Assembly: GCA_963661285.1 (NCBI GenBank)
Contig: CAVLBF010000005.1
Location: forward strand, 32,006 to 96,005
Direction of reading: 5' to 3'
DNA from: Bacteroidaceae bacterium
GTDB taxonomy: Bacteria; Bacteroidota; Bacteroidia; Bacteroidales; UBA932
DNA: 64,000 nt
In this document: piece after piece, positions 1 through 64,000 of the stretch
Layout: each line of letters opens with the position of its first letter
Numbering within the stretch: position 1 is the first letter of the stretch
The notes under the pieces: model-generated
The model's input: only the letters and a program-made list of their open reading frames with translations
What the model was told of the DNA's origin: nothing
Database searches by the model: none
Program-made: the position numbers and the translations under genes

Positions 1-1945
1 CCGCCGACATCATCACGCTGTCCGCTTCACCGGCCACGAATGCGCGGCGGATTTCCCGTCCGAGGTCGCTGCGGACGGGGATGTTCTGCAGGTTCGGGTT
101 GGACGAGGAGAGCCTGCCGGTCGAGGTGAGGGTCTGATTGAATGTGGTGTGCACTCTGCCGTCGCGGGGCGAGATGTAGCCGGCGAAAGGCTCGATATAG
201 GTCGAGAGCAGTTTGCGCAGTCCCCGGTAGTCGAGTATCGCATCGATGATCGGGCTGCGGTCCGAGAGTTCCTGCAGGGTCTGCTCGTCGGTCGGCCAGT
301 TGCCGGAGCGGGGTTTCTTCGCTTTCGGGTCCAGAGCGAGCTTCTCGTAGATTACCGCTCCTATCTGCTTGGGGGATGATATGTTGAGTCCTGGCTCGCC
401 GGCGAGTTCCCGCACTTCCGCCTCCCGCTGTGCCATACGGGCACGCAGCATAGCGGCGAAGCCGGAGAGCGAGTCGAGATCCACCTTGACCCCGACGGTC
501 TCCATCCTGGAGAGCACTCCTATCAGCGGTTCTTCTATCTCGTCATAGAGCTTGCGCAGGCCCTGCGTGGTGTCGATTTCCCGTTTCAGGCAATCGTCGA
601 GCCGGAGCAGGGCGAGTGCCGACTTGGCCATATCCGGGCCTTCGGGCTGCGCTTCGCCCTCATCGAAGAGAGTGGCTTCCGTCTGCTGCTCTCCCTCCGA
701 GAGGTCAAGCCCGAGGTAGCTGCTGACCAGCGACTCGAACTTGTGGCTGCGCTCCGGGTTGAGCAGATAGTGCATCAGCTCCACATCTTCCAGTCTCCCC
801 GCGAGACGGATTCCCTCCGCTGCAAGTGCGTTCATAGAAGACTTGAGCCCGGAGCCGACCTTCACTATGGTTTCGTCCTCCAGAACGCTGCGGAACTCTT
901 CCGCCGTTCCGGCCGCGCATTTCGATGCGGTAGCGGCATAGAACCGCTCTCCGCCCGGCCACAGGGACATCCTGCCTTCCCGCAGCGCCAGCGGGATGAA
1001 CTCTTCTACGGGCAGCATCTCCGCTTCCATCTCCCGGGCCGCAGTCGCGGCGGGGCTGGCGCGTCGGGAACCCCCGTCCGTCAATTTGGCGAGCAGCCTC
1101 CTCAGGGACGGCATCTCGTATTCGTCCAGCAGGGCTTCAAGCGCCGGAGTGTCTTCCGGGGCGAAGACCATATCCTCAGCCTTGACGTCCAAAGGTACGT
1201 CGGTGCGTATGGTGACAAGTTCTTCGGAGAGCCTGATGTGCGGCTCGGCTGCTCGGAAAAGCTCCTGCTGCCGAGGCGTAAGTTCTTCCAGATGAGCATA
1301 TATCCCCTCTGTGCTGCCGTATTTTGCGAGCAGTTTCGCCGCGCCCACCGGGCCTACGCCCTGCACTCCCGGCACATTGTCCGAAGCGTCCCCGCAGAGC
1401 GTCAGGATATCCCTGACTTGGGCGGCGGAGTCTATCTTCCATTTGGCGCAGACCGCCGCTTCATCGATGATCTCGTTGTCCGAGCCTGACTTCCCGGGCT
1501 TATACTGGAAGATGTGAGGGGCGACAAGCTGCCCGTAATCCTTGTCCGGGGTCACCATATATACCTCGAAGCCTTCTGCGGCGAAGCGTTTTGCGGCCGT
1601 GCCTATCACGTCGTCCGCTTCGAATCCTCTCACCATCAGCACCGGGATGTCGAGCGAGCGGACTATCGAGGTCAGCGGTTCGAGCGCATCTATCACCAGC
1701 TGCGGAGTTTCGCTCCTGTTGGCCTTGTAGAGGGGATAGAGCCTGTTGCGGAAAGTGCCGCCGGGAGGGTCGAAACTGACGGCGATGTGCGTGGGCTTCT
1801 CGCGGTCGATCATCTCCAGAAGGTATTTGGTGAACCCGAAGAGAATCGAGGTGTCAGCGCCCTTGGAATTGACCATCGGGCGTCCGAGGAAGGCGTAGTA
1901 CATCTTGAAGATCAGCGCGTGACCGTCGATGAGAAAAAGTTTCAT
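1..1945 (-). CDS. polA: DNA polymerase I (5' part; runs off the window start)
   Basis: ATG at 1945 reads MKLFLIDGHALIFKMYYAF (5'-3' exonuclease N-terminus); near position 1 the same frame reads RVHTTFNQTLTSTGRLSSSNPNLQNIPVR (family A polymerase). Absent from the ORF track because no stop lies in the window. Confidence 0.95.
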   Translation of the reverse strand, partial: MKLFLIDGHALIFKMYYAFLGRPMVNSKGADTSILFGFTKYLLEMIDREKPTHIAVSFDPPGGTFRNRLYPLYKANRSETPQLVIDALEPLTSIVRSLDIPVLMVRGFEADDVIGTAAKRFAAEGFEVYMVTPDKDYGQLVAPHIFQYKPGKSGSDNEIIDEAAVCAKWKIDSAAQVRDILTLCGDASDNVPGVQGVGPVGAAKLLAKYGSTEGIYAHLEELTPRQQELFRAAEPHIRLSEELVTIRTDVPLDVKAEDMVFAPEDTPALEALLDEYEMPSLRRLLAKLTDGGSRRASPAATAAREMEAEMLPVEEFIPLALREGRMSLWPGGERFYAATASKCAAGTAEEFRSVLEDETIVKVGSGLKSSMNALAAEGIRLAGRLEDVELMHYLLNPERSHKFESLVSSYLGLDLSEGEQQTEATLFDEGEAQPEGPDMAKSALALLRLDDCLKREIDTTQGLRKLYDEIEEPLIGVLSRMETVGVKVDLDSLSGFAAMLRARMAQREAEVRELAGEPGLNISSPKQIGAVIYEKLALDPKAKKPRSGNWPTDEQTLQELSDRSPIIDAILDYRGLRKLLSTYIEPFAGYISPRDGRVHTTFNQTLTSTGRLSSSNPNLQNIPVRSDLGREIRRAFVAGEADSVMMSA

Positions 1946-2011
1946 TCGGCAAAGATGAAACTTTTTGCGAAACTTCGCAAACTTCCTGACAAAAACCGAG
2001 GGGCCCGAAAG

Positions 2012-2878
2012 CTATACCTCCACCCAGTGGATTCTGACCCCGCTCCGCTCCATCCCGCGGAACCAGGTCATCTGGCGCTTGGAGAACTGGTGGATGGCGA
2101 CGGCGAGACGCTCCCGCATCCCGGAGTAGTCGAGAGAGCCCTGCAAGTATAGGGTGACGAACTTATATTCAAGTCCGTAGGAGATGAGCGTCTCCGCCGG
2201 AACGCCGCTTTCCAGCAGTCCACGGACCTCCTCGACCAGACCCTCCTTGAGGCGTGCGTCGAGTCTGAGGTCAATACGCCTGTTGCGCTCTTCGCGCGAG
2301 ACGAGCGTCCCGATGAAGAAAGGATGCCGGGGCAGACCCTCGATGCCGTGTTCCCCCCGCTCCGCGCTCAGAGCCTTGCGGGAGGCGAAGTCATAGCCTG
2401 CGGTGACGGCGTTGATATACATCCCCGTGCCTCCGCAGAGTATCGGCACGACGGCCCTGCGGCGCAGCTCCGTCCATACCCTGCTGAAGTCGCGCTGATA
2501 TTGGTAGACATTGTATTGCGCCCCGGCAGGCAGTATGTCGATCAGGTGGTAGGGGACGTCTTCATATTCGCCGAGGTCTTTGCCCGTGCCGATGTCCATA
2601 CCTCTATATACCTGTCGGGAGTCGGCGGAGATGATTTCCGCCCCGCTGATGCGCACTTCGTCCGTCATCCTGCCAGGGCAGCCCTCGAAGAGTCCCAGCT
2701 GGGCGGAAGCGTTGATTTCCTTGGCGAGTCCGACGGCATATCGGGTCTTGCCGGAGGCGGTCGGGCCGAGCACGACGATGAGGTCTACTCTGGAGTCGAG
2801 GTAGTCGCGGGCGAGAGCCCCGAAGTCGATGGTCTCCGGGGTAGGAAGCTCCGCTATGACTGACTTGACTTTAGGCAT
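2012..2878 (-). CDS. miaA: tRNA dimethylallyltransferase-like (IPP transferase family), internally shortened
   Basis: GPTASGKT P-loop, IISADSRQVYRGMDIGTGK, CGGTGMY, FSKRQMTWFR. Confidence 0.85.
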   Translation of the reverse strand: MPKVKSVIAELPTPETIDFGALARDYLDSRVDLIVVLGPTASGKTRYAVGLAKEINASAQLGLFEGCPGRMTDEVRISGAEIISADSRQVYRGMDIGTGKDLGEYEDVPYHLIDILPAGAQYNVYQYQRDFSRVWTELRRRAVVPILCGGTGMYINAVTAGYDFASRKALSAERGEHGIEGLPRHPFFIGTLVSREERNRRIDLRLDARLKEGLVEEVRGLLESGVPAETLISYGLEYKFVTLYLQGSLDYSGMRERLAVAIHQFSKRQMTWFRGMERSGVRIHWVEV

Positions 2879-2885
2879 AGGCGGC

Positions 2886-3341
2886 TCAACTCCTTTCGAG
2901 TTCGCGGCGTATGTCCTTCTCCTTGATGCTGGCCCGCTTGTCGTACTCCTTCTTGCCTCTGGCGAGGGCGATGTGGACCTTGGCGTAGCCGTTGTCGGCG
3001 ATATATGCGCTCGTGGCGACTATGGTGAGGCCCTTGGTCTTCACGGCCTGCGCGAGGTGGCGCAGTTCGCGCTTGGTGAGCAGCAGCTTGCGGTCGCGCA
3101 GAGGCTCGTGGCTGCTCCAGGCGGAGGCCCAGAAGTAGGTCGCGATGTTCATCCCGCGCAGATAAAGTTCGCCTCCGGAGAAGTAGCAGTAGGCGTCCTG
3201 CAGGGAGGCCTTGCCGGCGCGGAGCGACTTGATCTCCGTCCCGACCAGCACTATCCCGGCATCGTACTGCTCGAGGAACTCGTATTCGAACGAGGCCCTC
3301 CTGTTGCTGATGCGCACCCGGCTTTTCTCCTTGGCTTTCAT
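2886..3341 (-). CDS. smpB: SsrA-binding protein
   Basis: NRRASFEY, AGIVLVGTEIKSLR, RDRKLLL, ARGKKEYDKR. Confidence 0.97.
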   Translation of the reverse strand: MKAKEKSRVRISNRRASFEYEFLEQYDAGIVLVGTEIKSLRAGKASLQDAYCYFSGGELYLRGMNIATYFWASAWSSHEPLRDRKLLLTKRELRHLAQAVKTKGLTIVATSAYIADNGYAKVHIALARGKKEYDKRASIKEKDIRRELERS

Positions 3342-3357
3342 ATCCGTAGAAGCGGCT

Positions 3358-4593
3358 TTACAGTCCGAATTCGCGCCTTATCTCCTCCACGCTGTCGAGC
3401 TTCTCCCAGCCGAAGAACTGCATCCCGTCCTTGACATAAGGCTCACGCCCCATATGGCCGTAGGCCGCGCAAGGCTCGTAGATCGGGTTCTTGAGTGCGA
3501 AGCGCTCGATGATGGCCGCCGGGCGCAGGTCGAACATATCCTTGATTTTGAGCGCGATGCGTGCATCGGCGGCCTCGCCCCTGTAGCCGTTGAGCGCGGC
3601 GGTGCCGTAGGTGTCCACGAAGACGCTCACGGGCTCCGCCACTCCGATGGCATAGGAGACCTGCACGAGGCACTCCTTGGCCACTCCGGCGGCCACCAAG
3701 TTCTTGGCTATGTAGCGGGTCGCGTAAGCCGCTGACCTGTCGACCTTTGAAGGGTCTTTGCCGGAGAACGCCCCGCCTCCGTGCGCCCCGCGTCCGCCGT
3801 AGGTGTCCACTATTATTTTACGCCCCGTGAGACCCGTGTCGCCGGCAGGGCCTCCGATGACGAACTTGCCCGTAGGGTTTATATGAAGGATGAACCTGTC
3901 GTCGAAGAGGGCCGCCGTGGTCTCGGGGAGCGATGCGATGAGGCGCGGTATCACTATTGTGCGCACGTCCTTCTCGATGCGTGCGTGCATTCTCTCGTCG
4001 CTGTCGAACTCATCGTGCTGCGTGCTGAGCACTATGGTATGCACACGCACCGGGCGGTGCTTCTCGGAGAACTCCACGGTGAACTGGGATTTCGCGTCCG
4101 GGCGCAGGTAGGGCATCAGCTCCGGCTCGTTGTGCCGTATGTCCGCGAGAATGCGGAGCAGCCGGTGCGAGAGGGAGAGCGCGAGCGGCATATATTCTTC
4201 GGTGTCGATGCTGGCGTAGCCGAACATCATCCCCTGGTCTCCGGCCCCCTGCTGGAGAGGCTCGCTCCGGACCACGCCCCTGTTGATGTCGGCGCTCTGC
4301 TCGTGGATGGTGGAGATGATGCCGCAGGAGGACGCGTCGAAGCCGTATTCCGCCTTGGTGTAGCCTATCCTGCGGATAACGCGGCGGGCCACCCCCGGGA
4401 TGTCCACATAGGCGTCGTCGGAGCGGACTTCACCGCCCACGATCACGAGCCCTGCGGTGCAGAAGGTTTCACAGGCGACCTTCGCCTCCCTGTCCTGGCG
4501 GAGGAACTCATCGAGAATTGCATCTGAAATCTGGTCAGCGACCTTGTCGGGATGACCTTCGGAGACTGACTCCGACGTGAAGAGATAGTTCAT
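3358..4593 (-). CDS. metK: S-adenosylmethionine synthetase
   Basis: [32 protein letters not shown]; start placed at ATG 4593, downstream of the promoter and riboswitch. Confidence 0.97.
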
Positions 4594-4650
4594 TTTTTTA
4601 GCATTTTTTAAAGTAAGGCGAGGTTGCAAGCATCCAAATCTGTCCTCGCC
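4594..4650 (-). promoter_or_regulatory. SAM-II-type riboswitch in the metK leader
   Basis: Minus strand GGCGAGG-ACA-GAUUUGGAUGC-UUGCAA-CCUCGCC-linker-GCUAAAAA-AUG: 7-bp P1 stem plus the GAUUU, UUGCAA and GCUAAA hallmarks of SAM-II, directly before metK. Confidence 0.75.
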
Positions 4651-4662
4651 GTCAATTCGCCG

Positions 4663-4670
4663 CAAATATA
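4663..4670 (-). promoter_or_regulatory. Bacteroidetes -7 promoter element for metK
   Basis: TATATTTG on the minus strand just upstream of the riboswitch. Confidence 0.7.
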
Positions 4671-4702
4671 ACAATAAATTAACAAAAAGATGTGGGAAAA
4701 TG

Positions 4703-4734
4703 TTTGCCGGATTGCTTCGCTTGCATTACCTTTG
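4703..4734 (+). promoter_or_regulatory. Bacteroidetes primary-sigma promoter for the TonB receptor
   Basis: TTTG (4703-4706), 20 nt spacer, TACCTTTG (4727-4734). Confidence 0.75.
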
Positions 4735-4774
4735 CGGTCGTGAAAATCTATTACTTTTTATATACAAAAACGGT

Positions 4775-7700
4775 ATGAAACAAACAGTCAAAAGTTTATT
4801 GCTGTCCTTTGCGGCAATGCTTTTCGTTATCTCTGCTTCGGCACAGGTAACAACCTCCTCCCTGAACGGTAAAGTTACCGATTCTGCGGGCGAGGCTCTG
4901 CCAGGCGCGGCCGTCATAGCCGTCCACACGCCTTCCGGAACTCAGTACCACGCCATCGCGAACGCTGAGGGACGCTATTTCATCAACGGTATGCGTTCCG
5001 GCGGTCCGTACACGGTGGAAGTGAGCTGTCTGGGATACCAGACCGTAGTCTTCACCGACGTCACCCTCCAGCTCGCCGAGTCCTATCAGCGCGACGCTTA
5101 CCTCAAGGATGACTCCCAGATGCTGAGCGAGGCAGTGGTCGTGTCCACTGCGGCTTCCAAGTTCGCGGTCGAGAAGACCGGCGCGGCGACCAACATCAAC
5201 AACGCCCAGATTACTGCCCTCCCTACTGTCAGCAGAAGCATTTCCGACGTGACCAGACTGTCTCCATACGGCGGCAACGGTATGTCCTTTGTCGGCTCTG
5301 ACGGGCGTACGGGCAACTTCACCGTTGACGGCGCCAACTTCAACAACAACTTCGGACTCAGCTCCAGCCTCCCGGGCGGCGGCACCCCTATCTCCATCGA
5401 CGCGATCGAGGAGGTCCAGGTCGTGATTTCTCCATACGACGTGCGCCAGACCAACTTCATCGGCGGCGGCGTGAACGCCATCACCAAGTCGGGCACCAAC
5501 AAGTTCAAGGGGACTGCCTACGTATATCACCGCAACGAGAATATGCGCGGTGACAGCGTTGAGGGCGAGACCGTCTCCGGCGCGCGCGACACCGACCGCA
5601 ACACCACCTACGGCTTCACCCTCGGCGGGCCGATCGTGAAGAACAAGCTCTTCTTCTTCGTCAATTTCGAGTCCCAGAAGACCCCTACCGTGGCCAACCG
5701 CTGGAGAGGCTCCGAGGACGGTATCGGCAACTCCGACGCCTATCTCTCCCGCACCACTCTCTCCGACCTCCAGAAGGTTTCCGAGTTCGTGAAGAACAAG
5801 TACGACTACGATACGGGTTCCTGGACTGACTTCCCTGCTGACGAGAGCAACACCAAGCTTCTCGCCCGCATCGACTGGAACATCTCCGACAAGCATCACC
5901 TCGCCCTGCGCTACAACTACACTCTCAACAAGGCCTGGAATGCTCCTAACTCTTCTTCAATGGACGGCGGCTCCCGCTCCGCCAACGGACGTACCTCCCT
6001 CTACGCGATGTCTTTCGCCAACTCGATGTACTCCCTTGACAACCTGGTGAACACCTGGTCTTTCGACCTCAACAGCCGCCTGAGCGACAAGCTCTCCAAC
6101 CAGTTCCTGGCCACATATTCCCAGCTCGACGACGTGCGCGGCACGAACTCCAGCGACTTCCCGTTCATCGACATTATGGACGGAGGGCAGATGAACCCTG
6201 CCGGGACTGAAGAGGCCGACGGGACCAACACCTATATGGCTCTCGGATATGAGCTCTTCACCTGGAACAACGGCGTCCACAACAATGTGCTCAACATCAA
6301 GGACGACCTCACCTACTACTACGGCAACCACAAGATCGTGGGAGGCATCAGCTACGAATATCAGATGGCCGACAACTCCTATATGCGCAACGGTACCGGA
6401 TACTACCGCTACAATACGCTTGACGATTTCCTCAGCGGCGCAGCCCCTGCAATCGTCTGCCTCACCTACGGCTACGACGGGGAGGAGAACCCTGCGGCCC
6501 GCGTCCGCTTCAACAAGCTGGGCGTATATGCACAGGATGACTGGTCAGCCACCGACAGGCTCAAGCTTACCTATGGCCTGCGCGTGGACGGCCTCTTCTT
6601 CAACAACTCCGACCTGATGACCAATCAGGCAATCTACGACCTCGACTACGACGGCAGGCACATCGATACCGGCAAGTGGCCGAACAGCAGCGTCACCTTC
6701 TCCCCGCGCGTCGGATTCACCTGGGACGTGCTCGGCAACAAGAGCCTCAAGCTGCGCGGCGGCACCGGTCTCTTCTCTGGCCGTCTGCCTCTCGTGTTCT
6801 TCACCAATATGCCTACCAACTCCGGTATGGTTCAGTATCAGGCCAAGCTCAACGCTACCGGCAAGAACGGCGGCACTCTTACCGATATGAGTCAGTTCGC
6901 CGGCAATATCCTCACCCGCAACGAACTGAAGTCCAAGCTCTTCGCTCTCGGATATCCGGAGACCATCAAGCCGGAGGACGGCACCGCTCCATCTGAAATC
7001 TCAGCGGTCGACCCTAACTTCAAGATGCCTCAGGTGTGGAAGACCTCTCTGGCCATCGACTACGCTTTCCCTACTTCATTCCCGTTCACCGTAACTGCTG
7101 AAGGCATCTTCAACAAGACTGTCAACGGCGTATGCCTGAGGGACTGGAGCATCAAGGATACCGACGGATTCGCAAGGTTCAACGGAGCGGACAACCGCGC
7201 CATCTACCAGGACTACAAGCTCACCTATGTGAAGGACGGCAAGGTTACGAATATGCCTAACGCCTATGTTCTCGAGAACACGAGCAAGGGTTATGGCTAT
7301 ACTGCCAACGTGACCGTCAATATGCAGCCTGTCGAGGGCCTCAGCCTTATGGCCGCCTACACCCACACCGTGTCCAAGGAGCTGACCGGTATGCCTGGAA
7401 GCAACGCTTCTTCAGTGCTCAACTATATGTCCACCGTCAACGGCCCTAATGACCCGGGGCTTCACAACTCCGAGTATGTGACCCCTGACCGCGTGGTCGC
7501 TTCCCTGACCCACAACGACAAGTCAGGCAACCACTTCAGCTTCATCTATGAGGCCTGGAGGGGCGGATACAACTACTCCTATATGACTGTCAACGACATC
7601 AACGGCGACGGCTACAACTACGACGCGATCTACATCCCTACCGACGAGCAGGTGGCCAACAACGAGTTCCGCTTCGTGTCCGAGGACGACCGCGACCGCT

Positions 7701-8095
7701 TTATGGCATTCGTCCACAACGACAGCTACCTCAGCAAGCATCAGGGACAGTATGCCGAGGCATACAGCGTATACTCTCCTTGGGTTCACAGGCTCGACTT
7801 CAGCTACAAGCACGACTTCAAGGTCAAGATCGGCAGCAGCACCAACACGCTCCAGCTCAGCCTCGACGTCAAGAACCTGCTCAACCTCTTCAACTCCAGC
7901 TGGGGAGTAAGCAAGTATATGAACTCTTCTCTCGGCAGCGGCCGTATCCTCAAGTATGAGGGAGTGGACGCTGACGGCTATGCGACCTTCTCCACCGCCA
8001 AGGCATACGGCGCTGACACTCAGACCTTCGTGCCTCTGCACGCAATCGGACAGTGCTGGTACGCCTCTGTCGGCATCAAGTATATGTTCAACTAA
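4775..8095 (+). CDS. TonB-dependent outer-membrane receptor (Oar-like, N-terminal carboxypeptidase-regulatory-like domain)
   Basis: Signal peptide MKQTVKSLL...ASAQ; GKVTDSAGEALPGA; plug motif ISIDAIEEVQV...GGGVNAITKSGTN; barrel C-terminus VGIKYMFN. Confidence 0.9.
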   Translation: MKQTVKSLLLSFAAMLFVISASAQVTTSSLNGKVTDSAGEALPGAAVIAVHTPSGTQYHAIANAEGRYFINGMRSGGPYTVEVSCLGYQTVVFTDVTLQLAESYQRDAYLKDDSQMLSEAVVVSTAASKFAVEKTGAATNINNAQITALPTVSRSISDVTRLSPYGGNGMSFVGSDGRTGNFTVDGANFNNNFGLSSSLPGGGTPISIDAIEEVQVVISPYDVRQTNFIGGGVNAITKSGTNKFKGTAYVYHRNENMRGDSVEGETVSGARDTDRNTTYGFTLGGPIVKNKLFFFVNFESQKTPTVANRWRGSEDGIGNSDAYLSRTTLSDLQKVSEFVKNKYDYDTGSWTDFPADESNTKLLARIDWNISDKHHLALRYNYTLNKAWNAPNSSSMDGGSRSANGRTSLYAMSFANSMYSLDNLVNTWSFDLNSRLSDKLSNQFLATYSQLDDVRGTNSSDFPFIDIMDGGQMNPAGTEEADGTNTYMALGYELFTWNNGVHNNVLNIKDDLTYYYGNHKIVGGISYEYQMADNSYMRNGTGYYRYNTLDDFLSGAAPAIVCLTYGYDGEENPAARVRFNKLGVYAQDDWSATDRLKLTYGLRVDGLFFNNSDLMTNQAIYDLDYDGRHIDTGKWPNSSVTFSPRVGFTWDVLGNKSLKLRGGTGLFSGRLPLVFFTNMPTNSGMVQYQAKLNATGKNGGTLTDMSQFAGNILTRNELKSKLFALGYPETIKPEDGTAPSEISAVDPNFKMPQVWKTSLAIDYAFPTSFPFTVTAEGIFNKTVNGVCLRDWSIKDTDGFARFNGADNRAIYQDYKLTYVKDGKVTNMPNAYVLENTSKGYGYTANVTVNMQPVEGLSLMAAYTHTVSKELTGMPGSNASSVLNYMSTVNGPNDPGLHNSEYVTPDRVVASLTHNDKSGNHFSFIYEAWRGGYNYSYMTVNDINGDGYNYDAIYIPTDEQVANNEFRFVSEDDRDRFMAFVHNDSYLSKHQGQYAEAYSVYSPWVHRLDFSYKHDFKVKIGSSTNTLQLSLDVKNLLNLFNSSWGVSKYMNSSLGSGRILKYEGVDADGYATFSTAKAYGADTQTFVPLHAIGQCWYASVGIKYMFN

Positions 8096-8111
8096 TACAA
8101 CATCGTAGGAT

Positions 8112-10076
8112 ATGAAACTCAGATATATTATCACCACGCTCGTGGCAGCCGTCGCTCTGGCGACCTCTTGCCAGGAAAGCCTCGAGAGGCATCTCGCCGA
8201 GGTGCAGGTATCCTCATCCTATGTGGCAATCCCTGCGGCCGGCGGATCCAAGACCATCACCGTCACCGCTACGGACGACTGGACCATCAACGATATTCCG
8301 GAATGGCTGACCGTAAAGCCTGTCTCCGGGCAGGCGGGCGAGACCGAGGTGACCTTCACCTCAGCCGCCGCCACCTCTACCAACCAGACTACCGTGCATC
8401 TCGTATGCAGCGGCAAGACTCAGGAAATCAATGTCCTCCAGCAGACCGCGAAGCAGGAGCTGCCTATTTCCACCTGTGCCCAGGTCAACTCCGGTGAGGA
8501 CGGCAAGACATATCGCGTCAAGGGTACCGTGACAAGGATTGTCAATACCACTTACGGCAATATGTACATCAGCGACGACACCGGAGAGGTCTATGTATAT
8601 GGTACTCTCGATGCGAGCGGAGCGGAGAAGAACTTCCTGAGCCTCGGTATCGAGGCCGGCGACATCGTCACCGTCGAGGGCCCGAGGACGACCTACGGCG
8701 GAGTCATCGAGCTTGTCAACGTGACCGTCATCGAGATTGAAAAGTCTCTCATCAAAGTGGAGTCTGTCGAGCCGGCCGAGGGCCTTCCTCTCGAGGGCGG
8801 CACCTTCACCGTCACCCTTACCAACAAGGGAGACGGCGTGGGAGTGCAGATTCCTGAAGATGCCAAGTCCTGGCTGTCAGTGTCAACCATCGCCTCCAAG
8901 GGGACCACTACTATGGTGGGCCTTGAGGCTGCCGCCAATGAGGGCGGCGACCGCTCCGCCACCGTAGTATTCGCCACCGCTTCCGGCGACAAGGACTACA
9001 CCGCACAGGTGGAGCTCAGCCAGAAGGGCGCGGTCATCGACGTTACCGTCGAGGAGTTCCTCGCGGCTGAAGAGGGCGACACCCAGTATCGCGTCTCCGG
9101 AGTCGTGACCAAGATTTCCGCCAGCTCCAAATACCACAATGCCGACATCACTGTGGCTTCCGGCGATTTTGCGCACAGCGTGCTGCTCTATCGCACAGTG
9201 GCTGCAGAGGGCAATATCGAAGACCTTGGCATCAAGGAGGGTGATATCGTCACCGTAATCGGCAAGAGAAGCTCCTACGGCGGCACCGCCCAGATGGCGG
9301 CCGGCGGCCTGTGCGAGAATGTCACGACCTACGCTGCGGCTACTGTTGCAGAGTTCCTTGCGGCTGCAAAGGGTGAAACATATGCCGTCAGCGGCGAAAT
9401 TACCAAGGTTGAGAACCTCAGCCCTAAGTCCAAGTACAACAATGTCAACATCACCATCAAGGATGGCGACAACACCCTCTATCTCTACCGTGTCACCACT
9501 TTCGACCAGTCTGATGTGGCGGTCCTCAATCCTGAGGTAGGCGGCACGATTACCGTCGCGGGCGAGAGGAGCGAGTACAACGGCACCCCTCAGATGGGTT
9601 CAGGCGGAGTTGTTCTCGCCTACACCGCTCCTGCGGAGGACGGCGGGGGTGAGACTCCGGACACCGGCGCTTACGACACCAAGTTCGCGTATACCCTCGG
9701 CTCAAGCGCTTATGATGACGGCGTCGCTACCGTAAATGACGTTAAGGGCGTGAAGGTCCTCAAGATCGGCACCGCCAAGAAGGCCGGTTCATTCAGCCTC
9801 ACGATTCCTGCCGGCACCAAGTCCATCTCATACTATGCTGTGGCTTGGAAAGATGCGGCCACCACTCTTACCTTCACTGCGGGCGAGACTCTGCTCGGCT
9901 CTCAGGAGATTGTGGCCAATGACGGCGCTACGGGTCAGACTCCGTACACTTTCACAGTGGCTGACAGCGACAAGTATACTCTCGACTTCGGCTCGGCTCT
10001 CACCGCAGAGACCCAGGTAGTCGTGACGACCAAGGAGGACGCCAATTACCGTGCGATTCTCTTCGGCATCCAGTAG
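8112..10076 (+). CDS. Surface lipoprotein with two BACON-like and three OB-fold-like repeats
   Basis: Lipobox LATSC; BACON-like segments (WTINDIPEWLTV; SWLSV...NEGGDRSATV); repeated YRVxGxVTxI...GDIVTVxGxRxxYxG units. Confidence 0.75.
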   Translation: MKLRYIITTLVAAVALATSCQESLERHLAEVQVSSSYVAIPAAGGSKTITVTATDDWTINDIPEWLTVKPVSGQAGETEVTFTSAAATSTNQTTVHLVCSGKTQEINVLQQTAKQELPISTCAQVNSGEDGKTYRVKGTVTRIVNTTYGNMYISDDTGEVYVYGTLDASGAEKNFLSLGIEAGDIVTVEGPRTTYGGVIELVNVTVIEIEKSLIKVESVEPAEGLPLEGGTFTVTLTNKGDGVGVQIPEDAKSWLSVSTIASKGTTTMVGLEAAANEGGDRSATVVFATASGDKDYTAQVELSQKGAVIDVTVEEFLAAEEGDTQYRVSGVVTKISASSKYHNADITVASGDFAHSVLLYRTVAAEGNIEDLGIKEGDIVTVIGKRSSYGGTAQMAAGGLCENVTTYAAATVAEFLAAAKGETYAVSGEITKVENLSPKSKYNNVNITIKDGDNTLYLYRVTTFDQSDVAVLNPEVGGTITVAGERSEYNGTPQMGSGGVVLAYTAPAEDGGGETPDTGAYDTKFAYTLGSSAYDDGVATVNDVKGVKVLKIGTAKKAGSFSLTIPAGTKSISYYAVAWKDAATTLTFTAGETLLGSQEIVANDGATGQTPYTFTVADSDKYTLDFGSALTAETQVVVTTKEDANYRAILFGIQ

Positions 10077-10100
10077 TCGACAGTACACTTTATACTTGAA

Positions 10101-10129
10101 GCAGTCCGGCGGCATCCCCGCCGGACTGC
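10101..10129. terminator. GC-rich hairpin after the lipoprotein gene (probable terminator)
   Basis: GCAGTCCGGCGG, 5 nt loop, CCGCCGGACTGC: perfect 12-bp stem, no clear U-tract on +. Confidence 0.6.
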
Positions 10130-10131
10130 CT

Positions 10132-10148
10132 GTATTCAGGGGCGCAGG
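10132..10148. repeat. 17-bp copy of the 3' end of the AAA_14/DUF4143 gene
   Basis: GTATTCAGGGGCGCAGG identical to 11665-11681. Confidence 0.85.
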
Positions 10149-10317
10149 GGCGGCATCAAAGCATCTGGTGAAGTGCGTATCAAAGTACTAAAGCAAGTAA
10201 CATTATAATTGCACGCGGACAAAATGTAGATGCGGAAGGTCGGGAAATCTTTGGCAGAATTACGACTTATTGCTATATTGTCGGCAAGATAAAGATGACT
10301 TGAATTATGAAAAAAAG

Positions 10318-10348
10318 TTTGTTTTGCGTAAGAAATTCATTACATTTG
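10318..10348 (+). promoter_or_regulatory. Promoter of the toxin-antitoxin pair
   Basis: TTTG (10318-10321), 19 nt spacer, TACATTTG (10341-10348); ATG follows after 7 nt. Confidence 0.7.
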
Positions 10349-10355
10349 TCGCGCT

Positions 10356-10697
10356 ATGAGGAGAGTGATAAGAAGTCGAGAGTTTGATGCGTTCTTTGAA
10401 TGGCTGCCCTCAAATGTTCAGGAGAAGGTGCTATATGCCCTATCCGTTATTGCTGACATCAAAGTTGTCAGCACCAAACTCGTCAAAAAACCAGTTGACA
10501 CCGAATTCTATGAGCTGCGCATAAGTATGAATAATGAGTACAGGGTGATTGTCTTGGCCATTGATTCGGACAGTTTTATTGAGAGCGGGCAGGTTCTGCT
10601 CCTCAACGGCTTCGTGAAGAAATCCACGAAGGACTACAGGCGGGAGGTAGATAAGGCGAGAAGGATAGTGAATTTATTGGAAACCGAGAAGATATGA
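10356..10697 (+). CDS. Type II TA toxin, RelE/HigB (Gp49-like) family
   Basis: 113 aa; FYELRI...NEYRV...LLLNGFVKKS; upstream of and overlapping an HTH gene. Confidence 0.85.
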   Translation: MRRVIRSREFDAFFEWLPSNVQEKVLYALSVIADIKVVSTKLVKKPVDTEFYELRISMNNEYRVIVLAIDSDSFIESGQVLLLNGFVKKSTKDYRREVDKARRIVNLLETEKI

Positions 10698-11002
10698 TTG
10701 ACAAAGACAAGTTGCGCACCCTTCCTACAGTGGAGGATATGCTGGCGGAAAGATATGGAGAGAAAGGCTCCGGGACGAGAGATGCGTTTGACGCAAAGGC
10801 TCTTGCCTGGTATTATGCCGAAGTGCTCAAGGATGCCCGCAAGTCAGCAGGACTGACCCAGCGCCAGTTGGCCGAGAAAATCGGCAAGAAGCGCGAATAT
10901 GTCGCTATGCTCGAAAAGGGGGAGACGGATATGCAACTCTCTACATTCATAATGATGTCCGAAGCGCTCGGACTGAAGTTGACTTTGACCGACAGCAGAT
11001 AG
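10694..11002 (+). CDS. XRE-family HTH antitoxin (HigA-like)
   Basis: LKDARKSAGLTQRQLAEKIGKKREYVAMLEKG; ATGA overlap with the toxin. Confidence 0.88.
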   Translation: MIDKDKLRTLPTVEDMLAERYGEKGSGTRDAFDAKALAWYYAEVLKDARKSAGLTQRQLAEKIGKKREYVAMLEKGETDMQLSTFIMMSEALGLKLTLTDSR

Positions 11003-11184
11003 ACAGCACCGAACCATATGCGGATGCCGGGCTTCTGCCGCCGAACTGCTTGCGTAAGAAACACTGTGCCGGTCGCAGTCCCAGGTACTTTGCCCAAAGC
11101 AAGTCAATCTCGGAAAAAATGTAATAAAGTAAAAATATTCGGTCGAAAAAATGAATCTTTGCGCGGATAATAGTGATTATTAGG

Positions 11185-11322
11185 ATGTTAAAGAGAAAGA
11201 TTGAAATGCTCCCCCTGTATATGGGATTTCTGCTTGCCGGGAATGACTCCGCTGACAATATCGCGGATGTTGACATAGCCGGATTGGATGATAGACTCTC
11301 GAGTCTGCTTGAGAACTCATAA
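11185..11322 (+). pseudogene. 45-aa remnant, probably an internally deleted AAA/DUF4143-type ATPase gene
   Basis: MLKRKIE-MLPLYMGFLLAGNDSADNIADVDIAGLDDRLSSLLENS*; start and LPLYM tail resemble the two ends of this family; GAATCTTTG promoter-like element upstream. Confidence 0.5.
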
Positions 11323-11358
11323 TCAGAAAAACTCCAATTAACATTTCGTAAATATACC

Positions 11359-11381
11359 GCTTTGAATTTGAAATTCAAAGC
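11359..11381. promoter_or_regulatory. Perfect 23-bp palindrome (operator-like)
   Basis: GCTTTGAATTT-G-AAATTCAAAGC. Confidence 0.55.
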
Positions 11382-11460
11382 AAGACTCCGCAAGTTTTCG
11401 GCATCCAGGCTGCGGTCGCGCGTGCTCGCACATTGCTGCCGCTTCCGGACTTGCCATAGT

Positions 11461-11589
11461 TGCCGTCCAGGTAGGGAGTTCCGGGCAGATTCATTCCCTA
11501 TCTGGATTTTGCGGAGGCCCTGAAAGCCCTTCTGCGGCAGATGCCGTCTCCAGGTGGGGAAGTTCCGGCCCGGAAATGTCCCCACCTGG
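11461..11589. repeat. Two related REP-like hairpin elements
   Basis: CCAGGTAGGGA..TCCCTATCTGG (11467-11505) and CCAGGTGGGGA..TCCCCACCTGG (11550-11589); both preceded by TGCCGT and with GTTCCGG in the loop. Confidence 0.7.
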
Positions 11590-11668
11590 CCCGTCCCCTT
11601 TCAGACCGCAGTGAAGCTCCGCGCCGCAAAAAAGAGAATGACCCTTTTTTGGTCTCCCTCCCACGTAT

Positions 11669-12943
11669 TCAGGGGCGCAGGCAGCCGACAGGGATTACAT
11701 AGACACCGTCTTTGCGCTGATAGGCATATTCCCCGACCGCAGTCAGCACCAAAAGAAACGATGGGCTTCTCATCTTGTCGGAATCTATCTTGCCGGACAG
11801 TTCTTTCAGCGATGTCGCCGCCTTCTCGACATTATCGGCTCCTCCAAGCTTAATCTCCGTCAGACCATACCTGCCGTCGCGAAGATGAACCACGGCATCG
11901 CATTCAAGCCCGGAGGAGTCGCGGTAGTGGCATACTTCTCCTATAAGCGCGTCCGCATAGACCCGCAGGTCACGTGCGGCGAGAGATTCGAAATACAAGC
12001 CGAACGTGTGCAGGTCTCCAATCAGGTCTGAAGGCCCTATGGACAGAGCTGCGGTGGCGATGCTCGGATCGACGAAATATCTGCTGTCGGATGATTGGAC
12101 GGTAGTCTTGCTCCTGAGGTTGGGATTCCACGCCGGCATATCTTCCAGCACAAACAGCTTTTTGAGAGCATCGGCGTAGTCCGAGACCGTCTCGTACGAT
12201 ATGTCGGCATTGTCGTTCTCCTTGATGTCGCGACACATCTTTGAGAAACTGGTTGCCGTACCCACATTTCTTGCATAGGAACGCATCAGCAGCCTCGCTC
12301 TTTCGCTGCTCCGCCTGACATTGTCTATTCGATGGATGTCAACTTTGTAGATGGTCTCAAAGTAGTCTCCGGCCTGGTCGAGCGCAAGGTCGCCGGAGAG
12401 GAAAGTTGACATCGGCCAGCCGCCGCGGCAAATCAGGAAAGCGATTTCTTCCAGACTTAGAGGATTGGTCTGCAACTCTATGCTCTTGCCTTCGAATAAG
12501 TCTTTCAGCGAGACGGAACCGGAGCTTTCTCCTGATTCCCAAAGACTCATAGGGCGCATATTCAGCCAGGCGTAACGCCCGCTGCCGCTGTGCTTTCTCT
12601 TACTCTCATCTATAGGGACACTGCTCCCCGTAAGGATGAACTGGCCGAAAGCGCCGCGATCGTCAACTTCGCCGCGAATCATATCCCAGAGTTCCGGAAT
12701 TGATTGCCATTCGTCAATCAGGCGCGGCGTCTCTCCTTGAAGCAAAGCCGTAGGCCGGATCTGCAGCGTCAGCAGCGCATCGTCCAGCACATTGGTCTTG
12801 CCGAGGTCAAGGATACTCTTGGAAATCTGCTTTGCCGTGGTGGTTTTACCGCACCATTTAGGCCCTTGTACCAAAACGGCTCCTTTGCCCGCCAGCTTCC
12901 GCTTCAGGAGGGCATCGGCTATTCGTGGCTTGTACGTGTCCAT
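11669..12943 (-). CDS. ATP-binding protein, AAA_14 + DUF4143
   Basis: Walker A GPKWCGKTT, Walker B LIDEWQ, FILTGS, YFVDPSI, HYRDSSGLECDAV..EIKLG (PD-(D/E)XK-like tail). Confidence 0.9.
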   Translation of the reverse strand: MDTYKPRIADALLKRKLAGKGAVLVQGPKWCGKTTTAKQISKSILDLGKTNVLDDALLTLQIRPTALLQGETPRLIDEWQSIPELWDMIRGEVDDRGAFGQFILTGSSVPIDESKRKHSGSGRYAWLNMRPMSLWESGESSGSVSLKDLFEGKSIELQTNPLSLEEIAFLICRGGWPMSTFLSGDLALDQAGDYFETIYKVDIHRIDNVRRSSERARLLMRSYARNVGTATSFSKMCRDIKENDNADISYETVSDYADALKKLFVLEDMPAWNPNLRSKTTVQSSDSRYFVDPSIATAALSIGPSDLIGDLHTFGLYFESLAARDLRVYADALIGEVCHYRDSSGLECDAVVHLRDGRYGLTEIKLGGADNVEKAATSLKELSGKIDSDKMRSPSFLLVLTAVGEYAYQRKDGVYVIPVGCLRP

Positions 12944-13009
12944 AATGTTGCAAATCAGAAAGATTAACGATGCAAAGATACAGATTTAGACGAAGAATCC
13001 AAGCGCCGC

Positions 13010-13101
13010 TCCGCAAGTTCTGACTGATTTATTCCGCAAGTTTTCGGCGTTTCATTCCGCAACTTTTGACCGATTCGTTCCGCAAGTTTTCGGAATCCCT
13101 G
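13010..13101. repeat. Four direct repeats at exact 23-bp spacing
   Basis: TCCGCAA(G/C)TT starts at 13010, 13033, 13056 and 13079, upstream of the minus-strand TATCTTTG (12980-12973). Confidence 0.85.
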
Positions 13102-13197
13102 CTGCGGCAGGGACTCCAGCCCGCACTGGAACCGGGCCTTCCTCCGCAGGCAGTCCGGCGGCATCAGTCGAATGTTAGCATAGTGTTGAAAAATCAC

Positions 13198-13205
13198 TAT
13201 CTTTG
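13198..13205 (+). promoter_or_regulatory. -7 promoter element for the nuclease/TonB operon
   Basis: TATCTTTG 35 nt before ATG 13241. Confidence 0.65.
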
Positions 13206-13240
13206 TAGGTTAAGGAATAACGACAAGCTAATATACGACA

Positions 13241-14821
13241 ATGAAAACAAGACATCTTTTATCAATCATCGCGGCGGCTGCGGCATCTTTCGCGGCTTGC
13301 CAGAAGCCTGTGGACCTCGGGCCCGAAAAGGTGGAAATAGATTCTGAGGCCAGCATCGAAATGCCTGCGGAGGGTCAGGAGCTGACAGTCAAGCTCACCG
13401 CCACGGTGGACTGGGCGCTTCAGGGCTACAGCTCAGAAGTGCAGGAGTGGCTCAGCATCTCTCCGGAGAGCGGAAAGGCTGCCGCCGACGCGCAGACCAT
13501 CACCATCAAGGCCCTCAAGAACGAGGGCGTTGAGCGCAGCGCGAGCATCGTATTCTACGGCAATATCCTCTGCAAAGCCCCTCTGACCATCACGCAGAAA
13601 GGAACGATAGAGAAAGGAGCCAAGGGCAGCGGTACCCTCGCCGATCCGTACAACGCTGAGGCGGCCAATGCCAAGTGCGCCGAAATAGGCTCAACTGCCA
13701 GCACCGAGAATTACTATGTCAAGGGCAAGATATCCAAAATCTCCGAACTCAGCGTTGACTTCGGCAACGCGACATTCTATATCTCCGATGGCGGCACCAC
13801 CGGGGAGGAGCAGTTCTGTGTCTATCGCGCGTATTATCTGAGCGGAGCAAAATTCACTTCCGAAGACCAGATCAAGGTCGGCGATGAAGTGGTGGTCAAA
13901 GGAAAACTCATCAATTACAAAGGCAACACCCCTGAACTCAATCAGGGCGGCCAGATCGTGAGCATCAACGGCGAAGGCGGAGACGAGGGAGAACCGGTGG
14001 CGGAGCCTACCTCCGCGACCAAAGTGAGCATCGAGGAATTCAAAGAGAAGACGGTCAATACCACCGACTGGTATGAACTTACCGGAAAAATCATCAGCAT
14101 CGCAGGCGCCTCGTACGGCAACATCACCATCGAGGATGAGAGCGGCAGCGTGTATGTCTATGGCGTAGTCAAGGCCTGGGCTGACGGCAAGAACGACCAG
14201 TCGTTCGCGTCCATCGGACTCAAGGTGACCGATGTGGTGACCATCTGGACGCTCCGTGCGGAATACAACGGCACCGCTCAGGCGGGCGGCACCACTCCTG
14301 CCATCTACAAGTCCCACGAGGCCGGCCAGGGGGAGACGTACCCTGAAGGCTCGGTTATACTCAAATTCCCGGATGACAACAGCGAGAACAACAAGGTAAA
14401 TGTCTATACCAAGACGTGGACGGCCAAAATCGGCTCCAACGAGTTTGCCATCGCCAACTTCAACAACAACAACTGGGGCTGGTCCTACATCAAGTGCGGC
14501 TCTAAAAATGGAGATTCTGTCGCGAGCATCTTTACCGCCACTCCTATTGCGGTCAAAATCACCAAGTTGCAGCTTACCGTTGACGCGTACAATGCCGAAT
14601 ATGTAAATTCGCTGACATTCAATGTCTATAGCGATTCCGCCAAGGCCACCAAGGTGCTCTCTCAGGTCGCTTCCGACCCTAAGGCCGGCATCATCGAATT
14701 TGCAATCGATGCCGACAAGCAGGCTGCGGGCCTCTACTACGAGATTGAATTCAACTGCAAGCAGTCAAGTAGTAACGGACCGGTCCAGATATCAAAAGTA
14801 GTTTATTTTGCAGCCGAGTAA
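13241..14821 (+). CDS. Surface lipoprotein with BACON and two OB-fold-like repeats
   Basis: Lipobox FAAC; BACON-like WLSISPESG...NEGVERSA; GSGTLADPYN; YYVKGKISKI...GNATFYISD...VGDEVVVKGKLINYKG. Confidence 0.75.
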   Translation: MKTRHLLSIIAAAAASFAACQKPVDLGPEKVEIDSEASIEMPAEGQELTVKLTATVDWALQGYSSEVQEWLSISPESGKAAADAQTITIKALKNEGVERSASIVFYGNILCKAPLTITQKGTIEKGAKGSGTLADPYNAEAANAKCAEIGSTASTENYYVKGKISKISELSVDFGNATFYISDGGTTGEEQFCVYRAYYLSGAKFTSEDQIKVGDEVVVKGKLINYKGNTPELNQGGQIVSINGEGGDEGEPVAEPTSATKVSIEEFKEKTVNTTDWYELTGKIISIAGASYGNITIEDESGSVYVYGVVKAWADGKNDQSFASIGLKVTDVVTIWTLRAEYNGTAQAGGTTPAIYKSHEAGQGETYPEGSVILKFPDDNSENNKVNVYTKTWTAKIGSNEFAIANFNNNNWGWSYIKCGSKNGDSVASIFTATPIAVKITKLQLTVDAYNAEYVNSLTFNVYSDSAKATKVLSQVASDPKAGIIEFAIDADKQAAGLYYEIEFNCKQSSSNGPVQISKVVYFAAE

Positions 14822-15971
14822 AAGACTCTTCGCGCCCGCCGCGGCGGCGCTTGCCATACTGCTCTCCATAGTCTCCTGCGGCACAACGCAGGGGACTGTG
14901 GAGCAGGGCGAGGTGCTTCTGACCGTGCCTAATCCCGCTCTGAGTTCCGCCTCGGGCCAGCAGTTCATCAGGCTCACGGCTTTCTCTTCCTGGACTTTGA
15001 GTTTCGACTTCGGAGATTCGCAGGAGAGCTGGGCGAGCGTGGACAAGGCCTCCGGCAGCGGCAACGCCTCCGGAATTATCCTCTCCTGGGAGGCGAATCC
15101 CGGGGAGGAGGCGCGAAGCTGCACCCTGCGGCTGAAGTGTTCCGGCAGGGAGTCGGGCATCACGCTCTCCCAGAGCGGCAAGGGCAGTACCCCCGACCCG
15201 GATCCGCAGCCTGCGCCTGATGCAGGCTGGCTGGAACTTCCGGCGGTGAGCGATGAGGGTCTGAAGTTCTACAGCCACGATATGACCGTATCGGGCAAGA
15301 AGGTGCGCAACTACTCCTTCTTCTACGACAAGGAGGCGAAGCTCTCGTTCTGCGTGGCTTACCCTCTCAACAAGGGACTTATCGGCTCGGGAAGCCGCAC
15401 CGAAGCCTGGGGATACGACCCTCTGGTGTCTGACGATGACCAGCCTCTCCTCTTCAAAGGCTTTTCGAGGGGCTACGACCGAGGGCATCAGCTGCCCTCC
15501 GCCGACAGGTTGAGTGCCAATGAGTCCACTTTCTACTTTACCAATATGACCCCCCAGCGCAACGCGCTCAACGGCGGGGCCTGGGCGACTCTCGAAGGGA
15601 AAGTCAGAGGCTGGAGCTACCAGATGGACACCCTCTATGTGGTGACGGGTGCGGACTACAAGTCCTCCACCGAATACGCCTACGACAACAACGGCGTCGC
15701 GGTCAAGGTCCCGGTCGGCTACTTCAAGGCCCTGCTCGGCTACAAGAAGAGCGGCAGCATAGGGGCCGCCACCGGAGGCTATGTCGGCATAGCGTTCTAC
15801 TTCAAGCATCAGGAGTATTCCGACGATGCCATAATGTCCACGCAGTCGATGAGCATCGACGCTCTGGAGAAGCAGCTCGGAGGAGTGGACTTCTTCTGCA
15901 ATCTCCCCGACAAGATCGGCGCGGAGAAGGCCGCCGCGGTCGAATCCGCAGTCGACAGCTGGTGGAAATGA
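14808..15971 (+). CDS. Lipoprotein: BACON + DNA/RNA non-specific endonuclease (NucA/Serratia His-Me family)
   Basis: Lipobox IVSC; GYDRGHQLPSADR, FYFTNMTPQ, LNGGAWATLE, VPVGYFK. Confidence 0.92.
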   Translation: MQPSKRLFAPAAAALAILLSIVSCGTTQGTVEQGEVLLTVPNPALSSASGQQFIRLTAFSSWTLSFDFGDSQESWASVDKASGSGNASGIILSWEANPGEEARSCTLRLKCSGRESGITLSQSGKGSTPDPDPQPAPDAGWLELPAVSDEGLKFYSHDMTVSGKKVRNYSFFYDKEAKLSFCVAYPLNKGLIGSGSRTEAWGYDPLVSDDDQPLLFKGFSRGYDRGHQLPSADRLSANESTFYFTNMTPQRNALNGGAWATLEGKVRGWSYQMDTLYVVTGADYKSSTEYAYDNNGVAVKVPVGYFKALLGYKKSGSIGAATGGYVGIAFYFKHQEYSDDAIMSTQSMSIDALEKQLGGVDFFCNLPDKIGAEKAAAVESAVDSWWK

Positions 15972-15982
15972 AATCAGACACA

Positions 15983-17044
15983 ATGAAAAGGATAGTTTAC
16001 ATATTAGCCCTGCTTCTCGTGAGCCTCAGCGCCGGAGCGCAGAAGCACAACTATGTCATCGGATTCTACAATGTCGAGAATCTCTTCGACATCTACGACG
16101 ACCCGATAAAGAACGACAACGACTTCCTGCCTGACGGCAGCTACAAGTGGACGCAGGCCAAGTACGACAAGAAGATCAACAACATAGCCCGCGTCATCAA
16201 GGCGATGAAGGACGACAACGGAGTCTTCCACACCATACTCGGCCTCAGCGAGGTGGAGAACCGCCTCGTGGTGGAGGATCTCGTCTCCGCCGCCGACATA
16301 GCGGCTGCCAACTACCAGATAGTCCACTACGACAGCCCGGACCGCCGGGGAATCGACGTGGCGCTGATCTATCGTCCGGACCAGTTCAACTATCTGGACA
16401 GCGAGTCGATTCCGTTCTCTTTCGAGGGTACGGAAGTCCCGATTACTCTCAGCAAGGCCGAGCAGGAGGCGTTCCGCACCCGCGACATACTGATGGTCCA
16501 CGGCACCATCGAGGGGGAGCAGTTCGCGTTCTATGTGGCTCATCTTCCGTCCCGTGTGGGCGGCAAGGGCGGCGACCTGAGGTCTCTGGGTGCCGACATC
16601 ATCTACCGACATTCGCAGATGATGCAGCAGAAGTATCCGGGAATCAAGACAGTGGTGATGGGCGATATGAACGACAACCCTACCGATGAAAGCATCGCGC
16701 TGTGGCTGCACGGCAAGGGCGACATCAATGACGTAAAGCAGGGGGACTTCTTCTCCCCGTTCACCCGGATGCTCGCCGACGGCTACGGCTCGCTTGCATA
16801 TCAGGGCACCTGGAACATCTATGACATAATCCTTGCCGACTACAACCTCGCGGCGGCCCCTGACGGCGGGCTGCGGATCAGGAAGATTCACCGCAAGGGC
16901 TACTACGGGCGAGTGTTCAAGAAGCCGTTTATGACCCAGCAGAGCGGGCAGTACAAGGACACTCCGTTCCGCACATTCTCCAACGGGGCCTTTATCGGAG
17001 GTTACTCGGACCACTATCCAACTTACATAGTAATAGGTAAATGA
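15983..17044 (+). CDS. Secreted endonuclease/exonuclease/phosphatase (EEP, DNase I-like) protein
   Basis: Signal peptide; FYNVENLFD, GLSEVEN, RGIDVALIY, HLPSR, MGDMND, SDHYP. Confidence 0.92.
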   Translation: MKRIVYILALLLVSLSAGAQKHNYVIGFYNVENLFDIYDDPIKNDNDFLPDGSYKWTQAKYDKKINNIARVIKAMKDDNGVFHTILGLSEVENRLVVEDLVSAADIAAANYQIVHYDSPDRRGIDVALIYRPDQFNYLDSESIPFSFEGTEVPITLSKAEQEAFRTRDILMVHGTIEGEQFAFYVAHLPSRVGGKGGDLRSLGADIIYRHSQMMQQKYPGIKTVVMGDMNDNPTDESIALWLHGKGDINDVKQGDFFSPFTRMLADGYGSLAYQGTWNIYDIILADYNLAAAPDGGLRIRKIHRKGYYGRVFKKPFMTQQSGQYKDTPFRTFSNGAFIGGYSDHYPTYIVIGK

Positions 17045-19998
17045 TGAAAAAGATACTCTTGTTTTCACTCTCTATCCTGCTCTCTCTGAGCGCGTTTGCT
17101 CAGAGTTTCGGCGGCGGGATCAAGGCGGTTGTCGTCAGCCGTGGCGACCGTGTGCCGGTAGCGGGGGCGACGGTCGAAATCACAGCTGCGGACGGCTCTA
17201 CCCGCAGCCTCACGACCGCCGCGGACGGACTCTTCCTCTTCGAGTCGCTCGCCGACGGCAACTATTCGCTCAAGGTCAGCGCAGAAGACTTCCTGCCGGC
17301 TCAGGTCAACGTGACCGTCGAGGACGGGAAGCTTCGTGACCTGATGTTCGTCACCCTGTCGCGCAGCATAAGGGGCGAGGATGCCGATGCGTCCAGCTTC
17401 GCCGAATTCGACCTCGACGACAGCGGTTACTCCGACGCTCCGACCATCCTTTTCGGCTCCAACGATGTCTATACCAGCGTGGCCGGCTACGGATTCAGCG
17501 CGGTGCGCTTCAAGAACAGGGGGTACAACTCAGAGACCCAGGATGTCTATCTCGCCGGAGTGCCGCTCAACGACGCGCTCACGGGGTATTCTCCATATTC
17601 CCTCTGGACCGGGCTCAACGAGGCTATGCGCTCCAAGGATTCTTCCATAGGACTTCAGGGGTCCGACTACGGCAACGGGCGCTACAACGGCCTCACCAAC
17701 ATCGCAGCCGTGCCTACGGCGGTGCGCACCGGATGGAGATTCTCGGTTCTCTCCAATTCGGCCCTCTACAGGCTTCGCCTTATGGCTTCCTATGCCTCCG
17801 GCGAGCTTGACAATGGCTGGTCTTATGCCTTCAACGTCTCCACCCGTCTGGGCGGCAACGACTGGGTCGAGGGAGTTTACTATCGTGCGATTTCGGCCTA
17901 TGCCGGTGTGAGCAAGAAGTTCTCCGACGAGCACACTCTCTCCCTCATAGCTTTCGCGGCTCCGGGAGAACGCGGTGCGCAGAACGCTTCCACCCAGGAG
18001 GTCTACGACCTGATGGGCGACAATATGTACAACTCCAACTGGGGCTACCAGAACGGACGCGTGCGCAACTCCCGCGTGCGCAAGACTTTCGAGCCGGTGG
18101 TCGTCCTCAAGTACGACTATACCCCGAGCGAGGAGCTGAGCGCCGGAGCGACCCTGCTCTACCGCAGCGGCTACAACGGCTACACCGCGCTCGACTGGTA
18201 CGATGCCCAGGACCCGAGGCCGGACTACTACCGCAACCTCCCGTCGTACTACTATATGGAGGACAGTGACTACAATCGCGCCAATGAGGAGAAAGCCGAG
18301 TGGGCCCGCTATTCCTGGACTCACCACACTTCCGCGATGGCCAACTACCAGCACCTCAACTGGGACCGCCTCTATAATGTCAACTACTCCAGCGAGGGCG
18401 GGCGCAGCAAATATGCTCTGGAGGAGCGCCGCGTGGATCAGGATGACCTCAACCTCACGGGGAGCGTCAAGTGGCTGCCGAGCAATGAACTGACTCTCCG
18501 CGCCGGCGCGAACTTCAAGCTCAACAGGACAGAGAACTACAAGAAGCTCAACGACCTCCTCGGGGGGCAGTACTATCTCAACATCGACTCTTTCGCGGAG
18601 CGCGACTTCGCTTCCAACGAGGCTCTCGTGCAGAACGACCTCGACTACTTCTTCGCACACGGCAACACCGCAGAGCAGATTGCGCAGGGCGGCAAGTACG
18701 GCTACGACTATCTTGCGCAGATACGACGCGCAAAGATCTGGGCGAGCGGGACTTACGCCCGCGGCCCTCTGACCGTGAACCTCTCCGGAGACCTCGGATA
18801 TGAGGCTTTCTGGAGAGACGGACTCGTGCGCAAGGGCCTCTTTGCGGGACTTGACGACAAGGGCAATGAAATCAGCTATCAGGGCCGCGTGCTCACAAGC
18901 TACGACAGCAAGGGCAACGTGATAAGCTCCAAGGGCAAGTCCGCCGTCAGCCGCTTCGTCACCGGAGCGGTGAAGTTCGGCGCGTCCTACGACCTCAAGG
19001 CCGGACACCGCTTCTCAGTCAACGCAGGCTGGTTCAACGACGCTCCGACATTCAATCAGGCTTTCATCTCCGCCCGCACCCGCAACTCTCTCGTGGAGGG
19101 CCTCACCACGACCAAGACCCTCTCCGCCGACGTCAACTACCAGTACAGCGGCACCGACGGCATCAATCTCCGCCTGACCGGTTTCTACACCGGCATCAAG
19201 GACCAGAGCGACGTGATGAGCTTCTATGACGACTCGCAGAACTCGTTCACCAATTTCGCGATGACGGGCATCGACCAGCGGCACATAGGAGTGGAGCTCG
19301 GGGCCAAGGTCCCTCTCTTCGTCAGCGGCTTGAGCGCCAGCGCCGTGGTCAGCTACGGCAACTACTGCTATACCAGCAACCCTCATATGGTGCAGACCGT
19401 GGACAACAGCGCCGAAATCATCCGCGACGACGAGGTGCCTTATTGGAAGAGCCACCCTCTCTACAAGGTCGCCGGCTACTCTGACGACGGCAGCCCTATC
19501 TACGATTTGGATGCCGACGGCAACTACATCATCACCGGCTGGAAGCAGCACTATGTGCCTTCCACCCCTCAGCTCGCCACCGAACTCGCGCTCAACTACC
19601 GTACTTCAAGCTACTGGTTCTTCGAGCTCAACGGACAGTATTTCGCAAGGACCTACCTCGATATGAACCCGCTCTACAGGACGAGCTTCGCCTGCAGCGG
19701 CGGCGACGGGGTCGAGACCCCGCAGGAAGTCGAGTATATGGCCGCTCAGGAGGAGTTCAGCCCGTATTTCCTGCTCAACTGCAGCATCGGCAAGAGCTGG
19801 TATATCAACCGCAAGTACAACTTCGGCTTCTCGCTGGAGGTCAAGAATATGCTCAACAACCGTTCGGTACGCACCGGCGGCTACGAGCAGACGCGACTTA
19901 TCAGCAGCTACGGCAAGGACCGCTACTACCGCTTCGACCCGAAATACTTCTATATGCAGGGAGCCAATTATATGTTGAACCTCTATTTCAGATTCTAA
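17041..19998 (+). CDS. TonB-dependent receptor-like outer-membrane protein (non-SusC type)
   Basis: Signal peptide, carboxypeptidase-regulatory-like N-domain, plug-like RFKNRGYNSE, C-terminal YMLNLYFRF. Confidence 0.85.
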   Translation: MMKKILLFSLSILLSLSAFAQSFGGGIKAVVVSRGDRVPVAGATVEITAADGSTRSLTTAADGLFLFESLADGNYSLKVSAEDFLPAQVNVTVEDGKLRDLMFVTLSRSIRGEDADASSFAEFDLDDSGYSDAPTILFGSNDVYTSVAGYGFSAVRFKNRGYNSETQDVYLAGVPLNDALTGYSPYSLWTGLNEAMRSKDSSIGLQGSDYGNGRYNGLTNIAAVPTAVRTGWRFSVLSNSALYRLRLMASYASGELDNGWSYAFNVSTRLGGNDWVEGVYYRAISAYAGVSKKFSDEHTLSLIAFAAPGERGAQNASTQEVYDLMGDNMYNSNWGYQNGRVRNSRVRKTFEPVVVLKYDYTPSEELSAGATLLYRSGYNGYTALDWYDAQDPRPDYYRNLPSYYYMEDSDYNRANEEKAEWARYSWTHHTSAMANYQHLNWDRLYNVNYSSEGGRSKYALEERRVDQDDLNLTGSVKWLPSNELTLRAGANFKLNRTENYKKLNDLLGGQYYLNIDSFAERDFASNEALVQNDLDYFFAHGNTAEQIAQGGKYGYDYLAQIRRAKIWASGTYARGPLTVNLSGDLGYEAFWRDGLVRKGLFAGLDDKGNEISYQGRVLTSYDSKGNVISSKGKSAVSRFVTGAVKFGASYDLKAGHRFSVNAGWFNDAPTFNQAFISARTRNSLVEGLTTTKTLSADVNYQYSGTDGINLRLTGFYTGIKDQSDVMSFYDDSQNSFTNFAMTGIDQRHIGVELGAKVPLFVSGLSASAVVSYGNYCYTSNPHMVQTVDNSAEIIRDDEVPYWKSHPLYKVAGYSDDGSPIYDLDADGNYIITGWKQHYVPSTPQLATELALNYRTSSYWFFELNGQYFARTYLDMNPLYRTSFACSGGDGVETPQEVEYMAAQEEFSPYFLLNCSIGKSWYINRKYNFGFSLEVKNMLNNRSVRTGGYEQTRLISSYGKDRYYRFDPKYFYMQGANYMLNLYFRF

Positions 19999-20003
19999 GG
20001 CAT

Positions 20004-21140
20004 ATGCAAAAGTCACTTATCATATTGGCATCTCTCGCCCTGCTCGCGTCGTGCCAGAGCCTCAAGGAGGAGTTCCAGCCGGTGCTTCCCGGGGGATACG
20101 ATAATCCCGCCAAGGAGCAGCCGGTGAAGATGACGGCCACGCATACTATTGCGCAGCTCGCGGCCAGGTACAAGACCGGTTCGCCGTGGGTGATGGACGA
20201 GAACATCGTCATCTCCGGCGTAGTCAGCACTACCGACCGCCCCGGCAACTTCTACAAGAGTTTCTATATCCAGGACGAGACCGGCGGCATCGAGATAAAG
20301 GTCGGCAAGAACGGCCTCTACAACGACTACAGGCAGGGGCAGAGAATCTATGTGGACTGCAGGGACCTCTCTCTGGGGATGTACGGCTACAAGAGCGGCG
20401 CCGCCTACGGCAACGGTATGGTCCAGATAGGCTTCAAGGACCCTTCCGGGGAATACGAGACCTCGTATCTCGAGTCCACGCTGCTCATCAACAGCCATAT
20501 ATTCAAGGGCGAAGTCGAGGGAGTTCCGAACCCTGTGGAGGTCTCCGAGAGCCAGATCCCGGGCAACAGCGCCACGCAGGCGACCGACCACAACGTCGGC
20601 AAGCTCGTCACCGTCAAGAACCTCTACTACAGCTGGTACGACTCCCGCTACAAGGAGACGAACGAGGCGTTCGTGCTGCTCTACCTCGACTCCAACAAGG
20701 ACAAGAAACTCTCTTCCAACCGCATCTTCATCTCCGGCGAGAATACCGGCATCACCACCTGGGCTATGTCCAAGTCGAAGATGAGCGAGTATCTCCTTTC
20801 CGGCATATGGGACGAGGTCAAGATAGGCAACGCCAACGACCAGACCTACGGTACGGTAGGCGACCACAGGGTCGTGGATGCCGCCGGGGATGTCTCTTAC
20901 CCGGACATCGAAAAGGCCGCCGGCTCGGTGAGCCACTACTTCTCCACCAAGCAGGGCGGCAAGGGAGTCTGCGTGCAGATCCGCACCAGCGGCTACTCCA
21001 AGTTCGGGGATACCGAGATACCGGAAGCCGTGCTCAAGGGCGAGAAATCCATCAACGTCACCGGCATCCTCTCGCTCTATCAGGGCAAGGTGCAGATGGT
21101 CGTGAACAGTTTAGACGATATCACAGTTAACGAGCAGTAG
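20004..21140 (+). CDS. DUF5689-like OB-fold lipoprotein
   Basis: Lipobox LASC; ISGVVSTTDRPGNFYKSFYIQDETGGIEI...YRQGQRIYV; RTSGYSKF...GILSLY. Confidence 0.75.
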   Translation: MQKSLIILASLALLASCQSLKEEFQPVLPGGYDNPAKEQPVKMTATHTIAQLAARYKTGSPWVMDENIVISGVVSTTDRPGNFYKSFYIQDETGGIEIKVGKNGLYNDYRQGQRIYVDCRDLSLGMYGYKSGAAYGNGMVQIGFKDPSGEYETSYLESTLLINSHIFKGEVEGVPNPVEVSESQIPGNSATQATDHNVGKLVTVKNLYYSWYDSRYKETNEAFVLLYLDSNKDKKLSSNRIFISGENTGITTWAMSKSKMSEYLLSGIWDEVKIGNANDQTYGTVGDHRVVDAAGDVSYPDIEKAAGSVSHYFSTKQGGKGVCVQIRTSGYSKFGDTEIPEAVLKGEKSINVTGILSLYQGKVQMVVNSLDDITVNEQ

Positions 21141-21141
21141 T

Positions 21142-23142
21142 ATGAACAAGTTTCTTTCAATCGCGGCAATCGCAATCGCTATGACAGCCTGCAGCAGAAC
21201 CAATCCATTCCTCACGGAGTGGGACACCCCTTACGGAATACCTCCGTTCGACAAGATACGCACCTCTGACTATATCCCGGCAATCAAGGCCGGCATCGAG
21301 GAGCAGAACGCGGAAATCGAGGCCATCGTCTCAAACCCCGACGCGCCGACGTTCGACAACACCATCGCCCCGCTGGAACTCTCCGGACGGACACTCAGCA
21401 AGGTGCAGGGCGTGCTCTTCAACATCAGCGAGACTGACCGCAGCGACGCTCTTGACGCGGTGCAGGACGAGGCCATCCCGATGCTCAGCGCCCACAGCGA
21501 CAACATCTCCTTCAACAAGGCCCTCTACCGGCGCGTGGCCGCAGTCTACGGGGCCGACCAGTCCGCGCTCACTCGCGAGCAGCAGATGGTTCTCAAGAAG
21601 AACTTCGACAGCTTCGAGCGTGAGGGCATCGGCCTTCCCGAGGCCGATCAGGATAAGCTCCGCGAGATCAACTCCCGTATGGCAGAACTGACCCAGAAGA
21701 TAGGCAACAACATCCTCGCCGAGTCCAACGCGTTCAGCGAGAAGTTCGGCTTCAGCGTGTCCGCCTACTCCGACAGGATGACCTCCACCGAAGACCGCGA
21801 GCTGCGCCGTCAGTACAATGAGGCCTACACCAGTCGCGGGCACAGGGGCAACGCCAACGACAACGGCGCGCTCATCCTTGAGCTCGTCTCTCTCCGCACG
21901 CAGAAAGCCAAGATTCTCGGCTACAACTCTTCAGCCGCCTACACCCTCGCCAACAAGATGGCCGCGAACCCGGAGACCGTGGACGCGTTCCTCGCCGGGA
22001 TAATGAAGGCGGCGGTCGCCAAGGCGAAGGTTGAACTTGCCGATATGCAGGCAGTTATGAACCAGGATATCAAGGACGGCAAACTCCCTGCGGGTTCGAA
22101 GATCGAGCCTTGGGACTGGTGGTACTACGCCGAGCGGGTGCGCAAGGCCAAGTATGACCTCGACGAATCCGTCACCAAGCCTTACTTCAAGATAGACAAT
22201 GTGGTGAACGGCATCTTCATAGCCGCCAAGACCCTCTACGGAGTCAATATGGAGAAGCTCGAAGGCGTGCCTTCCTACAACCCCGAGAAGGTCACGACCT
22301 ACAAGGTCAGCGCGGAGGACGGCTCGCTGCTAGGCATATTCACCACCGACTACTTCCCTCGCGCGAGCAAGAGGGGCGGCGCGTGGATGAACAACATCCG
22401 CGAGCAGTATGTGGACGCTGAGGGCAACGAAGTGCACCCGATCATCGTCAATGTGGGCAATCTCTCCGAATACCTGAGCATCGACGAGGTGCAGACCGTG
22501 TTCCACGAGTTCGGCCACGCCCTGCACGGACTTCTGACAAAGTGTCACTACCCGTCCGTCAGCGGCACCAACGTGACGCGCGACTTCGTGGAGATGTTCT
22601 CGCAGTTCAACGAGAACTGGGCGTTCCAGCCTGAACTCCTCGCGCAGTACGCCATAAACGGCGACGGAGAGGTCATCCCGGCGGAGCTGGTGGCCAAGAT
22701 CAACAACGCCCTCAAGTTCAACCAGGGCTTCACTACCACTGAACTCTGCGCCGCGTCCATCCTCGATATGAAGTGGCACGAGCTTGGCAGTGTGGAGGGC
22801 GTCGACATCGACGCGTTCGAGAAGAAGGTCGCCGCCGAGATCGGTCTCATCCCCGAGATTACGTTCCGCTACCGGAGCACCTACTTCAACCATATCTTCG
22901 GCGGCAGCGGCTACAACTCCGGCTACTACGGATATCTCTGGGCGGAGGTGCTCGACAAGGATGCGTTCAGCGTGTTCGAGGCGTCCCCGAACGGGGTGTG
23001 GGACATCGCTCTGGCGAAGAAGTTCAAGGAGACCTTCCTTGAGAAGGGAGGCTCAGAAGAGCCTATGGTACTCTACAAGTCCTTCACCGGGCGCGAGCCG
23101 GACTCCTCCGCGATGCTTCGCGGCAGAGGTCTGATTGACTGA
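21142..23142 (+). CDS. M3 family metallopeptidase (peptidyl-dipeptidase Dcp-like), lipoprotein
   Basis: Lipobox MTAC; KRGGAWM, FHEFGHALH, RDFVE, GYYGYLWAEVLD. Confidence 0.9.
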   Translation: MNKFLSIAAIAIAMTACSRTNPFLTEWDTPYGIPPFDKIRTSDYIPAIKAGIEEQNAEIEAIVSNPDAPTFDNTIAPLELSGRTLSKVQGVLFNISETDRSDALDAVQDEAIPMLSAHSDNISFNKALYRRVAAVYGADQSALTREQQMVLKKNFDSFEREGIGLPEADQDKLREINSRMAELTQKIGNNILAESNAFSEKFGFSVSAYSDRMTSTEDRELRRQYNEAYTSRGHRGNANDNGALILELVSLRTQKAKILGYNSSAAYTLANKMAANPETVDAFLAGIMKAAVAKAKVELADMQAVMNQDIKDGKLPAGSKIEPWDWWYYAERVRKAKYDLDESVTKPYFKIDNVVNGIFIAAKTLYGVNMEKLEGVPSYNPEKVTTYKVSAEDGSLLGIFTTDYFPRASKRGGAWMNNIREQYVDAEGNEVHPIIVNVGNLSEYLSIDEVQTVFHEFGHALHGLLTKCHYPSVSGTNVTRDFVEMFSQFNENWAFQPELLAQYAINGDGEVIPAELVAKINNALKFNQGFTTTELCAASILDMKWHELGSVEGVDIDAFEKKVAAEIGLIPEITFRYRSTYFNHIFGGSGYNSGYYGYLWAEVLDKDAFSVFEASPNGVWDIALAKKFKETFLEKGGSEEPMVLYKSFTGREPDSSAMLRGRGLID

Positions 23143-23164
23143 AAGTTAGTTGGTATATATAAAA

Positions 23165-24685
23165 ATGAACAGAAAAGTACTTTTGATGATTCTCGACGGC
23201 TGGGGCGAAGGCAGGCACGACCGCTCGAACGCTATCTACACGCAGGGTGCGCCGTACATCGATTCCCTCCGCGCGAAGTATCCTATGGCCCATCTGCACG
23301 CCTGCGGCGAGTATGTGGGTCTGCCTGACGGACAGATGGGCAACTCCGAGGTGGGACATATGAACCTCGGCGCGGGCCGCGTCGTCTATCAGGACCTCGT
23401 GAAGATAAATATCGCCTGCCGCGAGCATAAGCTGCTCGACAACAAGGAGATACGAGCCGCGTACGACTATGTGAAGAAGAGCGGCGGGAAGCTCCACTTC
23501 TTCGGACTCTGCTCCCACGGCGGAGTGCACTCCTCACTCGACCACCTCTACGAGTTCCTCGCGGTGGCAAAGCAGGAGGGCCTCGACAAGGTCTATGTCC
23601 ATTGCTTTATGGACGGGCGCGACACCGACCCGCACAGCGGGCTGGGATTCGTCAGCGAACTTGAGGAGAAGATGGCGCAGACCACCGGCAAGGTGGCTTC
23701 CGTCTGCGGAAGATTCTACGCGATGGACCGCGACAAGCGCTGGGCCCGTGTCAAGGAGGCCTACGATATGCTCGTCGAGGGCAAGGGGGCGGAGTTCACT
23801 TCCGCCACCGCCGCCATCAAGGCTTCCTACGACGATGGGGTGACCGACGAGTTCATCAAGCCTGTAGTCATAACCGAGGGCGGCAAGCCGCTTGCCAAGG
23901 TCGAGGAGGGGGATGCGGTGATATTCTTCAACTTCCGCAACGACCGCGCCCGCGAGCTCACGGCCGTACTGACCCAGAACGATATGCCGGAGGAGGGAAT
24001 GCACACCCTTCCTCTCTACTACTGCTGCCTCACCCCATACGACGCTTCCTTCAAGGGCGTGCATATCCTCTTCGACAAGGAGGAGGTCAAGGACACCCTC
24101 GGCGAGACAGTCGCCAAGGCCGGCAAGAGGCAGCTGCGCATCGCCGAGACCGAGAAGTACGCCCACGTGACGTTCTTCTTCAACGGCGGCAGGGAGACTC
24201 CGTTCGAGAATGAGGACCGCATCCTCGTCAATTCTCCGAAGGTCGCCACTTACGACCTGCAGCCGGAGATGAGCGCGATTGAAGTTACTGACAAGCTCTG
24301 CGGGGCCATCCGCTCCGAGAAGGAGGATATGATTATCCTCAACTTCGCCAACGGAGATATGGTGGGCCATACCGGCGTTTATGATGCCATCTGCAACGCC
24401 GTGGGCTGCATCGACGGCTGCGTTGAGGCAGTCGTGACCGCCGCTCTCGCGCACGGCTATGTGGTGCTGCTCACCGCCGACCACGGCAACGCCGACCACG
24501 CCGTCAACGACGACGGCACTCCGAATACCGCGCACTCCCTCAACCTTGTGCAGTTCATAGTGATAGGTGCGGGCGAGGAGGTGAAGAGCGTCAAGGACGG
24601 CGCCCTCTGCAACGTGGCCCCGACCATACTCAAGCTGATGGGCATCCCTCAGCCGGAGGCGATGACAGCGGAGCCGCTCATATAA
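23165..24685 (+). CDS. gpmI: 2,3-bisphosphoglycerate-independent phosphoglycerate mutase
   Basis: [46 protein letters not shown]. Confidence 0.97.
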
Positions 24686-24691
24686 TAGAGA

Positions 24692-25555
24692 ATGTACAAA
24701 TTTGACCCGATAGTCAAGACTCTGGTCTGGGGCAGCGAAAAGTGGGTGCTTTCCGCTGTCCCCGGCTCCGAGTCCACGGTATCCGAAGGTCCGGAAAAAG
24801 GCCGCAAAATCACAGAGCTTTATCCGGGGACTTTCCCGCTTCTGATCAAGTTCATCGACGCGAAGCGGGATTTGAGCATACAGGTTCACCCCGATGACGA
24901 GCTAGCCGCCAAGCGCCACAACTGCAGCGGCAAGACCGAGATGTGGTATGTAATCCGCGCGGAGGAGGGGGCGAAGCTGTTGAGCGGCTTCAGCCGCCGG
25001 ATCGGGCCGGAGCAGTACGAGGAGTTGGTGCGCAGAGACGAAATCGTCTCCGTGCTCGCTTCCCACGAGGTGCACGGTGGGGATGTGTTCTTCCTCCCGG
25101 CGGGCAGGGTCCACGCAATCGGAGCGGGCTGCTATCTCGCTGAGATTCAGCAGACTTCAGATATCACATACCGTATCTACGACTACAATCGTCCGGGGCT
25201 TGACGGCAAGCCGCGCCCGCTGCATACCGCCCTCGCCAAGGATGCCATCGACTACAGGGTCTATCCGGATTACCGCACCCATTATGCCCCGCGCAGAGAC
25301 GCGGAGGTCACGCTCGTGGACTGCCCGTACTTCAGGACCGGCCTGCTGGAACTGGACACTCCCTACGAGAGGAGTCTTTCCGACTGCACGGACTTCATAG
25401 TCCTGATATGCGTCGATGGAGAGGGCCGGGTAAGCTCCTCCGGGTCGACTCTCGGCCTCAAGGCGGGGGAGACCGTGCTTGCGTTCGCTTCCGAGGGGGA
25501 GCTCCGCATCGAGCCTTCCGGTCAGGGAATGAAACTGCTCACGGCAGTAAAATAA
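24692..25555 (+). CDS. manA: Mannose-6-phosphate isomerase, class I
   Basis: FPLLIKFIDA, LSIQVHP, GKTEMWY, PAGRVHAIG, EIQQTSDITYR. Confidence 0.9.
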   Translation: MYKFDPIVKTLVWGSEKWVLSAVPGSESTVSEGPEKGRKITELYPGTFPLLIKFIDAKRDLSIQVHPDDELAAKRHNCSGKTEMWYVIRAEEGAKLLSGFSRRIGPEQYEELVRRDEIVSVLASHEVHGGDVFFLPAGRVHAIGAGCYLAEIQQTSDITYRIYDYNRPGLDGKPRPLHTALAKDAIDYRVYPDYRTHYAPRRDAEVTLVDCPYFRTGLLELDTPYERSLSDCTDFIVLICVDGEGRVSSSGSTLGLKAGETVLAFASEGELRIEPSGQGMKLLTAVK

Positions 25556-25573
25556 TATATACTTTGTGTCATT

Positions 25574-27610
25574 ATGGACAGAAAAGGAAACAAGAACAGA
25601 AGCAGAAACTCAAGACATAGAGGCGGACATCAGGCCCGCCATAAGGAATTCCCGCAATACACCGGGAAAGTCCAGATGACCAGAGAGGGATTTATCTTCG
25701 TGCTGGTTGAAGGAGAGGAGGAAGACATATTCGTGAAAGCGTCCAAGACCCGTCACGCGCTCGACGGCGACACGGTGAGGGTTGCGGTCACCCGAGAAAA
25801 AGGCAAGGGTGAGGACAAGCGCCGCGAGGGCGAGGTGGTGGAGATATTGGAGCGCTCCCGCAAGCCGTTCGTCGGCATTCTGCACAGCGTGGGACAGCAG
25901 GCCTGGGTGCTGATGCAGAGCCGCTCGATGCCCTATGACATAGAGGTTGACCCGGAGGAGGCCGCCCGTCTCGGGGCCGTGTCCGGGATGAAGGTCGCCG
26001 CAGTCGTGGACCGCTGGGACCGCAAGGACGTCAGCCCTCACGGACATCTCACCGATGTGCTCGGAGAGCCTGGCAAGAACGACACCGAGATGCACGTGAT
26101 ACTCGCCGAATTCAATCTCCCGTACCGCTTCGACAAGGAGGTGGAGGATGCGGCCGACCTGATCCCCGACACCATAGGGCCGGAGGAGCTCAAGGGCAGG
26201 CGGGATTTCCGCGACACGCTCACCTTCACCATTGACCCGGACGATGCCAAGGACTTTGACGATGCGCTCTCGTTCCGCAAGCTGGACAACGGCAATTATG
26301 AAGTGGGCGTGCATATCGCCGATGTGTCTTATTATGTGAAGCCGGGTACGCCTGTGGACAGGGAGGCCCGCGACAGGGGCACTTCAGTCTACCTTGTGGA
26401 CCGCACGGTGCCTATGCTGCCGGAGAAGCTCTGCAACAAGCTCTGCTCGCTCCGTCAGGACGAAGAGAAGCTGACGTTCTCCACCGTGTTCGAGATTTCT
26501 CCACGCGCCGACGTCAAGTCGCGCTGGATCGGACGTACCGTCATCAAGTCTGACCGCCGCCTGACCTACGACCAGGCTCAGGCATATATCGAGGCCGACA
26601 ACGTCCCGGAAGGCGACGCTCTCGCCGAGGCCGTAGTGACTCTCAACGCCCTCGCCGCCAAGTTCAAGGCCAAGGCACGCAAGGCCGGGGCTATCGACTT
26701 CGACCGTCCCGAGATGAAGGTGGAGGTGGACGCGGAGGGCCGTCCGGTCAATGTATATGAGAAGATTTCCAAGGAGGCCAACTGGCTCGTGGAGGAGTTT
26801 ATGCTGCTCGCCAACAGGACCGTCGCGGAGTATGTGGCGACGGGCGGCAAGATGAACGGAGTGGCGCTCAAGAAAGCCAAGACCTTCGTCTATCGTGTCC
26901 ACGGCGAGCCTAATGAGGAGAAACTCCAGGGCCTGCTGACATTCGCCAAGGGCTTCGGGCACAAGATAGCTCCGGACTCTCCGCTCAGCGGCCGTGGAGC
27001 GGCCAGGACGCTCAGCGGTCTGCTCGACTCGGCCAAGGGCAAGCCTGAATTCGCCGCGATGGAGAACCTCGCGCTCCGCGCTATGGCCAAGGCCTGCTAC
27101 AGTACCGACAACATCGGCCACTACGGTCTCGCGTACAGGTTCTACACCCACTTCACCTCCCCGATCCGCCGCTATCCCGACCTGATGGTGCACAGGCTTC
27201 TTGCGCTCTATCTCGTCGGCGGCGAAAGCCCGAAGAAGGAGCAGTTCGAGGAGGAGTGCAAGTATGCATCCGCCCGCGAGGTGGTCGCAGCCGATGCCGA
27301 GCGCACTTCCATCAAGTATAAGCTCGTGGAGTTTATGCAGGACAAGCTGGGGCAGGAGTACGACGGGACTGTGTCAGGCGTGACGGAATGGGGGATGTAT
27401 GTGGAGGTGGAGCCGACCAAGATCGAGGGTATGGTGCCGCTCCGGGAGATCAAGTCGGATTTCTTCGTCTTCGACGAGGCGAGATACCGCCTTGTAGGCA
27501 GACGCAGCCATAAGGTGTACCGTCTCGGCGACAAGGTGAGGGTCAAGGTCAAGAACGCCAACCTTGAGCAGAGGCTGCTCGACTACGAACTTATCGAAAC
27601 CAACAAGTGA
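25574..27610 (+). CDS. rnr: Ribonuclease R
   Basis: TIDPDDAKDFDDALS, VEEFMLLAN, YTHFTSPIRRYPD, C-terminal S1 domain. Confidence 0.95.
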   Translation: MDRKGNKNRSRNSRHRGGHQARHKEFPQYTGKVQMTREGFIFVLVEGEEEDIFVKASKTRHALDGDTVRVAVTREKGKGEDKRREGEVVEILERSRKPFVGILHSVGQQAWVLMQSRSMPYDIEVDPEEAARLGAVSGMKVAAVVDRWDRKDVSPHGHLTDVLGEPGKNDTEMHVILAEFNLPYRFDKEVEDAADLIPDTIGPEELKGRRDFRDTLTFTIDPDDAKDFDDALSFRKLDNGNYEVGVHIADVSYYVKPGTPVDREARDRGTSVYLVDRTVPMLPEKLCNKLCSLRQDEEKLTFSTVFEISPRADVKSRWIGRTVIKSDRRLTYDQAQAYIEADNVPEGDALAEAVVTLNALAAKFKAKARKAGAIDFDRPEMKVEVDAEGRPVNVYEKISKEANWLVEEFMLLANRTVAEYVATGGKMNGVALKKAKTFVYRVHGEPNEEKLQGLLTFAKGFGHKIAPDSPLSGRGAARTLSGLLDSAKGKPEFAAMENLALRAMAKACYSTDNIGHYGLAYRFYTHFTSPIRRYPDLMVHRLLALYLVGGESPKKEQFEEECKYASAREVVAADAERTSIKYKLVEFMQDKLGQEYDGTVSGVTEWGMYVEVEPTKIEGMVPLREIKSDFFVFDEARYRLVGRRSHKVYRLGDKVRVKVKNANLEQRLLDYELIETNK

Positions 27611-27614
27611 TATT

Positions 27615-27851
27615 ATGTCAAAGGATTCATCATTGCTCACATTCGCTGCCGGAGTGGCGGCGGGCGTGCTGGTGGCGGCCCTTGCCAGGACTGAAGAAGG
27701 CCGTGCAATCAGGACCAAGGTAAAATCCACCGTTCTGGACGGGCTCGACCGTCTTGACGACCTGCTCGCGAAGAAGACTGACGACGAGTTCGAGGCCGGC
27801 TTCGAGGACGAAGAGGAGCAGGAGGATGCTCCCGTAACAGAGGAAGCGTGA
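27615..27851 (+). CDS. Small YtxH-like protein
   Basis: N-terminal FAAGVAAGVLVAALA followed by an amphipathic, acidic tail. Confidence 0.55.
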   Translation: MSKDSSLLTFAAGVAAGVLVAALARTEEGRAIRTKVKSTVLDGLDRLDDLLAKKTDDEFEAGFEDEEEQEDAPVTEEA

Positions 27852-28216
27852 TGGCGGAGGAGCGTCTCAACGACATCGAGCGTATCGCGCGGGATGCCAA
27901 GCGCTACGCCGACATCCGTACCGACCAGTTCAAGCTTCACGCGACCCGTGGACTTGCGACGGCTCTCGGGCAGGTGCTCTCGTACCTGCTGATATTCGTC
28001 GTGCTCTCGATTGTGCTGGGGCTGTTCGCGTTCCTGCAGCTGCAGTGGCTCAACCATCTTGTCGGCTCCCCTTGGGGGACGGTGATTGTGCTGGGCTTCT
28101 TCCTGCTGGTGCTGGCGATATTGATCGCGATGCGCAAGAAGCTGTTTCACAATCTCTTCGTGAAACTGTTCATAAATGTTTTCTACGGCTCTGACGACGA
28201 TGGCGAAGTACTCTGA
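27848..28216 (+). CDS. Two-TM membrane protein (YqjE / holin_3_6-like)
   Basis: Helical N-terminus then two hydrophobic segments; overlaps both neighbours. Confidence 0.55.
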   Translation: MMAEERLNDIERIARDAKRYADIRTDQFKLHATRGLATALGQVLSYLLIFVVLSIVLGLFAFLQLQWLNHLVGSPWGTVIVLGFFLLVLAILIAMRKKLFHNLFVKLFINVFYGSDDDGEVL

Positions 28217-28430
28217 CATACAAAGCGGTGAGCAGCTCAGAGCTGCCATCGACTCCCTCAGGCTCGATGCCGAGGCTCAGAGGAGAGTGCTCGAGAAGGA
28301 CTATAGACATCTGAAGTCCGCCCTGAAGCCTCTCAGCAACGTAAGCGGAATCTTCAGCAAGGGCCGGAAGGTGGTGAACTGGGCGGCTTTTGTCTTGACG
28401 GCGCTGCACGGACTCCGCCGCAGAAAATAG
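28200..28430 (+). CDS. Small hypothetical protein
   Basis: MAKYSDIQSGEQL...; coiled N-terminus, hydrophobic-basic C-terminus; operonic position. Confidence 0.55.
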   Translation: MAKYSDIQSGEQLRAAIDSLRLDAEAQRRVLEKDYRHLKSALKPLSNVSGIFSKGRKVVNWAAFVLTALHGLRRRK

Positions 28431-28431
28431 G

Positions 28432-29370
28432 CTATCTGAACTTGCCGCTCTCTTCCAGCATCCCGAGGTAGGAATTGTAGCGCTCGGCGCTGATTTCCCC
28501 CGCATCGACGGCCGCCTTGACCGCGCAGCCGGGTTCGTGAGTGTGCGTGCACGGCACGAAGCGGCATCTGTCAGCCACCCGCAGCATTTCCGGGAAATAT
28601 TTGGCTATCTCTTCCCTTTCCAGGTCGACAAGTCCGAATCCTCTGATTCCGGGAGTGTCGATGATGTAGCCTCCTGAGGCGAGGCGGTACATCTCGTAGA
28701 GGGAGGTGGTATGTCTGCCCTGAAGGTGCGAGAGCGATATCTGTCCGGTTTTCGGCTTGAGACTCGGGTCCAACGCCTTGATCAGGCTGGACTTGCCGAC
28801 TCCCGATTCGCCGGAGAAGAGGCTCAGCTTTCCCCGGCATTCCTCGCGCAGTTCATCTATGCCTTCGCCGCTCCTGGCGGAGGTGCCTATGACCCTGTAT
28901 CCTGCATCTTCGTATATTCTTTTGAATTCTTCGACCCTCTCCGGCACTTCGCTCCGGTAGAGGTCCAGCTTGTTGAGCGCGATGACCGCCCGGATGCCGT
29001 AAACTTCGCAGGTGACGAGGATTCTGTCGAGCAGCGGCAGCTTTATCTCCGGAAAATACAGGCTCACCGCCACCACCGCCTGGTCAAGGTTGGCGGCGAT
29101 GATATGCGCTCTCTTGGAGAGGTTGACTGACTTGCGTATCAGGTAGTTGGAGCGTGGCAGAATCTCGGTGATCAGGGCCGGATGCTGTTCCGTGACAGTC
29201 TCGCCCGCTTCGTAGCGCACCCGGTCGCCGACCGCTATCGGGTTGGTGGCTTCGCTGCCCTCCAGCCTGACTCTGCCGCGAAGCAGCGCCGGGAAGAGCT
29301 CCCATTCCGGCAGTTCGCTGAGGAGGTAGTGGCTGCCGCAATTCTTGACTACAGTGGCTTCCCCCGTCAT
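28432..29370 (-). CDS. rsgA: Ribosome small subunit-dependent GTPase A
   Basis: NKLD, GESGVGKSS, GRHTT, DTPG, CRFVPCTHTHEPGC zinc finger. Confidence 0.96.
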   Translation of the reverse strand: MTGEATVVKNCGSHYLLSELPEWELFPALLRGRVRLEGSEATNPIAVGDRVRYEAGETVTEQHPALITEILPRSNYLIRKSVNLSKRAHIIAANLDQAVVAVSLYFPEIKLPLLDRILVTCEVYGIRAVIALNKLDLYRSEVPERVEEFKRIYEDAGYRVIGTSARSGEGIDELREECRGKLSLFSGESGVGKSSLIKALDPSLKPKTGQISLSHLQGRHTTSLYEMYRLASGGYIIDTPGIRGFGLVDLEREEIAKYFPEMLRVADRCRFVPCTHTHEPGCAVKAAVDAGEISAERYNSYLGMLEESGKFR

Positions 29371-30347
29371 CTTGCTCTTCCCACGAGGCTTTCGGCGAAT
29401 CGGCGCAGCATTTCGGTCTTGAGCTGTCCGAAGTCTGCCTGGGCGGCAGCGTCAAGGGCGCGGGCGGTGAAGCGCACGACTTCTTCCCTGGCGTCGACGT
29501 CGACCCCGAGGTCTGTATATGTCTTCTTGATCGCGGCGATTTTACGCATTTTCTCCTCAGGGCGTTCAGCACTCTCCGAGAATGCGGCAAGGAATGCCTC
29601 CCTGTCGGGAGCCTTCTCCAGCGCCCTTACCGTGAGCCAGCTCTTCTTGCAGTTGATGATGTCTCCGCCGATAGGCTTGCCGAAGAGCTTCTCGTCACCG
29701 AACGCGTCGAGGTAGTCGTCGGCTATCTGGAATGCCATCCCGAGCTCGTAGCCGTAGTCGTAGAGGGCCTTGCACTCGCTCTCGCCGGCTCCTCCGATAA
29801 TGGCCCCCATCTGTGCCGAACAGGCGAGCAGCACGGCGGTCTTGAGCCCTATCATAGCGTTGTATTCGCTCATCGACACCTCTTCCCTGCTCTCGAAGTC
29901 CATATCATACTGCTGTCCGTCGCATACCTGGGCGGCTGTCCGGGAGAAGAGTTCCATCACCCTCCCGAGCACCTTGTGCGGGGCCTTGGAGATGCGCCTG
30001 TAGGCGTCGATGACCATAGCGTCGCCGGAGAGAATCGCCGTGTCCTCGCTCCACTTCTTCCACACGGTCGGCATCCCGCGCCTCAGCGGCGAGCGGTCCA
30101 TAATGTCGTCGTGCATCAGGGTGAACGAGTGGAAGACCTCCAGCGCGGTGGCAGGGGATAGTATGCCCTCGTCAAACGAGTCGGCGAAGAACGAATATGC
30201 GGTGAGGCAAAGCCTGGGCCGCACCCGCTTGCCGCCTATCTCTATCATATATATGAGCGGGTCGTAGAGGCCCGCCGGCTCCGCGGTGAAACTGATGCCC
30301 CCGAACATCTCCGTGAGCGTCGCGTTAATCTGGTTCTCTGTGATCAT
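29367..30347 (-). CDS. Polyprenyl synthetase (IspA/IspB family)
   Basis: GGKRVRP, HDDIMD..RRG, KTA, FQIADDYLD. Confidence 0.93.
   Translation of the reverse strand: MITENQINATLTEMFGGISFTAEPAGLYDPLIYMIEIGGKRVRPRLCLTAYSFFADSFDEGILSPATALEVFHSFTLMHDDIMDRSPLRRGMPTVWKKWSEDTAILSGDAMVIDAYRRISKAPHKVLGRVMELFSRTAAQVCDGQQYDMDFESREEVSMSEYNAMIGLKTAVLLACSAQMGAIIGGAGESECKALYDYGYELGMAFQIADDYLDAFGDEKLFGKPIGGDIINCKKSWLTVRALEKAPDREAFLAAFSESAERPEEKMRKIAAIKKTYTDLGVDVDAREEVVRFTARALDAAAQADFGQLKTEMLRRFAESLVGRAR
30276..30347. repeat. 72-bp direct repeat, copy 1 (5' end of the polyprenyl synthetase gene)
   Basis: 70 of 72 nt identical to 35497-35568. Confidence 0.95.
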
Positions 30348-30535
30348 CTATGCGTGTTTTGGGTCTGCTTTCTCTTCTTTGCCGTCTGTGCGGTGTTGTT
30401 TTACTGATGGACAATGATATGAAAATTAAATGACATCTGCGAAAAATTCTTCACAAATCTGCACCGACTTATTTTTAAACGCGTTTCTTATTGCTAAATT
30501 CGCAAGGATATACTCTTAATAATAACTGACACATA

Positions 30536-33130
30536 ATGAAAAGACACCTGCTATCGGTCGCCGCGGCATCCGCCCTCCTGGCCCTGTCCGCCTGCACTGC
30601 GGACGAAAAGACAAATATCGGGACGCGCACGGACGCGCTTGACGATGCGTTGTGGACTAAATCCGAATGGATTTCCGCCGCCGATGCTCCGGTAGCGGAA
30701 CAGATTGTCACCAACGGAGCCACTGAACGGGCCGCCGACGGGTCCAGCTGGTTTGTCAGCGAAGTGACCAACCCTAAAAAGGTCTCTTCGGCAGTCTGGA
30801 TGACGAGCGGACTCGGAATATACCGCATCTTCCTCAACGGTGTCGAGGTGGGGGAGGAAATCCTCAAACCGGGATTTACCCATTATGCAAAGACCAGGCT
30901 CTCTTTTACCTACGATGTGACCGATGCGTTCCTTAAGGGAGCGGGAGAAGTCAATCAGCTCTCTGCACAGCTCACTCCGGGCTGGTGGGCGGACAAGATT
31001 GTCACCCCGAAGAACCACAGGGGGATGGTCGGGCGCAAGACGGCTTTCAGGGGAGTGTTGAAACTTATATATTCGGACGGTTCCGCCGAAGTGTTCGGAA
31101 CTGACTGCCGCGACTGGAAGGCGGGCGTGGCGGGGCCTGTCACCCACGCCGCGATATTCGACGGAGAAGAATACGATGCCCGTATCCCGCAGGGCTTCCT
31201 TACTCCGGAAAAACTCTCTGTCCCGGAACCCAACACTGAGTTCAAAGGCTTGATTGTCCCGTCCGACGGCGCGGAAATCCATCTTCGTCGCGACATCTCC
31301 CTCTCCGTGCAGCAGGCATATGTCTGGAAAGACATCACGGATGCTGGAGAAGGAGAATACGGCAAGGTGGCCGTGTCCCGGACATACGCTCCCGGCGAGG
31401 AGATGAGCATACTTCCGGGAGAGAATCTGATCCTTGACTTCGGGCAGAACTGCGCCGGCGTGCCTGAATTCGAGTTTTCCGCCCCGGAGGGGACGGTACT
31501 CACTTTCCTCCCGGCGGAGCTTCTCAATGACGGCAATGGCGCTCTCGGCAGAGGTATGGACGGCCCGGAAGGAAGCGTCCACCGCACCAATCTCCGCACA
31601 CCGGATACCGGGATGAGGCTGGTCTATACCTTCGGCCCCCAAAAGGGATATGTGACTTATCATCCGTCTTGCACCTTTTTCGGATACCGCTATGCTTCAG
31701 TGAGCGCGAGTGCCCAGGTCAAGATACGCTCGGTCAGGACGCTGCCCGTAAGCTCGATCACCAAAGAAATGGAAACCGGCAGCATCACTACCGGTAACGA
31801 ATCAATCAACAAGCTAATTTCCAATACTCTCTGGGGAGAGAGGTCCAATTATCTTTCCGTCCCTACCGACTGTCCGCAGCGCAACGAACGGCTCGGATGG
31901 ACGGCTGACACTCAGGTGTTCGCCGAGACAGGGGCGTTTTTTGCCGACACGGACGACTTCTTCCACAAGTGGACTCGCGACCTGCGCGACACCCAGTCTC
32001 CGACCGGAGCATATCCGGGAGTGGCCCCGCTGGCCCAGTACGGAGCAAGCAGCCGCGAGATGATGAGGCTCGGATGGGCTGATGCCGGAGTCATCGTGCC
32101 GTGGGTCATATGGAGGCAGTTCGCCGACAGGAGCATCATAGAAGAGAACTGGGATGCGATGGACAAGTATATGCGGCACGTAAACGACAGTCGCTACGAC
32201 CACCGCGCCCTCAGCGGGGAGAACGGCAACTACCAGTGGGGCGACTGGCTCAGCTATGAGCCGCTCGAGAGCCGCGGACAGGGGATTTACGAGGACGGCA
32301 AGAGCAAATTGAGAAAGGAAGCCGTTGAATACTGGAATTATCTTGGAGCCTGCTATTGGGCGATGGACGCGCAGATGATGGCGGATATGGCGAGAGCCGT
32401 TTCCCGTCCAGCCGAAGAATACGAGACGATGGCAGGGAACGCCCGCGCATATCTCAAGGAGCAGTTCCTTGACAGCGAGGGTAATTTCAAGACGGCCATT
32501 CTCAACACTATGCAGACCCCGGCCCTCTTTGCCCTGAAGAATTCGCTCGTGGAAGGCAAGGCCCGGGAGAATATGGTTTCGCGTCTGCGCAAGAATTTCG
32601 CGGACCACGGCAACTGCTTGCAGACAGGCTTCCTCGGCACTTCAATACTGATGTCGACCCTGTCCGACAACGGGATGACGGACGTTGCCTATGAACTGCT
32701 CTTCCAAAGGAAGAACCCGAGCTGGCTATATTCCGTGGACAACGGCGCGACCACCATCTGGGAACGCTGGAACAGCTATACCATAAGTGACGGGATGGGG
32801 CCGAAGGAGATGAACAGCTTCAATCACTACGCCTACGGCTGCGTGTGCGAGTGGCTCTGGAACACGGCGGCCGGCATCGAGGCCGATACGGCGTCCCCGG
32901 GATTCAGGCATATCATTATGAAGCCGGTTCCTGACCGCCGGCTCGGATATCTCAAGGCGGAGTACAAATCCGCGTCCGGCCCCATCAGGAGCGAGTGGAA
33001 ATATGACGGCGATGTCTGGGAATGGAAATTCAGCATCCCGCAGGGGAGCAGCGCGACGGTCTCGCTGCCTGACGGCAGCGCTCCGGCCGAATATGGGGCC
33101 GGTGACCATATCGTAAGGATAACACTCTGA
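30536..33130 (+). CDS. Alpha-L-rhamnosidase (GH78), lipoprotein
   Basis: Lipobox LSAC; LDFGQN, PTDCPQRNERLGWTAD, GATTIWERW, MNSFNHYAYG. Confidence 0.92.
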   Translation: MKRHLLSVAAASALLALSACTADEKTNIGTRTDALDDALWTKSEWISAADAPVAEQIVTNGATERAADGSSWFVSEVTNPKKVSSAVWMTSGLGIYRIFLNGVEVGEEILKPGFTHYAKTRLSFTYDVTDAFLKGAGEVNQLSAQLTPGWWADKIVTPKNHRGMVGRKTAFRGVLKLIYSDGSAEVFGTDCRDWKAGVAGPVTHAAIFDGEEYDARIPQGFLTPEKLSVPEPNTEFKGLIVPSDGAEIHLRRDISLSVQQAYVWKDITDAGEGEYGKVAVSRTYAPGEEMSILPGENLILDFGQNCAGVPEFEFSAPEGTVLTFLPAELLNDGNGALGRGMDGPEGSVHRTNLRTPDTGMRLVYTFGPQKGYVTYHPSCTFFGYRYASVSASAQVKIRSVRTLPVSSITKEMETGSITTGNESINKLISNTLWGERSNYLSVPTDCPQRNERLGWTADTQVFAETGAFFADTDDFFHKWTRDLRDTQSPTGAYPGVAPLAQYGASSREMMRLGWADAGVIVPWVIWRQFADRSIIEENWDAMDKYMRHVNDSRYDHRALSGENGNYQWGDWLSYEPLESRGQGIYEDGKSKLRKEAVEYWNYLGACYWAMDAQMMADMARAVSRPAEEYETMAGNARAYLKEQFLDSEGNFKTAILNTMQTPALFALKNSLVEGKARENMVSRLRKNFADHGNCLQTGFLGTSILMSTLSDNGMTDVAYELLFQRKNPSWLYSVDNGATTIWERWNSYTISDGMGPKEMNSFNHYAYGCVCEWLWNTAAGIEADTASPGFRHIIMKPVPDRRLGYLKAEYKSASGPIRSEWKYDGDVWEWKFSIPQGSSATVSLPDGSAPAEYGAGDHIVRITL

Positions 33131-33143
33131 AAGTTTTAGGAAA

Positions 33144-35492
33144 ATGCGTAAAATAGCTGTATTGGCGGCGGTGATGCTTGCTTTGGTATGGACGGCAGGC
33201 GCACAGCATACCCCGGGGAAGGAGTATGTATTTGATGACGGATGGTCGTTCCGCCTATGTTCTTCAAGAGCGGAGGCGGACTCCCTTGTCAAATCATCCG
33301 GAAAGAAAGGATTCCGTCCCGTGCGCATCCCGCACGACTGGAGCGTCGAGCTTCCCTTCGATAAGGAACTGGGCAAGGCGGCGGGGTATCTGCCCGGCGG
33401 GCTCGGCTTGTATGTCAAGGAGTTCAAGCTCCCGTCATATGTCGCGGACGCAGAGAGGATAAGCATAGTCTTCGATGGAGTGTACCACAATGCCACGGTC
33501 TATCTCAACGGACGTGAACTTGGCAGGCACATCTACGGGTACACGGATTTCACTTTTGACATCTCCCGACATCTTAAGAGAAACGGGACTAACCGCATAG
33601 CAGTCTTTGTCGATATGGAGCAGCAGTCCCGCTGGTACACGGGGGCGGGCATATATCGTCACGTATATCTCAAGACATCCGGACGCGCACACTTCAGGTA
33701 CAACGGCATCTGGGTCAAACCCGAAGTGGACGGTAATGTTCAAATCAGTGCCGAAGTCGATGGCGGCAGACGCTACAGTGTGAAACATACGGTATCCGGT
33801 CCGGACGGGAAGCAAATCGTCCAAACCGGCGGGACATCCCTGAAAGTAGAGTCTCCGCTGCTCTGGAGTCCCGATTCCCCGGTCCTATATACTCTCAAAT
33901 CCGCACTTTATGACGATTCCGGCAAGCTTTCCGATGAGGTAGTGACGCGCTTCGGTTTCCGTGAGGCCCGTTTTGAGGCGGACAGCGGCTTTTTCCTCAA
34001 CGGTGTCAATATGAAACTCAAGGGTGTCTGTCTGCATCAGGATGCGGGCAGCCTGGGAGTGGCCGTACCGGATGAAGTCTGGCTGAGACGGCTGAAGGCC
34101 CTCAAGGCAATAGGCTGCAATGCCATACGTTCTTCGCATAATCCTCCTTCTCCGGTTTTTCTGGACTATTGCGACTCTCTGGGCTTTCTCGTGATAGATG
34201 AAGCCTTCGACAAGTGGAAGTCGGGTTATTACGAAAGTTCGTTCGAAAGCAGCGCCCGACAGGATATCAGTGATATGGTTCTCCGTGACCGCAATCATCC
34301 TTCGATTATCATCTGGAGTATAGGCAATGAGGTCACCGAGGCGTTGAGAACCGATGACGAAGGAGTTGAGCGTGCCCGCAAACTTCACAAAATCGTGAAG
34401 TCCCTGGATCCCACACGGCCGACAATGGTGGCCTGCCAGAGCGGATTCGCCGACAAGTTCGGAGATGTCACGGACATAGTCGGCTACAACTATTTGGAGC
34501 CGCGTATGATCAAAGACCATATCCGTCATCCGGAGAGAAAGATGCTCGTTTCCGAAGCATTCCCGTATTATTCCGGTTTGAGGGAGGACAATATCAGGGA
34601 TTTCGTGGAACTGAACCCGTGGAATTTTGTGGAGGACAATCCGTTCATCGCGGGTTCTTTTGTCTGGGCCGGCATTGACTATCTCGGAGAGTCCGCTCCG
34701 TGGCCGGCGAAGGGCTGGTGTGCATCGCCCTTTGATATCACGCTGAAAGAGAGGCCGCAGGCTGCCTACTATCATCCGGCGTGGTCACCGGAGAAAGATT
34801 ATCTCAAGCTTCTTGTCCGGGACAATTGCTTTGACCAGCCGGCGGGCAAGGATCATTGGCAGTATCCGCCGATGGCCGACACCTGGGATCTCCCTTATGA
34901 GGATTCCCGCTGTGTGGAGGTTCGCTGTTATACGACCTGCGACTCGGTGAAGTTCTTCTTCCCGATGTGGAGCAATCCTCAGCTGCCGCTCCGGACCCGT
35001 GTCACCGCAGACTATGCGGATTATTGCATCAAGCTTCAGATTCCGTCCACTCGCGGCAAGGTTCTGGCTGTCGGATACAAGGACGGCGAAGAAGTGCTGC
35101 GCGATTCTCTTGTCAATCACGGTCCTGTGGCGGATGTGAGACTTGATGCTGATTTTGAGTCCCTTGAGCCGCTCCCGGAGGATTTCAGCCCTCGTGCCGC
35201 CTCTTCGACCGTGTCGCATATACGGCTGAGTCTCGTGGACAGCCTGGGCCGTCTTCAGCAGATGGAGCCAAGACATTTCCGTGTCGAGACCGATGGGCCG
35301 CTGCGACTCCTTGGAGTGGAGACTGGGGATATGCGCCGGGAGGGTTCGTGGCGCACCGTGGAGTTGGATACATATTTCGGAGAAGGCCTTATACGTGTGC
35401 AGTCAACATCCGAACCGGGTCTTGCCAAAGTGGTCGTGTATGTGGAGGGCTTCGCGAAGCCGTTCGCTAAGGAAATCAGGGTGACTCACTGA
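33144..35492 (+). CDS. Glycoside hydrolase family 2 (beta-galactosidase-like)
   Basis: Signal peptide; IPHDWS, RWYTGAGIYR, GCNAIRSSHNP, RDRNHPSIIIWSIGNE. Confidence 0.9.
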   Translation: MRKIAVLAAVMLALVWTAGAQHTPGKEYVFDDGWSFRLCSSRAEADSLVKSSGKKGFRPVRIPHDWSVELPFDKELGKAAGYLPGGLGLYVKEFKLPSYVADAERISIVFDGVYHNATVYLNGRELGRHIYGYTDFTFDISRHLKRNGTNRIAVFVDMEQQSRWYTGAGIYRHVYLKTSGRAHFRYNGIWVKPEVDGNVQISAEVDGGRRYSVKHTVSGPDGKQIVQTGGTSLKVESPLLWSPDSPVLYTLKSALYDDSGKLSDEVVTRFGFREARFEADSGFFLNGVNMKLKGVCLHQDAGSLGVAVPDEVWLRRLKALKAIGCNAIRSSHNPPSPVFLDYCDSLGFLVIDEAFDKWKSGYYESSFESSARQDISDMVLRDRNHPSIIIWSIGNEVTEALRTDDEGVERARKLHKIVKSLDPTRPTMVACQSGFADKFGDVTDIVGYNYLEPRMIKDHIRHPERKMLVSEAFPYYSGLREDNIRDFVELNPWNFVEDNPFIAGSFVWAGIDYLGESAPWPAKGWCASPFDITLKERPQAAYYHPAWSPEKDYLKLLVRDNCFDQPAGKDHWQYPPMADTWDLPYEDSRCVEVRCYTTCDSVKFFFPMWSNPQLPLRTRVTADYADYCIKLQIPSTRGKVLAVGYKDGEEVLRDSLVNHGPVADVRLDADFESLEPLPEDFSPRAASSTVSHIRLSLVDSLGRLQQMEPRHFRVETDGPLRLLGVETGDMRREGSWRTVELDTYFGEGLIRVQSTSEPGLAKVVVYVEGFAKPFAKEIRVTH

Positions 35493-35496
35493 TTAA

Positions 35497-35568
35497 CGGC
35501 TCGGCGGTGAAACTGATGCCCCCGAACATCTCCGTGAGCGTCGCGTCAATCTGGTTCTCTGTGATCAT
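35497..35568. repeat. 72-bp direct repeat, copy 2 (truncated 5' fragment of the polyprenyl synthetase gene)
   Basis: Minus strand encodes MITENQIDATLTEMFGGISFTAEP then diverges; its ATG overlaps the methyltransferase TGA. Confidence 0.95.
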
Positions 35569-36318
35569 ATCGTGGTGTAGTCGAACAATCTTTGGTTGAC
35601 GGCGGGTTTCCTGTGGGTGCTTTCACGGTGTCCGGACTCCCCAGAATACCTCAGAATGGCATCCGCAACATAGTAGCCGAGGTTTACCGGCACGGCGTTG
35701 CCTATCATCTGCTCGATGTCGGTCTTGGTGCCCTCGAAATCAAAGTCTTCGGGGAAAGTCTGAATCATACTTCGCTCCAGCGAAGTCAGTGGGCGTATCC
35801 CCGCAAGTGAGCTGACCGGGTCTCCGGGATGCAGAGTATAACCTTTGGGCATCGGCCTGTTGACACCCCGGATTGTGGCGCTCGGCTCGTCAGTGCTGAA
35901 TATTCCACGGCGCACATAGCTGCGTGGATGTCTGTAATAATACTTTATCGGCAATCTGTCGCCGAAGTACTCCACCACGCTCATCTCGTGGTCTGACAGG
36001 TTTTCCAGAAGGGTATCCTTTATGAAATCATCTTTCGCCCCGAGCCTGCCGACCATCATGAAACGCTTTCTCCTTTGCGGTACGCCGCACAATGCGGCAT
36101 TGAGGACGGTATATGTTATACCGTAGCCCGCAGCCCTGAACAACTTGAGCGCATCCTGGAGCTTCTGCGTCTGCACATATCGCCGGATGGGAAAAGTTGT
36201 TCCTGTAAACGGAAAGCGCATCCTGCCAATTGTCAAATGCGGCGACAATTGTCATCCCGGCTTTTTCGAAGCCGAGGCTCAAACCGCCGCAACCGCAAAA
36301 TAAATCAACGACTTTCAT
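35565..36318 (-). pseudogene. C5-cytosine DNA methyltransferase with internal deletion and frameshift (M.HindV/HgiDI-like)
   Basis: Motif I DLFCGCGG in one frame; GVPQRRKR, YYRHPRSY..PSATIRGVNRP, QTFP and QMIGNAVP in another; catalytic PC and ENV motifs absent; junction near 36169-36174. Confidence 0.9.
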
Positions 36319-36421
36319 CTATATGAACAATTCAGGGTGACTTACAAGATATGCAATATTATGAAAAATGCTGACATCTGCGAATAATGCTACGCTTATT
36401 TCCGCCCCGGGAGTTGCGGTG

Positions 36422-36841
36422 TCACGCAAAAATGCGGTCCAGAAAGTCGTCCGGGGCGATTGCGGGAATCTCGGAAAGCTTGAAGTCAACGGTGTTTCTC
36501 GTGACTATGATGTCGCACCGGCCTTCCTTGGCGGACTGGACCTGCAACGCGTCCTCAATGTCGCGCAGCGGGCTCGCCAGCATAAATTCTATATGCTCCG
36601 GCAGGGACGGGAGCGGCTGTACGATGTCCAAAAGCTCCCTGATTACGGCTTTCTTGGCAGAGCTCGTCATATCTTTAAGGACATAGGCCACGGTCGGAAT
36701 GGAGAGCGTCGACATACGCAGCTCCAGTACACCGCTTTCGCCGAGGCTGAGAATCGTGGCGGCATTTTCGCCGAACTTCGGATTGTCCCGCGCCACAAGA
36801 GTGTCCAGGATGATGTTGGTATCAAGGAAGACTCTCATCAT
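36422..36841 (-). CDS. PIN-domain (VapC-like) toxin
   Basis: VFLDTNIILD, DIEDALQ, IVTRN..DF. Confidence 0.9.
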   Translation of the reverse strand: MMRVFLDTNIILDTLVARDNPKFGENAATILSLGESGVLELRMSTLSIPTVAYVLKDMTSSAKKAVIRELLDIVQPLPSLPEHIEFMLASPLRDIEDALQVQSAKEGRCDIIVTRNTVDFKLSEIPAIAPDDFLDRIFA

Positions 36842-37119
36842 CTTGACAGGATATATGCGAGCCTTTCATCCTCTTCCAGCTGCCTGTCAGTGAACCTGAC
36901 TACTCCGGTGAGTTTTTTGACCCGCTGCGAGACGACGGGCCTGGCGAGCTTCGGAAATTCCAGAGAGTCAAGCGACCTCTGCTTATGGACAATGCGGAAT
37001 CCGTCGTTCGTTTCGATGATGTCGAACTCCGTCTTGCTGTCGTAATTCTTCGCCCTGAGGATTTTAGCCGGGATGATCAGGGCCTTGCTGTTCCCGATTT
37101 GAACCAAAGTGTGCGCCAT
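36838..37119 (-). CDS. AbrB/MazE-type antitoxin
   Basis: LVQIGNSKALIIPAKIL; ATGA overlap with the PIN gene; TATCTTTG at 37147-37140. Confidence 0.85.
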   Translation of the reverse strand: MAHTLVQIGNSKALIIPAKILRAKNYDSKTEFDIIETNDGFRIVHKQRSLDSLEFPKLARPVVSQRVKKLTGVVRFTDRQLEEDERLAYILSR

Positions 37120-37231
37120 ATTGCCGGTAGTCGTTTTTGCAAAGATAGATAAATTATAACAAAATGCAAAAACATTATAACATTAATTATTCGTATCTTC
37201 GCGGGCGCACATTTGACAAGAAGCATCAGGC

Positions 37232-38488
37232 GTGAACCGTAATGAATTGGAAATAATGGCTCCGGCGGGCAATTTCGAGTGCCTGCACGCGGCCATACAG
37301 GGTGGAGCGGACTCCGTATATTTCGGGGTCGGGAAGCTGAATATGCGCAGCCATTCGGCCAATAACTTCAGCCCCGACGACCTTGCCGAGGTGGTGCGCA
37401 TCTGCCGGGAGGCCGGAGTGAAGAGCTATCTTACGCTGAACATAGTCCTCTATCAGGAGGATCTCCCCGCGATGAGGGAGACTCTGGATGCCGCCGCGGC
37501 CGCCGGGGTGGATGCCATCATCGCATCAGATATGGCGGCGATAAGCTATTGCCGCAGCATAGGCCTGGAGGTGCATATTTCGACTCAGCTCTCCATCTCC
37601 AACGTCGAGGCTCTGCGGTTCTACGCACAGTTCGCGGACGTGGTCGTGCTGGCGCGCGAGCTCAACCTCGACCAGGTCAAAGAAATATATGAGACCATCC
37701 TGCGGGAGCGGATATGCGGCCCGTCGGGCCATCTCGTGCGGATCGAGATGTTCGCGCACGGGGCGCTCTGTATGGCCGTCAGCGGCAAGTGCTACCTTTC
37801 GCTGCACAGCTACGGGGCATCCGCCAACCGTGGCGCGTGCTATCAGGTCTGCCGCCGGGGCTATGAGGTCACCGACCTCGACACCGGCAACAAGCTGCAC
37901 ATAGACAACAAATATATAATGTCTCCCAAGGACCTGTGCACCATCGAGTTTATGGAGCGTATCATAGACAGCGGAGTCAAGGTCTTCAAGATCGAGGGCC
38001 GGGCCCGCTCCGCGGAATATGTCAAGCGCTGCGCGTCCTGCTACAGCCGCGCCGCGCAGGCCGTCTGTGACGGGACATACACCCCGGAACTCGCCGCATC
38101 GCTCAAGTCCGAGCTCGCGGAGGTCTTCAACCGGGGATTCTGGGACGGCTACTATATGGGTGCGCGTCTCGGGGAGTGGAGCGCGGTCTACGGCTCGCAG
38201 GCCAGCCTCAAGAAAGTCTATTGCGGCAAAGTCACCAACTGGTTTGACCGCATCGGGGTCGCGGAGATCTCCGTCGAGTCCTCTCCGCTCTCCCTCGGCG
38301 ACAAGGCTATGGCGATAGGGGCCACTACCGGGGTCGTGGAGTTCACGGTCGAGGATATGAGAGTCAACCTCAAGCCGGCGCAGACGGCCTCCAAAGGCGT
38401 GCGCTGTTCCGTCGCAGTCCCGGCAGACATCTGCCCGGACGGACGCCTCCGCCGGGGCGACAAGATTTACATCTGGCAGGGCAAATAA
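37232..38488 (+). CDS. U32 family protein (TrhP/RlhA-like)
   Basis: EIMAPAG, GADSVYFG, HGALCMAVSGKCYLS, NRGACYQVCR, FKIEGR. Confidence 0.9.
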   Translation: MNRNELEIMAPAGNFECLHAAIQGGADSVYFGVGKLNMRSHSANNFSPDDLAEVVRICREAGVKSYLTLNIVLYQEDLPAMRETLDAAAAAGVDAIIASDMAAISYCRSIGLEVHISTQLSISNVEALRFYAQFADVVVLARELNLDQVKEIYETILRERICGPSGHLVRIEMFAHGALCMAVSGKCYLSLHSYGASANRGACYQVCRRGYEVTDLDTGNKLHIDNKYIMSPKDLCTIEFMERIIDSGVKVFKIEGRARSAEYVKRCASCYSRAAQAVCDGTYTPELAASLKSELAEVFNRGFWDGYYMGARLGEWSAVYGSQASLKKVYCGKVTNWFDRIGVAEISVESSPLSLGDKAMAIGATTGVVEFTVEDMRVNLKPAQTASKGVRCSVAVPADICPDGRLRRGDKIYIWQGK

Positions 38489-39072
38489 TCTGCCCGCAGG
38501 AACTCGGCCATAGCGCGGAGGGCCATCCCTCGGTGGGAGATGGCATTCTTCTCCTCGTCCGAGAGTTCCGCGAGGGATTTTCCGGGGTGCGCGTCTGGGA
38601 TGAAGACAGGGTCGTAGCCGAATCCGTTGTGCCCTGACCGGGACAGCGCTATGGATCCCTCCATCCTGCCCTCGAAGATATGTTCTTCTCCATTCAGAAT
38701 CAGGGTGATGACAGTCCTGAAGCAGGCTCTGCGCGAAACTCCCTCTCCGAGCCTTTCCAGCTCGGAAAGGAGCTTTGACATATTGGCATTGTCGTCGTGG
38801 GCCTCTCCGGCATAGCGCGCCGAACGCACTCCGGGTGCTCCGCCAAGCGAGTCCACCTCCAGACCGGTGTCGTCGGCGAAGCAGTCCCGCCCGCAAAGGG
38901 AGTGCAGATGCTCCGCCTTGATGCGTGAATTCTCCTCCAGCGTCTCTCCCGTCTCCTCCACATCGGCGTCAAGTCCCTCTTCAGCGGGGGACAGAACCTC
39001 GCATATTCCCTGCAGTATCTCTCCGGCCTCCCGGAGCTTGCCCTTGTTGGCGGTCGCAAAAAGTAGTCTCAT
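38467..39072 (-). CDS. rdgB: Non-canonical purine NTP pyrophosphatase (RdgB/HAM1)
   Basis: FATANKGK, ADDTGL, GFGYDPVF, KNAISHR. Confidence 0.93.
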   Translation of the reverse strand: MRLLFATANKGKLREAGEILQGICEVLSPAEEGLDADVEETGETLEENSRIKAEHLHSLCGRDCFADDTGLEVDSLGGAPGVRSARYAGEAHDDNANMSKLLSELERLGEGVSRRACFRTVITLILNGEEHIFEGRMEGSIALSRSGHNGFGYDPVFIPDAHPGKSLAELSDEEKNAISHRGMALRAMAEFLRADYLPCQM

Positions 39073-39135
39073 ATCTCGCAAGGTAATGATAAAATCGCTA
39101 TATTGTAGCGTTTTTTAACCGATAATCTCTAAGAT

Positions 39136-40968
39136 ATGCGACCATACGTCATCCTTTCCGCCGCGCTTCTCCTTGCGCTCTCCTGCCAGCCTCAGAAAGC
39201 CGGGGTCGACCTGACCTCCGGAGATGACGGCTGTTTCGGCCTCTACCCTCAGATACAGAACCTGCACTCCCGGCAGACGGTCTCCCTCGACGGGGACTGG
39301 AAAGCGTTCGTTGACCAGTACGAGACGGGCTACTACGACTACAGGCGCAACCCTATGCCTGACGGGAAGACTTTCTTCGCGGATCTCAAATTCAGCGACG
39401 ACCGCACCAAACTCGTCGAATATGACTTCGATACGGCCTCCTCTCTCCGAGTGCCGGGCGACTGGAACACGCAGCGTCCCGAGCTCTATATGTACGAGGG
39501 GACAGTCTGGTATCGTCAGAAATTCAATGCCAGCCCGGCGGCGGGACGCAGAAGTTTCCTGTATTTCGGCGCGGCCAACTATGAGGCGGTGGTCGGAGTC
39601 AACGGACACGCGGTGGCAAGGCACGTCGGCGGGTTCACCCCGTTCAACATAGAAGTCACCGACCGCCTGAAGCCTGGAGAGAATACCGTTATCGTCAAGG
39701 TGGACAACAAGCGCGTCCGCGAGGGTGTCCCGACCATTAACTCCGACTGGTGGAACTACGGCGGCATCACACGCAGCGTGTATCTTGTGGACGTTCCCGA
39801 GACGTTCATCCGCGAATTCAGCGTCGCTCTCTCCCCGGACGGCAAGAACATCGTCGCCTGGGCGCAGCTCGACGGACCGGAACTCCGGCAGGATGTCACT
39901 CTTGACATCGCCGAGCTGGGCATCAGCCGGACGGTAACCTCCGATGCAAGCGGAAAGGCGAGTTTCGAAGTCCCTGCTGGGCCTCAGCGATGGTCTCCCG
40001 ACAGTCCGAAGCTCTACGACGTCAAGATGAGCTCGCAGACCGACGCCGTTTCTGACAGGATAGGGTTCAGAACCGTCGAGGTGAGAGGCCCGCAGATTCT
40101 GCTCAACGGCGAGGCGGTGTTCTGCAAGGGCATATGTATCCACGAGGAGAAGCCGTACTCTTCTGGCGGCCGTGCCACAGGAGCGCAGGACGACAAGGCC
40201 CTTCTGTCTTGGGCCAAAGACTTGGGCTGCAATTTCCTGCGTCTTGCGCACTACCCTCACAACGAAGAGATGGTACGCCTTGCCGAGGAGATGGGATTTA
40301 TGGTATGGGACGAAATCCCGGTCTACTGGACCATTGACTGGACCAATCCGGACACCTATGCCAATGCGGAGCACCAGCTCCGCGATATGATTGTCCGGGA
40401 CCGCAACAGGGCCGGGGTTATCATCTGGTCGATGGCCAACGAGACCCCTCACGGCGATGCGCGTCTCCGCTTCCTGACCTCGCTCATAGACAAGGCGCGG
40501 TCAATGGACGGCACGCGACTCGTCAGCGCCGCGATGGAGAAGGACTACATCGATGATGCGACCCTCACCGTCAAGGACAAACTCATCAACTATGTGGATG
40601 TCATCAGCTTCAACCAATACCTCGGCTGGTACGACGGAACGCCGGAGAAGTGCGACACTCTCAGCTGGACTTTCCCGGTGGAGAAGCCCGTAGTGATTAC
40701 CGAGATGGGCGGCGGAGCCAAATACGGTCTGCACGGCGAGAGGGCTGAGCGCTTCACCGAGGAATATCAGGCCTATCTCTTCGAGAAGAATCTCGCGATG
40801 CTGGACCGCATACCGCAGCTCGCCGGCGTGACCCCGTGGATACTCAAGGACTTCCGCTCTCCTCGCCGCTTCCTCCCGGGCATTCAGGACGACTACAACC
40901 GCAAGGGACTCGTCTCCGAAAACGGGGAACGCAAGCAGGCATTCGGAGTCTATCGCGACTGGCGCTGA
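39136..40968 (+). CDS. GH2 beta-glucuronidase, lipoprotein
   Basis: Lipobox LALSC; RLAHYPH, WSMANE, ITEMG, and the GUS-diagnostic NxK motif YNRKG. Confidence 0.85.
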   Translation: MRPYVILSAALLLALSCQPQKAGVDLTSGDDGCFGLYPQIQNLHSRQTVSLDGDWKAFVDQYETGYYDYRRNPMPDGKTFFADLKFSDDRTKLVEYDFDTASSLRVPGDWNTQRPELYMYEGTVWYRQKFNASPAAGRRSFLYFGAANYEAVVGVNGHAVARHVGGFTPFNIEVTDRLKPGENTVIVKVDNKRVREGVPTINSDWWNYGGITRSVYLVDVPETFIREFSVALSPDGKNIVAWAQLDGPELRQDVTLDIAELGISRTVTSDASGKASFEVPAGPQRWSPDSPKLYDVKMSSQTDAVSDRIGFRTVEVRGPQILLNGEAVFCKGICIHEEKPYSSGGRATGAQDDKALLSWAKDLGCNFLRLAHYPHNEEMVRLAEEMGFMVWDEIPVYWTIDWTNPDTYANAEHQLRDMIVRDRNRAGVIIWSMANETPHGDARLRFLTSLIDKARSMDGTRLVSAAMEKDYIDDATLTVKDKLINYVDVISFNQYLGWYDGTPEKCDTLSWTFPVEKPVVITEMGGGAKYGLHGERAERFTEEYQAYLFEKNLAMLDRIPQLAGVTPWILKDFRSPRRFLPGIQDDYNRKGLVSENGERKQAFGVYRDWR

Positions 40969-41028
40969 AGCCACACGATAGCTTCCCGGTGGTGATATTT
41001 CCGGAATTTGCGTAAATTTGCGCGACTT

Positions 41029-42099
41029 ATGGTACTTTTGTTGGTATTTCTGCTTAGCGCGATGACGGTCTCGTTCCTCTGTTCGGTGCTGGAGGCCGTG
41101 TTGATGTCCACTCCGATTTCGTATATCACGATGCGGGAGGAAGAGGGCTACAAGCCTGCCGTGAAGTTCAAGAAATTCAAGCAGGAGAGTTCCCGTCCGA
41201 TAGCGGCCATCCTTTCGATGAACACCATCGCCAACACCATCGGAGCGGCCGGAGTCGGTGCGCAGGCGACGGCGGTATTCGGCTCGCAGTGGTTCGGTCT
41301 CGTGAGCGCAGTCACCACCGTGCTGATACTCGTGTTCTCCGAAATCATCCCGAAGACCATCGGCACCTCTTACTGGAAGTCTCTGATGGGCTTCGTAACG
41401 AGCCTCATCTCCGTGCTGATAGTGATAATGTATCCTCTGGTGATACTCGTCGAGGGGCTTTCGAAGCTGATAAGCCCCAAGTCGGGGGAGACCGCAGTCT
41501 CAAGGGAGGAGGTCAGCGCGATGGCAAATGTGGCCGAGGAGGAGGGAGACCTGGAGGAAGACGAGAACGCCATCATCCAGAATCTCATCAATATGGATGA
41601 AGTGACCGCCTCGGACGCTATGACCCCGCGCGTGGTGGCGGCCATCGCCCCGGAGTCTATGACCCTCCGGGCGTTCTACAAAGACAAGCGCTACCTGCAC
41701 CACAGCCGCATCCCCGTCTATGCCGACAACGATGAATATATCACCGGCTACATCCTCAGGACAGATGCGCTGCAGCTGCTGGCCGACGACAAGTTCGACC
41801 GTACGCTCGGGAGCATCAAGCGGGAGATAGCATCCTTCGGCGAGGACACTCCGCTGGACACGATATGGGACGAGATGCTCAGCAAGGACGAGCAGATAGC
41901 CGTGATAATCAACGAATATGGCAGTTTCCAGGGCATTCTGACCCTCGAAGATGTCATTGAGACTCTGCTCGGCAGCGAAATCGTGGACGAAAAGGACTCC
42001 GTGCGGGATATGCAGCAGCTTGCCCGCGACAGGTGGAAGAAGCGTTCAGGCGCTAGTTCACGCGGATCTTCTGCCCAAGGCGGATCTTGTCCGCATTGA
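41029..42099 (+). CDS. CNNM/DUF21-CBS membrane protein (hemolysin-like)
   Basis: SFLCSVLEA, FSEIIPKTIG, MTPR, HSRIPVY, GILTLEDVIE; TAAATTTG at 41013-41020. Confidence 0.9.
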   Translation: MVLLLVFLLSAMTVSFLCSVLEAVLMSTPISYITMREEEGYKPAVKFKKFKQESSRPIAAILSMNTIANTIGAAGVGAQATAVFGSQWFGLVSAVTTVLILVFSEIIPKTIGTSYWKSLMGFVTSLISVLIVIMYPLVILVEGLSKLISPKSGETAVSREEVSAMANVAEEEGDLEEDENAIIQNLINMDEVTASDAMTPRVVAAIAPESMTLRAFYKDKRYLHHSRIPVYADNDEYITGYILRTDALQLLADDKFDRTLGSIKREIASFGEDTPLDTIWDEMLSKDEQIAVIINEYGSFQGILTLEDVIETLLGSEIVDEKDSVRDMQQLARDRWKKRSGASSRGSSAQGGSCPH

Positions 42100-43117
42100 G
42101 CCCCGGGTTAAGTTTCTTGATGGCGCTTACGCTCTTGCCGTATTTCTTGGCAATCCCCGACACCGTGTCTCCCGAGCGGACAGTGTGCCATTTCATCGCC
42201 GCCCTTTCGGCTTCGATGCGCATCTCCTCCTCGATAATCTTCTCGTCAGCGGCATAGATTTCCTCCTCCTCTTCCAGTGACTCTGACACATAGCGTGACG
42301 ACGGGTCCAGATAGCTCCTCCGGAGCACGAAGACGTTTTTGCGGAGTTCTCCGTTCTCGAAATCTATGATCCACTGCGGGTCGAACGCGTAGCCCTTGTA
42401 GCGGGTTTCGAAGTGCAGGTGCGGGCCGGAGGAGCGGCCCGTGGAGCCCCCAAGGCCTATGATGTCCCCGGCGCGGACCCATTGCGAAGACGTGACCAGC
42501 CGCTTGGACAGGTGGCCGTAGAACGTCTCAAGCCCGTTCTCGTGGCGCACAATCACCAGATTGCCGTAGCCGGAGACATAGCCCGAATACCTCACTCTTC
42601 CGTCGAATGCCACGTTGACCGGAGTCCCGGTCGGCAGCGGCAGGTCCACTCCCTGATGTCGGCGGTGTCTCCTGTAGCCGAACTTGGAATAGACCTTGCC
42701 TATGTGCGGGCAGACGAAGACGCTCATCGAGTCCACGAGGCAGATGCTGTTCCTGTAAGGCAGTTCGGAGAGGGATATGCTGAGATAGGGGTTGATGGCG
42801 GTCTCCGACCAGTAGTCCTTGAACACGGCATCTTCGGCCATTTTAGCGTTGTTCTTGACGTATCTCCAGCTGTAGTCGTCGAAGAGGATGATCTGCAGGT
42901 AGCCGTCCCCGATGTCCAGAGTGTCCACCGGGGCTCCGTTGCCGCGCTTGAACGCTCCCGGAGGGGTGATGTAGTCCTCCGGGACCATTGTGACGGCAGG
43001 CGGGTCTATACGTATGTCCAGCGAATCGGGCAGACTCAGCACCTCCCGCCCGGCGGGGTGCTGCGCGAAGAGGAATGACGGCAGGATGAGCGCGGCGCTT
43101 GTCAGTAGAGCTCTCAT
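42053..43117 (-). CDS. M23 peptidase with C-terminal LysM
   Basis: HQGVD, YGHL, GPHLHFE; HTVRSGDTVSGIAKKYG. Confidence 0.9.
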   Translation of the reverse strand: MRALLTSAALILPSFLFAQHPAGREVLSLPDSLDIRIDPPAVTMVPEDYITPPGAFKRGNGAPVDTLDIGDGYLQIILFDDYSWRYVKNNAKMAEDAVFKDYWSETAINPYLSISLSELPYRNSICLVDSMSVFVCPHIGKVYSKFGYRRHRRHQGVDLPLPTGTPVNVAFDGRVRYSGYVSGYGNLVIVRHENGLETFYGHLSKRLVTSSQWVRAGDIIGLGGSTGRSSGPHLHFETRYKGYAFDPQWIIDFENGELRKNVFVLRRSYLDPSSRYVSESLEEEEEIYAADEKIIEEEMRIEAERAAMKWHTVRSGDTVSGIAKKYGKSVSAIKKLNPGLNADKIRLGQKIRVN

Positions 43118-44481
43118 TATGACCTCTCCGCTCCGAATTTGTCCTTGAGGAGCGCTTCCGTCTCGGAGATGATGCTCTTCAGGGTGTCCTCCGAGCGTGC
43201 CTCGCAGATGAAGCGCAGATAAGGCTCGGTGTTGGAAGGGCGGACGTTGAACCACCAGCCGTCGAACTCCAGCCTGTAGCCGTCGAAGTCCATCGTGCGG
43301 AGCGGCTTCTGCTTCGCGGCGAAGTGTTCGCGCACGGCCTCCATCGCTGCGGCCTTGTCTTCGACGCGGAAGTTGATTTCTCCCGAGTTGTGGTAAGAGT
43401 TCATCGAGTCGATCTGCTCGCTCAGTCTGACCCCGCGCCTCTTGAGCTCGGAGACTATTGAGAGCACTATCATAGAGGACAGCAGTCCGCTGTCGGAGTA
43501 GAAGAAATCCTTGAAATAATAGTGTCCCGCAAGTTCGCCGCCCCAGAGGCCGTCGATTTCGCGGAGTTTCGGCGCGGCGAACGCCCGTCCCACTTTCCAG
43601 GTATGCAGCTCCGCGCCGTAGCGCTCCAGAAACTCTCCCACTGACTTGGAACTGCGTATCTCCTGCAGCACGCGGGGATGCTTCGCCCCTTTCATATCGC
43701 AGAAGTATATGGCCATCAGCGCGATGACCAGATCCGGCGAGACGAATCTCGCCTTGTCGTCCACGAACATAACCCTGTCCGCGTCGCCGTCGAAGATGAG
43801 ACCTATGTCGGCCCCGCTGTCCCGCACGAGCTTTTTGAGCGGTTCCACGTTCTTTGCCACCAGAGGGTTGGGGTCGTGGTTCGGGAAGCGGCCGTCGATG
43901 GTGTCGAAGATGTATTCCGGGCTGTCGCCGTAGATCTGCTTCGCGAAGAGGTTTGACATACCGTTGGAGAGGTCGAACGCGATGTGCAGATTGCTGTAGT
44001 CGCCCTTGAACTGCTTCATATAGGCGAGGTATTCGTCCAGGATGTCAATCCTGTGCAGCTCCCCCTTGCGCTCCGCCGCCGTAGTCGGCTCGCCGGCCTC
44101 AATCCAGTCCCTTATCTGCCCGAGTCCGCTCTCCAGACCCACCGGCAGGGCTTCTTCGCGGCTCACCTTCATACCGTTATACTGCGGCGGGTTGTGGCTC
44201 GCGGTAATCTGGACCGAGGCCTTGAAGCCGTGCCGTGCCGTGCCGAAATAGACCATCGGCGTGCTGCTCAGGCCGATGTCCCAGACATCGGACCCGGCAT
44301 CGAGGATGCCCTGCACGAGGCTGTCCCTGACGGCCTCGGACGAGACTCTGCAGTCGCGTCCCACCAGCACCTTGTCCGCTCCGAGCAGACGCGGGATGAA
44401 GTAACCTATCTTGTATGCAAGCGCATCCGTGAGGTCCACTCCGTAGACCCCCCGGATATCATAAGCGTGAAATGCTCCCAT
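43117..44481 (-). CDS. Phosphomannomutase/phosphoglucomutase
   Basis: AYDIRG, ITASHNP, FDGDADR, GELAGH, VRPSNTEP. Confidence 0.93.
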   Translation of the reverse strand: MGAFHAYDIRGVYGVDLTDALAYKIGYFIPRLLGADKVLVGRDCRVSSEAVRDSLVQGILDAGSDVWDIGLSSTPMVYFGTARHGFKASVQITASHNPPQYNGMKVSREEALPVGLESGLGQIRDWIEAGEPTTAAERKGELHRIDILDEYLAYMKQFKGDYSNLHIAFDLSNGMSNLFAKQIYGDSPEYIFDTIDGRFPNHDPNPLVAKNVEPLKKLVRDSGADIGLIFDGDADRVMFVDDKARFVSPDLVIALMAIYFCDMKGAKHPRVLQEIRSSKSVGEFLERYGAELHTWKVGRAFAAPKLREIDGLWGGELAGHYYFKDFFYSDSGLLSSMIVLSIVSELKRRGVRLSEQIDSMNSYHNSGEINFRVEDKAAAMEAVREHFAAKQKPLRTMDFDGYRLEFDGWWFNVRPSNTEPYLRFICEARSEDTLKSIISETEALLKDKFGAERS

Positions 44482-44490
44482 AGTATGCGG

Positions 44491-45045
44491 TCATTTTAGT
44501 TTGGTCTTATATGATGCCCCCACTCTTCCCCGGGCGATGTTCCCGAGCTTGCGCGAGAGCATCTTGCGGCGTATCGGAGGCACGAGGTCGGTGAAGAGTA
44601 CTCCGTCGAGGTGGGAAAACTCGTGCTGAATCATACGGCTCGCGAATCTGTCGAAAGTCTCGCGCTTCTTCTCGAAGTGCTCGTCGTAATATTCGACCTC
44701 GATGACTTCCGGCCTGCGCACGTCGGCATAGATGCCCGGCACGCTGAGGCAGCCCTCGTTGTATTCGCACTCTTCCTTGCTCTCGGAGAGTATCACCGGG
44801 TTGATGAAAGTGCGCCTGAAACCCTTGAGGTAGGGATAAATGTCGGACATCACGTCCCCGTCGACTGTCGCGACCCTGAGGCTGACTCCGATCTGCGGCG
44901 CGGCCAGCCCGCAGCCTTCCGAAGCGGAGAGGGTCTCCCGGAGGTCGCCCACGAGGGTGTTGAGGTATTCTTTGTCGTTGAGGTCCGCTTCCGCTGCGAC
45001 TTCGCGCAGCACGGCGGATCCGTAAAGGTAGATGGGCTGTATCAT
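44491..45045 (-). CDS. def: Peptide deformylase
   Basis: GCGLAAPQIG, EGCLS, QHEFSHLDG. Confidence 0.96.
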   Translation of the reverse strand: MIQPIYLYGSAVLREVAAEADLNDKEYLNTLVGDLRETLSASEGCGLAAPQIGVSLRVATVDGDVMSDIYPYLKGFRRTFINPVILSESKEECEYNEGCLSVPGIYADVRRPEVIEVEYYDEHFEKKRETFDRFASRMIQHEFSHLDGVLFTDLVPPIRRKMLSRKLGNIARGRVGASYKTKLK

Positions 45046-45464
45046 TATCGGTCTTTATTCTTGTCGAGGTAACTCTGCAAAATTATTGCCGCACTGATTC
45101 TGTCCACGGAATTCTTGTCGCGGCGCGCGCTCTTCTTCATCCCCCCGTCAATCATCGCCCTGTGCGCGAGCACAGAGGTGAAGCGCTCGTCTTCGAGGAC
45201 AATCGGCACTTCCGGGAACGCCTTCTGCAGGCTGACGAGAAACTTGTCCACATCCGGGGCGCACTGGGCGGGCGCGCCGTTGAGATTGAGCGGATAGCCG
45301 ACCACAAATCTCTCTATGGTTTCGGTGCGGGAGTATTTTTGGAGATATTCTATTATCTTTGCAGAGGGAACGGTTTCTGCGGGAGATGCGAATATGCCGA
45401 GAGGGTCACTGACCGCGACCCCCACTCTGGCCTTGCCGTAATCTATCCCGACAGATCTTTTCAA
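45045..45464 (-). CDS. ruvX: YqgF/RuvX family nuclease
   Basis: GIDYGKARVGVAVSD, VVGYP, DERFTS, SAAIILQSYL. Confidence 0.93.
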   Translation of the reverse strand: MKRSVGIDYGKARVGVAVSDPLGIFASPAETVPSAKIIEYLQKYSRTETIERFVVGYPLNLNGAPAQCAPDVDKFLVSLQKAFPEVPIVLEDERFTSVLAHRAMIDGGMKKSARRDKNSVDRISAAIILQSYLDKNKDR

Positions 45465-45512
45465 AACAGTGTCTGCAATGAGTTTTACGCAGTGCGAAAT
45501 TAATTAAAAAGT

Positions 45513-46364
45513 ATGGGACGACAAAATCCGGACGGGAGAGACACAGTCTACAGGCTGACGCTTGCGGACAACGGCACCCATAGAAGCATTCGCTCGATAA
45601 TCTTCACGAAATTCCGCTTCATCACTTTCGCCACTACCGTAGTCGTGGTGTTCATCCTCTTGATATACTGTATTATAGCCTTTACTCCGCTGCGTCTTGC
45701 AATCCCGGGCTATCCGGATGCCAAGTTCAAGAAGACCGCCCTTTCCAATGCAATCAAGATAGATTCTCTCGAGAGCGCGGTCACCCGATGGAATCTCTAC
45801 GCCGAGAACCTGAGCCGCGTGCTCGCGGGAGAGAGTACGATCGATCTCGACAGCGTGCTCGGAGGCAATGCGGTGAGGTATCTCTCCGCCAAGTCGGCCT
45901 CTGAGCTCCGCGAGCGCGATTCCCTGCTTAGGGAGACGGTGCGCGGGGAGGAGAAGTTCGGGGTCAGTTCGTCTTCCGGGAAGGCGCTTCCGATCGAGGG
46001 CCTGCACTTCTTCACGCCGGTCAAGGGAGTGGTGGTCGAGAGTTTCGATGCCGTGACCCATCCTGCCATCGACATTGCGGTGCCGTCCGGCACCGTGGTG
46101 AGCGCGACTCTGGACGGAACGGTGGTTTATTCGGGCTGGAACGAAGAACTCGAATATGTGGTCGTGGTGCAGCACAAGGACAATCTGATCAGCATATACG
46201 GCAACAATATGAAGACTCTCCGCAAGAGCGGGGACGAAGTCAAGGCCGGTACGCCGCTCGCGCTCTCGGGAGGGGCTTCCACCGGCTCGGGCAAGGGACA
46301 TCTGCACTTCGAGCTCTGGCACGGAGGACGCCCTCTGAACCCGACACAATTCATAAGTTTCTAG
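45513..46364 (+). CDS. Membrane-anchored M23 peptidase
   Basis: TM segment then FTPLR..IPGYP; HPAID, HLHFELW. Confidence 0.88.
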   Translation: MGRQNPDGRDTVYRLTLADNGTHRSIRSIIFTKFRFITFATTVVVVFILLIYCIIAFTPLRLAIPGYPDAKFKKTALSNAIKIDSLESAVTRWNLYAENLSRVLAGESTIDLDSVLGGNAVRYLSAKSASELRERDSLLRETVRGEEKFGVSSSSGKALPIEGLHFFTPVKGVVVESFDAVTHPAIDIAVPSGTVVSATLDGTVVYSGWNEELEYVVVVQHKDNLISIYGNNMKTLRKSGDEVKAGTPLALSGGASTGSGKGHLHFELWHGGRPLNPTQFISF

Positions 46365-47518
46365 TGGAAAAGAGAAAGATAGCAATACTGGGCTCTACGG
46401 GCTCGATCGGCACTCAGACGCTGGATGTCATACGCCGGCATCCGGACCTCTTCGAGGTGGAGCTGATTTCCGCCCGGCGGAGCGTGGACCTGCTTATCGG
46501 GCAGGCGATAGAATTCAATGCCGCGAACGTGGTGATTTGCGATGATTCGCGCTACACTGAAGTGGCCGACGCCCTCCAGCCCCGAGGCATCAAAGTCTGG
46601 TCCGGGATTGACAGCCTGTGCGAGCTCGTGCGGCTGCCGAGCGTGGACATAGTGGTCGGGGCGATGGTGGGATTCAGCGGACTGCGGCCGACGATGGCCG
46701 CGCTTGAGGCCGGGAAAATCCTGGCGCTTGCCAACAAGGAGACCCTGGTCGCCGCCGGAAACATAGTCACCCGCACTATGCGGGAGCACAGGGCGGTCAT
46801 CCTGCCGGTGGATTCGGAGCATTCGGCCATTTTCCAGTGCCTGCTCGCCGCCAGAGGCAACGAGGTCGAAAAACTGCACCTTACCGCGTCCGGAGGCCCG
46901 TTCCGGGGATGGGACAGGCCGCGGATAGCCGCCGCCACGGCACAGATGGCTCTCAAGCACCCGAACTGGAATATGGGGGCCAAGGTGACCATAGATTCCG
47001 CCACGATGATGAACAAGGGATTCGAGGTCATAGAGGCCAGATGGCTCTTCGACGTCAAGGCGGAGCGCATCAACGTGGTGGTGCATCCTGAGTCGGTGAT
47101 ACACTCTATGGTGGAATTCGCCGACGGGGCCGTAATCGCCCAGCTCGGCTGGCCGGATATGCGCGAACCTATAGGATTCGCGCTCTCGTTCCCCGCAAGG
47201 CTGCCGGTCGGCAACCGAAAGCTCGACTTCGCGGAGCTCGGGCATCTCAGCTTCGAAGCTCCCGATATGGCCAAATTCCCCTGCCTGGAACTCGCCTACG
47301 AGGCCCTGCGGCGGGGAGGGAACGCTCCCTGCGCGCTCAACGCCGCCAACGAGGTGGCGGTGGCCGCATACCTCAAGGGGTTGATAGGATTCTATGACAT
47401 CGCACGGATCAATGAGAAGTGCCTTGCTGGCCTGAATTTTGCCGAGAATCCGAGCATTGACGATATTTTTCAGACAAACAAGGAGATAGCATCGATTGCC
47501 GATGGTTATATTGCTTAA
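46364..47518 (+). CDS. dxr: 1-deoxy-D-xylulose-5-phosphate reductoisomerase
   Basis: LGSTGSIG, LANKE, LPVDSEH, TASGGPFR, HPNWNMG, MNKGFEVIEA. Confidence 0.97.
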   Translation: MEKRKIAILGSTGSIGTQTLDVIRRHPDLFEVELISARRSVDLLIGQAIEFNAANVVICDDSRYTEVADALQPRGIKVWSGIDSLCELVRLPSVDIVVGAMVGFSGLRPTMAALEAGKILALANKETLVAAGNIVTRTMREHRAVILPVDSEHSAIFQCLLAARGNEVEKLHLTASGGPFRGWDRPRIAAATAQMALKHPNWNMGAKVTIDSATMMNKGFEVIEARWLFDVKAERINVVVHPESVIHSMVEFADGAVIAQLGWPDMREPIGFALSFPARLPVGNRKLDFAELGHLSFEAPDMAKFPCLELAYEALRRGGNAPCALNAANEVAVAAYLKGLIGFYDIARINEKCLAGLNFAENPSIDDIFQTNKEIASIADGYIA

Positions 47519-48797
47519 GACGCTTCAGGTCATTCTCGCCCTCTCGCTCCTGATAATAATTCACGAGCTGGGTCACTTTATGTGGGCCAAGTTCTTCGGA
47601 ATCAGGGTTGAGAAGTTCTATCTCTTCTTCGATGCCGGAGGCAAGGCGATCGCCCGCTGGAAGTGGGGGGATACGGAGTTCGGCATCGGCTGGCTGCCTT
47701 TCGGCGGCTACTGCAAGATATCCGGGATGATAGACGAGTCGATGGACCTCGAGCAGATGCGCCGTCCCCCGCAGCCCTGGGAGTTCCGCTCCCGTCCGGC
47801 CTGGCAGCGGCTGCTGGTGATGGCGGGCGGGGTGCTCAACAACTTCATCTTCGCGGTGCTCGCCTATATCGGCATTATGGCCGCGTGGGGGCAGTCCTAT
47901 ATAGACAACAGCGACAGCCGCATATATGTCAATGACCTCGCCTACGAGATGGGGTTCCGCACCGGAGACCGTATCCTTAAGTTCGACGACTACAGTCCGG
48001 AGAACTTCGCTATGCTGCAGGCCGACCTTGCGCGGCGCGACGTGCACAAGGCGACGGTGCTCCGGGGTACGGACACTCTGGACATATATGTGGATCAGGC
48101 GATGATAGGAGAGGTGCTCAACTCTCCGATGATGTTCGACCTCGCCATCCCGTTCGTGGTGGATTCGGTCGCTTCCGGCCCCAACGCCTCTTCGGGGCTG
48201 CGCAGGGGCGACAGGATAGTATCGTTCGACGGGAATGCCGTGGAGTACCTTCAGGACTCCCGCCGCGTGCTCTCCGGGATGAAGTCACGCACGGTCGAAG
48301 CTACGGTGCTCAGGGGCGGAGACACGCTGTCCATCCCCGTGAGCGTGGACACGACGGGACGCATCGGGGTCTATATGGCCACTCCGTCCGTCAAAGTCAA
48401 GCACTACGGCCTGCTGGACGCTATCCCTGCCGGCATCAAGCTGACGGGAAGCACTATAGGGGGCTATGTGAGAGACCTGGGCCTGCTGGTGAGACCCTCC
48501 ACCGGGGCCTACAAGTCTGTGGGCAGCTTCATCGCCATCGGACAGGTCTTCCCTGCGAGCTGGGACTCTTACCGCTTCATCAACATCCTCGCGCTGCTTT
48601 CCATAATGCTCGCGGTGATGAATCTGATCCCGATTCCGGCACTGGACGGGGGACATATACTCTTCACTCTCTATGAGATGATTACGGGACGCAAGCCGAG
48701 CGACCGCTTTCTGGCCGTCGCGCAGACGATAGGGATGCTCCTGCTGCTCGCGCTGATGTTCCTCGCCTTCGGCAACGATATTGCACGTATAATATAA
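47502..48797 (+). CDS. rseP: RIP metalloprotease RseP (M50 + PDZ)
   Basis: HELGH, PFGGY, NLIPIPALDGG. Confidence 0.93.
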   Translation: MVILLKTLQVILALSLLIIIHELGHFMWAKFFGIRVEKFYLFFDAGGKAIARWKWGDTEFGIGWLPFGGYCKISGMIDESMDLEQMRRPPQPWEFRSRPAWQRLLVMAGGVLNNFIFAVLAYIGIMAAWGQSYIDNSDSRIYVNDLAYEMGFRTGDRILKFDDYSPENFAMLQADLARRDVHKATVLRGTDTLDIYVDQAMIGEVLNSPMMFDLAIPFVVDSVASGPNASSGLRRGDRIVSFDGNAVEYLQDSRRVLSGMKSRTVEATVLRGGDTLSIPVSVDTTGRIGVYMATPSVKVKHYGLLDAIPAGIKLTGSTIGGYVRDLGLLVRPSTGAYKSVGSFIAIGQVFPASWDSYRFINILALLSIMLAVMNLIPIPALDGGHILFTLYEMITGRKPSDRFLAVAQTIGMLLLLALMFLAFGNDIARII

Positions 48798-48807
48798 AAC
48801 ATTCATT

Positions 48808-49815
48808 ATGAAGAAGATTATCGCCCTATCAGTATTGATTCTCGCTCTTGCGGGATGCAAGCATACCGGGACTCTCCTTCCGAGCGTAAGCGGCAAGGCC
48901 GGAGAAGTCTTGGTGGTGATCGACAAGGCGGACTGGGAGGGCGCTCTCGGCGCGGCCACCCGCAGTCTGCTGGCGGACGAATGTCCTTATCTCCCTCAGA
49001 GAGAGCCTCTCTATACTCTGGTCAATGTGGCCCCTGCGGGCTTTGTGGACCTGTTCAAGATTCATCGCAACATAGTGATGTTCAACATCAGTCCGCAGAT
49101 TGACAGCGCCGGGGTGTTCTATCGCAGCGACGTCTGGTCGCAGCCCCAGTGCGTGATTCAGATATCCGCCTATGACACCGACGCCGCAGCGGATATGCTC
49201 AAGAAGAAGGGTGGCACGATTGTGCGCGCCATCGAGCAGGCGGAGCGCGACAGGGTGATACGCAACACCCTGCTCTATGAAGAGAGGGCCATAGCGGACA
49301 CCGTGTCCAGGATTTTCGGCGGCTCGCCTCACTTCCCGGTGGGCTACAAGTTCAAGAAGATCAGCCCGGACTTCTGCTGGATCGCCAACGACAAGCAATA
49401 TGTCTACCAGGACGTGTTCGTGTACAGGTATCCGGCGGAGGCCGACCATCCGTTCTCTTCCGGCAACATAATCCGTCACCGCAACGAAATCCTCAAGGCC
49501 AACGTGCCCGGGATGTTCGACAACACCTATATGACCACGAGCGCGTACTTCTCCCCGATAATCGAGTACCTCAAATACCGTGGGCGCGACATCGTGCAGA
49601 CCCGGGGAATGTGGGAGGTGGAGAACGACTATATGGGAGGGCCTTTCGTGTCCCATTCCTTCTACAGTCCTGACGGAAAGGACATCATAGTGACGGAAGC
49701 CTTCGTCTATGCGCCGCGTTACGACAAGCGGCAGTATCTCCGTCAGGTCGAGTCGCTGCTCTACTCCTGGGAGTGGAGGAAGGAAGGGGCCGGCGGGCGA
49801 AAGGCGGAAAATTAA
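48808..49815 (+). CDS. DUF4837-like lipoprotein
   Basis: Lipobox LAGC; SGKAGEVLVV, LPQREP, RGMW..MGGPF, FVYAP..DKR. Confidence 0.75.
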   Translation: MKKIIALSVLILALAGCKHTGTLLPSVSGKAGEVLVVIDKADWEGALGAATRSLLADECPYLPQREPLYTLVNVAPAGFVDLFKIHRNIVMFNISPQIDSAGVFYRSDVWSQPQCVIQISAYDTDAAADMLKKKGGTIVRAIEQAERDRVIRNTLLYEERAIADTVSRIFGGSPHFPVGYKFKKISPDFCWIANDKQYVYQDVFVYRYPAEADHPFSSGNIIRHRNEILKANVPGMFDNTYMTTSAYFSPIIEYLKYRGRDIVQTRGMWEVENDYMGGPFVSHSFYSPDGKDIIVTEAFVYAPRYDKRQYLRQVESLLYSWEWRKEGAGGRKAEN

Positions 49816-49846
49816 TTTGTCAAGTCTAAAATAATTTCTATCTTTG
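49816..49846 (+). promoter_or_regulatory. Promoter of tRNA-Glu/rpsT/tRNA-Pro
   Basis: TTTG (49816-49819), 19 nt spacer, TATCTTTG (49839-49846). Confidence 0.75.
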
Positions 49847-49883
49847 CACTCCCTATGCGGATTAAGTCCGTGCAGGCGGGAAT

Positions 49884-49955
49884 GGTGGGTTCGTATAACG
49901 GCTAGTACTCAAGATTTTCATTCTTGCAATAGGAGTTCGATTCTCCTACCCACTA
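49884..49955 (+). tRNA. tRNA-Glu (TTC)
   Basis: Acceptor GGTGGGT/ACCCACT, anticodon arm CAAGA-TTTTCAT-TCTTG, T arm AGGAG-TTCGATT-CTCCT; CCA not encoded. Confidence 0.93.
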
Positions 49956-49978
49956 CTTAAATATTAAAAAACACAATA

Positions 49979-50233
49979 ATGGCAAACACAGCTTCAGCTA
50001 AGAAAGCCGATCGTCAGAACGAGAGGCGCAGATTGCATAACAGGTATTATGCAAAGACAACCAGGAACGCTATCCGCGACATCCGTAACACCACCGACAA
50101 GGCTACGGCCGAGAAGAACGCTCCCAAGGTATATGCTATGATTGACAAGCTCGCGAAGATAGGCCTCATCCACAGGAACAAGGCTTCCAATCTCAAGAGC
50201 GGCATCGCAGTCTACATCAACAAGCTCGCGTAA
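49979..50233 (+). CDS. rpsT: 30S ribosomal protein S20
   Basis: [22 protein letters not shown]...[17 protein letters not shown]. Confidence 0.96.
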
Positions 50234-50253
50234 GCGCAGCCTTGTTTTTCTGA

Positions 50254-50327
50254 CGGGATGTAGCGCAGTTGGCTAGCGCACCACGTTCGGGACGTGGGGG
50301 TCGTCCGTTCGAGTCGGATCATCCCGA
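50254..50327 (+). tRNA. tRNA-Pro (CGG)
   Basis: Acceptor CGGGATG/CATCCCG, anticodon arm CCACG-TTCGGGA-CGTGG, GTTCGAG T loop. Confidence 0.93.
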
Positions 50328-50328
50328 C

Positions 50329-50363
50329 AAGGGGTTGGAGTTGAGGCTCTGACCCCTTCTTTC
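50329..50363 (+). terminator. Intrinsic terminator after tRNA-Pro
   Basis: AAGGGGTTGGAG..CTCTGACCCCTT stem followed by a T-rich run. Confidence 0.6.
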
Positions 50364-50413
50364 ATCATTATTGGGGATGACGCCGCCCCGAAAAATCCTT
50401 ATATTTGCGCCGT

Positions 50414-52450
50414 ATGAAGCATATCGCAATCAGCATTCTGGCTCTTCTCTCATTGCAGAGCCTCGGGGCGCAGGCCCTCACTCAGATGCCCGACACGACC
50501 GGGCTCTACGGGGAGCGGCGCGACACTCTGCAGGCGAGCGTGTTCTCGGCCAGCCAGTCGGGGACATATCTTCCGCGCACCAAGGAGATACGCACGGAGG
50601 TCATTTCGACCGCCGGCCTGCACAAGATGGCCTGCTGCAGCCTTGCGGAGAGTTTCGAGAATTCCGCAAGCGTCACCGTGGGCTATTCCGATGCGGTCAC
50701 CGGCGCGAGGCAGATCCGTCTGCTCGGACTTTCCGGGGTCTATACCCAGATGCTGGACGAGAACCGTCCGACGATGAGGGGCATTTGTGCGCCGTTCGGA
50801 CTCTCCTATGTGCCCGGACAATGGCTGGAGAGCATCCAGATAGCCAAGGGCGTCAGCTCCGTGGTCAACGGGGTCGAATCTATGACCGGACAGATCAACG
50901 TGGAGCACCGCAAGCCTACCGACGAGGTCCCGCTCTTTGTCAACGCTTCCGCGATGTCGGACGGCAAGCTGGACTTCAACCTCTCCTCCTCGCTGCAGAT
51001 GGGGGAGAAGTGGAGCACGGTGATGCTTGCCCATATCTCCGGCAACAAGCCTATGCACGATGACAACGGTGACGGATTCCACGATGCTCCGGGTACTCTG
51101 CAGCTGAACTTCGCCAACCGCTGGCTCTACTTTGCGCAGAGCGGGTTTCAGCTCCGCTTTGGGGTGAGAGCCCTTCAGGACTCCCGCGAGGGAGGTCAGA
51201 CGGAGAGCGCGGGCGACTGGCGCAGCGCGATAAACAACAGGATGCTCAACGGCTATTTTAAACTCGGGGTGCCGCTGAGCGAAGACAATGCCCGCAATAT
51301 AGCCTTGGTGGGGGACTGGACCTGGCAGCGCTCTTCCGACAAGTTCGGACTGCGAAGCTATGAAGCCACACAGCGGTCCGGGTTCTTCAACCTGCTATAT
51401 CTCAACGAGGTGAACGAGTCCCACAAGTTGACCCTCGGAGCCGGCGCGATGCTGGACCGCCTCTCCGAGAATGAGCCGGTCCCTCTGCCCGGTGCGGAGC
51501 CGGAAGGGATGAAGACTGCCGATTTTGTCGACCTCGGGCTGTTCGGGGAATATACTTTCCACGCGGGGGAGAAGTTCTCCTCCATACTCGCTCTTCGCGG
51601 CGACTGGTACAACGGCGAGGGATTCCGCTTCTCTCCGCGTCTCACCCTGAAATACACTCCGACAGAGTCGCTGATATTCAGAGCGAACGCCGGCAGGGGA
51701 CTGCGGCGCGCGATGCCGCTGACCGACAATATAGGGGTATTCTCGACCTCCAAGGCTTTCGTGGGAGAGTACCTTTCCCACCCCCTCGAGGACTCCTGGA
51801 CGGCAGGGGGCAACGCCACCTGGTATCTTCCGTTCGGGAACAACACCTATCTGAGCCTTGACTGTTTCCACAGCGAATTCAGCCGGCAGCTCATAGTCGA
51901 CTACGAGCTTGCGGACAACGAAATCAACTTCTACACCATCGACGGGAAGCGCTCATACACCGACAGCTGGCAGCTGGACTTCAACACCGAGCCGCTGCGC
52001 GGGCTGACCGTGACCGCCACGTTCCGCTATACGGATGCGATGGTCTTTCTTCAGGGCAAGGGACTGGTGGAAAGGCCGCTCGTCAGCCGCTATAAGGGAG
52101 TGCTCAACCTCCAGTATGCCACTTCTCTGCGCAAGTGGATATTCGACTTCACCGCATCTGTCAACGGCCCGTCCAGGGCTTACGGCTTTATGGGACTCCC
52201 GGACGACAGGACTCCGGCGTACCCCCTGCTCTATGCCCAGATTACCCGCAGGATGAAGGGATTCGACATCTACGTCGGAGGAGAGAACCTGAGCAATTAC
52301 AGACAGAAGCGGGTCATATTCGGCACGGTCGACGCGTCCGGATATGTCAATCCGTATGCGGACGGCTTCGATGCCGGCGCCGTTTGGGGGCCCATAAGCG
52401 GGATAAAACTCTATGCGGGCATCAGAGTGACTTTATGGAAAAAAGCTTAA
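50414..52450 (+). CDS. TonB-dependent receptor, likely metal-related
   Basis: Signal peptide; plug KMACCSLAESFE, ESIQIAKG..GQIN; barrel end YAGIRVTLW; TATATTTG at 50400-50407. Confidence 0.88.
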   Translation: MKHIAISILALLSLQSLGAQALTQMPDTTGLYGERRDTLQASVFSASQSGTYLPRTKEIRTEVISTAGLHKMACCSLAESFENSASVTVGYSDAVTGARQIRLLGLSGVYTQMLDENRPTMRGICAPFGLSYVPGQWLESIQIAKGVSSVVNGVESMTGQINVEHRKPTDEVPLFVNASAMSDGKLDFNLSSSLQMGEKWSTVMLAHISGNKPMHDDNGDGFHDAPGTLQLNFANRWLYFAQSGFQLRFGVRALQDSREGGQTESAGDWRSAINNRMLNGYFKLGVPLSEDNARNIALVGDWTWQRSSDKFGLRSYEATQRSGFFNLLYLNEVNESHKLTLGAGAMLDRLSENEPVPLPGAEPEGMKTADFVDLGLFGEYTFHAGEKFSSILALRGDWYNGEGFRFSPRLTLKYTPTESLIFRANAGRGLRRAMPLTDNIGVFSTSKAFVGEYLSHPLEDSWTAGGNATWYLPFGNNTYLSLDCFHSEFSRQLIVDYELADNEINFYTIDGKRSYTDSWQLDFNTEPLRGLTVTATFRYTDAMVFLQGKGLVERPLVSRYKGVLNLQYATSLRKWIFDFTASVNGPSRAYGFMGLPDDRTPAYPLLYAQITRRMKGFDIYVGGENLSNYRQKRVIFGTVDASGYVNPYADGFDAGAVWGPISGIKLYAGIRVTLWKKA

Positions 52451-52460
52451 TCTGCTGAAT

Positions 52461-52811
52461 ATGAAGAAAATAATGATTATCACCCTGCTCGCCCTGATGG
52501 CGGCAGGTTCAGTCCCGGCAAGCGGGAATCAGCTCTGCTCCGTCTCACAGAGCGGCGTGAGCGTCCAGGACAAGAAAGACAGGAAGAAAGTCGAGACCGT
52601 CACCTTTGACACCAATCTGCACTGCAAGAACTGCGTTAAGAAAGTGCAGGAGAACATCGCTTTCGAGAAGGGTGTGAAAGACCTTGACGTCAGCCTAGAG
52701 AAACAGACCATCACGGTCAAGTACGACCCTGCGAAAACCAGCGTTGACAGCCTTGCCCGCGCAGTGCGCAAGCTCGGCTACAACGCTGATGTCCATAAGG
52801 ATAAGAAGTAG
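52461..52811 (+). CDS. Secreted heavy-metal-associated (HMA) domain protein
   Basis: Signal peptide; LHCKNC metal motif; KGVKDLDVSL..LGY. Confidence 0.88.
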   Translation: MKKIMIITLLALMAAGSVPASGNQLCSVSQSGVSVQDKKDRKKVETVTFDTNLHCKNCVKKVQENIAFEKGVKDLDVSLEKQTITVKYDPAKTSVDSLARAVRKLGYNADVHKDKK

Positions 52812-52814
52812 CTT

Positions 52815-54176
52815 CTATTTCTTCTTCACGGAGAAGATTGCGCCCTCTGACGAATGGTCGGTGTCGTAGAACTGCACCGCGTTGTCGTTGAGGCGAGGGT
52901 AGCTGTTGTCCAGCAGCCTGATGAGCTCCGCGCCGGCGAGGATGACCGGGCCGTAACCGTGCGCTGCGGAGGCGCTGACCGGACGGTAATAGTAGAACGC
53001 AGGGTCAAATGCCATACCGGTGCCGACACAGGTGCCGTTGACCTTGCCTTCGGCGTCGATCATAGTTGAAACCGCGTTCCACGCCAGGCAGGTCTGCGGG
53101 CCGTAGGCAAGGGCGTTGAGCCAGCCTTCGTTGATGCCGTGGGCGAAGCAGTATGCGAAGATTGCGGTGGCGGAAGTCTCGAGATATGAGTCGTTGCGGT
53201 CGAGGAGCTGATGCCAGAATCCCTCGCTGCTCTGGAGAGCGGCAAGCCCCTCAGCGTGCTGTCTGAAGAGTTCGAGCACCTTGCTCCTGCCCGGGTAGTT
53301 CTCCGGCAGCACGTCGAGCACTTCGCTCATCGTAAGTATCGCCCATCCGTTGGCGCGTCCCCAGTGGTACGCAGGATGAGGATCCATAGACTCGATCCAG
53401 CCGTGGCGGAAGAGCTTCTTCTCCGGAACCCACATCTTGTCCTTGAAGAGCATAATCTGACGGACTGCCTCGTCGTAGTATTTCTTGTCGCCGCTGAGTT
53501 TGCCGTACCAGGCGATGGCCGGGATTCCCATAAACATATCGTCGAGCCATACCGCGTCGGCAAGCGGACGCATTCTGGCAAGCGTGCCGTCCTTGAGACG
53601 GTATTCCCTGTTCATAATGAAATCCACATAATTGTCGATGAGGGCGCGGAGATTGAGGTCCGGGTTGGCGAACTGGTCTCTGATCATCGAGACGCAGACC
53701 GCGCCGCAGTCATCCAGTGCGCCCGGATTCACGACCTGGCGCATCTGAGGGTCGACCTTGCCGCCGTCCTTTGCGACCTTGGTCCACTTATATGCCTGCT
53801 CCGCAAGGAAACTGTGGCGGTCCTTGGTGTAGTCGGTATATGCCTTGTCACCGGTGGTCTCGCCGGCCTTGAGCATAGCCGAGTAGGTCACTCCCCACTC
53901 GTAGCTGGCAAGACGGAATGCGCCTCTCTTGAGCGTGCCGTCTTCCTTGAGGCCGACAGGGGTCTCGGAGCTGACATAATTGAGAATCCTGTCAAGGTCA
54001 GCCTTGATGGCGTCCTTTGCCGGAACTCCGTACGGATTGACGTAGTCAGGGTCGAGCAGATGCAGAGCGGTGTTGGAGTCGTTGATTGCGGACTTCTCGT
54101 TCTGAGCGCTCTGAGCGCAGGAGCAAAGACAGGCTGCGGCGGCTAATGCCGGGATAAAGAGTTTGTTGAACTGCAT
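52815..54176 (-). CDS. GH105 (GH88/105) unsaturated uronyl hydrolase, lipoprotein
   Basis: Cys-containing signal; YEWGV, WLDDMFMG, WGRANGW, YLETSATA. Confidence 0.88.
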   Translation of the reverse strand: MQFNKLFIPALAAAACLCSCAQSAQNEKSAINDSNTALHLLDPDYVNPYGVPAKDAIKADLDRILNYVSSETPVGLKEDGTLKRGAFRLASYEWGVTYSAMLKAGETTGDKAYTDYTKDRHSFLAEQAYKWTKVAKDGGKVDPQMRQVVNPGALDDCGAVCVSMIRDQFANPDLNLRALIDNYVDFIMNREYRLKDGTLARMRPLADAVWLDDMFMGIPAIAWYGKLSGDKKYYDEAVRQIMLFKDKMWVPEKKLFRHGWIESMDPHPAYHWGRANGWAILTMSEVLDVLPENYPGRSKVLELFRQHAEGLAALQSSEGFWHQLLDRNDSYLETSATAIFAYCFAHGINEGWLNALAYGPQTCLAWNAVSTMIDAEGKVNGTCVGTGMAFDPAFYYYRPVSASAAHGYGPVILAGAELIRLLDNSYPRLNDNAVQFYDTDHSSEGAIFSVKKK

Positions 54177-54250
54177 AGCGGTAATATGATTATAAGTTTT
54201 TGCGCGAAATCGTGCGCAAGATACGAATAATTTGTGATATTTGCAGGACG

Positions 54251-54979
54251 ATGACCGCGCCTGCGATAATAATCCTCTTTCTTTTCACGCTGCTCTCGAG
54301 CGGTATGCAGCGGGTGTCGGGCTTCGGCTTCGGGATTATCGCGATGACGGTGTTCCCCTATCTTATGCCGTCCTACGGGGAGGCGACCGCCCTGTCCGGG
54401 ATGCTCGCGATAGTGACGGCGCTCGTGCCCGCGCTGCGGCACGTCCGGATTGTCCCCTGGAAGAAACTGCTTCCGATACTGATTATGTTCCTGCTGGTGT
54501 CGTTCTTCGCCGTGGAACTGGTCACACAGGTGGACAGCCGGAATCTCAAGCACGTTATGGGGGCGGTGCTGATTCTGATAAGCATCTATTTCTTCGCGTT
54601 CAGCGACAAGATACATCTTCGGCCCACCGTTCCGGTACAGCTCGGACTGGGCACCCTGTCGGGTGCGATGGGCGGGCTTTTCGCGATGCAGGGGCCTCCG
54701 GCCGTCATCTATTTCATCTCCGCCGCCAAAGACAAGGAGGAGTATATCGCCTTGACGCAGTGGTACTTCCTCAGCGGGAACACGATGATGACGCTCTTCA
54801 GGCTGCGTGCCGGGCTGGTGACGGGGACCGTGCTCCAGTCCTGGGCCATAGCCGTGCCGGCGACGGTTCTGGGCCTCTGGCTGGGGTCCAGACTCTTCAG
54901 GCGCATCCGCATCGAGCTGCTGCACAAGATAGTCTATGCCTTCCTTGCGGTCTCCGGAGTCGTGGCGGTGGTGCTATAG
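54251..54979 (+). CDS. TauE/SafE (TSUP) family membrane transporter
   Basis: Multi-TM; SGFGFG and GGLFAMQGPP motifs. Confidence 0.85.
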   Translation: MTAPAIIILFLFTLLSSGMQRVSGFGFGIIAMTVFPYLMPSYGEATALSGMLAIVTALVPALRHVRIVPWKKLLPILIMFLLVSFFAVELVTQVDSRNLKHVMGAVLILISIYFFAFSDKIHLRPTVPVQLGLGTLSGAMGGLFAMQGPPAVIYFISAAKDKEEYIALTQWYFLSGNTMMTLFRLRAGLVTGTVLQSWAIAVPATVLGLWLGSRLFRRIRIELLHKIVYAFLAVSGVVAVVL

Positions 54980-56347
54980 CTCCGCGATGTCCATCCAGAC
55001 CCGGAGAGCCTTGCGGTAATTCGTGCGCGCATCGGTGAGGCCGTTGCACGCCTCCCTGAGGCTTGCCTGCGACTGCAGAAGTTCCGAGAGAGGCACGAGT
55101 CCGGCCTCATAGTGGCTTCTGACATTGGCATATGCGGCTTCGGCGGCCCGGAGGGATTCGAGTGCCACCTCATACTCGTCCCAGGCTGAGGTGAGCTCAA
55201 TCCAATACTTTCTCACCAGCAGGGTCAGCTGCCCGCTGAGTTGCGTCTGCTCGTTCTCTGCCTTGTCAATCTGCAGCTGGAGCCGCTTGAGCGTGCGGGA
55301 AGTCTTCCACCAGTCCGAAATCGGAATCTGCAGGGTGGCGTACGCAGTGCCGTTGAAGCGCGGATTACCTATCAGATCAGAGTAGCCGTATGTGGCTCCG
55401 ATGGCGAGCTGCGGGAGGGTCTCTCCGAGCTGCATCCGCTTCTCGAGTTTCTTCGCATCTACCTGCAGCTCAAGCAGGCGCGCTTCTTCCAGCGAGGCGG
55501 AAATCTGCTCCTCCGGGACATAGTAGCGTTCCGGAGACTGCATCTCGCCTGTCTCATCTTCGAGTGAGACGCTGTCGATATACGGCTTCTCCGCGCAGGC
55601 CGTGCCTTCAATGACGGAGTAGTCCTGTCCGATGGAGTTGAGGAGGTTCATCTTGCTGAGCCTTATGCCGTGCCGCAGCTTTATCTGAGCCGTGCGCAGC
55701 TCGCTCCGCTTGAGTTGGGCCTGCAGCAGCTCGTCCTCGGTCATAAGCCCCGAAGAGTATGCGGCGGACGCGTCCTTGCAGAGGGTGTCGAGAAGTTCGC
55801 TGAAGTCTTCGAGAGTCAGCAGCTTCTCCTGAAGGCTGAGGGTCTGCCAATAGCAGTCGTCAATCTCCTCTCCGGTCTTGCGCTCCTGGAGGCTCTTCTG
55901 CAGCTGAGCCGCCTCCACGCCGAGCGCGGCGAGCCGGTTGCCGTTGACGATCCGTCCTCCGGCGAATACCGGCTGGACCAGATTGACGGATGCCCCATAT
56001 CCGTATTGCAGGGCGGTATAGGTTGGGTTGATGCCCAGCATCAGCAGTCCGTTCTGCAGATTGTTGCTGAAATCGTTGTTGCCGATGATGTCCTTCAGAC
56101 CGATCTTCAGCATCGGGTTCAGCGAGTAGAAGCCCAGTGACACGACGCTGACGCGCGGGAAGTACTCTGTCAGAGCCTCCTGTTTCTGGTAGCGTGCCGC
56201 CTGCACGTCCAGGCCGGCGTTGACCGCGCCGCTGTTGTGCGCGACTGCCATCTCGCGGCAGCGGTCGATGCTGAGAGTCAGGCTCTCCTGTGCCGCCGCA
56301 GGCAGCGCAAGAAGCAGAGACGCTATAATCAATGCTTTGGTTTTCAT
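54974..56347 (-). CDS. TolC family outer-membrane efflux protein
   Basis: Signal peptide; YFPRVS, QPVFAGG, duplicated OEP pattern, IPISDW. Confidence 0.9.
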   Translation of the reverse strand: MKTKALIIASLLLALPAAAQESLTLSIDRCREMAVAHNSGAVNAGLDVQAARYQKQEALTEYFPRVSVVSLGFYSLNPMLKIGLKDIIGNNDFSNNLQNGLLMLGINPTYTALQYGYGASVNLVQPVFAGGRIVNGNRLAALGVEAAQLQKSLQERKTGEEIDDCYWQTLSLQEKLLTLEDFSELLDTLCKDASAAYSSGLMTEDELLQAQLKRSELRTAQIKLRHGIRLSKMNLLNSIGQDYSVIEGTACAEKPYIDSVSLEDETGEMQSPERYYVPEEQISASLEEARLLELQVDAKKLEKRMQLGETLPQLAIGATYGYSDLIGNPRFNGTAYATLQIPISDWWKTSRTLKRLQLQIDKAENEQTQLSGQLTLLVRKYWIELTSAWDEYEVALESLRAAEAAYANVRSHYEAGLVPLSELLQSQASLREACNGLTDARTNYRKALRVWMDIAEL

Positions 56348-59300
56348 TCTGTTGCCTCCTTAGGACGCTTATCCTTTGCGAAAATCTGCCAATATGATAC
56401 CGGCATAATCAGGGTTATCAGTACGATTGTGAGCAGGGTACCGAAGCATATCACCACTCCCATCGGCAGCCAGAGCTGGTCGCCGGAGATGATGATGGGC
56501 AGAACTCCGAGCGCGGTGGTGCAGGAAGTGAGGAATATAGGCCTCATACGGCGCTTGCCCGCCAGCTCGGCGGCTTCCTTGACCGGAAGTCCCTCGCCGA
56601 AGCGGAGTTCCTCCGCGTATTCGAACATTATGATGCCGTTGCGGACTATGATGCCCACCAGGCTTATGAGCCCGAGCACGGCCGTCATACTGAAGTCCAG
56701 ACCGAACAGCCAGAGCCCGAAGAACGCCCCGAAGATGCAGAGGCTGCTGAGCGCGATGGTCGTCAGCGCGAGGGAAATCTTCCTGAAGTGGAAGAGCAGG
56801 AAGAAGAACAGCACCGCGACCGCGCAGATAAAGGAGAGCGCAATCTCAGGGATTACCGTCTCGTTGATGGAGGACAGTCCGCCGTACTCGACCTTTACCC
56901 CCTCCGGCAGCTCCAAACCGTCGACGAAGCGCTCGATTTTCTCCATTGCCACAGGCTGGCTGTTGCCGAACTTCATATCGGCGGAGATTATGATGACCTC
57001 GTCTCCGGCCAGCCTTGTCATCTGGGCCGGGCCCCAGTCCGGTTCGATTTCGGCCACCTGACGCAGAGGCACATAGATTCCGGGGATGGAGGTCGCAATC
57101 TGCTGGTCGCCGATGACCTCGTAAGTCATCCCATCGGAGACGGATTTGCTGTAGAGCTTGATCGGGGTGGATTTGTCGCCCTCCCGGAGGGTGGCTATGG
57201 ACTGGCCGTTGAACGCTCCGGCGAGCGAGAGCGAGAGCATCGTGCGGTTGACCCCGAGCCTCACGGACTCCTCCGGGTCGAGCGTGACCTCAATGCTGCT
57301 CCTGTAGCCGTCGGCGGTGCTGTTGACCCACTGGAGCTCGTCGTCCAGGGTGCGCATATAGTTGCGGATGCTGTCCGAGACGCTCTTCATCTGATCGTAG
57401 TCCTTGCCGCTCACGATGATTTCGACCGGGGTGACGGCCTGATAATCCATCTGTTTGGTGCGTATGAGGGCATCCGGAAAGTAGTGCTGGTATTTCTCGG
57501 TGTACTCCGGAAGGATTTCGGTGGTTGCCTTTGAGGATACGGTATTGACTATCAGCTGGGCGATGTTGGGCGCGGGCAGTGACGGCGAGTATGTGGCGGT
57601 GAATCGGGGTGCGCTGCTGCCGATGAACGCCGTCACGGATTCCACTCTCTTGTCGCGCAGCATCATCCTCTGGAGCGAGTCGGTCACTGCCTTGGTCCGG
57701 TCAAGTCCGGCGTTGCTGTCGAGAGTGACTTCCATCGCGAAGAAGTCCCTGTCGGCCTTAGGCATCATCTGTATCGTGAGCCCCTTGAACATCACTATGC
57801 CCAGTGCCACGGCCCCCACGCCCGCGAGAATGGTGAGCTTCGGGAAGCGGAAGCAGAAGTCCTGCGCCTTGTTGTAGGCCTTCTGCAGGCCGTTGAAGAA
57901 TACCGACTGGGCGCGGCTCAAGATGCTTTCCCTCTCCGAGCGGGCAGTCTTGATGAAGCGGACTTCCAGCGAAGGCACCACGAATATGGCATAGAGCAGC
58001 GAAGTCATCAGGGCAATCGTGATTACCCAGGGGAAGAGTTGGATGAAGTCGCCCAGATAGCCGGAGACGAGTCCGAGGATAGGGTAGAACATCGCGCAGA
58101 TGGCGGTGGTGGCCATAACCATAGGAGGGATGAGCTCGTGCGAACTGGCCACGGCGGCCTCCAGCCGGCCCTTTCCGCCCGCAAGATGGCCCATATAGCC
58201 GTCCATCGTGATGATGGAGTCGTCCACTATCATTCCGAGGACAACTATCAGTGCAGCCAGCGTGACCGTATTCAGTTCGATGCCGGTAAGATACATCACC
58301 GCAACGGCGATTGCCGTGCAGACCGGTACGCCTGAGCTCGCAATCAGCGCGGAACGTATCGGGAACAGCATCAGCATCACGAAGATGACCACGAGCATCG
58401 AAATCACCAGATCCCTGAGGAACGAGAATACCGAATTCCCGACCACTTTCGGCTGGTCGGTAATCTTGCTCATCGTGACGCTGTCCGGGAGCTCCTCTTC
58501 GAACTCGGAGAGCACCTTGTCGATTTCTTCGCCGAATGCGACGATGTTGTTGTTCTGGCGCATCTCCACGGAGAGGATGAGGGTAGAGCCGCCGTCGTTG
58601 TAGCTGACGAACGAACCCGGCTTTGAAACTCGTCTCTCGATGGTCGCTATATCCTTGAGCCTTACTATGTTGCCCTTGGGGTCGCTGTAGATTATCCTGT
58701 CGGCGATCTCCTGTTCGCTCTCCACCAGAGAGCTGATGTGGATGGGGGCGTTGGCGTAGTCGGTCTCGAACGTGCCGCTCGGGGCCTGCAGGGAAGAGGT
58801 CTGGTAGCCGAGAGTCAGGGATGCCGGACTGATGCCGTAGGCGGAGAGTTTCTCAAGATCCACGCTGACCGCGATTTCCTCGCTTACATCGCCGTATATC
58901 TTGAAGCTCCCGAGCTCCGGAATCTTGCGCAGACGGTCTCCCAGATCCTCGGCGTATTCCCTGAGTTCGCCGTAGTCCTTGTCGGGGGATTCCATAGCGA
59001 TCAGGGTGGAGGATACTGCGGAGAAGTCGTCCAGCACTATCACGGCCAGCACTCCCGGAGGGAGCGTGGGCTTGGCCTCGCTCAGGCGGAGGCGTATCTT
59101 GGACCATACCTCGTCCTTCTTCCTGATGGGAATCTTGACATCCGTGTAGATGTAGCAGATGCCGTCCTTGGAGACTGTCTTGAGCGTCTTGCGGTTGATT
59201 TCCTTCATCGCGAAGAGCACGTCTTCCAGAGGTTTGGCCACCTCCTCTTCGACCTGCTCCGGCGACGCGCCCGGATAGACTGCGGCGACGAGCCCCTGGG

Positions 59301-59442
59301 TAAGCTCGAAGCTCGGGTACTCGTCCTTGTTGATGTCTCTGATGCCGTATATGCCCAGCAGAATCAGCAGCGCGAGTATCAGATAGACGATGTGCTTATT
59401 GCGTATCGTCCATTCTATCACTGATTTGCGATTCTGTGCCAT
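56344..59442 (-). CDS. RND efflux permease (AcrB/AcrD/AcrF family)
   Basis: 1032 aa; YPGASPEQVE, LGMIVDDSII, GIIVRNGI, RMRPIFLTS. Confidence 0.95.
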   Translation of the reverse strand: MAQNRKSVIEWTIRNKHIVYLILALLILLGIYGIRDINKDEYPSFELTQGLVAAVYPGASPEQVEEEVAKPLEDVLFAMKEINRKTLKTVSKDGICYIYTDVKIPIRKKDEVWSKIRLRLSEAKPTLPPGVLAVIVLDDFSAVSSTLIAMESPDKDYGELREYAEDLGDRLRKIPELGSFKIYGDVSEEIAVSVDLEKLSAYGISPASLTLGYQTSSLQAPSGTFETDYANAPIHISSLVESEQEIADRIIYSDPKGNIVRLKDIATIERRVSKPGSFVSYNDGGSTLILSVEMRQNNNIVAFGEEIDKVLSEFEEELPDSVTMSKITDQPKVVGNSVFSFLRDLVISMLVVIFVMLMLFPIRSALIASSGVPVCTAIAVAVMYLTGIELNTVTLAALIVVLGMIVDDSIITMDGYMGHLAGGKGRLEAAVASSHELIPPMVMATTAICAMFYPILGLVSGYLGDFIQLFPWVITIALMTSLLYAIFVVPSLEVRFIKTARSERESILSRAQSVFFNGLQKAYNKAQDFCFRFPKLTILAGVGAVALGIVMFKGLTIQMMPKADRDFFAMEVTLDSNAGLDRTKAVTDSLQRMMLRDKRVESVTAFIGSSAPRFTATYSPSLPAPNIAQLIVNTVSSKATTEILPEYTEKYQHYFPDALIRTKQMDYQAVTPVEIIVSGKDYDQMKSVSDSIRNYMRTLDDELQWVNSTADGYRSSIEVTLDPEESVRLGVNRTMLSLSLAGAFNGQSIATLREGDKSTPIKLYSKSVSDGMTYEVIGDQQIATSIPGIYVPLRQVAEIEPDWGPAQMTRLAGDEVIIISADMKFGNSQPVAMEKIERFVDGLELPEGVKVEYGGLSSINETVIPEIALSFICAVAVLFFFLLFHFRKISLALTTIALSSLCIFGAFFGLWLFGLDFSMTAVLGLISLVGIIVRNGIIMFEYAEELRFGEGLPVKEAAELAGKRRMRPIFLTSCTTALGVLPIIISGDQLWLPMGVVICFGTLLTIVLITLIMPVSYWQIFAKDKRPKEATE

Positions 59443-60470
59443 TACTGTTCAATCTTGACTTTCATCCCGGAGGAGACTTTCTGGTAGCCGCGCACGATGA
59501 CCTGGTCGCCGTCGCCGAGGCCCTCGGTGACAAGCACTCCCTTGCCGGAGAACCCTCCCAGTTTTATAGGCTGCCTGTGCACTATGCCGTCTCTTACGAG
59601 CCAGACATAGCGCCCGTCGCTGCCGGTCTGGACGATTGAAGCGGGGATTACCGCTCCGCTTACCTCGTCTCCGCTCAGGCTGACCTTGCAGACCATTCCG
59701 GGCATAAGCCCCTGAGGAACTGTCTGGAGAGCGGCGGTACATTCATAACAGTGCGAGAGCGGGGAGGCCACGACCCCCTTGGACTCGATCCTGGCGGGAA
59801 TGCCGCCGAGATTGAGCGCACCGATTTCGATGCTGACCCTCTGGCCCTCGTATGCGGCGCCGATTTCGTTTTCCGGAATGGAGAAGCGTATCTCCGGACT
59901 GCTGATGTCCACTATTCTGGCCACAGGCCCGAGCGGGTCGACGCTCACGCCCTCTTCGGTGAGGATTTCGTTGATTACGCCGTCGAACGGTGAGCGTATC
60001 GTGCATTCTTCTAAGGCTTTGGATGCCGACGCTGCGGCTGCGCGGGCCTGCTTGAGCTTGGAGTCGACCTCCACCATCTTCACATCGGCGATGCTCCCGC
60101 TTTCGTGTACCTGACGCGCTCGTTTGTAGCCGTCTTCGGCCTGCGCCAGGCTGGCCTGAGCCATATCATAGGCGCTCTTGACGCTTTGGGATTCCACAAT
60201 GGCGATGACCTGACCCTTGCTGACACGCTCGCCTCTCTTTACTTCGAGCGCGGTGAGAGTGCCGGAATGCCTGCTGGAGATGAGAGCCGACCTGGAAGGC
60301 TCCACCGTGCCTACATATCCGCTGCTTGCCCGGCTGCTGCCGACGGTGATTTCCTGCACATAGACGCCGACCGGCTCCCTGCGGCTTTCGTCAGTCCTTA
60401 TCAGCGGGAGATGCTTGCAGGAGGGCAGCAGCACGATTGCCGCCGCCGCGCACATAATAAGACGTCTCAT
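59442..60470 (-). CDS. RND periplasmic adaptor (MFP), lipoprotein
   Basis: Lipobox LPSC; VKRGERVSKGQVIA, IRSPFDG, LMPGM, GLGDGDQVIV. Confidence 0.92.
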   Translation of the reverse strand: MRRLIMCAAAAIVLLPSCKHLPLIRTDESRREPVGVYVQEITVGSSRASSGYVGTVEPSRSALISSRHSGTLTALEVKRGERVSKGQVIAIVESQSVKSAYDMAQASLAQAEDGYKRARQVHESGSIADVKMVEVDSKLKQARAAAASASKALEECTIRSPFDGVINEILTEEGVSVDPLGPVARIVDISSPEIRFSIPENEIGAAYEGQRVSIEIGALNLGGIPARIESKGVVASPLSHCYECTAALQTVPQGLMPGMVCKVSLSGDEVSGAVIPASIVQTGSDGRYVWLVRDGIVHRQPIKLGGFSGKGVLVTEGLGDGDQVIVRGYQKVSSGMKVKIEQ

Positions 60471-60979
60471 CGGTCGTTCGAGCTTGCGACGCAAGTTATC
60501 TTGCTGTCAGTCAGTTTGTAGGTTTTGCCGCGACGGCTGATTTCCGTCTCCGCCGCCGTGAAGTCCATCAGCACTATGTCGTCCAGTTTTGTGCCCACGC
60601 CGCTCAGGCGGAGCTTGAACTTCATCAGGTTGGAGCCGAGATGTTTCTCGCCGCCCTGAATTATGAGCTTGCCGTCCTCGACCTTGGCCTCGAATGTGGT
60701 GACATCTCCGGCCAGGGCGTTCATCGTCACTACCATTGTCCCGTCCTTCTTGTCCCGGGTGAGGATGTTCATCTGGCCGGACTCCGGATTGAGGGTGAGC
60801 GTAAGCACTTCCGGCTCAACCGCTTCTGCGGTGTCATCGGATTGTTCCACGATTTCGGTGAGGGTGACCTCACCGCTGAGCTTGTAGGAGTAATAGCCCT
60901 CAAACAGTTTCACTCCGTCCTTGGTGCAGGAGCAGAGCGCGGCGGCCGTCAATGCCGCTGCGAGCAAGGTTCTTTTCAT
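60467..60979 (-). CDS. Hypothetical lipoprotein within the efflux operon
   Basis: MKRTLLAAALTAAALCSC; beta-rich; ATGA overlap with the MFP gene; start could be up to 60997. Confidence 0.7.
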   Translation of the reverse strand: MKRTLLAAALTAAALCSCTKDGVKLFEGYYSYKLSGEVTLTEIVEQSDDTAEAVEPEVLTLTLNPESGQMNILTRDKKDGTMVVTMNALAGDVTTFEAKVEDGKLIIQGGEKHLGSNLMKFKLRLSGVGTKLDDIVLMDFTAAETEISRRGKTYKLTDSKITCVASSNDR

Positions 60980-60996
60980 TCTATTCATATTTTGCA

Positions 60997-61581
60997 TTAA
61001 TTACATCTGATGAGGAAATCCACCATTTCGTTGTATGTCGAGCGGGAGGCGCTTTCGTCTTTGGAGACGATGAACTGGGCCTCAACCCCTTTCAGAAGCA
61101 TCTCCAGCATATCCGCGAAAGCATCGGGGCTCACTCCGGAATTGAGGATTCCCGCAGCCCGGCCGTAGGAGCAGACCGCGTTGAAATAGTCCTTTTCCCA
61201 GCTGTCGAATTCCTCACGCGCCCTGCGGACTATCTCTTCCGGCTCGCCTCCGCCTCCGCTGTACTGCACGGGAGCGAACCTCCTGAAGAGGGCGGAGCCG
61301 GTGATTGCTTCCATCCGTTCCTTGAGATAGTTGCGCAGGTTGTCCGGATTGCCTTTCACCGGCATTTTACGCAGAGTCTGGAGCTCGTCCATAATTCTGC
61401 CGAATTCGCCTCGGATCACCGCGTCGAATATCTCGGACTTGCCGTTGAAGTAGTAATAGACGGAGGTCTTGGCCTTGTGGGCGAGACGGGCTATTTCTTC
61501 GACAGTGGTCTTGTCGTAGCCGTATTGGGCGAACGCTTCCGCGCCCGCATTGAGTATGGTTTCTCTGATTTTGTCTGCCAT
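60997..61581 (-). CDS. TetR/AcrR family regulator
   Basis: FAQYGYDKTTVEEIARLAHKAKTSVYYYFNGK. Confidence 0.92.
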   Translation of the reverse strand: MADKIRETILNAGAEAFAQYGYDKTTVEEIARLAHKAKTSVYYYFNGKSEIFDAVIRGEFGRIMDELQTLRKMPVKGNPDNLRNYLKERMEAITGSALFRRFAPVQYSGGGGEPEEIVRRAREEFDSWEKDYFNAVCSYGRAAGILNSGVSPDAFADMLEMLLKGVEAQFIVSKDESASRSTYNEMVDFLIRCN

Positions 61582-61736
61582 TTTGTCGAACTTTCGAACA
61601 ATTCCGTATTTCCGTACAAATTCCGTGCCCGATTGCCGCCGAAAGGAAAGTTTGCTCTTGTCAGCTTTATGTCGTATATTGGCCCTGCCTGACTCGCGGC
61701 TTCGGGCCGTGGGGAGGGTCTATTATACTTACAACT

Positions 61737-62423
61737 ATGAAAATGAAAGATTTATGCGAGAGCGAACGGCCTCGCGAGAAGATGATGCTGCGCGGGGCTT
61801 CGAGCCTCAGCGACGGGGAACTGCTCGCTGTGCTGCTGCGGGGCGGCAGGCGCGGCGAGAGTGCGCTGGAACTTGCTCAACGGCTGCTCAATATGACTGA
61901 CGGGCATCTGGGCGAACTCTTCAATCTCTCTCCGGAGAAGATGTGCACGGTGCCGGGGATGGGCTTCACTAAAGCCGCCTCCGTGCTTGCGGCCTTTGAA
62001 CTGGGGAGGCGCTTCCTTTCCGAGGGTGCATACGTAGACAAGAAGCCCGTCGTCACGGCGCGGATGGTCTTCGACATTATGATGCCGCAGCTCAAGGGTC
62101 TTAGGCACGAGGAATGCTGGATTCTGCTGCTCAACGACAGCAGCTATATGACTTCCAAGATCAAGCTCACCAGCGGGGGAGGCAGGTCGACCGTGATCGA
62201 CGTGAGGCAGGTCGTGCGCTTTGCGCTGGAGAGGAACGCCTCGGGCATCATCCTGGTCCACAATCACCCCAGCGGCAATCCCCATCCGAGCAACGCCGAC
62301 GTCAGTCAGACCGACTCCCTGCACAAGGCTGCCGCCGCCTGTGCCATAGACCTGCTCGACCACGTGGTCGTCTGCGATGACTGCTTCTTCTCCTTCTCCG
62401 AGGACAGGATGTATCAGATGTGA
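61737..62423 (+). CDS. radC: RadC family JAB-domain protein
   Basis: ERPREK, LSDGELLA, HhH PGMGFTKA, HEE, HNHPSGNPHPSNAD, LLDHVV. Confidence 0.93.
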   Translation: MKMKDLCESERPREKMMLRGASSLSDGELLAVLLRGGRRGESALELAQRLLNMTDGHLGELFNLSPEKMCTVPGMGFTKAASVLAAFELGRRFLSEGAYVDKKPVVTARMVFDIMMPQLKGLRHEECWILLLNDSSYMTSKIKLTSGGGRSTVIDVRQVVRFALERNASGIILVHNHPSGNPHPSNADVSQTDSLHKAAAACAIDLLDHVVVCDDCFFSFSEDRMYQM

Positions 62424-62438
62424 GCCGTGCGACGGGTC

Positions 62439-62840
62439 TTAGCCGAAGTCGTCGTATTTGGGCTTGAGGATTTCGGAATAGAGGATGAGTTTCTTCCGGT
62501 CTTTTCTGATTTCTTCAGCGGCGGGGCTTGTCCCTGAACTTGGCTCCTGCCTGCTGCGGGCCTGCTGAGCGCTTCTGCCCGGCATCGTCTGGACCTTGGC
62601 CGCCGCCGTGCCTGCTGAAGGTGCCGCCTTGACTGCCGGCGACGCGGTCTCGCGCCTGAGAGCCCCCGTACTCTCTTCCGCTTCCTTCTTACTTCGTTCC
62701 AACGCCTCGAAATCTATCGGTTCGGCGTTTATCTGAGGAGCTTTCCGTCTGGATTTGGCCTTCTTGTCGATGATTGCCGCCGCTATCGGAATGGAGAACG
62801 TCAACAGGGCCAGCGCTACGCTTTTTATCTCGAAACTCAT
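62439..62840 (-). CDS. Hypothetical membrane-anchored protein
   Basis: N-terminal hydrophobic segment, low-complexity middle, tail KLILYSEILKPKY. Confidence 0.7.
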   Translation of the reverse strand: MSFEIKSVALALLTFSIPIAAAIIDKKAKSRRKAPQINAEPIDFEALERSKKEAEESTGALRRETASPAVKAAPSAGTAAAKVQTMPGRSAQQARSRQEPSSGTSPAAEEIRKDRKKLILYSEILKPKYDDFG

Positions 62841-62843
62841 ATC

Positions 62844-63533
62844 TCAGAACAGGTTTTTCTTGCTGACCGTGGCGACGAACTGCTTGAGGTAGAACGGCTC
62901 GAAGTAGGCGCAGTCCCGGAATTCTCCCCTGTCCAGCGCCTCCTGCGCCGGGACGAGCATCGACGAGGCCCTTGGATGCTCCTGTACGAACACGGCGTTC
63001 GGGGACCGGATGACGGAGGAACACTTCTCCGCCGCGTCTCCGATGAACAGCACCGGACCCTCTTCGAGCAGAGCGCCGAAGCTCCCGGCATCTATGATGC
63101 GGGGCTCCACCTCAGTTTTCCTCACGCCTTCAGGAGAATAGACGGCAGTGTAGACCTCCATCCTGCGCGCGTCCACCATCGGCACGATGGCTCTGCATCC
63201 CTCCGGTAGTCCGCGCTCCAGGGCTTGACGCGCCAGAATGTCGAGAGTCCCGACTGCGAGCAGCGGAATCCCCGCCGCGAAGCACAGGCCCTTGGCGGTG
63301 GACACGCCGACCCTCAGCCCGGTGTAGGACCCCGGCCCGGCGCTGACGCAGACCGCATCGCAGTCGCCCATAGCAAGGCCCTGCGAGGCGAGAACCTCTT
63401 TCACGAAAGGCGCGGTCATCGCCGCGTGAGCCTTGGGAGTGTCGCTCTCCCTGCTCGCCGCGATTCTGCCTCCGTCTGCCAGAGCCACGGAGCACAGGGC
63501 GGTCGATGTCTCGATGAGAATGATTCTGCTCAT
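62844..63533 (-). CDS. tsaB: tRNA threonylcarbamoyladenosine biosynthesis protein TsaB
   Basis: IETSTALCSVAL, GPGSYTGLRVG, DARRMEVY, EPFYLK. Confidence 0.95.
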   Translation of the reverse strand: MSRIILIETSTALCSVALADGGRIAASRESDTPKAHAAMTAPFVKEVLASQGLAMGDCDAVCVSAGPGSYTGLRVGVSTAKGLCFAAGIPLLAVGTLDILARQALERGLPEGCRAIVPMVDARRMEVYTAVYSPEGVRKTEVEPRIIDAGSFGALLEEGPVLFIGDAAEKCSSVIRSPNAVFVQEHPRASSMLVPAQEALDRGEFRDCAYFEPFYLKQFVATVSKKNLF

Positions 63534-63542
63534 AAGTCAAGT

Positions 63543-64000
63543 TTATATTGTTATTCCAAGGCCGCTTCCCGCCTCGTTTATGAAGGACTTGAGGAACGGG
63601 AAGACGGTAGATGCCAGATTCCTGAGGGCCTGATAGACGACCGCGTCACTGAGCCTCTCCGGCTCCACGAAACCGACGGTGGAGTTGAGAGCTTCGAAGA
63701 CCATAATGAGAAGCCCGAGCACAAGGGCTACCTTGAACACTCCGAACACCAGGCCGAGAAGGCCGTTGATCCAGCCCAGGAACACTATCTTCAGCAGTCT
63801 GGTCAACAGCGAGCCCGCAAGCCCCAGCAGCAGCACGAACAGCAGCACGATGACGACGAAGCTCACTATCCGCAGGAGTTCCGGCTCCAGAGTGAAATAC
63901 TGTGCGAGCCACGCGCTGAGCGAGGCCGAGAAGCTGAACGCCGCCCATACGCCGGCGACTATGGCCACTATCTCCACCACCTGCTTGACAAAGCCCTTTC
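63543..64000 (-). CDS. CvpA family membrane protein (5' end outside the window)
   Basis: KGFVKQVVEIVA...; GWINGLLGLVFG; multi-TM. Confidence 0.8.
   Translation of the reverse strand, partial: KGFVKQVVEIVAIVAGVWAAFSFSASLSAWLAQYFTLEPELLRIVSFVVIVLLFVLLLGLAGSLLTRLLKIVFLGWINGLLGLVFGVFKVALVLGLLIMVFEALNSTVGFVEPERLSDAVVYQALRNLASTVFPFLKSFINEAGSGLGITI

Follow-up and report, generated by a model that had tools for sequence, protein, structure and literature searches.

Near-total and repeated loss of CATG in Ca. Cryptobacteroides, a probable result of selection by interchangeable restriction systems

Why should one tetranucleotide be almost missing from a bacterial chromosome? The 64,000-nt stretch analysed here (the window) belongs to contig C5 of the genome called G000, from an uncultured Bacteroidales bacterium, and contains one CATG (Table 1), compared with 224.6 expected under a maximal-order Markov model and 250.4 ± 16.2 in 100 dinucleotide shuffles. 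The first-pass annotation of this DNA had called CATG nearly gone, had placed a single copy at the very position where exact counting finds it, and had guessed at about 200 expected sites, close to the 225-250 that the models give. The count is nowhere near expectation, and codon, amino-acid and trinucleotide biases were ruled out as the cause by Markov and codon-aware expectations.

What the annotation said about the surroundings of the word fared less evenly. Other palindromes were described as common, which holds for GTAC, TGCA, AGCT and TCGA (observed/expected 0.79-1.12) but not for GATC (110/303, 0.36) or ACGT (98/172, 0.57); CTAG stands at 7/89 (0.08, all under the Markov model). The codon before Met does not typically end in T, as had been claimed: the base ahead of internal ATG is G in 219 cases, T in 156, A in 31 and C in 1. 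TATG and CATA are indeed enriched (1.34), but the excess of GATG and CATC is larger (1.68). The purge does extend to the toxin-antitoxin (TA) modules and the GH78/GH2 cassette, both of which are free of CATG.

Table 1. Features of the window and of the candidate locus on contig C4 of G000
Feature	Position	Strand	Remarks
Part of contig C5, CATG-purged core chromosome	1..64000		candidate cause lies outside, on contig C4
TA pair (GC 0.48) and AAA-ATPase gene	10356..12943		both 0 CATG; names from first-pass annotation and protein reading
AAA gene	11669-12943		0 CATG
Glycoside hydrolase pair (GH78/GH2 per first-pass annotation)	30536..35492	+	0 CATG in 4957 bases
C5 DNA methyltransferase pseudogene	35565..36318	-	internal deletion and frameshift; PF00145 positions 1-49 and 121-323 only
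Sole CATG of the window	36057..36060		minus-strand TTC-ATG (Phe-Met) codon junction inside the pseudogene
TA pair adjoining the pseudogene	36422..37119	-	0 CATG
M23 peptidase, dxr and rseP genes	45513..48797	+	used to rank relatives and to build the tree
HTH and C5 methyltransferase, Mhy2/UPV_229 family	G000:C4:21633-22916		3' end of nadE
Retained promoter CATG of the C5 methyltransferase	G000 C4:22953
Putative nuclease, 274 aa	G000:C4:23017-23841		partner of the C5 methyltransferase, 3' end of nadE

The scarcity is genome-wide. The G000 core holds 49 CATG in 1.85 Mb, and its three codon frames each stand at 0.4-0.8% of an expectation conditioned on amino-acid pairs and codon usage (core genes, observed/expected: CAT-G 4/677, xCA-TG 2/239, NNC-ATG 20/4944), so that more than 99% of CATG has been silently recoded out of the core genes. 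The palindrome CATG is thus under-represented beyond both Markov and codon expectation, as in type II avoidance. A gradient runs from native-like core genes (8/3868) through low-GC3 core genes (11/377) to mobile contigs (0.09-0.55), and the whole assembly keeps 354 CATG, some of them in four tRNA genes and in prophages. A longer site containing CATG (GCATGC, CCATGG etc.) was rejected: the leftover sites show all ten flank contexts, and two different hexamers yield an identical set of genomes. At about 12,500 silent one-step positions in G000 only 15 CATG are found; therefore, the selection is current or very recent.

The purge is patchy in the genus: of 201 Ca. Cryptobacteroides genomes, 34 show it, and an order-wide draw gave 0/190; the purge arose repeatedly within the genus. 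The route of loss was followed in the sister species G052 and G086, a pair that excludes G000 itself, with G161 as the outgroup. C before ATG had been lost at 153/157 ancestral sites versus 260/2659 control sites (about 98% versus 10%), and silent exit from CATG was about 36 times faster than at controls. CATG was regained at 0/423 sites in G086, where about 35 regains were expected under mutation alone at the observed loss rate. Regain in G052 rather than loss in G086 was rejected, the sites being shared with the outgroup like controls (odds ratio 2.67 vs 2.83 at four-fold sites). In this pair, silent exits at any base combined with blocked regain therefore point to selection against the word and not to cytosine decay.

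The spectrum of changes agrees with a minor role for methylated cytosine. The C-to-T share at changed CATG sites is 164/270 (61%) versus 211/479 (44%; p=1e-5), and the Met-to-Ile check that the annotation had proposed gave Met to ATA at 8/584 versus 6/1471 (p=0.03). The mild C-to-T excess fits a small contribution of 5mC. However, cytosine erosion, one of the two causes suggested by the annotation, fails as the sole cause: frames that require a change of A or T are purged equally, and exits are accelerated also where C becomes A or G, where A becomes C, G or T, and where T becomes C. His before G became CAC in 57/75 cases and TAT (Tyr) in 2/75, and the A of xCA-TG went to C, G and T in 15, 9 and 4 cases, like the background spectrum. 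The pattern of hypermutation, with one modified base, one dominant change and continuing regain, was not found. Codons flanking CATG are not more diverged (0.344 vs 0.326-0.331), which speaks against a purge by donor-tract import or by patchy mutagenesis. In those G086 genes that retain CATG, silent divergence from G052 is only half as large (0.16 vs 0.35), consistent with recent import. G052 is itself about half depleted of CATG.

The responsible gene was said not to be visible in the window, and the candidate genes indeed lie outside it, on contig C4. The dead methyltransferase of the window was dismissed as the agent, as it lacks PF00145 positions 50-120, and with them the catalytic part, and no link to CATG was seen. 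The C4 methyltransferase matches PF00145 (E=1e-63) plus HTH_17, has the catalytic motifs and an Mhy2-like target-recognition region, and is 50.9% identical over 426 aa to the Mycoplasma hyorhinis enzyme (47/62 residues in the recognition stretch), whose gene adjoins an UpaP162-family nuclease. Mhy2 is reported to cluster with UPV_229 and to methylate RCATGY and CG (PMC13736764), and UpaP162 to cleave CATG (PMC6191088). The Ureaplasma authors take UPV229 for an m6A enzyme (PMC6191088); by homology to Mhy2/UPV_229, the G000 enzyme probably writes 5mC at CATG. A homologue in G169, 81% identical, is paired with an UpaP162-family nuclease (NF045956, 224.7 bits, cut-off 100). The G000 partner falls outside NF045956: NCBIfam gave nothing at E<=1, and BLAST matched it neither to End2 nor to the G169 nuclease. 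Since the methyltransferase matches and the partner does not, the G000 pair is not one of the UpaP162/Mhy2 systems, but combines a methyltransferase of that family with another partner. Two of the three homologues of this methyltransferase sit in unpurged genomes.

The partner is a putative PD-(D/E)XK nuclease. Its E131, D163, D172 and K174 are invariant among 32 aligned relatives, and its predicted structure reaches a pLDDT of 94.7 (34.5 for a single-sequence model); the best Foldseek match, AvaII, is weak (E=0.31, TM 0.22), there was no VIA match with Z>=5, and fold and PDB searches gave no clear match. The protein was not found in 10 deeply purged genomes or in the viral contigs searched, and a search of metagenome contigs for other strains of the species gave no match to the nadE end of G000. 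In the Bacteroidales copies of the C5 methyltransferase, the promoter contains a common CATG with a short direct repeat behind it; this CATG is a candidate site for autoregulation of the methyltransferase. The other restriction systems of G000 match families (XhoI, NgoBV, MvaI/BcnI, LlaJI, MmeI and type I) that read other sites or no palindromic site; one G000 system we take to be Sau3AI-like. D12 matches in G000 comprise one prophage gene and one on C60.

In the sister G099 and the relative G119, the nadE slot holds an unrelated NlaIII/IceA-type cassette with two amino-methyltransferases; the G099 type consists of an amino-methyltransferase, an IceA nuclease and a D12 methyltransferase. The ICEA nuclease with the D12 methyltransferase is present in G099, G020, G162 and G176, with the nuclease truncated in G119 and G181, and this NlaIII/IceA1-HpyI combination was not found in G000. 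In many copies of the cassette an EVE/NucS-like protein is added or takes the place of a component. A search of 5 deeply purged genomes found no NlaIII-cassette DNA. Among 80 metagenome loci with the NlaIII-type methyltransferase, not one came close to G000, the best long match being 78%. A permuted amino-methyltransferase of G086 was rejected as a shared agent, being found neither in G000 nor in 5 other purged genomes.

Purged genomes are strongly enriched for the two cassette types, but the correlation with CATG loss, which the annotation had proposed to look for, is incomplete: G085 and G169 are unpurged carriers, and 24 purged genomes show neither type. Carriers of the NlaIII-type methyltransferase are purged in 8/9 cases versus 26/192 others, and carriers of either type in 10/13 versus 24/188 non-carriers, counts that treat kin as independent, so that their p-values overstate. 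Other Bacteroidales-labelled carriers are purged in 8/21 cases, versus 0/190 in the order draw. By homology of specificity, a cognate system thus exists in the genome or in close relatives (C5 type in G000, NlaIII type in G099/G119). The annotation's other suggestion, a CATG-targeting defence, is supported by these carriers, but protection of self by absence of the site alone is not, because each CATG-type nuclease found in the genus comes with a CATG-type methyltransferase in its cassette (that of G085 is cut at a contig end) and because the 354 sites persist.

We therefore favour, at a probability of about 0.7, the reading that the interchangeable CATG-directed restriction systems of this lineage drive selection against CATG. 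Each CATG would cost a little through self-cleavage, and the cost would peak on the arrival, departure or exchange of a cassette, when the chromosome lacks its marks for a short time; alleles free of CATG would also cross the restriction barrier. The roughly 36-fold faster loss would imply 2Ne*s of that order, that is, a tiny per-site cost in a large population. Purged genomes without a detected cassette may have lost it, be polymorphic for it, or have it missed in assembly. Restriction-site avoidance is known, but this case is an extreme form of it, in its depth, its speed and its recurrence among related species. Against this reading, carriers in Treponema, Flavobacteriales and most Campylobacterota are not purged, and H. 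pylori has an NlaIII-type methyltransferase with CATG as its densest motif (PMC10423294). Reverse causation may also operate, with purged chromosomes admitting cassettes more easily.

A more speculative extension, which we hold only tentatively, is that the CATG-free chromosome is a self-reinforcing state and that unrelated cassettes with different marks are swapped at the same slot: an adenine mark with an NlaIII/IceA or EVE-NucS-like nuclease, or a cytosine mark with either UpaP162 or a nuclease of a new family. Entry, loss or swap would leave the chromosome unmarked or wrongly marked, with a lethality proportional to its count of sites. A purged lineage would be immune to swapping and could toggle CATG restriction freely, protected mainly by the absence of the word, with one CATG kept on purpose in the methyltransferase promoter. 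If true, this would explain the deep-purge tail of the genus, the speed and the purged genomes without a cassette, and the 274-aa protein would found a third CATG nuclease family.

It is unlikely, in our judgement, that another agent that reads CATG, either common to the purged lineages or met from outside, drives the purge while the known cassettes are passengers settling in CATG-free genomes. Such an agent could be a non-methylating defence nuclease, or a single-strand-specific enzyme or one delivered by phages or competitors. The absence of both known systems from 24 of the 34 purged genomes speaks for it, including G086 (95% complete), which has no known system and no regains; among the 20 deepest-purged genomes, G099, G000 and G049 (with a broken gene) alone carry a CATG system. 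G085 and G169, whose loci are 92% identical, have the C5/UpaP162 system and yet are unpurged (2.6 and 2.5), and the few CATG at silent one-step positions in G000 would suit such an agent as well. However, G000 itself has a CATG-type system, and cassettes often lie at contig ends (G119, G162, G176, G049, G085), so that metagenome bins will miss them. Moreover, CATG-bearing prophages and tRNA genes are present in the assembly, avoidance as a trace of systems that only relatives carry is described as well documented (PMC4687349), and no shared gene was found, short of a whole-proteome comparison.

A cost of the methyl mark itself, acting on transcription, translation starts or protein binding instead of through cleavage, is improbable. 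Tisza et al. report that methylated motifs are depleted in Bacteroides lineages, and propose that modification carries a fitness cost (PMC10333322), and G119 and G181 are purged though their nuclease genes are truncated. Against this, sites deep in coding sequence are purged as fully as others, G158, with a methyltransferase only, is mildly low in CATG (0.76), G085 and G169 are unpurged, and H. pylori methylates CATG and is enriched in it. Methylation-induced hypermutation, by 5mC deamination or by marks on C and A, is very improbable and already largely refuted by the frames, exits, His codons, regains and unpatched flanks described above, even with the raised C-to-T and Met-to-ATA shares, the probable C5 methyltransferase of G000 and a recorded case of hypermutation, about 500-fold, at an m4C site (Cherry, bioRxiv 2021.01.19.427316).

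The proposed selection by CATG-directed restriction systems has partial precedents. In Rusinov et al. 2015 (PMC4687349), palindromic 4-mers are reported as under-represented in type II carriers and in relatives without the system; however, the avoidance threshold given there is observed/expected <= 0.78, compared with 0.002-0.008 in the present core, and unlike those cases the purge here took place within about 0.1 substitutions per control site, repeatedly in one genus. The scarcity of GTAC in H. pylori, linked to the HpyAXII/PabI family (Humbert and Salama 2008, PMC2588503), is similar in its reported >50-fold depletion, its residual sites in structural RNA genes and a nuclease active in only 18.9% of strains. 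In contrast, that purge is species-wide, old and tied to the base-excision PabI family (PMC10273834), whereas the present one is patchy and recent, its nucleases are HNH-type (IceA) or putative PD-(D/E)XK, and it involves an alternation between two unrelated types of cassette. In the Bacteroides fragilis group, of the same order, depletion follows methyltransferases and hypermutation is given as no explanation (Tisza et al. 2023, PMC10333322), but it is a statistical depletion of 6/14 motifs within species, not a near-total one with rate and regain tests; CATG is not mentioned in the main text of that paper. The IceA1/NlaIII two-methyltransferase cluster (C. jejuni ST-677, PMC4202330; H. pylori iceA1-hpyIM, PMC13340068) has the same parts as the G099-type cassette, but it is absent from G000, and H. 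pylori does not avoid CATG. The Mollicutes systems UpaP162/UPV_229 and Mhy2/End2 (PMC6191088, PMC13736764) share with G000 a clearly homologous methyltransferase with a near-identical target-recognition stretch, and G085 and G169 carry the UpaP162-type nuclease, but the G000 partner is unrelated and matches no known family. No report of CATG loss in Cryptobacteroides or Bacteroidales was found in open-access text without supplements; the supplementary tables of Rusinov et al. and Tisza et al. may list cases.

These genomes offer replicated natural experiments on the speed and completeness with which a restriction-modification system recodes its host. Whether self-cleavage, transfer barriers or methylation cost matters most is an old question, which the pairs G052/G086 and G000/G099 make testable, and the locus offers what may be a new family of restriction enzymes, along with a candidate site of autoregulation. 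In practice, DNA to be introduced into these bacteria should lack CATG or be methylated. The density of CATG also flags prophages and recently imported DNA, and binning by tetranucleotides may separate purged genomes from their own accessory DNA.

CATG occurs once in the window, against 224.6 copies expected from trinucleotides and 250 in the shuffled sequence; its observed/expected ratio of 0.004 is the lowest of any tetramer there. The exact count agrees with the first-pass annotation, which had located this single site by eye. However, GATC and ACGT, which it had called common, are in fact low (0.36 and 0.57), and it had overlooked CTAG (0.08). The near-complete loss, or purge, extends across the source genome (G000; 2.38 Mb, 57% GC, 96.8% complete), whose assembly holds 354 CATG versus about 8,555 expected. 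The core, taken as contigs C1-C34 without the prophage-like C18, C29 and initial 45 kb of C2, holds 49 in 1.85 Mb. The depletion stayed when the expectation for core coding sequence was conditioned on amino-acid pairs and codon usage (observed/expected 4/677, 2/239 and 20/4944 across the three frames, with genes from a simple purpose-made caller), and the intergenic core gave 30/389 on both strands. Its depth tracks nativeness: among core genes the ratio goes from 8/3868 (GC3 >= 0.76) through 7/1294 (0.68-0.76) to 11/377 (under 0.68), and mobile contigs, prophages included, stand at 0.09-0.55. Residual sites were found in 4 of 42 tRNA/tmRNA genes, and six cluster in C14, in what reads as an IS fragment. 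The purge is real and genome-wide, and it is no artefact.

We compared purged G086 with its sister species G052 over 185 orthologous gene pairs spanning 81,043 codons at 94% amino-acid identity. Of 691 coding CATG in G052, G086 kept 41. Four-fold C preceding ATG had changed at 270/286 positions (T 164, A 57, G 49), compared with 479/3590 for control four-fold C preceding other A-codons. CAT preceding G had become CAC in 57 of 75 cases and TAT in 2; xCA preceding TG had changed in 28/30, with the background spectrum. Met loss was slightly raised after C (51/584 vs 82/1471, p=0.013), and codons flanking lost sites showed no raised divergence. With G161 as outgroup (109 genes; 18 dropped for apparent recent exchange or two or more kept sites), ancestral C preceding ATG was lost at 153/157 positions versus 260/2659 controls, a 36-fold rate. 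Regain was seen at 0/423, against about 35 predicted if mutation alone acted at these rates. The overlap of G052 sites with those of the outgroup is about as strong as for control sites, which places the loss on the G086 branch, although G052 is itself about half depleted. G000 against five relatives, pooled, gave the same exit pattern, mostly silent, and just 15 CATG occupy its roughly 12,500 silent one-step positions. We concluded that the purge reflects current or very recent selection against the word CATG, plus a small C-to-T excess. By standard fixation theory, the acceleration would correspond to a 2Ne*s of about that size. The erosion of modified cytosine to TATG/CATA proposed earlier therefore stands only as this small excess, given the exits to A and G, the rarity of CAT to TAT and the absent regain.

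Where G086 genes retain CATG, their divergence from G052 is half that of the rest, consistent with recent import. In G099, the sister of G000, a tract rich in CATG is, over 5.9 kb aligned, 83.7% identical to G152 versus 79.9% to G000, while its flank is 88% identical to G000. Such tracts in purged chromosomes (this one and parts of G086 and G128) are probably recent interspecies recombination, although the G099 contig may be chimeric, and CATG density is usable as a detector of imported DNA.

A CATG-targeting system encoded beyond the window had been suspected, and homology supplies a candidate pair on contig C4. G099 and G119 carry an NlaIII/IceA-type cassette at the nadE 3' end; compared with theirs, the nadE block of G000 lies inverted and bears a different, low-GC pair at the same end. 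The G179 end holds two small low-GC genes, by reading a TA pair, and no R-M genes lie at that of G152 or G054. The G000 methyltransferase (HTH_17 plus C5 domain) is 50.9% identical over 426 aa, and at 47/62 positions of the target-recognition stretch, to a Mycoplasma hyorhinis enzyme annotated adjoining a UpaP162-family nuclease and probably the Mhy2 orthologue. In the accessible text of PMC6191088, UpaP162 cleaves CATG and UPV229 guards against UpaP162 and NlaIII; its authors argue for an adenine mark, and the enzyme bears C5 motifs. Mhy2 groups with UPV_229, with 5mC reported at RCATGY and CG (PMC13736764, in excerpt). The 274-aa partner matched no family in Pfam, PADLOC or NCBIfam. It has 47 distant relatives; E131, D163, D172 and K174 are invariant in an alignment of 32 of its relatives, and its confident structure model gave no better fold match than a weak one to AvaII; we infer a nuclease.

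Homologues of the methyltransferase (85-88%) occur in purged G049, where the gene is broken, and in G085 and G169, the G169 partner lying above the UpaP162 family cut-off. G000, G085 and G169 share, upstream of the gene, TATATTTGCATGG with a short direct repeat after it. The shared sequence is a TAnnTTTG element, the Bacteroidota promoter consensus, with CATG immediately after, unique among 996 such elements in G000, and we read it as a putative autoregulatory site. In three related phage loci whose homologues are 72% identical, CATG stands at 2/70, 1/66 and 1/54; six other loci have ratios of 0.29 to 1.09. Viral contigs L437, L438 and L440-L444 carry a CATG-type C5 methyltransferase, and the partner nucleases had no match within them; one group of these phages is CATG-purged, and another has zero CCGG and GATC across 21 kb.

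A D12-family search returned one methyltransferase group restricted to low-CATG genomes. In its cassette, a permuted amino-methyltransferase accompanies an NlaIII-type D12 enzyme and an IceA/NlaIII nuclease (PF05315, E=1e-114), a set that matches the IceA1/NlaIII cluster of Campylobacter jejuni ST-677 (PMC4202330, in excerpt); IceA1 is described as an NlaIII-homologous nuclease cutting CATG (available part of PMC13340068). At 65% identity or more, the D12 gene occurs in 9/201 genomes; 8 of these 9 are purged versus 26/192 others. IceA is whole in four carriers and truncated in two, and an EVE/NucS-like protein replaces it in G129 and G196. This protein lies within the cassette, beside or replacing IceA, in 35/80 loci (L160-L239) and could be a second, modification-dependent nuclease. 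Family and DNA searches found the cassette absent from G000. Its first methyltransferase gave 80 GTDB loci, with whole-genome CATG counted for 50. After dropping six loci from genomes already included, one duplicate, four Flavobacteriales and one non-Bacteroidota title, 8 of 21 carriers labelled Bacteroidales were purged, with ratios down to 0.03, and Treponema and most Campylobacterota carriers were unpurged (labels are record titles and may err). A genome labelled Helicobacteraceae (G267, L200) combines the cassette with low CATG (34 vs 217), unlike H. pylori.

Across genomes, purging was scored as a GCATGG count below 0.5 of its reversal GGTACG; TCATGT in 80 chosen genomes and full CATG counts of fetched stretches agreed. 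The genus is Ca. Cryptobacteroides, judging by the organisms from which homologous proteins come. The ratio fell below 0.5 in 34/201 genus genomes (median 1.58) and in 0/190 of an order-wide draw (minimum about 0.59, read by eye). When the 30 nearest genomes are placed on a tree built from three genes, low values are scattered: sisters G000 and G099 are both purged, G119 is low, G179 intermediate, and G152 and G054 near normal. Purged G086 sits beside the far less depleted G052, and G181 and G220 are further cases. Counting either system, 10/13 carriers are purged versus 24/188 non-carriers, kin not being independent.

Overall, the purge is best read as an extreme form of restriction-site avoidance, a phenomenon already known, Bacteroides included (accessible text of PMC10333322). 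We put the probability that it arose under CATG type II systems, at a small cost per site, at roughly 0.7; that cost would come from self-cleavage and from cassette entry, loss and swap events. What is new is its depth, measured speed and recurrence within one genus, the two unrelated CATG cassettes in one slot of sister species, a candidate nuclease family, and a retained promoter CATG. Several cases fit poorly. Neither system was detected in 24 purged genomes; G086 yielded no C5 enzyme, NlaIII-type gene or IceA by family searches, yet shows zero regain; G085 and G169 share a C5/UpaP162 system despite 8% divergence and are unpurged; and H. pylori retains hpyIM, CATG being its densest motif (PMC10423294 and PMC2588503, in part). 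Carriage of a CATG system thus does not suffice for a purge and, in these bins, is not required for one. The purged genomes lacking either system and the blocked regain in G086 would suit an unknown agent, which we consider unlikely though the most serious competitor. Lost, polymorphic or mis-binned cassettes are favoured instead, because bins frequently break at CATG cassettes, avoidance lasts in relatives of system carriers (PMC4687349, in excerpt), and in the likewise deep H. pylori GTAC case, too, fewer than half of the strains have an active nuclease (available part of PMC2588503). That the methyl mark itself is costly seems improbable, and hypermutation (compare the Cherry preprint, in excerpt) slightly more so.

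Coordinates of the features discussed
Feature	Location	Remarks
Single CATG	window 36057-36060	
Methyltransferase pseudogene	window 35565-36318	internal deletion: catalytic part gone, frame shifted
HTH and C5 methyltransferase, G000	C4:21633-22916	nadE 3' end
Partner, putative nuclease, G000	C4:23017-23841	nadE 3' end
CATG-rich tract, G099	L046:1-7555	7.5 kb, 33 CATG
Permuted amino-methyltransferase, G086	L148:1309-2649	TSPPY motif; no adjacent nuclease in the stretch covered
EVE/NucS-like protein, G196	L065:341-1492	383 aa, uncharacterised; about 2,660 relatives
Long prokaryotic Argonaute locus, G000	C46:2011-9595 (L036)	751 aa (PADLOC pAgo, E=1e-208); adjoins LlaJI-type R-M system and AbiGi-like gene
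XhoI-family system and C5 enzyme, G000	C1:126222-130311	C5 enzyme gene holds no GATC

The permuted amino-methyltransferase of G086 had no match in G052 (family search), G000 or five other purged genomes. Other words avoided genome-wide in G000 are CTAG (0.115), GATC (0.34), CCGCGG (0.33), GGCGCC (0.37), CATATG (0.43), GGWCC (0.46) and CTCGAG (0.53); the C5 enzyme on C1 is presumably Sau3AI-like. An integrative element on C36 (L035) encodes a C5 methyltransferase, HATPase, Z1, DUF4420 and MTaX1, then MotA-like and HNH genes, and holds 13 CATG vs 86. Prophage-like C18, C35, C37 and C55 have no CTAG, against 35, 18, 13 and 6 expected, and avoid GATC strongly and CATG more mildly (0.16-0.55).
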